Assembly (NCBI GenBank): GCA_964638995.1
Contig: CAZXCF010000002.1
Location: 1-28,150, forward strand
DNA length: 28,150 bases
Source: Candidatus Woesearchaeota archaeon
GTDB taxonomy: Archaea > Nanobdellota > Nanobdellia > Pacearchaeales > GW2011-AR1
Reading direction: 5' to 3'
The position numbers and the translations under genes are program-made. Numbering within the stretch: the first letter of the stretch is position 1; the number at the start of each line of letters is the position of its first letter. The notes under the pieces are model-generated. The model was not told the DNA's origin. It saw only the letters and a program-made list of their open reading frames with translations, and searched no databases. Below are positions 1 through 28,150 of this stretch, one piece after another.

Positions 1-27
1 CTTTTTAAGTTTTTTTTATTTATAAAT

Positions 28-2619
28 TTATTCGAAAATATTCATATCTCTATTTTCTTCAGATTTTTCAGAGTTTTTATTTTCATTTGAATTATCCTCT
101 TTTTTTTCATTTTCATAATCTGCAGAATGCATATATTCATTTTTCTCTTTCTCTGTTTCATCAATTGCTTTTTCTCCACCTAAATATTCTTCATTTGAAT
201 TTTCATCTTGATTATTTTCTTCAGATTTTTCAGAACCGTTTATTTTAGGCATGTCTCGTTCTTGATTATTATTTTTTTCATTTGGTTGGTATTGTCTAGG
301 TAGTTCCCCTCTTTCACTTAATTTTTTTTCTTCAATTTCTTTAATGTGTTCTGAAATTTCTTTTGCAACATCTGCATTAACACTAATGCTATCAATTCCT
401 TTTTCAACTAGGAATTTGACCATCTCTTTTTTTGAACCCGCTTGTCCGCAGATGCTTGTTTCGACTTTGTTTCTTTTACATACTCTTATTACATATTCTA
501 ATTGTTTCAGAATTGCAGGGTGTGTTTCATTGTATAGATGTTGAACCTTTTCGTTTCCCCTATCTAAAGCTAACATATATTGCGTTAAATCATTTGTTCC
601 AAATGAAATAAATTTTATTCCTTCGTTACATAAATCTTTTATTATTTGGATCGATGCAGGAGTTTCAATCATTACACCAGGTTTGCAATCATTGAATTCT
701 ATTTCTTTAAGTGTTTTTTTTACAAATTGTAATTCTTCTACTGAAATTAGTTGAGGAAGCAATAAACCTATTTTTGTGTTTTCTTCTGAAGAAACTCTTT
801 TTAACGCATTTAATTCTGCTTTGAGTAGTTTTGGATTTTTTATGTGAAATCTTATTCCGTGCATTCCTAACATCGGGTTTGCTTCGTCTGCTTCTGGGGC
901 GCCTTCTAAATTTTGATATTCATCTGATCTAATATCTGAAGTTCTAACCCAAATTTCTTTGAAATGTTTTCCAATTTCTTTTACCCCATTGTAAATTATT
1001 TTCTCGTACTCCGAAGTATCGTTTTTTTCTAAAAAATAGTTAGGGTGTTTTCCAGATTCAGCAATTATTCCTTCTAATCGAGTTAATCCTACCTTTTCTA
1101 ATTCTGTTTTTGCTGCTCTCGGAGCGAAAGTAGGTAAATCAACAATAACTTTTAATTGTGTTTTTGTTTGGGTTGTTACAGGAAGGATTTCTTTTTGTTC
1201 TTCTTCAGCAACTTTTCCTTTGTAAATTTTACCAGAATAACCGTCAACCGTTATTGTTTCCCCCTCCTTTAATTTTGTGGTAGCTTCGTCTGTTCCTACA
1301 ATGCAAGGAATTCCCATTTCTCTAGAGACTATTGCAGCGTGAGCTGTTAATCCGCCCTCGTCTGTTATTATTGCAGAAGATTTTTGCATTGTAACTACCA
1401 TGTCTGGATTTGTCATAGATGTAACCAAAATATCTCCCTTCTTGATTTTTTGTAAGTCCTCTAGCGATTCTACAATTTTTATTTTTCCTACCCCTATTCC
1501 AGGTGAGGCAGCCAAGCCCTTTAAAATAACTTCTCCCTTTAGTTGTTTTAGAGAAGATTTTTCAATTCTCTTTTTCATTGTCGTTATAGGACGAGTTTGA
1601 ACAATGTATATATCTGAATTTTCAACTGCAAATTCAATATCTTGAGGGGCATTGTAATGATCTTCTAATTTTTTTGAGAATTCTGCTAATTTTTTTATTT
1701 CTATATTGCTTAGAACTTGTTCATTTGATTTTTCATCTGAAAGTTTTTTAGTTATCGCTTCTCCTGAAGAGTTTCGAGTTAATGCTATTTTTTTATTTGC
1801 TATTTTTTTATCTAAAATTTCTTTATCTGGAGAAACTTCGTATTTGTCGGGAGTTATTTTTCCTGAAACAATCCCTTCCCCTAAACCCCAGACACTTTCA
1901 ATTATTACATTGTCGCTATTATAAGTAGGATCTTTTGAAAAGCTTACTCCTGATTTGTCCGAGTTGATCATTTTTTGGACAACAACTGCAAGGTAGGATT
2001 TTTCGTGTTCGAACCCTTTTTTGAATCTGTAATATGTTGCCCTTGAAGTGAAAAGTGATGCAAAACATTTTTTTATGTTCTTAAGTAGGCTTGGTTCTCC
2101 TTTTATATTTAAGTAAGTGTCTTGTTGCCCCGCAAAACTTGCTTCTGCTAAATCTTCGGTTGTTGCACTAGATCTTACTGCTACAAAAATAGGTTCTTTT
2201 CCAGTATTAAGAATGTCTAATGCATCTCCCTTTTCAAAATCATAATCCGCAGCTCCAAGATGTTCGTAAGACTCTAGAATTTCTTCTTTCATATCTTTTG
2301 GAAAAGGGGATTTTGTAATTATTTTTCTTATTTTTTGAGTAGATTCATCTAGCTGTTTCGTATCCTCATAATCTATTTTTCCTAAAATTTCACTTATTTT
2401 TTCTTTTATTCCTGCTTTTTCAATAAAATAGGAATAAGCTTGTGCAGTTACAACAAATCCTGGAGGAACTGGAATTCCTAAATTATAAATTTCTGCAAGG
2501 TTTGCACCTTTTCCTCCCGCGATTGAACCAGAGTTTTTATTTAAATCTTTAAACCATCTAACAAATTCTGTTTCAGAATTATTTTCGTTTTCATCCTCTT
2601 TTTGTTTTTCACCACTCAT
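28..2619 (-). CDS. ppsA: Phosphoenolpyruvate synthase (pyruvate, water dikinase) with acidic low-complexity N- and C-terminal tails
   Basis: AGGKGANLAE, AVRSSATTEDLAEASFAGQQDTYL, QTRPITT, phospho-His motif GGLTAHAAIVSRE, EANPMLG, SFGTNDLTQY, catalytic Cys in SICGQ. TTTATTAA lies at -29..-22. Confidence 0.96.
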   Translation of the reverse strand: MSGEKQKEDENENNSETEFVRWFKDLNKNSGSIAGGKGANLAEIYNLGIPVPPGFVVTAQAYSYFIEKAGIKEKISEILGKIDYEDTKQLDESTQKIRKIITKSPFPKDMKEEILESYEHLGAADYDFEKGDALDILNTGKEPIFVAVRSSATTEDLAEASFAGQQDTYLNIKGEPSLLKNIKKCFASLFTSRATYYRFKKGFEHEKSYLAVVVQKMINSDKSGVSFSKDPTYNSDNVIIESVWGLGEGIVSGKITPDKYEVSPDKEILDKKIANKKIALTRNSSGEAITKKLSDEKSNEQVLSNIEIKKLAEFSKKLEDHYNAPQDIEFAVENSDIYIVQTRPITTMKKRIEKSSLKQLKGEVILKGLAASPGIGVGKIKIVESLEDLQKIKKGDILVTSMTNPDMVVTMQKSSAIITDEGGLTAHAAIVSREMGIPCIVGTDEATTKLKEGETITVDGYSGKIYKGKVAEEEQKEILPVTTQTKTQLKVIVDLPTFAPRAAKTELEKVGLTRLEGIIAESGKHPNYFLEKNDTSEYEKIIYNGVKEIGKHFKEIWVRTSDIRSDEYQNLEGAPEADEANPMLGMHGIRFHIKNPKLLKAELNALKRVSSEENTKIGLLLPQLISVEELQFVKKTLKEIEFNDCKPGVMIETPASIQIIKDLCNEGIKFISFGTNDLTQYMLALDRGNEKVQHLYNETHPAILKQLEYVIRVCKRNKVETSICGQAGSKKEMVKFLVEKGIDSISVNADVAKEISEHIKEIEEKKLSERGELPRQYQPNEKNNNQERDMPKINGSEKSEENNQDENSNEEYLGGEKAIDETEKEKNEYMHSADYENEKKEDNSNENKNSEKSEENRDMNIFE
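51..234. repeat. Exact 22-bp direct repeat (51-72 and 213-234) in the ppsA 3' tail, encoding SEKSEEN twice
   Basis: tattttcttcagatttttcaga occurs twice, 162 bp apart and in frame. Confidence 0.85.
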
Positions 2620-2680
2620 ACTAAAGAGAATTATTGTTAATTAATAAAGGTTTTTGTTTGATTTTAAATTATCTAGGAAT

Positions 2681-3247
2681 TTATTTGCTTTTCTTTTTGT
2701 AAAAATTTCCTATTTTGCTTACTAAAGAAAAATTAATTCCGGCCCCCGAGAAGGAAACCTTTAATCCGTTTTTTTGGTCTTTGCTTAAGGGATAATTCAG
2801 TGCAAGATAAAGCGGAAACATTGTTTTTCCTGTGCTTGAAGCTTGAGATTTTTGTTTATAATTTTCAGGGAGCGGATTTTTATTTCCTAGTGCAATACCT
2901 GCTTCAAAACAATAAGCTTGAAGGCCTACATATCCTTTTTGATTAACTCTGTATCCTTTTTCTTCTGTTACAGGATTATTGTCAACAGTTATTTTTCCTG
3001 AGGGCAGGTATCCTGTTTTTAGTGTTAAATCATTTAGTTTATCAATTTTAATTAAAGGAAATCCCATTCCAAAAGAAATATTTTTTTCTCCATGTTTGTT
3101 AATTGAAATTCCGGGTTCAAGTGTTACCTTTTCAGTGTATTTTGGTTTTGTTTCTTTTACTTTTTCGGTTTGAGCATTTGCAATGGTAATTAATCCAGTG
3201 AATGCTAAACTCGCTAAGGTATTTTTTATTAATTTTTTACCTTTCAT
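2681..3247 (-). CDS. Hypothetical exported protein with an N-terminal signal peptide
   Basis: 188-aa ORF: basic N-terminus, hydrophobic stretch, ANA-Q cleavage-like site. TTTATAAG lies at -29..-22 of the ATG. Confidence 0.75.
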   Translation of the reverse strand: MKGKKLIKNTLASLAFTGLITIANAQTEKVKETKPKYTEKVTLEPGISINKHGEKNISFGMGFPLIKIDKLNDLTLKTGYLPSGKITVDNNPVTEEKGYRVNQKGYVGLQAYCFEAGIALGNKNPLPENYKQKSQASSTGKTMFPLYLALNYPLSKDQKNGLKVSFSGAGINFSLVSKIGNFYKKKSK

Positions 3248-3313
3248 ATTAAATTCAGAAATCTACACCTTATAAACTTTTCTATTTTGTTGTTACTTTG
3301 AAGTTACATTATT

Positions 3314-3490
3314 TCACGCTTTAATCGCACTCACAGGACATTGTTCTGCTGCTTCATTGATGCAATCTGCCTCTTTGTTTGCATCGGACTTAACTTGAGC
3401 TTTGTTTTCATCATTCATTTCAAAAACTTCCGGGCATGTTTGAGCACAAGCACCACATCCAATACATGCGTTTTTATCTACTGATACCAT
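3314..3490 (-). CDS. fdx: Small single-cluster [4Fe-4S]/[3Fe-4S] ferredoxin
   Basis: CIGCGACAQTCP and distal C...QCPVSAI. Start placed at ATG 3490 because TTTATAAA (3512-3519) is then at -29..-22. Confidence 0.93.
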   Translation of the reverse strand: MVSVDKNACIGCGACAQTCPEVFEMNDENKAQVKSDANKEADCINEAAEQCPVSAIKA

Positions 3491-3520
3491 AAGCAATAAA
3501 AAACATTTAAATTTATAAAC

Positions 3521-4543
3521 TTAACTCAAGAATTGTTTTTCTATTTCCATTCTATCAACAGTTGGATATTCTTCAATTATGCAAACACATTTAAATCTTT
3601 TTGAGATATTTTTTGAAAAGTTTGGATGAAAAACGACTCTTTGTTTTTTTATATCCATTGCAAAAGGAATTTTTTGTTTTTTGAATTCCAGCGAGATTTT
3701 TTTTAATTGTTTTTTTGATTTTGTATAAATTGCTCCCAGAATTAAAGTTCCTTCTGAAGTTATTATATCATGTTTCGTTGCAACTTTTTTTGCACGCCTT
3801 TTTACTCTTTCTGTAAATTGGATTTTGTCTTTGAACTTGGAGCTACAGTAATGGATTCTTAATTTCTTATTTTTATTCAAAATTTTTAGGGCGGTTTTTT
3901 TACTTTCTTTTACAGAATAGTCTTTGTTTATTTTCCATTTTTGTTTTTTATAATAGTCTTCATGAAGAGTAGCATATTCTAGTTGGTTCAAATTAAAAAA
4001 ATCTACTTTGTTTTTTGCATAATCAATTAGTTTTTGTATTTGCTTTTCTTTTTTTGGTAGTGCAGGGATTTCTATTCCCGTTTCTTTGAATTTTTTTGTA
4101 ATTAGTGAAATTTTATTCCAGTTTTTTTCATTTTCAATTTCTGGATGTAGCCGAATTTCATCTAAGCCTGTTTTTTGCAATTTTAATATAATTGTTTTTG
4201 TTAAAAGTTTTGGAGAGGTATAAAGATGAATATGTAAATCTTTGCCAAATTTTTTCTTTGTTGCTTTGATTATTTTTATTGTTCTAGAAATTTTTGAGAT
4301 CGGATCTCCTCCTGTTATTCCAATGCCTTTTGAATCGCTTTGTTCAATTTCTTTTAGAATATTTTTTATGCTTGACGTTTTCAATTCATTTATATGTGTA
4401 ATATCCTTGTTCTTTTTTTCTTCTGAGAGGGGGCAGTATAGACAATTTTTGGGACAAATTCCAGTTACAAATAAAACCGATTTTTTTCCCTCAAAGCAGA
4501 GTTTGCATCCTTTTGAAAGTTTGCCAAAATGTTTTTCTACCAT
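3521..4543 (-). CDS. Uncharacterised archaeal radical SAM protein
   Basis: CPKNCLYC (CxxxCxxC), GITGGDP, LHIHLYT, GLDEIRLHP. Confidence 0.88.
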   Translation of the reverse strand: MVEKHFGKLSKGCKLCFEGKKSVLFVTGICPKNCLYCPLSEEKKNKDITHINELKTSSIKNILKEIEQSDSKGIGITGGDPISKISRTIKIIKATKKKFGKDLHIHLYTSPKLLTKTIILKLQKTGLDEIRLHPEIENEKNWNKISLITKKFKETGIEIPALPKKEKQIQKLIDYAKNKVDFFNLNQLEYATLHEDYYKKQKWKINKDYSVKESKKTALKILNKNKKLRIHYCSSKFKDKIQFTERVKRRAKKVATKHDIITSEGTLILGAIYTKSKKQLKKISLEFKKQKIPFAMDIKKQRVVFHPNFSKNISKRFKCVCIIEEYPTVDRMEIEKQFLS

Positions 4544-4564
4544 TATTAATTATATTTAGTTAGT

Positions 4565-4572
4565 TTTATAAA
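4565..4572. promoter_or_regulatory. Palindromic TATA box shared by the divergent radical SAM gene and lemA
   Basis: TTTATAAA is at -29..-22 relative to both ATG 4594 (+) and ATG 4543 (-). Confidence 0.75.
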
Positions 4573-4593
4573 CTAATTCCCCCTATTTTTTTT

Positions 4594-5142
4594 ATGATTG
4601 GGTGGATCTTCTTAGGTGTTGCAGTCCTTTTTCTTATTATTTTTGCTAGTTATTACAATAGGTTTGTTGTTTTGACAAATAGAATAGATAATTCACTATC
4701 TCAAATTAATGTTCAATTAAAAAGACGTGCTGATTTAATCCCAAATTTAGTTGATACTGTTAAGGGTTTTGCTAAGCATGAAAAGGAAGCAATTAAGTCT
4801 GTTACTGAGGCTAGAAAGGCTCTTGTTTCTGCTAAAGGTGTCGAAGAAAAAGTTAGGGCCGATAATCAATTGCAGTCTGCTTTGAAAAGTATTTTTGCTA
4901 TTGCCGAAGGTTATCCTGATTTGAAAGCTAATCAAAATTTCTTGGAATTACAAAGAGAATTAACAACAACAGAAGATAAAGTTGCTTATGCTAGACAATT
5001 TTACAATGATTCTATTTTAGCATATAATAACATGTGTGAGAAATTTCCTGGAGTATTATTTGCTAAGATGTATGGATACAAAGAAAAAGAGTATTTACAA
5101 ATTCAACCGGCGGAAAAAGAAGTTGTTAAGGTTAAATTTTGA
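4594..5142 (+). CDS. lemA: LemA family membrane protein
   Basis: N-terminal TM helix, then YN.FV.L.N.ID.S.SQI.VQLKRRADLIPNLV, AIAEGYPDLKANQNFLELQ, DKVAYARQFYN. Confidence 0.96.
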   Translation: MIGWIFLGVAVLFLIIFASYYNRFVVLTNRIDNSLSQINVQLKRRADLIPNLVDTVKGFAKHEKEAIKSVTEARKALVSAKGVEEKVRADNQLQSALKSIFAIAEGYPDLKANQNFLELQRELTTTEDKVAYARQFYNDSILAYNNMCEKFPGVLFAKMYGYKEKEYLQIQPAEKEVVKVKF

Positions 5143-5196
5143 GCAGTATGACTGTAGTAATACCGCTTTTTTTAATAAAGAACAATTTTAATCCAA

Positions 5197-5913
5197 TTAG
5201 CGGATATCTTTCAATTTACCAAATTCATAAATTTTATCTTTTCCTATAACATATGTTTCAAAATTCTTTAGTTTTTCTTTTGGAATTATTTGTTTCCATC
5301 TCTCCCCTGAACGATATTCATCCGGTTCTGAACCTGCAATTAGTGGAAAAAAACTTGGAACAATGATTATTTCTTTTTTCTTATATTTTCCAATTAAGAA
5401 GCACTTGTATTTCTCTTTTTTTATTCCTTCGGGATCTTTAAGTAATATTGCAGGATGAATGTGACTCATAATTATTGTTTTAATTTTTTTATTCCAGATT
5501 TCTGGAAAGTCCCTATCCCCGTGAATGAAAGCGATATTTTCTTTTATGTAAAAATCATGATATTTCTTTTTATCTAGTTCAATTTTGTCATGATTCCCTT
5601 TGATTAAAATAATATTTTGAGATGAGACATAATCAGATAAAAACTTTAGAAATTCTCTTACTGAAATTTTTTCTCCGATTTCGAAATTAAAATGATGTTT
5701 AATATCCCCTAATAAAATTATTTTTTTTAATCCATAACCTTGTTTTTTTAGTTTTTCTAGAACTTTTTTAATTTCTTTTTTTGTATCTTTTAGCTGGTTT
5801 ATAGGGAATTTAACTCCTTGTTTGAAAAGCATTTGTTCGTAACCTAAATGCAAATCTCCGATTACTAGGAATTCATGTTCCGGGATATAAAGTGTTTTTG
5901 ATAGGAATTTCAT
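5197..5913 (-). CDS. Calcineurin-like metallophosphoesterase (Lhr-associated MPE type)
   Basis: GDLHLG, GDIKH, KGNHD, HGD, SHIHP, PSF motifs. ATG 5913 follows the lhr stop by 2 nt; the ORF track starts at TTG 5922. Confidence 0.88.
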   Translation of the reverse strand: MKFLSKTLYIPEHEFLVIGDLHLGYEQMLFKQGVKFPINQLKDTKKEIKKVLEKLKKQGYGLKKIILLGDIKHHFNFEIGEKISVREFLKFLSDYVSSQNIILIKGNHDKIELDKKKYHDFYIKENIAFIHGDRDFPEIWNKKIKTIIMSHIHPAILLKDPEGIKKEKYKCFLIGKYKKKEIIIVPSFFPLIAGSEPDEYRSGERWKQIIPKEKLKNFETYVIGKDKIYEFGKLKDIR

Positions 5914-5915
5914 TT

Positions 5916-8549
5916 TTACCAATAATTCAAATCCTGATAATCAGCATAATTTTCTTTACCTTTATTAGCAATTTCTTCTGTATAAACTTTATGCATTCTT
6001 TTCAAGAATTCTTGTTTATCTTCCATTTTCATTAAATCTAAATGTCCTTGAAGTAAAATATTTAAGGCAAAAGGAGAAGGTATTTTAACATAATTAATCT
6101 CTATTTTTACTTTTTCCGAATTTATCCAATCTAAGACTTTTTTTGTTGAATTTATGTCCATTAAATCTTCTAAAACTTCCCGTTTTGCTTCTTTTAGAAT
6201 TGGAAAATCTTGGGATATTTTTTTTACAGCAGATATCAAAAAATGGCTTTTCATTTGTTGTTTTTTGACTGATTTTTTAGATCCTTTATATGAGCGTAAA
6301 ATCATTAATGCTCTTGTAGCGCAATGTCTGAATCTTCTTGTTAAGATATCTGTTTTTTCAATTGCTTGTTTTAGGATTTCCTCTAAATTTTTAGAGTTGA
6401 GTTGTTTCAATGCTTTTTCTATTTCAAGATTTTTTGAGGAAATGTAAAATCCTCTGTCTGAAATTCCAATTTCTAAATCTCTTTGTCCGTATTTTCCCAA
6501 AATAAAAGCTAGAGCTCTCGATAAAACATCGTTTACACGTCTACCATACATTGAATTGACTAAAATATACTTCTTATTATCTCGCTCATCAATGTATTTT
6601 TCAATTGTAATTGTTTCCGAATCTGGAAAGTCTGCAAAGTTATATTGCTGATAAAAATAATCGTAAATTTCTTCTGCAACTTTTTTTGTTGTATATGTAT
6701 GCTGCATAATTTTTTTCATTATTTCTGTTTTCTTTTTATTTTTTTGGAACATTTTTTTTATTATTTTTCTGAATTCTCCAATTTCTAGAGCTGATTCAAA
6801 ACTTAAGGGTAGCATTTCTGAAAACCAAGAGGGGATTGTTACTGAGCGTGTTGTTTCGGGTTTTACATACAAGTTCATTCCTCGAGTGTATCGATAAGAA
6901 TATTTACTCCCTCCTAAGACAAAAACATCTCCCTTTTTCATACGGCTCATGAATGATTCATCTACCATTCCTATTTTTTCATTTGTTCCTGCAAGTTTCA
7001 CGTCTACAAAAGATTCTTCCGGAATTGTTCCGATGTTTGTCATATAAATTATTCTTGCCATTTTACCTCTTTTTCCTACTTGATTTGTTTCCGAGTCATA
7101 CCAAATTTTTCCATAAACCCAATTTTTTTCTAAGTTATATTCTCCAGATAAATAGCTTATTACAGAATAGAAATCTTGTTTAAGTAATTCCGAATAACAA
7201 TAACTTTTTCTGATTGTTTTTAATAAATTGTTTATGTTCCACGGTTTGTTAATTGCCATCCCATAGATTTGTTGGGATAAGACATCTAGCGCATTTTTTG
7301 GGAATTGGATTTTGTCTATTTTTCCTTCTAACATCTCTTTTTGGATTGTTGAACATTCTATTAAGTCGTCTCTATCAAGAACAAGGAATCTTCCTTTTGC
7401 AGTTTCATGCAATTTGTGACCTGCTCTCCCAATTCTTTGTAATGCTCTTGAAGATGCTTTTGGACTTCCAAGAAGGATAACAAGATCAATAAAACCAATA
7501 TCAATCCCTAATTCAAGAGAAGTTGAACAGACCACAACTTTTAGTTCCCCGTTTCTTAATTTTTCTTCTATTTCAAACCGATATCCTTTACTTAGAGAAG
7601 AATGGTGTGCAGCTATATTCGAATCAGTGTAATCCGTTGGAAATTTATCTTTTAGGTGATTGACGATTCTTTCTGTAGCTGCCCTTGTATTAGTGAATAT
7701 TAAGGTTGTTTTGTGTTCTTTGATTAATTTATGTAAAATAGGGTATGTTGCAGTGTAAGGATTTGCATGCTCAATTAATTTTTTTACTGGGCTTAAAACT
7801 TGAACATCTAATTTTTTGTTTGATCTCACTTTTGCGATTTCTACTTCCCTGTTTTTATCTATTCCAACTAAGAATTTTGCAACTTCGTTTAAGGGTTCTA
7901 TTGTTGCAGAAAGGCCTATTTTTGTTGGCCAGGCTTTAGATAGATTATTTAGTCTTTCCATGCTTAAACTTAGATAGGTTCCCCTTTTATTTCCTAAAGA
8001 ATGAATCTCGTCTATAATGCAATATTTTATGTCTTTGAATGCTTCTATAAATTTTTTTGTAGTTAAAATAATTGCTAGAGACTCAGGGGTTGTAATTAAT
8101 ATATGGGGAGGGTTTTTCGCCATTTTTGTTTTTTCATAAGCAGTTGTATCTCCTGTTCTTAGTCCGACACTTATTTTTGGAAGTTCTATTCCTTTACTTT
8201 TTGCTAATTTGTTGATTTCTTCTAAAGGTTCAATTAAATTTTTATGAATGTCATTACTTAATGCTTTTAGAGGAGAGATGTAAACAGAATAGACTTTATT
8301 TTCAAGTTTTCCTTCAGTTGCGAGAATTACTAAATTGTTTAAAATAGATAAGAAAGCTGTTAAGGTTTTACCTCCTCCTGTTGGAGCTGAAATTAGGGTA
8401 TCTTTTTTTTCATGGATATTCATTACGCCGAATTTTTGTGAAGGAGAAAAATCTTTGAACTTATTGAAAAACCATTCTCGAATAAGAGGGTGCAAATTTT
8501 TCTTTATTTTTGCTGTTGTTGATTGTTTTGCTAAAGATATTTTTGTCAT
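5916..8549 (-). CDS. lhr: ATP-dependent SF2 helicase, Lhr-core type
   Basis: APTGGGKT, SPLKALSND, ITTPES, IIDEIH, GLSAT, FTNTR, HHSSL, TSSLELGID, QRIGRAGH, IPSWFSE, SPFA. Confidence 0.95.
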   Translation of the reverse strand: MTKISLAKQSTTAKIKKNLHPLIREWFFNKFKDFSPSQKFGVMNIHEKKDTLISAPTGGGKTLTAFLSILNNLVILATEGKLENKVYSVYISPLKALSNDIHKNLIEPLEEINKLAKSKGIELPKISVGLRTGDTTAYEKTKMAKNPPHILITTPESLAIILTTKKFIEAFKDIKYCIIDEIHSLGNKRGTYLSLSMERLNNLSKAWPTKIGLSATIEPLNEVAKFLVGIDKNREVEIAKVRSNKKLDVQVLSPVKKLIEHANPYTATYPILHKLIKEHKTTLIFTNTRAATERIVNHLKDKFPTDYTDSNIAAHHSSLSKGYRFEIEEKLRNGELKVVVCSTSLELGIDIGFIDLVILLGSPKASSRALQRIGRAGHKLHETAKGRFLVLDRDDLIECSTIQKEMLEGKIDKIQFPKNALDVLSQQIYGMAINKPWNINNLLKTIRKSYCYSELLKQDFYSVISYLSGEYNLEKNWVYGKIWYDSETNQVGKRGKMARIIYMTNIGTIPEESFVDVKLAGTNEKIGMVDESFMSRMKKGDVFVLGGSKYSYRYTRGMNLYVKPETTRSVTIPSWFSEMLPLSFESALEIGEFRKIIKKMFQKNKKKTEIMKKIMQHTYTTKKVAEEIYDYFYQQYNFADFPDSETITIEKYIDERDNKKYILVNSMYGRRVNDVLSRALAFILGKYGQRDLEIGISDRGFYISSKNLEIEKALKQLNSKNLEEILKQAIEKTDILTRRFRHCATRALMILRSYKGSKKSVKKQQMKSHFLISAVKKISQDFPILKEAKREVLEDLMDINSTKKVLDWINSEKVKIEINYVKIPSPFALNILLQGHLDLMKMEDKQEFLKRMHKVYTEEIANKGKENYADYQDLNYW

Positions 8550-8733
8550 TTTGAGTTAATTGGTTTTAAATTTTTCTTTGAATTTTGAACGGAATTTTAA
8601 TAATTGTCCTTGATTAAATTTGTAAGGACATTTAATTTTTTAGAAACCTCTTAACGAATTATATAAAAAAATATTTGTATTTAAGGGTTTTGGTTTGAAA
8701 TAAACTTAAAAACTCATTTCTCCTTTCCGTTTT

Positions 8734-9612
8734 ATGCAAAGAGTAGATTTCAGGGATCAAATTTCAAAAAATAAAAGAAAATCATTTTTCCTAATTTTAT
8801 TAGTCGTGTTAATTATTATTGCTTTGGGTTATGCTGTTTCAATTGCATTTTCGTCTGTTGATTTTTTTGTCATGATGGCCATCGCAAGTGTTATTGCTAT
8901 AATCTATGTTTCTGTTAGTTATTATAATTCACATAAAATTGCTATCGCAAGTGTGGGGGCTAAACTTGCTAAACAATCAGAATATAAATTATATCACGAT
9001 ATTGTAGAGGGATTGACAATTGCTTCAGGATTGCCAAAACCTAAGCTTTATGTTATGGATTCTCATCAGATTAATGCTTTTGCTTCTGGCCGTGATCCCG
9101 AACATGCAGTTATTTGCGTTACAAAAGGTTGTTTAAATAAATTAGATAGAAGAGAACTAGAAGGTGTTTTAGCCCATGAGTTAGGGCATGTAGGAAATTA
9201 CGATATTAGATACGCAACTTTAGTGGCAGTTTTGGTTGGAATGATCTCTATTTTTTCACAGATATTTTTGAGAAGTTTATGGTTTAGAGGTGGAGGAAGT
9301 AATGAAAATCGAAATGTTATTTTTATTGTTATTGCAATTGTTTTAGCTATTCTTGCTCCGATTGTAGCTTATTTTGTTCAGATGTCGATTTCTAGAAAAC
9401 GTGAATATGGGGCAGATGCAACCGCAGTAAAATTTACTCGATATCCTGAAGGTTTGATTGGAGCTTTGAAAAAAATAAAAAAAGATCATACTCCAGCTGA
9501 AAAAAAAGTAAGTAAATCTGTTGCTCCTTTATTTTTTAGTAACCCTTTCAAAGGTGCGAGCAGAAGTCACCCTCCCATTGATAAAAGGATTGAAACTTTA
9601 AAAAATATGTAA
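8734..9612 (+). CDS. htpX: HtpX-like M48 zinc metalloprotease
   Basis: INAFASG, zincin motif AHELGH, SRKREYGAD, C-terminal SHPPIDKRI, several TM segments. Confidence 0.94.
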   Translation: MQRVDFRDQISKNKRKSFFLILLVVLIIIALGYAVSIAFSSVDFFVMMAIASVIAIIYVSVSYYNSHKIAIASVGAKLAKQSEYKLYHDIVEGLTIASGLPKPKLYVMDSHQINAFASGRDPEHAVICVTKGCLNKLDRRELEGVLAHELGHVGNYDIRYATLVAVLVGMISIFSQIFLRSLWFRGGGSNENRNVIFIVIAIVLAILAPIVAYFVQMSISRKREYGADATAVKFTRYPEGLIGALKKIKKDHTPAEKKVSKSVAPLFFSNPFKGASRSHPPIDKRIETLKNM

Positions 9613-9644
9613 AGTTTATAAATCTCTTTTCTTTATGTTTTTTT

Positions 9645-10457
9645 ATGGGTGTATTAAGAGGCATTGTTTTGATCTTTGTTTGCGTTTTGTTATTTGTTTC
9701 TCTATTTGTAACAGGTGTTTTTGCAACTCTTGATAATTCCCTTGATTATAAAATAGTTAAACCTAATATAGAACCAATAATAAATGGAACGCTTTCTAAA
9801 CAAGAAATTTCTAATTCGATTGAAAACGATCAAATTTATTTAGAAACGTATTGTAATACTCATGATGAATATTCTTTAAATGGTTCACAATTTAATCTTT
9901 CTATTCCTTGCGAAATTATTTTGAACGGGTCTGATTCTATTTTTAATTATTTTGTTGAAAATTCAATTGAAAGTTTTTATTATAAAGAGTATGATTGCGA
10001 GTTCTGGAAATGTTTTAAACAACAAGATACGCCTTTCTTTTTAGTTTCAGAGCACGCTAAAAATTATTGGAATAAGAGATATTATTTATTTTTAATGATT
10101 TCAATTGCTTTAGCAGTTCTTGTTTTCTTTTTAGTTAAAAATAAAGTTAACTTCCCTTTTGTTGCAGGTTCTTTACTTGCGGTTTCATTTATCCCTGTGG
10201 CTTGGTTAGATACATTTGGCAGGACAATTATTAAAATCGCTCTTTCTGGAGCAAGTTTAGGTTTAGATAGTTTGAGAGGTATTGATTTAAATGTTATTGT
10301 TAATGTGTTTTTTAGTGAAGCGAATTTTGTATTTTTAACAGGTTTTGTTATAGGGTTGGTGTTTTTAGGAATAGGTATAACTCTGAAGATTGCAAAGGGC
10401 GGATTTAAACTCAGCAAATTATTTTCTAAAATGGATAAAAAAGAGGATAAAGAATAA
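9645..10457 (+). CDS. Hypothetical multi-pass membrane protein with a Cys-containing extracellular loop
   Basis: 270-aa ORF with an N-terminal TM/signal, a loop with 4 Cys and about 3 further TM segments. TTTATAAA at -30..-23. Confidence 0.8.
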   Translation: MGVLRGIVLIFVCVLLFVSLFVTGVFATLDNSLDYKIVKPNIEPIINGTLSKQEISNSIENDQIYLETYCNTHDEYSLNGSQFNLSIPCEIILNGSDSIFNYFVENSIESFYYKEYDCEFWKCFKQQDTPFFLVSEHAKNYWNKRYYLFLMISIALAVLVFFLVKNKVNFPFVAGSLLAVSFIPVAWLDTFGRTIIKIALSGASLGLDSLRGIDLNVIVNVFFSEANFVFLTGFVIGLVFLGIGITLKIAKGGFKLSKLFSKMDKKEDKE

Positions 10458-10612
10458 TGGATTTAGTTAGAGTTTCTAAACTTGTTGAATATATTCAAGA
10501 GAATCGTAAGAAAGGTTATACCGATGAAGAATTAAAAAGCATTATTTTAGGTAAAGGATATACTAAAGACGAATTTCATCATGCTGTTGAAAGTTTAAAG
10601 GAGAACAAATAA
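10457..10612 (+). CDS. 51-aa small protein not in the ORF track (MDLVRVSKLVEYIQENRKKGYTDEELKSIILGKGYTKDEFHHAVESLKENK)
   Basis: ATG overlaps the upstream TAA (TAATG), the ORF fills the gap to the next promoter, and it looks like an amphipathic helical protein. Confidence 0.72.
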   Translation: MDLVRVSKLVEYIQENRKKGYTDEELKSIILGKGYTKDEFHHAVESLKENK

Positions 10613-10641
10613 TTTATAAGACTCTTTTATTATTCTTTGTT

Positions 10642-11493
10642 ATGACAAATAAGAAATGTATTGTATTATTTTCAGGAGGATTGGATTCTAGATTAGTTGT
10701 TAAGCTAATGCAAGAAAGAGGTTTCGAGGTTGTTGCAGTTCATTTTAAGTTGCCTTTTGGTTGTTCTTGTTTGCATGCAAAAGATTTTTGTAAAAAAAAT
10801 AAAGTAAGATTAAAAATTTTTGATTGTACTTCAGGTAGGTTGTTACAAGATTATTTAGAAGTTATCGAAAGAGCAGAGCACGGAACCGGAGTAAGTGTTA
10901 ATCCTTGTATTGATTGTAAAATTTTTATGTTGAAACATACAAACGAGTTTGCTAAATCTGAAGGAATAAAGGTTATAGCAACAGGAGAAGTTCCTGGACA
11001 AAGGCCAATGTCTCAAAAAGAAAATCAATTAAGATTGATTAAAGAAAATTCAAAGATTGATAAGTTGATTAGGCCTTTATTAGAAATAGGTTTTAAAGGA
11101 AGGCAGAGAGTAAAGCAAATTGAGTTAGCTAGAAAATTTGGGATTGATTATCCTAAACCTGCAGGAGGATGTTTGTTGTGTGAAAAACTCCTGAAAAAAA
11201 GATTTGAATTTTTAATTAAAAGAGGTTTGAATGAAAAAGAATTGCCTTTAGTTTGTATTGGAAGACATTTTGTAATTGAGCGTTGTTGGATTGTTTTAGG
11301 AAGAGATGAAAATGAGAATAAAGTTTTAGAAAATTCAAAGATTGGAAAATTGATTGAACCTAGTTTTTCAGGGCCAAGTGCTTTGATTTTAGATAATTTA
11401 AAAGATAAAGGATTAATTGAACAGCTAGTTTATTCTTATTCAAAATTGGGGAATTTAAAGGAAAGAAAACTTTTTGAAGAATTTAAAATTTAA
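10642..11493 (+). CDS. PP-loop tRNA thiolase-like ATP pyrophosphatase (ThiI/MnmA-related, no THUMP domain evident)
   Basis: LFSGGLDS PP-loop, NPCIDCK, ATGEVPGQRPMSQ, PAGGCLLCE, GRHF. TTTATAAG at -29..-22. Confidence 0.82.
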   Translation: MTNKKCIVLFSGGLDSRLVVKLMQERGFEVVAVHFKLPFGCSCLHAKDFCKKNKVRLKIFDCTSGRLLQDYLEVIERAEHGTGVSVNPCIDCKIFMLKHTNEFAKSEGIKVIATGEVPGQRPMSQKENQLRLIKENSKIDKLIRPLLEIGFKGRQRVKQIELARKFGIDYPKPAGGCLLCEKLLKKRFEFLIKRGLNEKELPLVCIGRHFVIERCWIVLGRDENENKVLENSKIGKLIEPSFSGPSALILDNLKDKGLIEQLVYSYSKLGNLKERKLFEEFKI

Positions 11494-11526
11494 AAATTTT
11501 TAAACTCAATCACAATTTAAAAAATA

Positions 11527-11840
11527 AAAATGGTAAAATATGTATATAAATTCACAGACTCTCATTTCACTCGGTCTAATCCGTCTTTCAGAGAAATCCG
11601 AATTAAATTAAAATTTGTAAATTCAAATATTATTTAAAATGGTAAAATATGTATATAAATTCACAAATGGAAAAAGAATCTCCTTTGAATTTGGAAATCT
11701 TTAATCCATTCGCAAATTTAAAATGGTAAAATATGTATATAAATTCACAAATGGAAAAAGAATCTCCTTTGAATTTGGAAATCTTTAATCCATTCGCAAA
11801 TTTAAAATGGTAAAATATGTATATCAATTCACAAATGGAA
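11527..11840 (+). repeat. Four copies of the 5' end of the 11807 gene: 30 bp at 11527-11556, then about 2.5 tandem 84-bp units at 11632-11840
   Basis: aaaatggtaaaatatgtatat(a/c)aattcaca recurs with ATG at 11530, 11639, 11723 and 11807. Units 11632-11715 and 11716-11799 are identical. Confidence 0.95.
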
Positions 11841-12334
11841 GGGAATTAACTAAAGCTGAATTTTTAAAATGGTTTCGAAAGAAATTTCTTTATGTTATTA
11901 GGAAATTTGGAATGATTGAAAAAGGCGATGTTTTAGGTTTTAGAAAAAAGAAAGATTTTAGGTCTGTAGTTCTTGAAGATCTTTTGGATTTTTTTGTTGA
12001 AAAAGCTCCCGTTAAGGTTGTTCGGTTGCCGAAAAAGTCAAATAAAATTGTTGAATCAACTACCTCTGATCAGGTTTCAGAAAAATTAACTCTGGAATTG
12101 TTTAAAGGAGATATTTCTAAACTTAAATTAAAGCCTGTTTCAGAAAATACAATTAGGCCTTTGTATTTATTTTTAGATAAAGAAATTTTATTATATGCTA
12201 AATTAAAAGGTTTAAAATTTAAAGAACCTAAATTTAAACAAAATAAAATAAGCAAATTTATAAGAAAACTAGAATCTAAACATTTGGAATTAAAACATTC
12301 AATTGTAAAAAGTTATTTAGAAATTTTTAATTAA
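11807..12334 (+). CDS. Degenerate TtcA/Ncs6(Ctu1)-like protein lacking the PP-loop and Cys motifs
   Basis: F.KWFRKK..YVIRKFGMIEKGD, IRPLYLFLDKEILLYAKLKGL and a KFIRKLESKH..LKHSIVKS tail resemble the family. The SGGKDS position reads RKKKDFRS, and the protein has no Cys. Confidence 0.62.
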   Translation: MVKYVYQFTNGRELTKAEFLKWFRKKFLYVIRKFGMIEKGDVLGFRKKKDFRSVVLEDLLDFFVEKAPVKVVRLPKKSNKIVESTTSDQVSEKLTLELFKGDISKLKLKPVSENTIRPLYLFLDKEILLYAKLKGLKFKEPKFKQNKISKFIRKLESKHLELKHSIVKSYLEIFN

Positions 12335-12364
12335 TTTGCTAATGTAGCTTTTATTTATCTTATA

Positions 12365-12380
12365 TAGCAAAATTTTGCTA
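12365..12380. terminator. Perfect 16-bp palindrome between convergent genes (possible bidirectional terminator or binding site)
   Basis: tagcaaaattttgcta is its own reverse complement. Confidence 0.4.
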
Positions 12381-12396
12381 GTAATACTTTAAGGAA

Positions 12397-14427
12397 TTAC
12401 TTTCTAGATTCTTCTATTTCTTTTTTGTCTAAATTGGAAACAAAATTATTTATGAATTTTTTTGTTTCTTCGTTATTATAATGTTTTATTTCTATAATAT
12501 GATAAACATCTTCTCGATCTTTATATTTTTCAGATTTTACTTGGTTTTTTATTTTGTCTTTGATTTCTTTTGAGTATACAACTTCCGATTCAGAATCTGA
12601 TGCCATTTTTTTAGCTTGCGTTATGAATGTTCCCATACTGGCAAATTTTATGGCGTTTTTTTCTGGCTTTATTATTGCTGTTCCATTGTTGATTGAAACT
12701 CCAAAATCTATTTTTTGTTTGAAAGTTTTATTATGTTTTTTGATTGTTTTCTTTATTGTTTGTGCTATTTCTAGTGCTGTTGATTCGTTTTTGAATGTCT
12801 TTGTTTTTAGGGGTATTAACATAAAAATGAGATTGTCATTATTTTGATGGGTCGATGCTTTTTGTTTTTCTGCATAATTAATTAATTTTTGAATTGTTTC
12901 TTTTGCGTTCCCTTCTGTTGATTCTATTTCTTTTAGGTTTTTTATGTTTAAACATACTGCACTCGATTTTTGTTTTGTTCCTTGAATAGATAAAGATAAT
13001 ATTGCAGGATTTTTTGATCTTAATTCATTGGATTTTATTGAGGATTTTTCTTTTGTTCTTTTTGAATGTTCTATTTTTTTCTTCTTTAGTATTTTAGGCA
13101 TATAGGCTAGAAAAGTTCTGTTTTGTCTTTTTTTGAAGGTAATATAAGTGAAAACTCCTAAAACTCCAAGTATAAATAACCAAGCAAGCGAGAATAATAA
13201 TTTGAAACCGGTTTTCTTTTCTTTTGCTGAAATAGTTCTTCCTGTTAGTACCGCTCTTTGTTTTATTTCGTTATCCTCCTCTTTAATACTTATTTGATAT
13301 TCTCCGTCTGGCGCCTTTAATTTGTATTCTTTAGTTTCATCTACGCCCAATTCAACATCAATAAAAATAGATTCATTTCCTATATTTATTTTTACCGAGT
13401 CATTGTAGGCTACATTTCCAGTATTTAAAATCGATACAGTATTATTTATTAAAGAAATATTTATATCGGATTTTTTTCCAATTAAAAAGTTTCTTTGAGT
13501 ATCTAGATCATTAGATTCTGCTTTTGCTGTCCATGTTAAAGGAGGTTCATTATATTTAATTGGAATTTCTAACTGTTCGTTTGTTTTTAATTCTCTTTTT
13601 TCAATTATCTTTGATCGATTATTTCTAACTTCTATTTCTACTTGTGAATCAATATTTTCACCTGTTTGATCGTGTAAAATCGCCTTTATTTTTCCTGTTT
13701 CTCCGGGAGTTATTTCTGGTTTAACTACAAGTTCTAGGCTTGTTGGAATTTGCTTTATTTTAATGAAATAATTTATAAATCCATTATTGGTTACTTCCTC
13801 TGATGAATCTTTTTCTTTAGCTTCTAATTTAACAACATATTTTCCAGCTTTCATGTTTTGAGGGAATGTTAGATTTATTGAATACTCTCCAGATGTAATT
13901 GTTCCAGTCTTTTGAATTGTTTTTGAAGAATTTTCTAGTTTTATTTCTAAATTAATTATTCCTTCTGCTGGTTCTTGATTTTCTTTTTTTGCTTTACCCT
14001 CAAACAGTATGTTTTGTCCAGGTTCAAAAAGAGATTCTTCTTTTTTTGGTTCGATTATTATTCTATCCGAAATTTTGAAATTATCAGTTGTTGCATAATC
14101 ATTTTCTAAGTGTGCTTTTATGAAGCAATTTCCTTTTGAAGATCCAATTAGAGATTTTGAAAGAACTAGCGAGGATTCTATTTTTTTTTCTTCACCTGCG
14201 GGAAGATTTACTCCATTTTTATAGAAATTAATTGTTTGGTTTTTGCAGATTAAATCTATTTGAAACACGTTTGTTATATCTTGGCTTGTTTTTATTGTAC
14301 TTGAAATGCTAATAGAATCTCCTAAACTATAATTTCCAGAAGGTTCGTTATTGAAGATTATTTCTGCATTTGCTAGAGGTAAGATTAGAAATACTAGTAT
14401 AAATAAGGGAATAGCTCTTTTCAACAT
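12397..14427 (-). CDS. Large single-pass surface protein: signal peptide, beta-rich Ig-like ectodomain, TM helix, cytoplasmic degenerate class III nucleotidyl cyclase-like domain
   Basis: Start moved to ATG 14427 (MLKRAIPLFILVFLILPLANA; TTTATAAA at -29..-22). TM LLFSLAWLFILGVLGVFTYITF. C-terminal FGVSINNG...MGTFITQAKKM...EVVYSKEI. The ORF is firm; domain calls are by eye. Confidence 0.75.
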   Translation of the reverse strand: MLKRAIPLFILVFLILPLANAEIIFNNEPSGNYSLGDSISISSTIKTSQDITNVFQIDLICKNQTINFYKNGVNLPAGEEKKIESSLVLSKSLIGSSKGNCFIKAHLENDYATTDNFKISDRIIIEPKKEESLFEPGQNILFEGKAKKENQEPAEGIINLEIKLENSSKTIQKTGTITSGEYSINLTFPQNMKAGKYVVKLEAKEKDSSEEVTNNGFINYFIKIKQIPTSLELVVKPEITPGETGKIKAILHDQTGENIDSQVEIEVRNNRSKIIEKRELKTNEQLEIPIKYNEPPLTWTAKAESNDLDTQRNFLIGKKSDINISLINNTVSILNTGNVAYNDSVKINIGNESIFIDVELGVDETKEYKLKAPDGEYQISIKEEDNEIKQRAVLTGRTISAKEKKTGFKLLFSLAWLFILGVLGVFTYITFKKRQNRTFLAYMPKILKKKKIEHSKRTKEKSSIKSNELRSKNPAILSLSIQGTKQKSSAVCLNIKNLKEIESTEGNAKETIQKLINYAEKQKASTHQNNDNLIFMLIPLKTKTFKNESTALEIAQTIKKTIKKHNKTFKQKIDFGVSINNGTAIIKPEKNAIKFASMGTFITQAKKMASDSESEVVYSKEIKDKIKNQVKSEKYKDREDVYHIIEIKHYNNEETKKFINNFVSNLDKKEIEESRK

Positions 14428-14496
14428 GTTAGAAATAATTATTCTATATTTATAAATATTGTTAAGGTTTAAAAATCTAGGTTCTTTTAATATTAA

Positions 14497-15609
14497 ATGG
14501 CGAAAAAATTGGTGTTTGATCCCTGGAAAGTGGAAGGAGATATAAATTATAAAAAATTGGTTAAACAATTTGGAATTTCCCCTATAAAAAATCTTCCAAC
14601 AGTATTTCAAGGAAATGTTTTATTTAGAAGAAATGTTGTTTTTGCGCATAGAGATATTGAAAGGATTTTGAATGCTGTCAAAAATAAAAAGCCTTTTGTA
14701 ATTATGACTGGTTTGATGCCCACCGGAAAATTTCATATTGGGCACATGCTCGTTGCACAGCAATTTGTTTTTTGGCAAAATCTTGGCGCTAAAATTTATA
14801 TTGCAGTTGCCGATTTAGAATCTTACAATGCTAGAGGTTTAAGTTTAGAAGAAGCTCGAAAAAATGCTTTGGAAGAGTATATTACAAATTATGTTGCTCT
14901 TGGTTTAGATTTAAAAAAAGCCGATATTTATTTTCAATCAGATAGAAGTAAAGAAGGGGAAAAGGCAAATGCATATTATAGGTTACAAAATTTGCTGTCT
15001 AAACACTCGACTTTTGCAGAATTTAAAGGAGTTTATGGCGAGATTACTCCTGGAAAAATGTTAAGTTCTTTATTACAAGCTTCTGACATGTTGCATCCTC
15101 AGTTAAAAGAGTTTGAAGGGAATTGTCCCGTTTTAGTTCCTGTTGGAATTGATCAGGATCCCCACTTAAGATTGGCAAGAGATATTTCTAAGAGAATTAA
15201 AAATCCCAAGTTTGTTCAGTTAAGTTCAACTTACCATACATTTATGCCTGGTTTAGGCGGTGGAAAAATGAGTTCATCTAATCCCAATTCTTATATCGCT
15301 TTAACAGATTCGCCTTCTGAAGTGAAGAAAAAAATTAATAAATATGCATTTTCAGGAGGGCAAAAAACTTTAGAAGAACATAAGAAAAAAGGTGGAAATC
15401 CTGATATTGATGTGAGTTTTCAATATTTGAAAATGTTTTTTGAAGAAGATGACAAAAAATTAGAAGAAATTGAGGAAAAATACAGAAAAGGTGAAATGTT
15501 AACAGGCGAGTTAAAGAAATATTGTATTGAGAAAATAAATAGTTTTTTAGAAAAACATCAGAAAAGAAGGGAAAAGGCTAAAAAGATGGTTGATAAGTTA
15601 TTCAAATGA
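14497..15609 (+). CDS. trpS: Tryptophanyl-tRNA synthetase, archaeal type
   Basis: PTGKFHIGH (HIGH), VPVGIDQDPH, GGKMSSS (KMSKS), KINKYAFSGG, GGNPDIDV. TTTAAAAA at -29..-22. Confidence 0.97.
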   Translation: MAKKLVFDPWKVEGDINYKKLVKQFGISPIKNLPTVFQGNVLFRRNVVFAHRDIERILNAVKNKKPFVIMTGLMPTGKFHIGHMLVAQQFVFWQNLGAKIYIAVADLESYNARGLSLEEARKNALEEYITNYVALGLDLKKADIYFQSDRSKEGEKANAYYRLQNLLSKHSTFAEFKGVYGEITPGKMLSSLLQASDMLHPQLKEFEGNCPVLVPVGIDQDPHLRLARDISKRIKNPKFVQLSSTYHTFMPGLGGGKMSSSNPNSYIALTDSPSEVKKKINKYAFSGGQKTLEEHKKKGGNPDIDVSFQYLKMFFEEDDKKLEEIEEKYRKGEMLTGELKKYCIEKINSFLEKHQKRREKAKKMVDKLFK

Positions 15610-15692
15610 AAACACTAAAATTTTCACCCAAGGCAAAAAGCAAGCTTTTAGTTGCTTTGCCAAACAAATGGAGGTTTTTGTCAAAACAATGA
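15606..15692 (+). other. Repeat-encoded coupled mini-ORF A, 28 aa (MKTLKFSPKAKSKLLVALPNKWRFLSKQ)
   Basis: ATG 15606 overlaps the trpS TGA; its own TGA (15690-15692) overlaps the thrS ATG 15689. 83-bp unit. Confidence 0.7.
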
Positions 15693-17389
15693 AAACACTA
15701 AATTTACATTGCGATTATATTAAATGGCAGGCTCTGAAGAAAGCTTTAAAGAGTTTGGAAGATTTGCCTGAAAAAGATCTCGAAGAAAAATATGTTAAAG
15801 ATTGTTTAGTTGTTTTGATTGCGGTTGAAAAGCTAGATTTAAATGTAAAAGAAGTTATTGAAGAATTTGTGGAAAGTATAAAGAATATCTCTAAGCAAGT
15901 TAATACAAAAAATATTGTTCTTTACCCTTATGCTCATTTATCTAAAAGATTGGGGAGTCCAGATTTGGCTCAAGAGATTTTGAAAAAATCTGAAAAGGCA
16001 CTGAAAAAAGAAAAGTTTAAAGTTTCTAGAGCTCCATTTGGATATTACAAGTCATTTGAAATAAAAGTTAAAGGGCATCCTTTGTCTGAATTATCAAGAG
16101 AGATTGTTGTTGGAGGAAATGAGGAAGAGGAAAAATTTGATCCTAAACAGTTATTAAGAGAGATTTCAAAATCAAAATTAGATTCTTCTAAATTGAAAGA
16201 TAACGATCATAGGATTCTAGGAAAGCAGATGGATTTATTTAGTTTTAATGAAGTTGCACCTGGAATGATTTTTTGGCATAATAATGGGGTAGTTGTTAGA
16301 AATGAACTGATTAAATTTATGAGGGAGTTAATGAAATCTAGAGGTTATGAAGAAGTTTTGACCCCTCAAATAATGGATAAAAAATTATGGCAAATTTCCG
16401 GACATTGGGACAAATATAAAGAAAACAATTTTTCAACCGAATATGAGGGGAGGCAGTTTTTGATTAAACCGATGAATTGTCCTGGAGGTTTACTGATTTA
16501 TAAGAATTCTCCAAAATCATATAAAGAACTTCCTTTGAAGTCAGGCGAATTCGGAATTGTTCATAGACAAGAATTATCAGGAGTTTTAGGAGGATTATTT
16601 AGAGTTATACAATTTACACAGGATGATGCCCATGTTTTTTGTACTGAAAAACAACTGGAGAAGGAAATTTCTAATATTATGGAGTTAGTAGATTATATTT
16701 ACACTAAATTTAATTTTGAATATAGCATTGAATTATCTACTCGTCCCGAAAAAAGAATAGGTTCTGACGAGATTTGGGATAAAGCAGAAAATGCTCTAAA
16801 AAAAGTTTTAGATAAGAGAAAAGTTAAGTATAAAATTAATAAAGGTGATGGAGCATTTTACGGGCCAAAGATCGATTTTCACTTGAAAGATTCTTTGAAG
16901 AGAACTTGGCAGTGTGGAACTATTCAGGTTGATTTTTCAATGCCGGAAAGATTTGAATTAGAATATACGGATAAAAACAATAAAAAGAAGCGTCCAATTA
17001 TGGTTCATAGAGCTATTTATGGCTCATTAGAAAGATTCTTGGGAATTTTATTGGAGCATACAAACGGCCGTTTACCTCCATGGTTATCTCCAATTCAAGT
17101 TAGGATTTTAAATTTTACAGATAGAAATCTTGATTATGCTGAAAAAGTGATTGAAAGATTAGGAGAAAAAATTCCGAATTTAAGGGTTGATGCAGATTTT
17201 TCTCAGACAACAGTTCAATCAAAAGTTAAAAATGCAGAGATGATGAAAATTCCTTATATTTTAGTTGTAGGAGATAAAGAGCAGGGCTCTAATTCGGTTT
17301 CTGTAAGAAAAGAAGGGAAAGTAAAAACAGAATCTGTTGACAATTTTATAACAAAACTTAAAAAAGAGATTGAAGACAGATTATCATGA
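15689..17389 (+). CDS. thrS: Threonyl-tRNA synthetase with an archaeal-type N-terminal editing domain and a bacterial-type catalytic core
   Basis: N-terminus MKTLNLHCDYI, YPYAHLS, APFGYYKSF, KGHPLSELSR. Core DHRILG, SGHWDKY, KPMNCPG, HRQELSG, FTQDDAH, GAFYGPKID, MVHRAIYGSLERF. The ORF-track extension to 15590 is repeat sequence. Confidence 0.96.
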   Translation: MKTLNLHCDYIKWQALKKALKSLEDLPEKDLEEKYVKDCLVVLIAVEKLDLNVKEVIEEFVESIKNISKQVNTKNIVLYPYAHLSKRLGSPDLAQEILKKSEKALKKEKFKVSRAPFGYYKSFEIKVKGHPLSELSREIVVGGNEEEEKFDPKQLLREISKSKLDSSKLKDNDHRILGKQMDLFSFNEVAPGMIFWHNNGVVVRNELIKFMRELMKSRGYEEVLTPQIMDKKLWQISGHWDKYKENNFSTEYEGRQFLIKPMNCPGGLLIYKNSPKSYKELPLKSGEFGIVHRQELSGVLGGLFRVIQFTQDDAHVFCTEKQLEKEISNIMELVDYIYTKFNFEYSIELSTRPEKRIGSDEIWDKAENALKKVLDKRKVKYKINKGDGAFYGPKIDFHLKDSLKRTWQCGTIQVDFSMPERFELEYTDKNNKKKRPIMVHRAIYGSLERFLGILLEHTNGRLPPWLSPIQVRILNFTDRNLDYAEKVIERLGEKIPNLRVDADFSQTTVQSKVKNAEMMKIPYILVVGDKEQGSNSVSVRKEGKVKTESVDNFITKLKKEIEDRLS

Positions 17390-17478
17390 ATTTTTCAAAA
17401 TTTCATTTTAGACAAAAAATTTCAAAGAAATTTTTAGTTGCTTTGTCAAACAAATGGAGGTTTTTGTCAAAACAATGA
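17386..17478 (+). other. Repeat-encoded coupled mini-ORF B, 30 aa (MNFSKFHFRQKISKKFLVALSNKWRFLSKQ)
   Basis: ATG 17386 overlaps the thrS TGA; its TGA (17476-17478) overlaps ATG 17475. It shares the 43-bp 3' core with A and C. Confidence 0.65.
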
Positions 17479-17561
17479 AAACACTAAAATTTTCACCGGA
17501 GGCAAAAAGCAAGCTTTTAGTTGCTTTGTCAAACAAATGGAGGTTTTTGTCAAAACAATGA
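17475..17561 (+). other. Repeat-encoded coupled mini-ORF C, 28 aa (MKTLKFSPEAKSKLLVALSNKWRFLSKQ)
   Basis: 83-bp unit differing from A at 3 positions; its TGA overlaps ATG 17558. Confidence 0.7.
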
Positions 17562-18061
17562 ACTTTCAATTTTATTTGGAAAAACTATTTGATTCGGAAG
17601 TGTTTAAAAAGTTCAAAGAAGAAAATAAAGATGCATATTTTTGTTCGGGTTTTTTTTCAATTGATAAAAAAGGAAAAGATAATAAAACAAATTTAGATTA
17701 CTATGTTCCCTCTACAAAAAAGTGGTTTAGTTTTCATTTGGATGGCGAGGTTAGTTTGAATAACTTAGAAAATTATGATGAAAGAGTCCCAGAAAAACTT
17801 TCTGATAATTTTGATTTTGATTTTAACGATGTTGAAAAAATTATTTTAGATAAAATCGAAAAAGAAAAGATAAATAAAAATATTGAAAAAATTTTGTTTT
17901 CTTTACAGAAATTAGATGGTAGAGATTATCTTGTATGCACTGTTTTTATTACAGGATTAGCTTTATTAAAAATAAATATTGCTTTAGAAAATAAAGAGAT
18001 TACAGATTTTGAAAAAAAGAGTTTTTTTGATATGTTAAAAATAATTAAAAAAGACAAATAA
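17558..18061 (+). CDS. Hypothetical protein (167 aa, MNFQFYLEKL...)
   Basis: Open frame of ordinary composition. The ORF-track extension to 17438 is repeat sequence. Confidence 0.8.
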   Translation: MNFQFYLEKLFDSEVFKKFKEENKDAYFCSGFFSIDKKGKDNKTNLDYYVPSTKKWFSFHLDGEVSLNNLENYDERVPEKLSDNFDFDFNDVEKIILDKIEKEKINKNIEKILFSLQKLDGRDYLVCTVFITGLALLKINIALENKEITDFEKKSFFDMLKIIKKDK

Positions 18062-18345
18062 ATTTTAGAGTGAGAATTTTTTTCTTGATTGAATATTTTT
18101 GCTAAAAGAGTTTTGTTTCTTAAAATATTTTTTGTTTTATTTATCGCTTTTCCAGAATTTATTTTTTTATTGTAAAAATCTTCAATTATAAAGAATACTT
18201 TCATTCCTTTTTTATTAAGATATTTTGTATTTGTTAAGTCTTCTTGAGAATATAACTTAGGAATATATTTTCTAGAAAATTTTTTGGAAAGGCCAATTTC
18301 TCTTAATCCTCTATAGATGTAACCTTCTTCTTTATTGATTTTCAT
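17926..18345 (-). CDS. Basic hypothetical protein whose 3' end overlaps the convergent gene; possibly frameshifted
   Basis: ATG 18345 has TTTTAAAA about 21-28 nt upstream. The last 136 nt run antisense to 17558..18061. Confidence 0.4.
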   Translation of the reverse strand: MKINKEEGYIYRGLREIGLSKKFSRKYIPKLYSQEDLTNTKYLNKKGMKVFFIIEDFYNKKINSGKAINKTKNILRNKTLLAKIFNQEKNSHSKIYLSFLIIFNISKKLFFSKSVISLFSKAIFIFNKANPVIKTVHTR

Positions 18346-18436
18346 ATTATTTTGTATTTTAAGTATTTTAAAAGAATTATTGTGATTTTTTTGAGGTATT
18401 CTTCTTTTATTTCTGAGTAATGAGAAATGATGAATG

Positions 18437-18621
18437 TTATTTTGGTTTTTTAGCAATAAAATTAATCATTGGTAAGAAAACAGCGTTTTCTTGAAACAAT
18501 CCATCTTTCCTTTGGCACTGAAGCAATCATCTAAAAAATCTCGATTGATGATAGTTTGGTTCAAGACTGATTAGTTTATTATGAAATATTATTTTGGTTT
18601 TTTAGCAATAAAATTAATCAT
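18437..18621 (-). repeat. Exact 33-bp duplication of the methyltransferase 3' end (18437-18469 and 18589-18621) flanking a 119-bp structured insert
   Basis: atgattaattttattgctaaaaaaccaaaataa occurs twice on the minus strand. The insert contains the perfect hairpin aagaaaac-agc-gttttctt (18474-18492). Confidence 0.93.
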
Positions 18622-19200
18622 CATTTCGGAGTTTTGAGTTTTGAATATTCTGAAACCCTCTCTTTCAAATTCTTGGTGGATTTCTTTTTCATCATACAAA
18701 TAATAATATCTTTTTCCTTTATCTGTCCATCCGATCATTAGTTCTTTTCCTTTTTTCTTTTTTCTTGAAAACCTTTTAGAATTTACATTCCATACTCCAA
18801 TGTAAGCTTTTGCCCCGGGTTTTAAAACTCTAAACATTTCTTTTATTGATTTTTCACGTTTTGATTTCCCTTTAACGCAATGTAGGGCGGAAATACATAT
18901 TAAAGCATCAAAAAAATTATTTCTGTAGGGAATATTAAAAAGTTGTCCTTGTTTTGTTTCAAGAGGAATTTTTTGCCCTTTTGCTTTTTTTTCAGCTAGG
19001 TTCAGCATTTCTTGAGAAAAATCTACTAAAAACATTTTTCCTTTAGAAATTTTCATTAAATGTCTGCCTGAACCTGATCCAAGGTCTAAAACATTTCCTT
19101 TTTGTTTTCTTAAAAATTCTTCAGTTCTTTGTGCAGGAATTTGTTTATGTTCGTGCCATTCTGAGGCAATCTTTTCCCATAGTTTTTGTTGATTTTCCAT
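18589..19200 (-). CDS. Class I SAM-dependent methyltransferase, Trm9/ALKBH8-like
   Basis: VLDLGSGSGRH, FDALICISALH, RVLKPG..YIGVW, late RYYYLY..E motif resembling Trm9 RYYHL. Divergent from elp3. Confidence 0.8.
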   Translation of the reverse strand: MENQQKLWEKIASEWHEHKQIPAQRTEEFLRKQKGNVLDLGSGSGRHLMKISKGKMFLVDFSQEMLNLAEKKAKGQKIPLETKQGQLFNIPYRNNFFDALICISALHCVKGKSKREKSIKEMFRVLKPGAKAYIGVWNVNSKRFSRKKKKGKELMIGWTDKGKRYYYLYDEKEIHQEFEREGFRIFKTQNSEMMINFIAKKPK

Positions 19201-19222
19201 TTTATGTGTTATTGTAAAAGAA

Positions 19223-19228
19223 TTTAAA
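19223..19228. promoter_or_regulatory. Central TTTAAA box in the 49-bp divergent methyltransferase/elp3 gap
   Basis: The palindrome is centred at 19225.5 and the midpoint of the two ATGs is 19225. Confidence 0.55.
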
Positions 19229-19249
19229 CTTAAAAATTATCGGTTTATT

Positions 19250-20629
19250 ATGAAATCTCCAGAAAATAAAGAAATTCGTAAACCCACTAAAACAATTTCG
19301 GGAATTACTCCTGTGGCTATTATGTTACCTCCAAAAAAATGTAATCATGGGGCTTGTACCTATTGTCCAAATTTGAAAGTTCCTCAGAGTTATACCCCCA
19401 AATCTCCAGTTGTCATGAGGGCCTCTAAATTAGGTTATGATTCTTATAAGCAAGTTAAAGCTCGTTTGAAAGCATACGAAGCAATGAATCATCCCACAGA
19501 TAAAATTGAAATTATTATAATGGGGGGGACTTTTTTGGAATATTCAAATAATTTTCAGCATGAATTTATTAAAGGGATTTATGATGCTTTAAACTTTAAA
19601 AAATCTAAAAATTTAGAAAAAGCAAAGAAAATAAACGAAAATTCTAAACATAGGTGTGTCGCTTTATGTATTGAAACCCGTCCTGATAAATGTTTACAAT
19701 ACATTGAAAGAATGAGGGAGTTTGGATGTACAAGAGTTGAGCTTGGTGTTCAAATTATTGATGATAAAATTTATGAAAAAGTTTGTAGAGGACATACAAT
19801 TAAAGATGTCGTTAATGCAACAAAAGCATTGAAAGATGCAGGGTTTAAAGTAGGTTATCATATGATGCCTGGACTCCCAGGAAGTAATCCTAAATACGAT
19901 TTAAAGAAATTTAAAAAGATATTTTCTGATGAAAAATTTAAACCAGATCAATTGAAATTATATCCTTGCCAAGTTATGCCTGGAAGCGTTTTAGAAAAAG
20001 AGTATTGGAAAGGAAAATATGTCCCTTATTCAAAAGAAAAAATTGAAAAGGTTTTGATTAAAATGTTGAAATTAGTTCCAAGGTATTGTAGAGTAATGAG
20101 GGTTATGCGTGAAATTCCTCCTGAATATATTGTTGCCGGGACTAAGCATATAGATTTAAGAAAACATATTGAAGAAGAATTAAGAAAAAATAATTCTAAA
20201 ATTAATGAAATAAGATATAGGGAAATTGGATTTGCTTTAAGGGATAAGCGTGATATTAATCCGAATTTAAAATTGAAAATTACAAAATATAATGCTTCTA
20301 AAGGAAAAGAATATTTCTTAGAAATTGTTAATTCTAATGATGTTTTGTTTGGATTACTTAGATTAAGAATTTTTGGAAAGAAAAGAGAAGCGATTATTAG
20401 GGAACTCCATATTTATGGGCAGGCTTTGAAACTTGGAGAAAAAGGGAAAATTTCTCAGCATAAGGGTTTGGGTAAATGGTTAATGAACAAGGCAGGAGAA
20501 ATTGCTAAAAAACAAGATTGTAAGGAGATAAAGGTTATTTCAGGTGTTGGTGTAAGAGAGTATTATAGAAAATTGAATTATTCTTTGGAAGAAGGGAAAG
20601 GAGAGTATATGATTAAATGTTTGAAGTGA
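19250..20629 (+). CDS. elp3: Elp3 tRNA uridine(34) acetyltransferase (radical SAM + GNAT)
   Basis: KPTKTISGITPVA, CNHGACTYC, IMGGTF, ETRPD, TRVELGVQ, PDQLKLYP, RVMREIP, IRELHIYG, QHKGLG, ISGVGVREYYRKL. Confidence 0.96.
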   Translation: MKSPENKEIRKPTKTISGITPVAIMLPPKKCNHGACTYCPNLKVPQSYTPKSPVVMRASKLGYDSYKQVKARLKAYEAMNHPTDKIEIIIMGGTFLEYSNNFQHEFIKGIYDALNFKKSKNLEKAKKINENSKHRCVALCIETRPDKCLQYIERMREFGCTRVELGVQIIDDKIYEKVCRGHTIKDVVNATKALKDAGFKVGYHMMPGLPGSNPKYDLKKFKKIFSDEKFKPDQLKLYPCQVMPGSVLEKEYWKGKYVPYSKEKIEKVLIKMLKLVPRYCRVMRVMREIPPEYIVAGTKHIDLRKHIEEELRKNNSKINEIRYREIGFALRDKRDINPNLKLKITKYNASKGKEYFLEIVNSNDVLFGLLRLRIFGKKREAIIRELHIYGQALKLGEKGKISQHKGLGKWLMNKAGEIAKKQDCKEIKVISGVGVREYYRKLNYSLEEGKGEYMIKCLK

Positions 20630-20678
20630 CCTCTCAATTATAACAAATCTTTAAAATCAGAGTATTTTTGTTCTAAAA

Positions 20679-22421
20679 ATGAAAAGAGAATTAAAAAATT
20701 ATATTGAAAAGAATAAATTAAATCCTTTTAATAAAGTAAAAACTCAAGTAAAGCAAAAAACTAAAAGCATCTATAAAACTTCTGATGCAAAAAAAATTCA
20801 TAGAAAAGTTCTAAATAAAATTTCTGAAAATTTCGTTTTTTTGGATACTTCTAGTTTATTAAGTTTCTTTGAATTCGTTTTTAATGAAAATGATATAAGA
20901 GAAAGACAAGAATTTTTTAGAAGGATAAAATCTTTTGGAAGAAAGGAAAATTCTTTTTTAAAAAATTTAGAGATCCCTAGAAAAAATTGGACACCTGATT
21001 ATGATGTCGTGGTAGTTACAGAAGATGGAGATACCTTTAATGAACTAAAAAATAAGGGGATACCTTCCCAATTGATCGTTTCTGAAAATGATTTACAAGC
21101 TCTAGGAGAAAGAGATATTGTTCAAGTTTTGGATTGTGCAGAATTTTCAATTGCATTAGAGCAATTACCCCAATCTGTTTTTTTGAATTCTGTTGAAGAA
21201 GCTTATTTGGAAAGATATTTAGAAGAATTATCTGGATGGAAAAATAATTTTAAAATTTTAAGAGAAAATTCCGAGGGAGAATTAAAAGAGAAAATTGAAG
21301 AGATATATTCTTTGTTTGAATTGATTAAAGAAAATACAGGCAAAAAAATCTTGAATAGAGATGAGATTGAAGATCTTATACAGGAGATAAACGAAAAGGT
21401 AACTTATAGAGCAAAAGAATTATCTGTTACGGGTGAGAGCTTGGTTGAAATTTTAAGTAAGGGTGTTCTTCCTAAAGAAATTAAAGATATTGTTCAAGAG
21501 GAAATAAAAAAAGCCAACATTCCAGAAGAAATAATTAAAATAAAAATTCCTTTAGAAATTGATGAGGAAGAGTTAGAAAAAACAATTGCAAAACAAAATA
21601 CTGAAAAATTCTCTAGTGTATCTGAAAAAATAAAAGAAAACTCAAATAAGATAAAAGATCTTCCTGAAAGATTAAAAGAAATTTCTCAATTGATCTTAGA
21701 ACATGACTTTGTTTCAGGAATTTCAAAATTTATTAAAGATAAAGATGTTTTTCCAGAAATATCAATAGAGTTAAATCTTGAAAATTCTTATAATTTGTTT
21801 TTAGAAAGGCCTCAACCCGTTTCATTTGTTTTGAATGAGGATTATAAGGCATCTATTTTAACTGGGGCTAATTCTGGTGGAAAGACAACCTTAATGGAGC
21901 ATATAATCCAGTTTATTTCGTTAAAGCAATTAGGTCTACCTGTTAATTCAAAAGGTAAAGCTAATCTTCCTTTGTTTTCTGAAGTTTATTATTTTGCGAA
22001 AAATAAAGGAGATATTTCAAAGGGAGCTTTTGAAAATCTTTTAGATCAAATGTCAAAGATAGAGATTTTTGATGAAAATAAAGGAAAAGTTTTAATTCTT
22101 GCCGATGAAATAGAATCAGTTACTGAACCAGGAGTTGCTGGAAAAATAATTTCTGCTACTGCCGATTATTTTTTGAAAAAAGGTTGTTATTTGGTTTTTG
22201 CAACTCATTTAGGGCATGAAATTAAAAATTTCCTTCCTGAAAAAATAAGAATTGACGGTATTGAAGCACAAGGTTTAGATGAAGATTTTAATTTAATTGT
22301 TAATCATAACCCTGTTTTAGGAAGATTAGCAAATTCAACTCCAGAATTAATTGTTGAGAGGCTTGCAAAGTCAAGAAAAGAAGATTATTTTAAGCATCTT
22401 GATGAGTTTTTAAAAGGATAG
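20679..22421 (+). CDS. MutS-family ATPase with domain V and a helical N-terminal region (archaeal non-canonical MutS); no mismatch-binding domain evident
   Basis: LTGANSGGKTT, LILADEIESVTEPG, FATHLG, STPELIV. TTTAAAAT at -29..-22. Confidence 0.85.
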   Translation: MKRELKNYIEKNKLNPFNKVKTQVKQKTKSIYKTSDAKKIHRKVLNKISENFVFLDTSSLLSFFEFVFNENDIRERQEFFRRIKSFGRKENSFLKNLEIPRKNWTPDYDVVVVTEDGDTFNELKNKGIPSQLIVSENDLQALGERDIVQVLDCAEFSIALEQLPQSVFLNSVEEAYLERYLEELSGWKNNFKILRENSEGELKEKIEEIYSLFELIKENTGKKILNRDEIEDLIQEINEKVTYRAKELSVTGESLVEILSKGVLPKEIKDIVQEEIKKANIPEEIIKIKIPLEIDEEELEKTIAKQNTEKFSSVSEKIKENSNKIKDLPERLKEISQLILEHDFVSGISKFIKDKDVFPEISIELNLENSYNLFLERPQPVSFVLNEDYKASILTGANSGGKTTLMEHIIQFISLKQLGLPVNSKGKANLPLFSEVYYFAKNKGDISKGAFENLLDQMSKIEIFDENKGKVLILADEIESVTEPGVAGKIISATADYFLKKGCYLVFATHLGHEIKNFLPEKIRIDGIEAQGLDEDFNLIVNHNPVLGRLANSTPELIVERLAKSRKEDYFKHLDEFLKG

Positions 22422-22451
22422 ATTTTTATAATTGTTTTTTCTTTCAAACTA

Positions 22452-22910
22452 ATGATAACAAAAAGAGGTTTTGGTTTTGGTGTAACTTCAGCAACAATCA
22501 CTACTTTAGGGGTTTTAGTTGGATTGTATTCTAGTACCGAGTCTAAATTAATTGTTTTGGCAGGAATTCTTTCAGTTATGATTGCAGACGCTTTTTCAGA
22601 TTCTTTTGGAATTCATGTTGCAGAAGAAAGTTTTCCAAAGAAAAAACAAAAAGCAGTTTGGAAAGAAACATTTTCTACGTTTGTTACAAAACTTATTTTT
22701 GCAGGAATTTTTCTTATCCCTCTTTTGATTCTTGAATTGAAACAAGCAATAATTACGGATTTATTTTTAGGGGGTATTATCCTATCTATTTATAGTTATA
22801 ATATTGCAAAAAAAAGAAAAGATAATCCTTTGAGAACAATTTGTGAACATTTGGGAATTGGAGTTATAGTTGTAGTAATAACTTATTTTGTAGGGAAATT
22901 ATTTGTGTAG
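22452..22910 (+). CDS. VIT1/CCC1-like membrane protein (putative Fe/Mn transporter)
   Basis: GFGVTSATITTLGVLVG...ADAFSDSFGIHVAEES; about 5 TM segments. Confidence 0.8.
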   Translation: MITKRGFGFGVTSATITTLGVLVGLYSSTESKLIVLAGILSVMIADAFSDSFGIHVAEESFPKKKQKAVWKETFSTFVTKLIFAGIFLIPLLILELKQAIITDLFLGGIILSIYSYNIAKKRKDNPLRTICEHLGIGVIVVVITYFVGKLFV

Positions 22911-22977
22911 TCTTTGAGAGGTTATAGCTTGAATTAAAGAAATTGCCATTGTTTCGTGTGCAAAATGTTTTGAAAAA

Positions 22978-23796
22978 TTAAATCTTAATTTTTCCTCTTT
23001 GCCAATCTTTTAATATAAATCTGGCCGTTTTATCTTCATCAACTAGCCCACCCCTTTTCATAAAACCTTTTCTTTTCCCTAATTTTTCTATTAAGATTTC
23101 TGAATCTCCTTTTGAATCTATTTTATATTGTTTTTCTAATGCATCAGGATGTTCTTTTATTATTTTATGGACAACTAGTTCAGGCTCTTTTATTTGTGAA
23201 TAAGATTTCCCCCCTAATTTTCCGAATTGGGCTATTTTTTCTTTTTTGTGTGTTGAATATTCTTTTTTTGGAATTACTCCTGGACTGTCTAACAGAATAA
23301 TTTTGTTTCCTAGTTTTAGTTTTTGGATTCCTCTAGTGAATCCTGCTTGTGCAGCTGTTCCAGCTGAAGCTTTTCCTATTAAGATGTTGATTAGAGAGCT
23401 TTTTCCAGTGTTTGGATAACCTATTACTCCTACATTTATTTTTTCTTTTGATTTTAGTATTGATTTTGACTCTCTTTTTATAAGGTCTCTTAATTTTTTT
23501 ATTCCTTTTCTTTGTTTACATGAAATTAGGGCTTGAGGGTTTAGATTGATATCCTTTTTTTTATAAATTAAATCAGATTTGTTTAAGGCATAGATTATTT
23601 TTTTATTTAATTTTTTTATTTGTTCTTCAATTTCAATATTTCTTGTTTCTTCTGGAAACCGGGCATCTAAAATTTCTAGAAGGATATCCGATTTTTTTAT
23701 TACGTCTTGAAGTATTTCAGTGTACTTTGGTTTTTGTTTACTTACATTTTTTAGTGCTTCTCGTTTTATCTTATGCGTCTTATTTGGGATTCTCAT
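22978..23796 (-). CDS. Circularly permuted ribosome-biogenesis GTPase (RbgA/YlqF family)
   Basis: LDARFP, G4 NKSD precedes G1 GYPNTGKSS, G2 GFT, G3 DSPG, and a C-terminal ARFILKDWQRGKI. TTTATAAA at -29..-22. Confidence 0.93.
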   Translation of the reverse strand: MRIPNKTHKIKREALKNVSKQKPKYTEILQDVIKKSDILLEILDARFPEETRNIEIEEQIKKLNKKIIYALNKSDLIYKKKDINLNPQALISCKQRKGIKKLRDLIKRESKSILKSKEKINVGVIGYPNTGKSSLINILIGKASAGTAAQAGFTRGIQKLKLGNKIILLDSPGVIPKKEYSTHKKEKIAQFGKLGGKSYSQIKEPELVVHKIIKEHPDALEKQYKIDSKGDSEILIEKLGKRKGFMKRGGLVDEDKTARFILKDWQRGKIKI

Positions 23797-23896
23797 GTTA
23801 AAAGTAATTTATTCTAGTTTATAAAGATAATAATTATAAAAAATGGATTTTTTCAAAATAAGGTATTTAAATCCTTGTAATTTTTTTGCGTAGTAA

Positions 23897-23911
23897 CGAA
23901 AGATTTATATA
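23897..23911 (+). promoter_or_regulatory. BRE-TATA promoter upstream of the GT4 gene
   Basis: cgaaag followed by tttatata, flanked by the inverted repeat gtagtaa/ttactac. Confidence 0.6.
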
Positions 23912-23964
23912 GTTTACCCGTTTTTTACTACCAAGGTTAAGAAATTTTTAATTAAATTTTATCT

Positions 23965-25269
23965 ATGGAAAAATGGATGAATCAATACATCGCGGAAATG
24001 AAAAAGAATTATCAGTCAAAACTACAAAAAGAAAAATTGAATATTCTTCAAATTGGAGCTTTAGGTTTGCCGGTAAGGAATGATTTAAAATATGCAGGTA
24101 CTGAAAGGGTTATAAGTTATCTCGATAAAGAGTTTGTAAGAAGAGGTCATAATTCTATGTTTGCAGGTCCAGGTGATTCTGAACTTGAAGGGAAACTATA
24201 CGCAACTATCCCAAAAAGCTTATGGGCTGTAAAAAAAGGAGAAGGAGGAAGAGATATTCAAGAAGGCACAGGCTCTTATTCTGAACACCATAGAAAAGTT
24301 ATAGATATTGTAAAAAATGTTGATGTAGATGTTCTCCATGATCATCCTGGAATGGAGATTGTTCATTCTCCAGAATATCTTTCTAGAAAAGATGAAATTA
24401 AAGATATTCCCATACTTACAACTCTTCATGGAAAATATTTTCCAGAAACAAAGGAAAATTTTGAGAAATTTAAGGAATTGATTAAAAGAGGATACCCCAT
24501 ACATTTTAATGCGATTAGTTATTCACAAAAAAAAGAATTTGAAGATAACACTGGAGTAGAAATAAAAAATGTAGTGTATCATGGAATTCCTTTAGAGATA
24601 TTTCCCTTTCAAGAGAAACCTCAAGATTATCTTTTTTCTTTAGGAAGGATATGTGAAGAAAAAGGGCAGCATATTGCAATTGAAACAGCAAAAAAGACTA
24701 AAAGACCACTTATAATTGCAGGAGAAGTACATTCAACAAATCAAAAATATTATGAAGAAAAAGTTAAACCTTCTTTAGATTTTTCAATTTATGATTTACC
24801 TGAAGATAAGAGAGAATCCTTTAAAAATGATTTTTTATCTAAAATAGATTCAAAAGAAGATATTATTAAAGAAGGTCAAATTTATTTTATAGGGAGTGTT
24901 GATGATAAACAAAAGTCAATAGGTTATAAGAATTCTTCGGCATTTTTAATGCCTATTACTTGGCCAGAACCTTTTGGATTGGTTATGGTAGAATCTATGG
25001 CTACGGGGACACCTGTAGTTGCTTTCAATTACGGGTCGGTTAAGGAAGTTGTAGACCATGGAAAAACAGGTTATGTTATTGATAAGTCTTCAATAAAGGG
25101 AAAAGACGGCGTACCCGATTTAGAAAAAATGGTTAATCAGATGTCTTATGCAGTGGATAGCCTATCCGATATAAAAAGAAAAACTTGTAGAAAGAGAATT
25201 AAAGATTTTTTTAGCATCGAGAAGGAAGCTGAAAATTATTTAAGATTATACGATGAAATTAGAAAATAA
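23965..25269 (+). CDS. Family 4 (GT-B) glycosyltransferase
   Basis: YAGTERVISYL, LHDH, TTLHG, VYHGIP, LGRICEEKG, WPEPFGLVMVESMATGTPVV. Confidence 0.92.
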   Translation: MEKWMNQYIAEMKKNYQSKLQKEKLNILQIGALGLPVRNDLKYAGTERVISYLDKEFVRRGHNSMFAGPGDSELEGKLYATIPKSLWAVKKGEGGRDIQEGTGSYSEHHRKVIDIVKNVDVDVLHDHPGMEIVHSPEYLSRKDEIKDIPILTTLHGKYFPETKENFEKFKELIKRGYPIHFNAISYSQKKEFEDNTGVEIKNVVYHGIPLEIFPFQEKPQDYLFSLGRICEEKGQHIAIETAKKTKRPLIIAGEVHSTNQKYYEEKVKPSLDFSIYDLPEDKRESFKNDFLSKIDSKEDIIKEGQIYFIGSVDDKQKSIGYKNSSAFLMPITWPEPFGLVMVESMATGTPVVAFNYGSVKEVVDHGKTGYVIDKSSIKGKDGVPDLEKMVNQMSYAVDSLSDIKRKTCRKRIKDFFSIEKEAENYLRLYDEIRK

Positions 25270-26362
25270 AAAATTCCTTCGGAAATTAAAATTTAGAAGG
25301 ATAAGAGATCTTGAACTTTATGTTGCGGGATTGCCAAATTTTCCAAGAAATTTTTCTAGGGACAGTATAATTTCTTCAATTTTGATGCAAGATTCTAATT
25401 CATTAAAAAACCAATTGATTTTTTGTGCAAAAACTCAAGGAGAAGAAAAAAATCCTCATACTGCAGAAGAAAAAGGAAAAATAATTCATGAATTTCCAGG
25501 GGCTGAATTAAGAAATCTTTCAACAAAATATAATGCTTCAGATACTACCGCTTTATTTTTAATAGGTCATGAAATTTATCAGAAGCTAACAGGAGACTCA
25601 AATTTAAAATCATCGCAAAAACGAAATATTGTTGAAGCTGTCCATTATATTGAAAGACATCTTGATAAGAGAGGGGCATTTATAGAAGATCCTAAATATT
25701 GCGGTGCCAAAAAGTTTGCTCTTAAAGTAACTTATTGGAAAGATTCAGAACTTGTGAATAGAGAAAAAGGAGAACCTCGCTACCCTTTGACTATTAATTT
25801 ATTACATTTACAAAATATGAGGGCAATGAAAAGTGCTTCTTTTTTACTTAAAGACAAAAAATATTTGAATCATTATAATAAAATGCTTGACTTTTTTAAT
25901 AAAAATTTATATGATGATAAAAAGAACCTTTTTTATTTAGGTATGGATAAATCTGGAAAAATAGAAAATAATTCTACCGATATGCTTCATTCTTTATTTT
26001 ATTTAGATAAGAAGGATTTATCAAAAAAGCAGTTAGACGCTATTTTAAAAAATTCTTTAGAATTAGAAACAAAAAAAGGATATAGGGCGATGGTTCCAAA
26101 TGAAAAAATTAATGATAAATATCATGTTGAGACAGTTTGGCCCTTTGAACAAGCGATTATTCATGCTGGAACAAAAAAATTTGAATTAGAAAGACCTCAA
26201 AAAATAACCCGGAGAGTGCTTAAATATATAAATAAATCTCCGTTTGAAATTTTACTACTAAATAAAAAAAGATATGCCTTCGGAGGTTGTAAAACGCAAT
26301 TATGGACTATTGCAGCAAAAGAATATTTTAATAAGAAATATGAAAAATGTGTTTTTCCTTGA
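25253..26362 (+). CDS. Amylo-alpha-1,6-glucosidase / glycogen-debranching-like (alpha/alpha)6 glycoside hydrolase
   Basis: AGLPNFPRNFSRDSII, EEKGKIIHE, YNASDTTALF, YWKDS, YHVETVWPFEQA. Overlaps the GT4 stop. Confidence 0.78.
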   Translation: MKLENKKFLRKLKFRRIRDLELYVAGLPNFPRNFSRDSIISSILMQDSNSLKNQLIFCAKTQGEEKNPHTAEEKGKIIHEFPGAELRNLSTKYNASDTTALFLIGHEIYQKLTGDSNLKSSQKRNIVEAVHYIERHLDKRGAFIEDPKYCGAKKFALKVTYWKDSELVNREKGEPRYPLTINLLHLQNMRAMKSASFLLKDKKYLNHYNKMLDFFNKNLYDDKKNLFYLGMDKSGKIENNSTDMLHSLFYLDKKDLSKKQLDAILKNSLELETKKGYRAMVPNEKINDKYHVETVWPFEQAIIHAGTKKFELERPQKITRRVLKYINKSPFEILLLNKKRYAFGGCKTQLWTIAAKEYFNKKYEKCVFP

Positions 26363-26369
26363 TTATTTT

Positions 26370-26618
26370 TTAAATAAATTTTCTACAAAAACAGGTATTA
26401 AAGATATTTTTATCCAAAAGAATTTCCCCTAAGGAGGGAAATTTTGAAGGTTCTAAATCCAGTTTTCTTCCCATAGTAATTTCAAAAGAATCTTTCTTTT
26501 CAACATAAATTTGATGAGTATATGAATCTTTAGAATACATTGGAGTTTTAATTTCTGGAATTTTTGCCTTGGACTTATCTACTACAGTCCCGATAGGTTT
26601 AGGTTTATAATTTTTCAT
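26370..26618 (-). CDS. Small hypothetical protein
   Basis: 82-aa ORF with an ATG start and AT-rich TATA-like boxes upstream; no motif recognised. Confidence 0.5.
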   Translation of the reverse strand: MKNYKPKPIGTVVDKSKAKIPEIKTPMYSKDSYTHQIYVEKKDSFEITMGRKLDLEPSKFPSLGEILLDKNIFNTCFCRKFI

Positions 26619-26730
26619 GTTAAATTAAGTTTTTAAATGTTTAAATAGTTTATTCTAGAAGTTTTCCATCGAAGGTAAGAAAGCATAGGAACGCCCCGAC
26701 CGAATTTTATTGAGGAGTTTTATAAGAAAT

Positions 26731-26910
26731 TTATTCTCCTGTTTTTATTTTTCCAGAAATCATTCCTTCTAATTTTGAAGGAGTTAAAATTCTTCTTTCA
26801 ACACCAATAGAAATTAAATATTGGTTTACTAGACTCATATTTTGTCCATAAAATGTTGGGGGAACAATATGGTCTTTTCTAATGTAAATCGTTTCTTCCC
26901 TTTCAGACAT
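26731..26910 (-). CDS. Small hypothetical protein (59 aa, MSEREETIYIRK...) inside the mini-island
   Basis: ATG 26910 overlaps the upstream stop (ATGTCTGA), suggesting coupling. Confidence 0.5.
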   Translation of the reverse strand: MSEREETIYIRKDHIVPPTFYGQNMSLVNQYLISIGVERRILTPSKLEGMISGKIKTGE

Positions 26911-27142
26911 ATGGCTTCCATTCCCAAAAGAGTGCATAATCCGTATTGGTTGGGGGGTTTGATTTTAGCCCTATTTGCCCATTTGATCCCTTCTCTCTCA
27001 AATAAACCTCCCATTGCAATTGATTATTAAAAATTTTAGCAATTGTTAAAGCTTCTTCATCAGTTACTTGGTTTGGCCTTCTTAATCCTTTAGAAACATC
27101 ATACCCAAAAGCAGAATATATCCTTTTTGTTTCTTCATTCAC
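26903..27142 (-). CDS. Small hypothetical protein (79 aa) inside the mini-island
   Basis: GTG start with TTTTAAAC about 21-28 nt upstream. Confidence 0.55.
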   Translation of the reverse strand: MNEETKRIYSAFGYDVSKGLRRPNQVTDEEALTIAKIFNNQLQWEVYLREKGSNGQIGLKSNPPTNTDYALFWEWKPYV

Positions 27143-27217
27143 AGAAAATTTAATTTTAGTTAGTTTAAAAGAATTATTGTGTTTGAGTTAAAAATCCAAA
27201 TCTTCTCTTCATGGGAA

Positions 27218-27290
27218 CGCCCCGACCGAGATTCGAACTCGGGTCACTGCCTTGAAAGGGCAGCATACTTGGCCTCTGTACTATCGGGGC
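27218..27290 (-). tRNA. tRNA-Glu(UUC), intronless, CCA not encoded
   Basis: Acceptor stem GCCCCGA/TCGGGGC, anticodon arm CTGCC-CTTTCAA-GGCAG, T arm CCGAG-TTCGAAT-CTCGG. Confidence 0.96.
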
Positions 27291-27504
27291 TTGAAAAAGG
27301 CCTTGGCCTTTTGTTTGATTTTCCTTTTTTTTAATCGGAAAAGCGAATAAACTAAAAATCTTTTTAAAGATCTTTTTGATGGCTTGTTATTCGTCTGGAT
27401 TTTCTATGCCTCAAAAATACAGGTGAGGTAAAAGTTGAAAAAAACTTTTGCCTGTACTAACGGAGCATATAAAATTTAGAAGAATTTAGTTTTTAAAATT
27501 AACT

Positions 27505-27539
27505 AAAAAAGAAAAAAAAGGAAAGACTTCTGTCTTTCC
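27505..27539 (-). terminator. Bacterial-style intrinsic terminator after the 27549..27998 gene
   Basis: GGAAAGAC-AGAA-GTCTTTCC hairpin followed directly by TTTTTTTTCTTTTTT on the minus strand. Confidence 0.75.
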
Positions 27540-27548
27540 AAAAAATGT

Positions 27549-27998
27549 TTACTTTTTACTCCAAGCCGCAATACCTATCATTATTAGGTTTACAACAGGA
27601 ATAATCATTAGCAGTGACCACCATCCCGGTTTCTTTATATCTTCCATTAACTTCCATCTCCATATTACAACGAAGATAAAGAAAGCTAAATTTGTAATCC
27701 CTGAAATGAGAGGAATAAAAAGCCCTATTAAAATAAGCCAAGGCCACCAGTGCATTTTAGAAGATTTGAATGCTATTATTGCTGGGCCTACCATAGGAAT
27801 CCACGCTAATCCGGGAGAAGGCTGTTTTGCTTTTTTTGCCATCGCCATGTATGCAAAAGAAGTATAGATATATAATCCAATTACAATTAAAAAAGCTAAA
27901 AAAACAAATCCTGCTAACATTGCAAAAATACCTCCACCTAGTAGGGTAGAACTGTCTATTCCCGATGTTACATTAAGTCCTAGTGTTTCCAAAAACAT
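27549..27998 (-). CDS. Multi-pass membrane protein of unknown function (DUF5684-like by eye)
   Basis: Hydrophobic segments with repeated AWIP / WW.W...IP / GWWSLL.IIPVVNLI motifs. Strong GGAGGTGA Shine-Dalgarno upstream of the ATG. Confidence 0.8.
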   Translation of the reverse strand: MFLETLGLNVTSGIDSSTLLGGGIFAMLAGFVFLAFLIVIGLYIYTSFAYMAMAKKAKQPSPGLAWIPMVGPAIIAFKSSKMHWWPWLILIGLFIPLISGITNLAFFIFVVIWRWKLMEDIKKPGWWSLLMIIPVVNLIMIGIAAWSKK

Positions 27999-28133
27999 CT
28001 TTTTTCACCTCCTTTCAATTATTTATTTGAATTGGATTAGTTTTTATTTTTTTAATACAGCTTTAATGTTTTTAAGAGTTCTGTTTTTATAAACAATAAC
28101 TTTTATATATTATCTCTGTTCAATTTTTATTAA

Positions 28134-28150
28134 GAGCCTATAGCTCAGTC
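28134..28150 (+). tRNA. 5' end of a tRNA truncated by the window edge (identity unknown)
   Basis: GAGCCTA-TA-GCTC-AGTC fits the acceptor strand, U8/A9 and D stem. TTTATATA at 28102-28109 lies upstream. Confidence 0.75.

Follow-up and report, generated by a model that had tools for sequence, protein, structure and literature searches.

MIRUs (mycobacterial interspersed repetitive units) are tandem repeats with units of tens of bases that are located between the genes of operons, contain a small ORF near the neighbouring stop and start codons, and vary in copy number in mycobacteria. Other described systems stand out by their mode of insertion: IS1630 generates long target duplications of variable size (19-26 bp), and RM insertions are associated with target duplications exceeding 30 bp (PMC2853133). 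No archaeal RM system passed the selection applied in that study (PMC2853133).

Here, an archaeal locus is described at which the beginning of a gene is present in four copies, three of them opening short ORFs ahead of the intact gene. With a probability that we put at about 0.7, this repeated gene start would be the scar of insertions by a small, apparently undescribed, non-coding hairpin element, hereafter referred to as E, producing a long target duplication upon insertion. The mobility of E is deduced from the structure of its copies. Literature searches did not find a description of such an archaeal element.

Four copies of a gene start ahead of one intact gene

The window, i.e. the whole 28,150-nucleotide stretch of DNA that was analysed, belongs to a MAG of 585 kb (~0.6 Mb) that comprises 72 contigs, is 74% complete and is assigned to the Pacearchaeota (DPANN). 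The names of the organisms from which homologous proteins originate place the window in Candidatus Pacearchaeota, a DPANN lineage, and archaeal housekeeping genes are found in it, among which those of an M48 peptidase, a ThiI-like ATPase and the TrpRS. The GC content amounts to 25-34% in the window and to 29% in the bin, the contigs at 57-60% GC being contaminants. Unless otherwise stated, the features given below are on the + strand.

The presence of four copies of the gene start, put forward in the original prediction, is borne out by Tandem Repeats Finder, a repeat search and BLAST, which all agree. More precisely, an 84-nt unit is repeated 2.5 times at 11632-11840 (99% matches, score 411), and the 41-nt block R, which contains the ATG, is identical at 11632-11672 and 11716-11756 and recurs at 11800-11840 with one mismatch, A>C at 11825. 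The full block is thereby found at 11632, 11716 and 11800, but the first copy matches it over 30 nt only (11527-11556, detected by whole-genome BLAST). Neither R nor the 84-nt unit was found by BLAST elsewhere in the 585-kb genome.

From left to right, the locus starts with R1 (11527-11556), the left copy of a 30-nt target duplication, which comprises 3 nt of upstream sequence, the ATG and 8 further codons, and is 100% identical to 11636-11665 and 11720-11749. Its ATG opens uORF1 (11530-11637, 35 aa), which begins 36 nt past the stop codon of the upstream ThiI-like gene, contains 9 codons of the gene, then reads through a copy of element E, and ends with a TAA located 1 nt before the next ATG. 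This spacing could equally hand ribosomes on to the next start. R2 (11632-11672) is a 41-nt repeat that serves at once as the right copy of the first duplication and as the left copy of a second one. It is followed by the first copy of a 43-nt filler, S (11673-11715), which resembles part of the right end of the E copy in inverted orientation, and it contains the start of uORF2 (11639-11704, 21 aa), which terminates 18 nt short of the next ATG. R3 and the second copy of S together form the second 84-nt unit (11716-11799), which is 100% identical to 11632-11715 and holds uORF3 (11723-11788). Finally, R4 (11800-11840) is the copy joined to the intact gene, where the single A>C change converts Lys to Gln at codon 7. 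The three short upstream ORFs translate exactly as had been predicted, namely into 35 aa and then into the same 21-aa peptide twice, uORF2 and uORF3 being in frame with the gene.

The true start and the ancestral state of the locus

The intact gene (11807-12334) codes for a small, 175-aa TilS/TtcA-like protein devoid of the N-terminal zinc ribbon, with a weak match to TIGR00269 (E=0.0056) and 106 homologues, several of them named from Pacearchaeota, the closest of which displays 64% identity. Its conserved upstream partner (10642-11493) codes for a ThiI-like PP-loop ATPase (Pfam ThiI, E=1.3e-13). That the ATG at 11807 is the real start of the gene, as originally proposed, is supported by 12 orthologues from the same family, which align from residue 2-5 and all have the VYxFTN motif in common, as do the three closest relatives.

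A comparison with orthologous loci, which had been called for in the original prediction, reveals close relatives without any such insert. In the closest of them (59-64% protein identity), the gene order is the same, i.e. M48 peptidase, membrane protein, ThiI-like gene, affected gene, MG2-domain surface protein (on the other strand) and TrpRS, and the stop codon of the ThiI-like gene is either 1 nt from the ATG of the orthologue or overlaps with it by 4 nt. The same arrangement of the two genes is found in two more distant genomes. In the window, 313 nt separate the ThiI-like gene from the intact gene. Since the genes of the relatives abut or overlap, and since copy 1 (11530), 36 nt past the ThiI-like stop, is at the expected site of the old start, the segment 11557-11806 is considered as extra DNA. 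The empty site is known from relatives with at most 64% orthologue identity, no same-species genome with an empty site existing.

A family of hairpin elements in the same genome

The 75 nt that separate the first two copies (X, 11557-11631) form a member of the hairpin family E, as detected with nhmmer and a covariance model, and consist of a first hairpin, H1 (11557-11576), a second one, H2 (11577-11604), and an A/T-rich right end (11605-11631). The motif of X, TAATCCGTCTTTC followed by a short loop and GAAATCCGAATT, recurs in the same genome. The consensus of H2 reads TAATYCG..TTTC, loop, GAAA..CGAATT, and is matched in the window at 11578-11602. A degenerate H2 pattern gave 8 matches in this genome and none in 200 other genomes of the family, and a reversed control pattern gave none. 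With an nhmmer profile built without the window copy, 11576-11607 was matched at E=0.0015, in addition to ~17 other matches. The covariance model, whose alignment includes the window copy, recognizes 11571-11611 at E=7e-8 and has 30 matches in this genome, counted as ~27 modules at ~20 loci.

The H2 hairpin is supported by an alignment of 19 copies in which 85.8% of the cells are paired and 6 of the 13 pairs are changed on both sides, a result equalled in none of 500 shuffles, the copies being related to one another. In the window, H2 has a shortened loop and folds weakly alone (-1.1 kcal/mol). All full E copies display one layout, i.e. H1, H2, AAAY and the A/T-rich right end, and X aligns part by part with the copies at tRNA-Leu (contig C22) and tRNA-Ser (contig C14), the copies on C29 and C45 having been compared as well. 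Furthermore, the tRNA-Ser, tRNA-Leu and window loci are alike in the order of their parts, from the duplicate through H1, H2, AAAY and the A/T-rich right end to the intact gene terminus. The sites occupied by E are tRNA T-loops and gene ends, and 11 of the ~20 loci adjoin tRNA genes. One of these tRNA-associated copies is in the window itself: an H2 hairpin on the - strand at 27305-27356 (27310-27358 with nhmmer), 15 nt upstream of tRNA-Glu (27218-27290), detected at E=0.0022 with nhmmer and at E=2.6e-8 with the covariance model, in the alignment of which it is included.

Several frames of the H2 modules, on either strand, contain no stop codon, a property that would let any decoy ORF read through the element. 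A conserved coding frame in H2 (the NPSF frame) was rejected, the other frames and the antisense strand being equally open. An array of E located between the S28e and L24e genes forms one open frame of 77 codons, whose start overlaps the S28e stop (TAATG) and whose end reads TAA-A-ATG. A homology of the E arrays to the thrS repeats at 15607-15692 was also discarded, as the alignment score was reached in 510 of 3000 shuffles and is not significant. Regarding known RNAs, Rfam gave only chance-level matches (E>1) in 11300-12000, and, at three other E loci, only the tRNA and one sub-threshold S15 leader match away from the E array. No tRNA-like gene was found in 11300-12000 by ARAGORN with introns allowed, and folding revealed no excess RNA stability in the array on C12. 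A bulge-helix-bulge intron was considered for the tRNA loci and rejected, the T-arm and its inverted copy pairing without bulges.

Long target duplications at the E loci

Exact direct repeats of 18, 19, 28, 30, 34 and 49 nt flank E at 6 of the 13 loci found with nhmmer, the 34-nt repeat on C14 being deduced from two exact repeats, of 20 and 24 nt, that overlap. The repeated gene start is one of these six loci, with its exact repeat of 30 nt (11527-11556 and 11636-11665). In a control at random sites, a flanking repeat of at least 18 nt was obtained in 62 of 5000 trials. A region of the window (18437-18621), where a 119-nt insert with a degenerate H2 half (18498-18510) stands between two copies (18437-18469 and 18589-18621) of the final 33 nt of a gene, brings to seven the loci with an exact target duplication, of 18-49 nt overall. 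Its H2 half, AATCCATCTTTCC, agrees with the long form of H2, in the 5' half, at 12 of 13 nt, and 15 of 3000 shuffles were as good.

The repeats are locus-specific and copied from the local gene, such as the last 19 nt of the gene of ribosomal protein S28e, including its stop, or the end of a methyltransferase gene. At tRNA-Met and tRNA-Ser, the repeat extends from the T-loop to the 3' end and includes the trailer. Looser duplications are found at tRNA-Leu, tRNA-Lys (two genes), tRNA-Ile, tRNA-Phe and one further tRNA on C45. When the loci are read in the sense of H2, E always has the truncated duplicate on its left side and the intact gene on its right side.

E in other genera and in sequence databases

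Of 150 other genera of the family, 8 contain the hairpin according to the covariance model, which finds 24 and 17 copies in two genomes. Exact flanking repeats of at least 14 nt are present at 12 of the 33 copies inspected in other genomes, some of these repeats being due to E copies in tandem and not to a duplicated target. In two other genera, the starts of three protein genes are duplicated over 30, 32 and 37 nt around a copy of E, each duplicate comprising the ATG and 14-34 nt of the ORF. The resulting decoy ORFs read through E and have their stops from 14 nt before to 14 nt after the real ATG. In all four gene-start cases, i.e. these three and the window locus, E is oriented as the gene. 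The further duplications found in other genera concern tRNA 3' ends (16-45 nt), and there are further genera in which the hairpin lies within a mini-ORF whose TGA overlaps the ATG of the next gene.

A scan of metagenomes with the H2 pattern brought one true relative, a JGI contig on which E lies beside tRNA-Val and a tRNA-Gly-type 3' fragment on the far side of E. This arrangement may be read as a recombination between two E copies. The 64 single matches of the pattern in genome contigs are scattered over unrelated bacteria and were taken as chance, as was one match in viral contigs, on a contig of 62% GC.

Expression of the intact gene and a possible regulatory role of the array

Among 328 genes of this genome, 189 have a TATA hexamer whose first base is 27-29 nt upstream of the ATG, and Shine-Dalgarno-like motifs are few. 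In view of this spacing and of this scarcity, most mRNAs are probably leaderless. A promoter matrix was trained on 327 genes of this genome, with a median gene score of 5.2. Upstream of copy 1, it recognizes TTTTTAAA (11497-11504, within a match at 11490-11506) with a score of 6.4, at the 99.8th percentile of the background, the predicted start being ~11526. It had been claimed that only this first copy has a plausible TATA. However, promoter-like matches also precede copies 3 and 4 (score 4.1, predicted starts at 11719 and 11803, 4 nt before the ATGs), and TATATAAA, which is found inside each decoy copy, scores 7.8 (predicted starts at 11572, 11681 and 11765), so that the claim is not supported. 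A match scoring 8.0 is also found before copy 2, with a predicted start at 11643, 4 nt past the ATG at 11639. At the position corresponding to TATATAAA in the real copy, the A>C change lowers the score from 7.8 to 5.0 (predicted start at 11849). Since matches above the 95th percentile occur every few bases in this AT-rich region, the promoter scores do not discriminate between start sites.

The start of the intact gene is now 277 nt away from the old start and behind three short ORFs that open with the first codons of the gene. Its expression would be ensured either by a restart of the ribosomes after each short ORF, across gaps of 1, 18 and 18 nt, or by a weak promoter-like sequence inside the repeat. 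From there, it could be argued that the array is a regulatory device rather than a scar, in which the short ORFs would relay or throttle translation and expression of the gene would be switched, heritably and reversibly, by the number of 84-nt units. Such a device may also exist alongside the insertion history. The chained ORFs with their closely spaced stops speak in its favour, and, most genes looking leaderless, the first AUG of the transcript would be that of a decoy. Besides, at the three gene starts of other genera, no more than 14 nt separate the end of the decoy from the real ATG, the array located between S28e and L24e forms the single open frame mentioned above, and perfect 41-nt repeats spaced by 84 nt are good substrates for slippage. 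Nevertheless, an open frame through the hairpin modules is not specific, other frames and the opposite strand being open too, and an early stop past the element is expected by chance in AT-rich DNA. Neither the 84-nt unit nor the whole leader displays significant RNA structure (z = -0.36 and +0.35, respectively), and promoter-like matches are also present directly before the real ATG. A regulatory device is therefore regarded as unlikely, and insertion of E as the better account of the repeated start.

Reliability of the assembled array

Another concern is that a loop in the assembly graph, or strain variants strung serially by the assembler, could have produced the array or, at the minimum, the two complete 84-nt units. 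The MAG is made of 72 contigs, and the 209 nt of the array exceed typical short reads. In this context, the exact-protein look-ups made with the 175-aa protein, the TrpRS, uORF1 and a 65-aa antisense ORF of the repeat returned no record in other assemblies, and an independent contig was recovered via the upstream gene only. No array-spanning sequence was found in any other assembly by these look-ups and the metagenome scan.

The independent contig, from the Logan assembly of run SRR15425353, is identical to the window through copy 1 and the 75-nt insert, and stops exactly 30 nt (k-1) into the second copy, R2. This is the behaviour of a de Bruijn unitig when a repeat is entered from two different contexts, so that the contig provides independent support for the structure up to R2 and for at least one further context before R. 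Two assemblies thereby agree on copy 1, on X and on the beginning of R2, the count of 84-nt units being that of the MAG assembly alone. It could be objected that, the Logan contig breaking at the repeat, this number was the choice of the assembler. Yet copy 1, X and the start of R2 are base-identical in the two assemblies, and the break is as expected for a true repeat with two upstream contexts. In addition, the succession duplicate, element, duplicate is found at many loci and in genomes assembled by others, and a private substitution anchors the last copy. An assembly artefact is thus most improbable for the array, the exact number of 84-nt units being less secure.

Mechanism of insertion and search for an enzyme

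The enzyme was searched for in the low-GC part of the 74%-complete MAG, where neither an RT nor a Cas1, TnpB or transposase was found. Matches to rve and DDE are found only on the contaminant contigs (57-60% GC). Four other E-bearing genomes contain no RT, and an rve gene is present in only one of them. Two tyrosine recombinases were found, on C30 and at C14:147-1256, neither of which adjoins a copy of E. Off-target spacer integration of the CRISPR type (Cas1-Cas2) was discarded, the repeats being of 30 and 41 nt, the two 43-nt inserts identical and Cas1 not found in the 74%-complete MAG.

At the tRNA loci, the inner boundary of the duplication is always in the T-loop (GGTT|CRAATCC). Such repeats, which begin exactly in the T-loop and run through the 3' end, correspond to the classical sublocation of integrases, and the recombinase on C14 (369 aa) is 5 kb from one such tRNA. 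The repeats could on this basis be viewed as the attL and attR of a virus or plasmid that was integrated by a tyrosine integrase, E being what was left over after its deletion. Against this remnant of site-specific integration, the repeats differ at each locus and E is constant, which is the opposite of an att site carried by the element, and identifies the flanking repeats as target duplications. Targets other than tRNA genes, namely the gene start studied here, the S28e stop and the methyltransferase end, have unique repeats of 19-33 nt, and no integrase adjoins any copy of E. An integration remnant has accordingly little chance of being the right explanation.

As for the cuts by which E would be inserted, the duplicated stretch begins, at 5 of 8 tRNA loci, in the T-loop and extends as far as an inverted copy of its motif lying downstream, and this inverted copy covaries with the T-loop of the tRNA itself (TTCGAAT or TTCAAAT) in ~10 of 12 cases. 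Staggered cuts at two inverted TTCRAAT-like sites would fit these data and would be reminiscent of IS1630. To our knowledge, no enzyme is known in archaea for an insertion with long and variable duplications, and the enzymology of E could turn out to be new. The location of the surviving E copies at gene termini is expected from selection alone, because only the insertions that rebuild a terminus leave the gene whole.

A proposed history of the locus

The insertion of E would account for the locus in three steps, of which the first can be read from the logic of the sequence. The ancestral gene began at 11530, 36 nt after its ThiI-like partner, and a copy of E of ~75-79 nt entered 27 nt into the ORF. 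As the 30 nt that were duplicated begin 3 nt upstream of the ATG and reach codon 9, a complete start was recreated downstream of the insert. In a second step, a 43-nt inverted fragment of the right end of E would have been placed just after the new start, 41 nt being duplicated. As the 41-nt repeat includes 4 nt (ATTT) of the X insert that are absent from R1, the S event would be later than that of X. In a third step, slippage or unequal exchange involving the 41-nt repeats would have given rise to a second tandem copy of the 84 nt of R plus S. The arrangement R-S-R must predate this duplication, since a plain tandem duplication cannot yield 2.5 units. The last change would be the single A>C substitution in the copy attached to the gene. 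A diversity-generating retroelement as the origin of this difference was rejected, with no RT and one difference only.

The origin of S deserves a separate comment. Its reverse complement matches the right end of X over 19 of 22 nt, which none of 5000 shuffles equalled, and this similarity also appears as the inverted repeat I2. S was not detected as a member of the E family by either family HMM, and a scan of metagenomes with its 32-nt core gave 0 matches. A derivation of S from the next 43 nt of the gene, as a diverged copy, was rejected, its score being reached in 1265 of 5000 shuffles. S may thus derive from the right end of E, through a link that is based on one 22-nt alignment and is weaker than that of X.

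It had been proposed that repeated insertion with a 30-41 bp target duplication was followed by tandem amplification. The first part is strengthened by the membership of X in a dispersed family with long target duplications at other copies and by the three gene starts hit likewise in two other genera, whereas the link of S to E and the tandem step are ones that we infer. Replication slippage or template switching confined to the locus, without a mobile element, would explain the two identical tandem 84-nt units and, through a fold-back copying error, the inverted similarity of X and S, but deserves hardly any credence, given that X has relatives whose two hairpins and order of parts are common to ~20 other loci, that 2.5 units are impossible by simple tandem duplication without a prior R-S-R, and that S shows no relation to the stretch of the gene that would have served as template.

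Beyond this history, we tentatively propose, as a possibility rather than as an expectation, that E is an undescribed kind of archaeal mobile element, i.e. a hairpin cassette of 50-130 nt without a transposase of any type searched for. It would insert 15-35 nt inside a gene terminus (tRNA T-loops, the first ~10 codons or the last codons) in a fixed orientation, with a duplication of 18-49 nt that rebuilds the terminus. At the start of protein genes, it would be tolerated because ribosomes would be passed from the decoy ORF to the rebuilt start, and here the expression of the tRNA-modification partner gene would be tuned by the number of 84-nt units.

Nearly every insertion is expected to be lethal in a very small genome packed with genes, and an element that rebuilds the terminus it enters could explain the spread of repeats there. 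E could likewise explain the recurrent presence of copied gene ends at tRNA genes, start codons and stop codons in DPANN genomes, and its loci constitute a concrete, testable set for a mechanism of insertion with long, variable target duplications. The window locus is also a natural test bed for the restart of translation on leaderless archaeal mRNAs. Finally, caution is needed in annotation, both with the decoy starts of such loci and with a tRNA 3' end repeated downstream of the tRNA, which is not necessarily the att site of an integrase.

Comparison with known systems

IS1630 and RM insertions share with E the long, site-variable duplications (18-49 nt for E), several of which include a gene end or a tRNA 3' end and keep the gene intact. 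However, IS1630 encodes its own transposase, as an autonomous IS, and RM insertions carry genes, whereas E is 54-130 nt in length, non-coding and without a known enzyme. In addition, the orientation of E is fixed towards the intact gene terminus, unlike that of IS1630 and RM insertions, and the cases of long duplication known so far are all bacterial.

Like MITEs, E is small, non-autonomous, multi-copy and patchily distributed among related genomes. It differs from them in that X and the copies aligned with it have internal hairpins only and no terminal inverted repeats, in that its duplications of 18-49 nt vary with the locus instead of being short and fixed in length, and in that no cognate IS was found in the low-GC contigs. 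At tRNA genes, E resembles the attL/attR duplications of the T-loop sublocation, with a repeat that runs from the T-loop over the 3' end and leaves the tRNA whole. Yet the repeats of E are copied from each target, the starts and ends of protein genes are hit as well, and there is neither an integrase nor cargo.

Regarding expression, the window locus is similar to upstream ORFs, to leader peptides and to contingency loci of simple repeats, since short ORFs precede the gene and the number of repeats could change. In contrast to these, its uORFs are by-products of target duplication that are identical to the N-terminus of the gene, with no conserved peptide, and its unit is of 84 nt and not of 1-8 nt. 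The array also resembles MIRUs by its tandem units with small ORFs between the genes of an operon, but MIRU units are not built from the start of the downstream gene and, in the window, only uORF1 is tightly coupled to the next start (1-nt gap), the others being 18 nt away. Taken together, these comparisons suggest that the locus would work like an insertion with long target duplication, and that it looks like a MIRU-type repeat between the genes of an operon.

Duplicated gene boundaries

At the start of the gene encoding the 175-aa TilS/TtcA-like protein (11807), which is preceded by three decoy copies of itself, the 30-nt duplication begins at 11527, a position that coincides with the transcription start of the first copy as predicted with the promoter matrix (11526). 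Of the three gene-start cases in other genera, two likewise have a duplication that begins 1-3 nt ahead of the ATG. The real gene start differs from its three decoys by a single A>C change at 11825, replacing Lys by Gln, and this change disrupts TATATAAA, a strong promoter-like site lying within the coding sequence, whose promoter-matrix score thereby drops from 7.8 to 5.0. The substitution may reflect selection against an internal start, or may be due to chance.

The N-terminus of this protein family was compared between the window (11807-11900) and the orthologue loci (L010-L017). Most orthologues carry there a CxxC...CxxC zinc ribbon, all four cysteines of which are lost in the lineage of the window and its closest relatives, with retention of the surrounding VYxFTN...F motif.

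A duplicated gene end is found at 18437-18621, where exact copies of the last 33 nt of the gene surround a 119-nt insert. This insert contains, at 18498-18510, a degenerate half (AATCCATCTTTCC) of the hairpin of E, the proposed family of small non-coding hairpin elements. The duplications at 18437-18621 and 11527 appear to result from one and the same process.

Elsewhere in G000, the metagenome-assembled genome from which the window originates, an array of three tandem E modules lies on the minus strand between the ribosomal protein genes S28e and L24e (C12:12320-12547, corresponding to L033:521-748), bounded on both sides by the duplicated last 19 nt of S28e. The entire insert forms a single open frame of 77 codons, which begins on the S28e stop codon (TAATG), ends in the duplicated S28e C-terminus and is followed by the TAA-A-ATG of L24e.

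High-GC contigs in the bin

The G000 bin, of about 29% GC, also contains eleven short contigs of 42-65% GC (C48, C50, C51, C60, C61, C64, C67-C69, C71 and C72), which are probably bacterial contamination. Transposases are encoded on two of them, a Mu/Tn7-like one (rve plus Mu-transpos_C) on C50, which also carries an AAA_22 ATPase, and one of the DDE type on C67; neither should be taken as belonging to the archaeon.

E copies at tRNA genes

In the window, an E hairpin is located on the minus strand at 27305-27356, upstream of tRNA-Glu and 15 nt away from it, and the final 18 nt of this tRNA gene recur about 500 nt downstream (26684-27229) with 17 of 18 positions identical. At the tRNA-Ser(GGA) locus (C14:6215-6600, L113), the 3' end of the gene is present in three copies; the 34-nt duplication of the E copy begins in the T-loop, and in the distal 3'-end copy lies an unrelated insert, about 150 nt long and containing internal repeats, with a 10-nt duplication.

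Besides, many G000 tRNA genes (on C6, C8, C9, C14, C15, C19, C22, C28, C29 and C45) are followed, after 10-30 nt, by their own T-loop motif in inverted form (ATTCGAA or ATTTGAA). This inverted copy covaries with the T-loop of the tRNA in about 10 of 12 cases, and at five of eight loci the duplicated stretch has its outer limit there. The inverted motif may be a second cut site of the agent that inserts E.

Immediately past tRNA-Trp, a minus-strand stretch (C6:18140-18235, L005/L035) shows similarity to the left part of X, the E copy at 11557-11631, as well as to S, the 43-nt filler of the 84-nt unit (from 11673). It is followed by a fragment resembling the T-arm plus acceptor of a different tRNA; in this region, ARAGORN and Rfam called tRNA-Trp and nothing else. 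Finally, in a related organism (JGI contig Ga0207414_1018088, L111, 387-560), E adjoins an intact tRNA-Val and has a tRNA-Gly-type 3' end across from it, and these mixed flanks suggest that E copies from different tRNA loci have recombined with each other.

Follow-up and report, generated by a model that had tools for sequence, protein, structure and literature searches.

How can the terminus of a gene come to be present twice, on either side of a short insert, with the gene itself still whole? The earlier note raised this question for four loci (L1-L4) in the 28,150-nt stretch of DNA analyzed here (the window), and at all four we confirmed the order terminus, short insert, terminus (A-B-A) next to an intact gene. 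The window belongs to G000, the genome of a DPANN archaeon (74% complete), which was compared with an independently assembled relative, G047 (87% complete). In this archaeon, which has a tiny genome, short gene-less hairpin modules are copied repeatedly into the ends of tRNA genes and protein genes, and each insertion event duplicates 14-64 nt of the target, leaving the gene whole. This is apparently a route of DNA insertion that has not been described before: we found no publication reporting a terminus-insert-terminus layout of hairpin modules, and no enzyme responsible for their insertion was found.

At L1, copies of the start of the gene at 11807 are located at positions 11527-11556, 11632-11672, 11716-11756 and 11800-11840 (spacings of 109, 84 and 84 nt). 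The first copy, AAAATGGTAAAATATGTATATAAATTCACA (+ strand), is an exact 30-nt repeat of 11636-11665, and the last (+ strand) is continuous with gene 11807-12334, which is intact (175 aa) and whose product matched no Pfam family. Insert 1 (11557-11623, - strand) is a reversed tE/R hairpin module detected with the covariance model R1 and an nhmmer R profile; among R1 matches in the window it ranks second (19.2 bits, E 0.049), and its R hairpin is paired. Positions 11606-11616 (+ strand) read as the reverse complement of 11657-11667 (10 of 11 matching), i.e., of an arm end plus the 2-3 nt just beyond it on the + strand, which in the orientation of the module are the first arm bases and the flank preceding them. 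The region 11632-11799 (+ strand) contains two identical 84-nt units, each composed of an arm and the 43-nt insert 2, although how many units there are is uncertain, since at 109 nt the exact repeat is longer than k=55. Insert 2 has 21 nt (95%) in common with the insert behind tRNA-Trp on contig C6.

The thrS gene is affected at both junctions (L2). Its start, AATGAAAACACTAAAWTT, is present at 15605-15622 and 15688-15705 (both + strand), flanking a 65-nt insert. The ATG of the first copy overlaps the trpS stop (ATGA), and the second is the working start (ATG at 15689); the N-terminus of related ThrRS proteins reads ATGAAAACACTAAAC. The insert (15623-15687, + strand) is module E+X, including the 43-nt X block at 15647-15689, and it recurs at 17492-17557 and at 20311-20392 on C1. 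At the 3' junction, the start of the next gene is present in a first, decayed copy (17386-17408, + strand) that overlaps the thrS stop (ATGA), and a composite insert (17409-17557, + strand) consists of E(ii), X, the thrS-start arm with E(i), and X; the 48-nt block X plus ATGAA is present twice, at 17432-17479 and 17515-17562. The next gene (17558-18061, + strand, 167 aa; no Pfam family found) is intact behind this insert, and in the relative L020 the thrS stop directly overlaps the ATG of its orthologue, with no spacer. A copy of the composite with 92% identity over 150 nt is located on the reverse strand of C1 (20311-20460), flanked by 55-nt arms.

At L3, the last 33-37 nt of a methyltransferase gene (18589-19200; Methyltransf_11/25) form its working end at 18585-18621 (- strand) and a spare downstream copy at 18433-18469 (- strand, 36 of 37 nt identical), flanking 115 nt. 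The insert core is the 102-nt module M (18470-18571, - strand), which has an 8-bp hairpin and is 98% identical to C16 1810-1911, a copy located at the 3' end of another gene between unrelated 58-nt arms. A 14-nt filler (18574-18587, + strand) is an exact copy of 19243-19256, 669 nt distant and upstream of the methyltransferase gene; by our own estimate, the chance of a 16-nt filler in the window is about 0.006. At L4, the 3' part of tRNA-Glu(UUC), itself intact (27218-27290, - strand; ARAGORN; 64 bits for Rfam tRNA), is found at 27210-27229 and, with 19 of 20 nt identical, at 26684-26703 (- strand), flanking 506 nt. This insert (26704-27209, - strand) has no tE core according to model R1 and no second copy in G000. 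It contains two small ORFs (79 and 68 aa), which we considered as viral cargo and rejected as such: they jointly match one conserved 133-aa gene of relatives and are a split copy of it. In one relative, that gene is located just after the RNA polymerase large-subunit gene (Rpb1 domains), with the S12/S7 genes further downstream. Next to the 5' end of tRNA-Glu lies a tE/R-like module in the opposite orientation (27300-27375, + strand), which gives the top R1 match in the window (29.4 bits, E 2e-4).

The inserts had been described as unrelated in sequence, but they belong to a few repeat families that recur on other contigs. These families (tE/R, E/X, M and H) comprise hairpin-rich modules of 35-240 nt without genes, and we tentatively propose that they were copied into new sites. 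The same insert is found between different arms (M on C2 versus C16, X-Y-X on C2 versus C1), the arms vary in length (14-64 nt, and 81 nt in one candidate event), and inserts are mosaics with 15-21-nt patches in common. Nested and tandem arrays occur as well, for example at C14 6279-6584 and on C45.

The genome-wide repeat scan suggested by the earlier note revealed direct repeats far above expectation: third-order Markov genomes gave 0-2 local repeats scoring ≥20 per 585 kb, and the low-GC contigs of G000 (562 kb) contain about 45 repeat clusters, 29 of which are not within a single ORF. The A-B-A layout occurs about 30 more times in G000 and is present again in G047. The density of clusters not confined to a single ORF is 5.2 per 100 kb in G000, 2.9 in the tE/R carrier G047 and 0.7 in G002, which has no tE/R match; the corresponding fractions of tRNA genes with a 3' duplication are 9/25, 4/14 and 0/14. 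About 25 tE/R copies were detected in G000 and 16 in one of 60 related genomes, so that two of 61 are carriers. Event sites adjoin highly expressed genes (tRNAs, S28e/L7Ae, ftsZ and aminoacyl-tRNA synthetases). Survival bias, mentioned previously as an alternative, explains most of the enrichment at protein-gene termini, where footprints accumulate because only events leaving a whole gene survive, but it does not explain the approximately 400-fold excess of duplications at tRNA 3' ends. Of the "one trans-acting mechanism" proposed, the single recurrent process, as opposed to four coincidences, is supported, and the activities named for it were not found; our best explanation takes L1-L4 as footprints of one lineage-specific process.

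tRNA genes are the main insertion hotspot. In nine of the 25 tRNA genes of G000, a second copy of the 3' part follows a tE module; it mostly begins at C56 in the T loop, the arm start in seven of these nine script-detected cases. The junctions have a characteristic anatomy. Straight after arm 1, 2-3 nt of the flank and the first 7-10 nt of the arm reappear as an inverted patch. Of 17 such patches at tRNA loci, 15 correspond to the T loop of the tRNA concerned, with four T-loop variants represented (CAAAT, CGAAT, CAATT and TAGAT), and the same signature is present at C16 (12/13), at C45:2205 (10 nt, p 0.01) and in the L1 patch described above (L1a). In a blind test, most events lacked a significant nearby-templated patch. 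At the other boundary, CRAATCC follows tE and ATGAA follows X, with E/X arms starting exactly at ATGAA in three of three events.

What we observed directly is the A-B-A arrangement, a set of repeat families, a hotspot at the tRNA T loop and a second genome carrying the modules, and no recognized mobility enzyme was found; from this we infer that host replication or repair by template switching may have produced the duplications and inserts, a reading that falls somewhat short of probable. The junction details favor such host repair over an unseen transposase, the former being a serious candidate and the latter rather unlikely, because of the inverted patch taken from the target start, the nearby-templated filler and the CRAATCC/ATGAA boundaries. 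At the border of a gene with high transcription, a stalled fork or a break with widely staggered ends would turn the target into a 3' single-stranded tail. The tail would snap back and copy its own base, giving the 8-13-nt inverted patch of flank and arm start; synthesis would then jump to a hairpin module elsewhere in the genome and return to the original template at the microhomology that always follows the donor module (CRAATCC behind tE, ATGAA behind X), after which the target would be copied a second time. Recurrence far above chance, lineage specificity, the L3 filler, the mosaic inserts, the variable arms and the failure to find RT, Cas1, Y1, TnpB and native DDE genes in G000, or RT and DDE_Tnp_1 in G047, all point this way. 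Among the options of the earlier note, a repair quirk of the lineage fits the junction anatomy best. Against template switching, the fairly constant ends and covarying hairpin of tE suggest a defined element or a functional RNA more than random filler, a target-site preference satisfies the microhomology argument equally, and comparable template-switch insertions have been described mainly in eukaryotes.

The second reading, which we consider unlikely though not negligible, is that the four families are non-autonomous, MITE-like transposable elements, moved by an enzyme encoded outside the assembled bins that cuts the strands 14-64 nt apart, with fill-in generating the long duplication. Recurring defined ends, many copies, restriction to two genomes and identical modules between different arms agree with it, as does the incompleteness of both carriers; the mobilizing enzyme could be encoded by a virus, plasmid or host that was not binned. 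Being complementary to the T loop, the left end of tE could serve as a target guide, for which IS200/IS605 and IS110 elements offer precedent. Precedent for variable duplications (8-514 bp) comes from IS1634-family elements, which are common among Euryarchaeota (PMC2266710). However, the modules have no terminal inverted repeats. RVT_1, Cas1, Y1 and TnpB were not found in G000, no DDE transposase was found on its native contigs, and neither RVT_1 nor DDE_Tnp_1 (IS4-type) was found in G047. The sole DDE transposase of the G000 bin and its CRISPR array were rejected as native, being on contaminant contigs (GC 57-58%), of which the bin contains 11. The one integrase, of 369 aa and encoded directly behind tRNA-Asp on C14, lacks a good homologue in G047 and does not co-occur with the tE/R module. 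Moreover, two 98%-identical M copies carry 16-19 nt of unshared filler at one end, the patches include flank bases of arm 1 and therefore look templated at each site rather than inherited, and the composite insert brings along an earlier target duplication (the thrS arm within X-Y-X).

Less likely still is a functional role, in which the modules would act as RNA or DNA structures belonging to tRNA and mRNA genes (3' trailers, terminators or processing signals, for example); gene conversion and local tandem duplication would have spread them, and the duplicated termini would be maintained or tolerated as parts of the structure. In favor of this, the 17-bp tE hairpin shows compensatory changes (six pairs covary), its G-U pairs are confined to the tRNA-sense strand, structure prediction gives three-way junctions at C6 and C28 that patch and duplicate close, hairpins with T-run tails resemble terminators, and the mini-ORFs inserted around thrS (units of 83, 89 and 83 nt) retain a chain of ATGA stop/start overlaps. 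Yet the same tE/R model found no match in 59 of 60 relatives having the same tRNAs, duplicates continue into the acceptor stem and trailer, far past every predicted helix, many of them are decaying (tRNA-Trp, tRNA-Ile of G047, the thrS 3' arm), fold z-scores are weak in most module copies, and modules are found in both orientations and at protein-gene ends.

That the tRNA-linked duplications, above all L4, are attL/attR scars of tyrosine-integrase elements decayed to small remnants is improbable. The repeats span the tRNA 3' part from the T loop on, the classical att location, an integrase adjoins tRNA-Asp, and the L4 insert is the longest and has coding sequence; but that sequence is the split conserved gene, the integrase has no good counterpart in G047, one 70-100-nt module stands behind at least 12 different tRNAs, each with its own duplicated end, the arms include variable lengths of trailer, and tRNA 5' ends as well as the starts and stops of protein genes show this layout too.

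Contig terminal repeats never exceed 55 nt, so the final k was probably 55, and the exact repeats at the window loci, except the L1 tandem, are shorter and must therefore lie within reads. Assembly artefacts of a low-coverage metagenome bin are thus very improbable, despite a depth of only about 6-7x, one arm-100N-arm scaffold join (C11 9221/9374, a scaffolding overlap), arms cut at contig ends on C10, C54 and C63 and the contaminant contigs, since several arm pairs differ by point mutations, a Logan contig from an independent assembler spans all of L4 (at the other loci Logan's contigs, built with k=31, are interrupted, as repeats would lead one to expect) and G047 has the same anatomy, which leaves only the L1 84-nt copy number uncertain.

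Among known systems, MITEs, REP/BIME, Correia, RUP and RPE are small, non-coding, hairpin-forming, multi-copy intergenic repeats that can supply promoters or terminators, and they resemble our modules in size, hairpin, copy number and intergenic position. MITEs, however, end in inverted sequences and come with duplications of short, fixed length (2-10 bp), REPs come with none, and we know of no MITE or small intergenic repeat with a 14-64 nt duplication or a target-complementary patch. SINE/LINE target-primed reverse transcription shares variable target duplications and one precise and one ragged end with filler, as in module M, but no reverse transcriptase was found in G000 or G047 and the modules have no A-rich tail. 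Integration into tRNA genes is exemplified by SSV- and pNOB8-type integrases. The direct repeat flanking such elements starts within the tRNA, in its T or anticodon loop, and extends to the 3' end, and the tRNA remains functional (PMC2853133); the elements require an integrase and an attP identical to one tRNA and form kilobase inserts, whereas here one short module serves many tRNAs and protein-gene termini. IS1634/IS1549 elements also generate long, variable direct repeats, for which there is no mechanistic model (PMC2266710), and Mycoplasma IS1630 generates repeats of 19-26 bp (PMC2853133), but these elements are 1.5-2 kb long with terminal repeats and a large DDE transposase, a gene not found on the native contigs or in G047. 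According to PMC8421209 and PMC11724301, MMBIR/FoSTeS, foldback inverted insertions and polymerase-theta end joining leave short patches copied from nearby (direct or inverted), mosaics, microhomology junctions and flank duplications, all in common with our modules; such insertions were described as one-off scars in yeast, animal and cancer genomes, whereas the events in our archaeon recur at defined gene features and draw preferentially on a specific repeat family as template. Bacterial restriction-modification units, finally, are found inserted with a unique target sequence of about 26-65 bp directly duplicated on either side; their mechanism has not been established, but double-strand breaks are suspected to take part (Furuta, Abe and Kobayashi 2010, PMC2853133). 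They share with our modules the variable duplication length, the absence of a transposase or integrase from the insert and targets that often overlap gene 3' ends. Those insertions are rare bacterial events with kilobase-sized gene cargo, whereas the modules described here are non-coding hairpin repeats of a DPANN archaeon, present in dozens of copies and with a hotspot at the tRNA T loop.

The four loci at which the earlier note reported a duplicated gene terminus on both sides of a short insert are all present in the window as it described them, and every gene involved is intact. We refer to the duplicated terminus as an arm, and to the layout of arm, insert and arm as A-B-A. At the first locus (L1), the first 30-41 nt of the gene at 11807-12334, together with 7 nt upstream of it, are present four times. 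At the 5' junction of thrS, 17-18 nt of the start of the gene are present twice with 65 nt in between; at its 3' junction a 48-nt block is present twice, and the thrS stop is still overlapped by a decayed copy of the start of the next gene. At the third locus (L3), 115 nt are flanked by the last 33-37 nt of the methyltransferase gene, and at the fourth (L4), 506 nt are flanked by the last 16-20 nt of tRNA-Glu. Such structures are far more common than expected by chance: 45 clusters of local repeats with a score of at least 20 were found in the low-GC contigs of the bin, versus 0-2 per 585 kb in Markov-simulated genomes. The arms are found only locally, their targets being single-copy elsewhere, and vary between 14 and 64 nt within one family (one candidate event has 81 nt). 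The inserts are non-coding and 35-240 nt long.

In the region around thrS (15606-17561), five ATGA stop/start overlaps chain trpS, a mini-ORF of 28 codons, thrS, two more mini-ORFs and the next gene. The units inserted here are 83, 89 and 83 nt long, all of length 3n-1, and in combination with the ATGA chain this means that the insertions seem to have been filtered to retain translational coupling. The thrS genes of relatives have their own TTTTATAAA box. One relative, with a ThrRS of only 69% identity, has no spacer behind thrS: the stop codon and the ATG of the orthologous gene that follows share the sequence ATGA, which is the state expected at the 3' junction before insertion. An exact look-up of the methyltransferase found no empty site of the same species, and a metagenome scan with ThrRS found no relative above ~80% identity. 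In nine related genomes (G001, G009, G025, G029, G031, G035, G036, G038 and G040) ThrRS was detected as two separate matches, one to the N-terminal editing domain and one to the catalytic core, which suggests a split or two-gene ThrRS in part of the order.

The earlier note regarded the inserts as unrelated in sequence. This proved to be wrong, as those of L1, L2 (the thrS junctions) and L3 recur or share sequence across the genome. The 102-nt core of the L3 insert is 98% identical to contig C16 1810-1911, where it lies at the 3' terminus of a different gene, between unrelated arms of 58 nt. The composite thrS insert, of the form X-Y-X, is 92% identical to C1 20311-20460, which lies between 55-nt arms. 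The first L1 insert is a copy, in reverse orientation, of a module that we named tE/R, and the second has 21 nt in common with the insert that follows tRNA-Trp. The inserts have a mosaic structure; for instance, a 15-nt exact patch is common to an insert on C45 and the thrS unit. The tE/R module consists of a 17-bp hairpin followed by a second hairpin or by a hairpin and a T run, and a covariance model detected 25 copies in this genome. Another hairpin module, M, was tried as a member of the R family and rejected (3.7 bits, not significant), and there are therefore several insert families. Readings of the inserts as C/D-box sRNAs or as bulge-helix-bulge introns were also rejected, because of unsuitable box spacing and unsuitable splice-site pairing, respectively, both judged by eye only. 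Elsewhere in the bin, the 3' end of the ribosomal protein S28e gene, which adjoins L7Ae, is duplicated over 19-22 nt on either side of three R units in tandem (C12:12320-12547), and a 43-nt duplication is present immediately upstream of ftsZ on C5.

The tRNA genes are the prominent targets. The tE module is found behind at least 12 different tRNA genes, each with its own duplicated end. Of 25 tRNAs, 9 have their 3' part repeated downstream, as does the tRNA-Asn of C24, at a distance of 66-160 nt (tRNA-Glu, 526 nt). In seven cases the repeat starts exactly at GGTT|CRAATCC, corresponding to C56, and extends into the trailer to a variable degree. For tRNA-Leu and tRNA-Lys, a second copy of the first 23-28 nt lies 77-97 nt upstream, with a short insert between the copies (C22:459-578 and C28:6853-6957), and hence tRNA 5' ends are affected in addition to 3' ends. 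Nested and tandem series are present as well. Behind tRNA-Ser(GGA), at C14:6279-6584, five partial copies of the 3' end with different inserts between them form a nested series of duplication events. Long tRNA introns also occur in this genome: 148 nt in tRNA-Asn (C24:623-843), 104 nt in tRNA-Glu(CUC) (C4:620-796) and 57 nt in tRNA-His (C1:5893-6022).

Among 34 curated events, tRNA 3' ends account for 11, stop codons for about 8 and start codons for about 7, and no event is clearly intragenic. An interval of 35 nt placed at random would fall at these positions in 0.08%, 3.6% and 3.8% of cases, respectively, and inside a gene in 79%. The excess at tRNA 3' ends is ~400-fold relative to the genome and ~80-fold relative to non-coding DNA. 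Enrichment at starts and stops, which the earlier note had proposed to check, does exist, but among the sites whose use breaks no gene protein termini are only mildly over-represented, and their enrichment is therefore mostly explained by survival bias. The alternative that harmless sites merely survive accordingly covers most of the enrichment at protein termini and not the excess at tRNA 3' ends.

The junctions have a recognizable anatomy. The first arm copy is often directly followed by a patch that repeats, in inverted orientation, 2-3 nt of the upstream flank together with the first 7-10 nt of the arm. In the case of tRNA genes the patch reads GGATTYGAA and is complementary to the T loop. 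In 15 of 17 cases from two genomes it agrees with the T-loop variant found locally (CAAAT, CGAAT, CAATT or TAGAT); by our own estimate, the probability of such agreement by chance is about 2e-5. The patch holds the complement of T54-T55, bases that precede only the first copy, and it therefore fits the intact tRNA and not the junction of the duplicate. An inverted patch is also present at C16 (12/13), at C45:2205 (10 nt, p 0.01) and at L1a (10/11), and the L3 filler copies 14 nt from a site at a distance of 669 nt. A blind search for patches templated nearby, covering both ends of 27 events, found only a minority to be significant. At the right end of each module, the second arm follows with no filler in between. 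One end of module M is exact (…TTACCA beside the arm); at the other, its copies have 16-19 nt of filler that they do not share. In the three events of the E/X family the arms start exactly at ATGAA, a sequence that is always found behind X.

The 506-nt insert at tRNA-Glu may be a separate case. It lacks the tE core, and between the tRNA-Glu repeats (26734-27142, minus strand) it contains ORFs of 79 and 68 aa that jointly match one hypothetical protein of 133 aa in a relative. Judged from this match, a conserved gene looks to have been split in this genome. The gene of the relative is located directly after the gene encoding the RNA polymerase large subunit (Rpb1 domains), with the S12 and S7 ribosomal protein genes further downstream. 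The ORFs matched no Pfam family, and their homologues are chromosomal hypothetical genes.

In the survey of related genomes that the earlier note had suggested, the covariance model detected tE/R in one of 60, G047, which belongs to the same family and another genus. The A-B-A layout recurs in G047 at tRNA-Gly, Ala, Ile and Asn, at the 5' ends of two tRNA-Ser genes and, with 37-nt arms, at the start of a protein gene. Analyzed with one pipeline, the density of clusters not contained within one ORF is 5.2 per 100 kb in this genome, versus 2.9 in G047 and 0.7 in G002, a relative without a tE/R match; tRNA 3' duplications were found in 9/25, 4/14 and 0/14 tRNAs, respectively. The thrS neighbourhoods of relatives contain 2.2 clusters per 100 kb, versus 8.0 here. 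A pattern scan for tE over 185,579 species genomes gave, among the matches listed, mostly unrelated bacteria, and these matches are therefore mostly due to chance; the archaeal matches listed were not significant when re-scored with the model.

Beyond the existence of the structure itself, all steps are ones that we infer. As a possible explanation, we tentatively favour template switching at the borders of highly transcribed genes, either while they are replicated or while a break is repaired. A 3' tail holding the target would snap back, giving rise to the patch, and would next copy a hairpin module from another module copy; synthesis would then rejoin the original at a microhomology upstream of the departure point. 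Due to this upstream return, the target would be copied twice. The boundaries at CRAATCC and ATGAA fit microhomology at the switch point, and a target preference predicts the same boundaries, with no donor-recipient pair being certain.

The main rival, which we consider rather unlikely, is a non-autonomous element mobilised in trans by an unseen enzyme with widely staggered cleavage. IS1634/IS1549, which generate repeats of 8-514 bp, are a precedent (PMC2266710). The earlier note had proposed an integrase-, Cas1/casposase- or RT-like activity encoded elsewhere, and the searches for such genes speak against it. No RVT_1, Cas1 (PF01867), Y1 or TnpB-type gene was found in this genome (74% complete), and neither RVT_1 nor DDE_Tnp_1 in the incomplete genome G047. 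No native DDE gene was found in our likewise incomplete genome, where the sole PF01609 match is on a contaminant contig with a GC content of 57%. Eleven small contigs (C48, C50, C51, C60, C61, C64, C67-C69, C71 and C72) have a GC content of 0.42-0.65 in a bin of 29% GC, and these contigs, all above 0.40, are probably mis-binned contaminants. C67 encodes a DDE transposase of 576 aa, the only one in the bin, and C68 carries a CRISPR array with the repeat GTCGCTCCCTTCGCGGGGAGCGTGGATTGAAAC; both were set aside as contamination (GC 57-58%). A C25 gene flanked by R copies was considered as a RAYT-like candidate, but it occurs in 60 of 61 genomes and, as a core gene, was rejected.

Less likely is that the loci are decayed scars of an integrase. 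The genome encodes two tyrosine recombinases. The first is probably Xer-like, as it resembles the short recombinase of most relatives. The second is an integrase adjoining tRNA-Asp on C14, which is without duplication; it has homologues in several relatives and no good one in G047. It was rejected as the mobiliser because it does not co-occur with tE/R. That the modules are maintained RNA structures is also less likely. In favour of this reading, the alignment of seven copies has six covarying pairs in the 17-bp hairpin, with G-U pairs on one strand only. An Rfam search of the modules matched tRNA and no other family.

Assembly artefacts are likewise a less likely explanation of the window loci, and genuine ones do exist in this bin, namely an arm-100N-arm structure on C11 and arms cut by contig ends on C10, C54 and C63. 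At C11:9221-9426, 100 N stand exactly between two identical 53-nt ends, and this is a scaffold join of overlapping contigs and not a biological duplication. The window is the entire contig C2 of a 585-kb bin of 72 contigs (74% complete, ~29% GC), whose gene content is archaeal and which, from its size and its genes, we read as a DPANN-type archaeon. The final assembly probably used k = 55, since terminal repeats of contigs are at most 55 nt long, three being exactly 55 nt, and gaps are 10 or 100 N. All exact repeats at the window loci are shorter than 55 nt, except for the L1 tandem, and must therefore sit within reads; the copy number of the 84-nt tandem at L1 is not secure. The arms of several pairs differ by point differences, L4 is spanned end to end by independent Logan contigs, which are ~6-7x deep and broken at repeats, and the A-B-A anatomy is also present in the separate assembly of G047. 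In one Logan contig, 40 different letters stand for 500 nt (12527-13028) of the surface-protein gene at 12397-14427, which is a population length variant of this gene.

It is doubtful, though conceivable, that these loci reflect an undescribed type of DNA movement in DPANN archaea, self-propagating and enzyme-poor, in which small hairpin modules would use breaks with a wide stagger to insert at the termini of tRNA and protein genes, restore the terminus through a duplication of 14-64 nt and gain, at each event, a short segment that is complementary to the target (the T loop, for example); it would be a possible source of tRNA introns at odd positions, split tRNA genes and new leaders and trailers. 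If true, very small genomes that are poor in transposases would have a further way of reshaping their gene boundaries, promoters, terminators and translational coupling with all essential genes retained. The T-loop hotspot, together with a patch matching each tRNA's own T loop, offers a concrete handle on how DPANN tRNA genes gain inserts, introns and fragments. The duplications also yield decoy starts and spare gene ends, a source of error for gene calling and tRNA detection in these MAGs.

Compared with DDE transposons and MITEs, whose hallmarks are terminal inverted repeats and a target duplication that is short and constant in length, tE, M and E/X have ends that are not mutually inverted, the duplications span 14-64 nt (81 nt in one candidate), and a cognate transposase was found neither on the native contigs nor in G047, both genomes being incomplete. 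Long variable direct repeats are shared with the IS1634 family (8-514 bp; PMC2266710), whose members, however, are 1.5-2 kb long and encode an IS1634-type transposase, whereas the inserts here are 35-240 nt and non-coding, with no native DDE gene found. A direct repeat over the tRNA 3' part (9/25 tRNAs and the C24 tRNA-Asn) is reminiscent of tyrosine-integrase elements; in those, one element uses one tRNA and attP equals attB, whereas here one module lies behind at least 12 tRNAs, the inserts are gene-less and the only integrase sits at the unduplicated tRNA-Asp. Cas1-dependent integration and casposons produce a fixed duplication, repeat-sized or of 14-15 bp, unlike the variable 14-64 nt seen here; Cas1 (PF01867) was not found, and the C68 array has GC-rich repeats on a contig of 58% GC. 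Target-primed reverse transcription is similar in its variable target duplication and in one ragged junction (module M), but no RVT_1 was found in this genome or G047. Template-switch or foldback insertions are resembled by the patches copied from nearby, some of them inverted (the T loop in 15/17 cases, C16, C45:2205, L1a and the L3 filler); most other events were non-significant in the blind test for nearby templates. Finally, insertion of restriction-modification units also places an insert within a direct duplication, of at least ~20-30 bp, of an otherwise single-copy target, and double-strand breaks are suspected in that case (PMC2853133). The events described here carry no restriction-modification cargo, and differ from it in their short non-coding hairpins, their frequency, their host and the T-loop hotspot with its matching patch.

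Follow-up and report, generated by a model that had tools for sequence, protein, structure and literature searches.

Genes and repeated units at the trpS-thrS locus

The window analysed here is a stretch of 28,150 nt from the genome of Candidatus Woesearchaeota archaeon (GCA_964638995.1, CAZXCF010000002.1:1-28150). The genes encoding tryptophanyl- and threonyl-tRNA synthetase, the gene that follows them and three short units interposed between them were identified as below.

14497-15609, + strand: trpS, tryptophanyl-tRNA synthetase (Pfam tRNA-synt_1b, E 7e-47)
15605-15619, + strand: left copy of a 15-nt direct duplication, AATGAAAACACTAAA (from the sequence; BLAST match of 14/14 between the unit start and the thrS start)
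15606-15692, + strand: unit A, A-type, 28-codon mini-ORF (ATGA at both ends; period 83 nt; nhmmer E 1.6e-16)
15632-15661, also 17501-17530, + strand: imperfect hairpin of the A-type units (contained in the MFE structure; z-score -0.7)
15646-15692, + strand: shared 47-nt core of unit A (contains GGAGG at 15670-15674, 14 nt before the thrS ATG)
15689-17389, + strand: thrS, archaeal threonyl-tRNA synthetase with N-terminal editing domain (Pfam PF08915, PF00587, PF03129)
17386-17478, + strand: unit B, B-type, 30-codon mini-ORF (period 89 nt)
17475-17561, + strand: unit C, A-type, 28-codon mini-ORF (period 83 nt)
17558-18061, + strand: conserved 167-aa gene of unknown function (tblastn synteny)

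The preliminary description had read this region as a chain, trpS-A-thrS-B-C-gene, linked by five ATGA junctions with periods of 83, 89 and 83 nt, and both the sequence and the ORF list confirmed this reading. At the first junction, the TGA stop of trpS (15607-15609) shared bases with the ATG of unit A. The start of thrS at 15689 was found to be correct, as the PF08915 archaeal editing-domain profile aligned from residue 1 and the proteins of relatives begin with MK(T/I)L..LH. A Pfam profile search with the 167-aa gene gave no match; tblastn synteny placed this gene directly 3' of thrS in many relatives, in which the junction of the two genes was a direct ATGA or 0-4 nt long.

The repeated core reported earlier was also recovered, as 47 nt ending in ATGA, in three copies with one C/T difference (0 expected by chance). 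In units B and C, as in unit A, GGAGG was located 14 nt before the following ATG (17456-17460 and 17539-17543). Unit C was 97% identical to unit A, and its first 14 nt were derived from thrS, although the thrS start does not adjoin unit C. The 5' half of unit B was homologous to unit E' on another contig (C1) and weakly similar to the start of the gene at 17558-18061. A derivation of this half from a decayed duplicate of the downstream gene start was weakly supported, with 83 of 2000 shuffles scoring equally well, and was rejected. The hairpin was restricted to units A and C, as had been described; it was absent from unit B and also from subfamilies 2 and 3 (see below), and was not conserved in the family. 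Shuffled sequences left each single mini-ORF (A, B, C) open in 5-19% of cases, and the statistical weight therefore lies in the family and not in this locus.

The properties of the genome (72 contigs, 74% complete, ~7x depth) and the position of the C1 copies next to a 100-N scaffold gap would be in keeping with an artefact of assembly, or with a local duplication of no significance in a low-coverage MAG. Independent unitigs (k=31, Logan contigs) from a run holding 95% of the words at ~7x depth were compared with the assembly. The unitigs reproduced every unique-to-repeat junction, but at k=31 the identical 48-nt cores of units B and C were left unphased, so that support was obtained for the junctions and not for the phasing of these two cores. 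The empty-site form of the window's units was not present among these unitigs. Four further loci of this genome and ~25 independently assembled genomes showed the same architecture, which makes an artefact highly improbable.

Other copies in the same genome

A total of nine units, 61-89 nt in length, were identified at six loci of the genome: trpS|thrS, thrS|next gene, uL4|uL23, uL22|uS3 (two in tandem), rrp41|rrp42 and a spacer on contig C1. The next nhmmer match had E>0.2. All nine units were on the coding strand, and B-C, F-G and E'-D formed tandem pairs. The units of the window constitute subfamily 1; in the sister subfamily 2, the 5' junction is ATGA and the 3' junction TAA-A-ATG. The distance from GGAGG to the next ATG was 14 nt in subfamily 1, 10 nt in subfamily 2 and 9 nt in subfamily 3.

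The preliminary description had proposed to test for copies at such junctions elsewhere in the genome. Seven of the nine units preserved the complete arrangement: they begin with ATG, stay open throughout, contain either GGAGG or AGAGG, and terminate directly on the following ATG or 1 nt short of it. The remaining two, both on contig C1, were located in a spacer without coupling, before a gene with its own TATA-like box. These two units were decayed (1-nt deletion giving a period of 82, TAG after 14 codons, no ATG, GGAAG replacing GGAGG), so that frame, start and GGAGG were lost in the copies outside a coupled context, in agreement with the coupling proposed for the element.

A wider family in DPANN archaea

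An exact 26-mer of the core had no match in genome and metagenome contig collections, the pattern of subfamilies 1 and 2 was found in 0 of 400 other genomes of the family, and covariance model R1 missed the units of the window, whose divergence is too great. The wider family was first recognised only through inspection of orthologous junctions. Its diverged form, mostly of exactly 19 codons, was present in ~25 MAGs labelled as Pacearchaeota, Woesearchaeota or Nanoarchaeota. A degenerate pattern searched in 185,579 species genomes gave 46 matches, including ~37 in DPANN MAGs (2-4 copies per MAG) and 8 chance-like matches in bacteria. A mini-ORF, mostly of exactly 19 codons, was found in 36 of the 37 archaeal matches and in 0 of the 8 bacterial ones, and these 36 archaeal mini-ORFs ended with ATGA, TAATG or TGA-ATG on the downstream start. 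Further units were added by HMM and CM searches in which the ORF was not used as a criterion. Since the unit copies are related, these counts overstate independence.

Wide-family units recurred before uL23, uS3, uL4, uL14, uL18, apgM and pop5 across genera, and some were the first, probably leaderless, cistron of single genes. In the diverged form, the stop invariably coincided with or adjoined the downstream start codon, and start, frame and junction stop were conserved throughout the family. The type of stop followed position +4 of the downstream gene: the junction was ATGA where that gene starts with ATGA and TAATG where it starts with ATGG. In a set selected for intact ORFs, length variants were mostly whole codons (+3, +6, +9, +18, +27, -6). 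Some family members (in G025) had lost GGAGG and kept the ORF. Subfamily 2 and unit E' were significantly similar to the wide family (0-2 of 200 shuffles scored as high), and intermediate forms had CATTCTCC in common. The window units probably form a branch of their own (subfamily 1), specific to this lineage, within a family whose sequence and position are conserved throughout the GTDB family of the organism.

A tree of 42 units showed no clustering by genome and weak clustering by downstream gene (21 changes, against 23.7 in shuffles; 19 of 300 shuffles had equally few), which was compatible with vertical inheritance or with repeated insertion.

Empty sites and target duplications

Empty-site alleles, by which the preliminary description proposed to recognise insertion, do exist in relatives at both trpS|thrS and thrS|next gene. 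In G006, the TAA stop of trpS was followed by 1 nt and then by the ATG of thrS. In G020, G002 and G023, thrS and the next gene were joined by a direct ATGA, and other relatives also carried empty sites. No Shine-Dalgarno (SD) motif was present at the empty junctions of these four genomes. Given the empty sites in relatives, the copies in the window are considered recent.

The right copy of AATGAAAACACTAAA (15688-15702) represents the true thrS start, as MKTLNLH corresponds to the native ThrRS N-terminus of relatives. A second target duplication, of 55 nt, was found around E'-D on contig C1. These two lengths (15 and 55 nt) are not those expected of a classical transposase, and terminal inverted repeats scored no better than shuffles in all seven units tested. 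The cassette was probably copied recently onto new start codons at trpS|thrS, at thrS|next gene and in the C1 spacer, with duplication of 15 to 55 nt of the target start. Copying may possibly have proceeded via recombination or template switching at (A)ATGA(A) microhomology.

Conservation at the nucleotide level

In the mini-ORF frame, pN/pS was 0.87, and third codon positions were no more variable than first and second positions. At codon 9, the third position was C in 21 of 22 units despite variation in the amino acid, and the 6 nt preceding the SD were hypervariable. The family is therefore conserved at the nucleotide level and not at the peptide level. The sequence LVAL(P/S)NKWRFLSKQ, previously pointed out in all three units, is accordingly not retained as a conserved product. 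The C-terminal peptides of subfamilies 1 and 2 are unrelated because the frame relative to GGAGG differs between them (GGA-GGT vs CGG-AGG).

These data bear on two explanations centred on the peptide. The units flank trpS and thrS, each subfamily 1 core contains one TGG, and the consensus N-terminus MK(V/A)NQRFSFIQK reappears across the wide family, as might be expected of a leader-peptide attenuator or sensor tuning aminoacyl-tRNA synthetase expression, e.g., via the Trp codon or an arrest peptide. However, most units precede unrelated genes (ribosomal-protein, exosome, RNase P and glycolytic genes), which speaks against the suggested tuning specific to these synthetases. A role of the Trp codon as a signal is likewise not supported: TGG arises merely from the overlap of AAATGGAGG with the Shine-Dalgarno motif, is replaced by CGG in subfamily 2 and is absent in subfamily 3. 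The single TGG was accompanied by no run of Thr codons, and no terminator/antiterminator alternative was found. Archaea are not known to possess the bacterial attenuation machinery. Together with the shifted frame and the lack of purifying selection on the peptide, these observations leave such an attenuator hardly credible. A multi-copy small protein with a function of its own, e.g., a ribosome-associated micropeptide, would agree with the location of units beside ribosomal-protein genes and with the 19-aa length and consensus kept in the wide family. It is nevertheless very unlikely in view of the pN/pS of ~0.9, the third positions that are not freer and the frame-shifted variants with unrelated C-termini; the peptides were also absent from a collection of 15 billion proteins, as expected for proteins under 30 aa.

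Two further candidates were rejected. A CRISPR-like array (47-nt repeat plus 36-nt spacer) was dismissed because the 'spacers' are identical at different loci, and an internal promoter because the unit has no match to the TAATTTTATAAA box of the lineage, which is seen upstream of thrS in relatives.

The unit might also be primarily a cis-acting RNA, for example an operator or processing site recognised by a protein or by the ribosome, or else a hairpin masking the start codon. In that case it would govern a set of translation-machinery genes as a regulon, with the open frame arising as a by-product of its position between coupled genes. The nucleotide-level conservation, including codon 9, the hypervariable 6 nt and the recurrence of units upstream of the same r-protein genes across genera are in accordance with this explanation. 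In the consensus fold, CAU.CAAAA pairs with UUUUG.AUG and the loop contains the SD; every cell was paired and 0 of 500 shuffles reached this value, although the search pattern itself had fixed most of the 3' columns. A C-G to A-U change accompanied the change from GAATGA to TAATG, but three unbiased matches had C/A at this covarying pair. In subfamily 2, UCUCC/GGAGG was changed to UCUCU/AGAGG in unit I. On the other hand, these AU-rich helices have very little stability (-1.35 and -0.44 kcal/mol), and folds of single units were not more stable than shuffles (z-scores -0.8 to +0.8). The consensus fold of the nine units of this genome contained only a 5-bp stem (-0.4 kcal/mol) with no compensatory changes. 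An alternative helix, UUCAUUCA/UGAAUGAA, was no better than shuffles and was discarded. In a search against Rfam 15 at the gathering threshold, the window matched only tRNA-Glu and five loci carrying units had no match. In addition, an RNA element alone does not account for the retention of ATG, reading frame and junction stop in three different stop/start geometries. An element acting primarily as RNA is therefore rather unlikely.

A proposed relay cassette at start codons

We interpret the three units as copies of a short relay cassette located between cistrons and corresponding, in archaea, to the mycobacterial MIRUs. We assign a probability of about 0.6 to this reading, taken jointly with the recent copying and the lineage-specific branch described above. 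Judging from the sequence, the ATG of the mini-cistron would be reached through its overlap with the stop of the preceding gene, and its own stop overlaps the next ATG (or precedes it by 1 nt in subfamily 2), with the SD (GGAGG) placed within its coding sequence 10-14 nt before that ATG. A ribosome terminating on the upstream gene would re-initiate on the mini-ORF and melt local structure while translating it. It would then terminate at the next start codon, be held there by the SD and re-initiate. With such a relay, translational coupling would survive the insertion, and the downstream gene would gain an SD, which was missing from the direct overlap of the ancestor.

The preliminary description had offered a selfish micro-element as one possibility. 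The relay at tight junctions, the wide family and the empty sites agree with this view, but a purely selfish element is too narrow given the nucleotide and positional conservation. Conservation of position across genera, together with that of the nucleotide sequence, points to a cis function or at least to strong constraint. The cassette may be beneficial or merely tolerated. A pN/pS of 0.87 reflects conservation beyond what a simple relay requires and hints that the RNA itself has a further role. More tentatively, the family could be a domesticated MIRU-like element, in which a nucleotide-conserved 19-codon relay and an SD in a weak start-codon-masking hairpin form a genuine cis-regulatory or ribosome-loading device that copies itself onto new starts. 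Such a device would be stationed before many ribosomal-protein genes, apgM, pop5 and others in Pacearchaeota-type DPANN archaea. It might serve, for example, stoichiometry along the giant r-protein operon or a switch from leaderless initiation to SD-assisted reinitiation.

Comparison with known systems

The statement that no named element has this design proved wrong. According to section 11 of PMC12548453 and section 9 of PMC3184786, which also summarise the original description by Supply et al. (1997), MIRUs insert at start codons and contain an internal ORF coupled at -4 nt. As described in these sections, they are repeats of 40-100 bp at many dispersed loci, often in tandem, comparable to the archaeal units of 61-89 nt at six loci. 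They are intergenic within operons and follow the direction of transcription, as do the archaeal units except at the C1 locus. The ends of their internal ORF overlap the flanking stop and start (-4 nt, ATGA), as at both ends of units A, B and C. Insertion of MIRUs at start codons is considered there to affect expression little. Short direct repeats at filled sites and empty sites in relatives are reported for MIRUs, and both were found for the archaeal units.

Relative to MIRUs as portrayed in those sections, the archaeal units are distinguished by the strong SD inside the mini-ORF, by their conservation in sequence and position across genera and by their occurrence as the first, probably leaderless, cistron of single genes. 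Their target duplications (15-55 nt vs 4 nt) and copy number (1-9 vs 40-50 per genome) also differ. The archaeal units are thus best regarded as an analogue of MIRUs and not as a member, a likeness drawn from the descriptions of MIRUs rather than from sequence comparison. Sequence homology is not expected, because a 31% GC archaeon is set against GC-rich actinobacteria. The archaeal family is previously undescribed, whereas its design was already known from MIRUs.

The units also resemble the synthetic bicistronic design, with its short leader cistron, second SD inside the coding sequence and stop overlapping the next start (ATGA/TAATG). In such two-cistron couplers, as presented in PMC12548453 (reference 78 therein), PMC6302717 and PMC5995908, the leader delivers the ribosome and removes inhibitory structure. 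Each archaeal mini-ORF likewise contained GGAGG, and the junctions were ATGA, TAATG or TAA-A-ATG. The synthetic design is engineered and single-copy with an upstream SD1, whereas the archaeal units are natural and multi-copy, and start by overlap with the upstream stop or at the transcript 5' end. Termination-reinitiation occurs in archaea at ATGA and other short-distance junctions and is often enhanced by an SD (PMC6728339; PMC10666635). The natural overlapping gene pairs of these studies have ATGA, TAATG or very short spacers and an intragenic SD before the restart codon, as do the archaeal units. However, such pairs consist of two ordinary genes, whereas here a dedicated, repeated cistron of 19-30 codons is interposed, so that two consecutive reinitiation events would be needed.

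MITEs, REP elements and Rickettsia palindromic elements (RPEs) are likewise small non-autonomous repeats that persist by harmless landing. RPEs stay in frame inside genes, whereas the archaeal units lie between genes. The archaeal units also differ from these elements in having no terminal inverted repeats above shuffles (seven units), no significant palindromic fold and no target duplication of fixed length (15 and 55 nt).

If the interpretation as a relay cassette is correct, archaea would for the first time be seen to have an equivalent of MIRUs, and the bicistronic-design coupler of synthetic biology would have a natural, multi-copy version. The family is conserved in position and sequence in the genomes of many uncultured DPANN archaea, but gene callers miss it because its ORFs are under 30 codons, and Rfam does not contain it either. 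It thus represents a layer of translational organisation that has escaped annotation in genomes ranking among the smallest known. Its three natural stop/start geometries, with the naturally frame-broken units as controls, would provide a test bed for archaeal termination-reinitiation. For annotation, the starts of thrS, uS3, uL23 and other genes should not be extended through the open frames upstream of them.

Organization of the trpS-thrS locus

Three copies of a short repeat (units A, B, and C), each with a mini-ORF, were found around thrS, and genes and units were joined by overlaps as follows.

14497-15609, forward strand: trpS (Pfam tRNA-synt_1b); its TGA stop overlaps the ATG of unit A
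15606-15692, forward strand: unit A, 28 codons; its TGA overlaps the ATG of thrS
15689-17389, forward strand: thrS; its TGA overlaps the start of unit B
17386-17478, forward strand: unit B, 30 codons; its end overlaps unit C
17475-17561, forward strand: unit C, 28 codons; its end overlaps the ATG of the next gene
ATG at 17558, forward strand: conserved gene of 167 aa, downstream of unit C

The periods of A, B, and C were 83, 89, and 83 nt, respectively. A 47-nt core with ATGA at its end was present in three copies with one C/T difference (0 expected by chance), and each following ATG was preceded at 14 nt by the Shine-Dalgarno (SD) motif GGAGG. Sequence and ORF list match the chain of overlaps given in the preliminary description. 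The A-type hairpin was neither conserved nor significant. The thrS start at 15689 is the real one, since an archaea-specific editing-domain profile aligned from residue 1 and relatives start with MK(I/T)L..LH. Two of three frames were open through the units; the thrS frame extended back to 15590 and that of the next gene to 17438, so that annotation pipelines could wrongly extend both genes.

The genome is a 585-kb MAG (72 contigs, 74% complete, 31% GC), and 95% of its sampled words were present in one public run. Independently built unitigs of that run (~7x depth) matched every unique-to-repeat junction, included a variant belonging to the copy on contig C1, and contained no joint skipping a unit. 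The arrangement is real; the B-C tandem order rests on the original assembly, because 31-mer unitigs do not resolve phase across the 48-nt cores, which are identical in B and C. Contig C68, carrying a CRISPR array of ~26 GC-rich 33-nt repeats (GTCGCTCCCTTCGCGGGGAGCGTGGATTGAAAC) in this 31%-GC MAG, may be mis-binned.

Units in the rest of the genome

Exactly nine units were detected in the genome by profile search (next match, E>0.2), all nine on the coding strand. They formed two sequence subfamilies, and the identities of the flanking genes were confirmed with Pfam.

Subfamily 1: units A, B, and C in the window; units E' and D in tandem on contig C1
Subfamily 2: unit I, between uL4 and uL23, 61-nt period
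Subfamily 2: units F and G in tandem, between uL22 and uS3, 61-nt periods
Subfamily 2: unit H, between the RNase PH exosome genes rrp41 and rrp42, 61-nt period

The mini-ORF of subfamily 2 spans 19 codons. Its start is part of an ATGA that overlaps the upstream stop, and its end reads TAA-A-ATG, with the stop 1 nt ahead of the downstream start; an SD (AGAGG in unit I, otherwise GGAGG) precedes the downstream ATG at 10 nt. Each core also contained a further ATG, in frame with that of the downstream gene and exactly 21 nt ahead of it (15668-15691 and 17537-17560 in the window; 7565-7588 on contig C17), giving MEVFVKT-M in subfamily 1 and MNGGFCK-M in subfamily 2. It is kept although the position of both ATGs relative to GGAGG differs by 4 nt from one subfamily to the other, and no SD precedes it in either.

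Units D and E' lie in a spacer, beside a 100-N scaffold gap, and the gene that follows has a TATA-like box of its own. Unit D lacks 1 nt (period 82) and reaches a TAG after 14 codons, E' has an in-frame TAG and no ATG, and GGAAG replaces GGAGG in both. As these two units in a non-coupled spacer are degraded relative to the others, the relay features are retained at coupled genes and decay elsewhere. A second small repeat (repeat X; ~55 nt) occurs in three copies, the third diverged, on C1 (~20190-20520, minus strand); it starts with ATG, encodes a 16-codon ORF, and has a 100-N scaffold gap immediately upstream.

A family of units in DPANN archaea

The element is a member of a conserved DPANN family that had gone unnoticed. 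A search of 400 other genomes of the GTDB family with a degenerate pattern covering subfamilies 1 and 2 gave no match. A diverged third form was present at orthologous junctions, namely at uL4|uL23 in G005, the closest relative, and at uL22|uS3 in another relative, G014; other relatives inspected were empty at these junctions. The third-form pattern gave 46 matches in one genome per prokaryotic species, approximately 37 of them in MAGs labelled Candidatus Pacearchaeota, Woesearchaeota or Nanoarchaeota (2-4 copies per MAG) and eight scattered among bacteria. One match, identical to the G014 unit, was in a record titled 'bacterium' (L080), which is probably a taxonomic mislabel. This record (DAIQOR010000001.1, 'bacterium isolate CTOTU11692') is a 295-kb contig with the G014:C15 uL22|uS3 unit and the uS3 start.

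A mini-ORF, mostly of exactly 19 codons, was found in 36 of the 37 archaeal matches, with the peptide consensus MK(V/A)N(Q/I)(R/K)F(S/P)FIQKxx(G/R)GYFE. It stopped in a TGA within an ATGA at the downstream start, in a TAATG, or in a TGA directly before ATG; none of the eight chance bacterial matches had such a junction-stop mini-ORF. Further units were obtained by ORF-independent searches (an HMM and covariance model R1), including tandem pairs, intermediates sharing CATTCTCC with subfamily 2, one SD-less unit, and a few decayed copies. R1 matched in 8 of 36 own-family genomes and in none of 24 from other families of the order. Significant similarity to the wide family was seen for the subfamily 2 units and for E' (0-2 of 200 shuffles scored as high), and they connect subfamily 1 to it.

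Recurrent downstream genes across genomes were uL23, uS3, apgM, pop5, uL4, uL14, uL18-like genes, eS4, and others. Units preceding uS3 had derived traits in common (ME..,.YIKK., and the TAATG junction), and two of the four pop5 units had a 6-codon insert in common; a tree of 60-nt units was too weak to formalise grouping by downstream gene. Tandem pairs in other MAGs (L099, ~6520-6650; L070/L110, ~3870-3990) consist of a diverged first and a canonical second unit, mirroring B-C in the window. No Rfam family matched the unit, the mini-ORF peptides were absent from a 15-billion-protein collection, and full-text literature searches found no description of such units in DPANN.

Conserved features and the relay model

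The nucleotide sequence and the ATG are conserved in the family. The frame stays open, with length variants of whole codons in a set selected for intact ORFs, and the stop lies at most 1 nt from the next start codon, its type following the +4 base of the downstream gene. Over codons 2-12 of 28 units of the 19-codon type, pN/pS in the mini-ORF frame was 0.87, and third codon positions were no more variable than first and second ones. Codon 9 ended in C in 21 of 22 units with varying amino acid (F, I, Y, C, L, H), the two codons preceding the SD were hypervariable, and the frame relative to GGAGG differed by subfamily (GGA-GGT vs CGG-AGG). It is thus not the identity of the peptide that is conserved.

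A translational relay is the best-supported reading, and the mini-ORFs are inferred to be translated. A ribosome ending the upstream gene would restart on the mini-ORF, translate across the SD region, terminate on the downstream start codon, and restart there with help of the SD. Experiments in an archaeon and in Escherichia coli have shown that termination-reinitiation occurs at ATGA and at other very short distances; it is often, not always, enhanced by an SD (PMC6728339; PMC10666635). The comparative evidence substantially strengthens the relay interpretation. The alternative proposed earlier, that the unit tunes aminoacyl-tRNA synthetases by sensing Trp through its single Trp codon, was rejected: TGG is merely AAATGGAGG overlapping the SD, becomes CGG in subfamily 2, and is absent in the wider family, and the majority of units precede unrelated genes. 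A start-masking hairpin is possible but not established. In a weak consensus helix, CAU.CAAAA pairs with UUUUG.AUG around the SD in the loop, with all cells paired; one pair covaries (C-G in 19 units, A-U in 3), but the same pair is C/A in three unbiased units and the predicted energy is marginal.

Comparison with MIRUs

The preliminary description knew of no named element with this design; mycobacterial interspersed repetitive units (MIRUs), as described in PMC12548453 (section 11) and PMC3184786 (section 9), have it. According to these sections, MIRUs are repeated in mycobacterial operons, measure 40-100 bp, and have an internal ORF overlapping the flanking genes; they seem to insert at start codons and to be coupled at -4 nt, resulting in limited expression impact. 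Short ORFs that 'deliver' ribosomes are put to use in bicistronic designs, as the former section notes (PMC12548453). The archaeal units agree with the functional definition of MIRUs on every testable feature and are their archaeal analogue. Unlike MIRUs, they occur in another domain of life, presumably with an unrelated sequence, embed an SD, conserve position and nucleotides across genera, have target duplications of variable length, and also form a probable leaderless first cistron (e.g., upstream of apgM).

Empty sites and recent copying of units

The gene order trpS-thrS-167-aa gene-methyltransferase (the last on the opposite strand) is kept in relatives, and empty sites, a check proposed in the preliminary description, were found there at both junctions. 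In G006, the trpS TAA is separated by 1 nt from the thrS ATG; in G020, G002, and G023, thrS and the next gene have a direct ATGA in common, and spacers of 0-4 nt separate them in three other relatives. No SD was present at any of these empty junctions.

The first 14 nt of thrS (ATGAAAACACTAAA) are the start of units A, C, and D, and MKTLNLH is the native N-terminus of the ThrRS of two other genera. A 15-nt duplication of the thrS start therefore flanks unit A, while in C and D this thrS-derived piece is found at other loci. A perfect 55-nt direct repeat (repeat X, period 208) lies on either side of the E'-D pair. The 5' halves of B and E' were homologous (6 of 2000 shuffles scored as well), and both tandem loci have a B-type unit followed by an A-type unit. 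Because the units have no terminal inverted repeats and the target duplications are of variable length, the units seem to have been copied by recombination or template switching at (A)ATGA(A) microhomology and not by classical transposition.

Another duplicated gene start with an upstream mini-ORF, unrelated in sequence to the relay units, was observed at 11523-11840. The start of the gene at 11807 (ATGGTAAAATATGTATAT.AATTCACA) is present four times, three of them within an 84-nt tandem array (99% identical, 2.5 copies), and every extra copy opens a mini-ORF of at least 21 codons. The minus-strand methyltransferase gene (18589-19200) has its final 33-37 nt repeated 152 nt downstream (18433-18469, 18585-18621). 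The ~0.5 kb at 18062-18588, with a 176-codon ORF that has no Pfam match and overlaps the 167-aa gene, is lineage-specific, since the methyltransferase directly adjoins the 167-aa gene in relatives. ThrRS matched in two separate pieces (editing domain, residues 1-150, and catalytic body) in G001, G009, G022, G037, G041, G047, G048, G050, and G052, which suggests that the editing domain is split or separately encoded in several relatives; unlike in these, it is fused in the thrS of the window.
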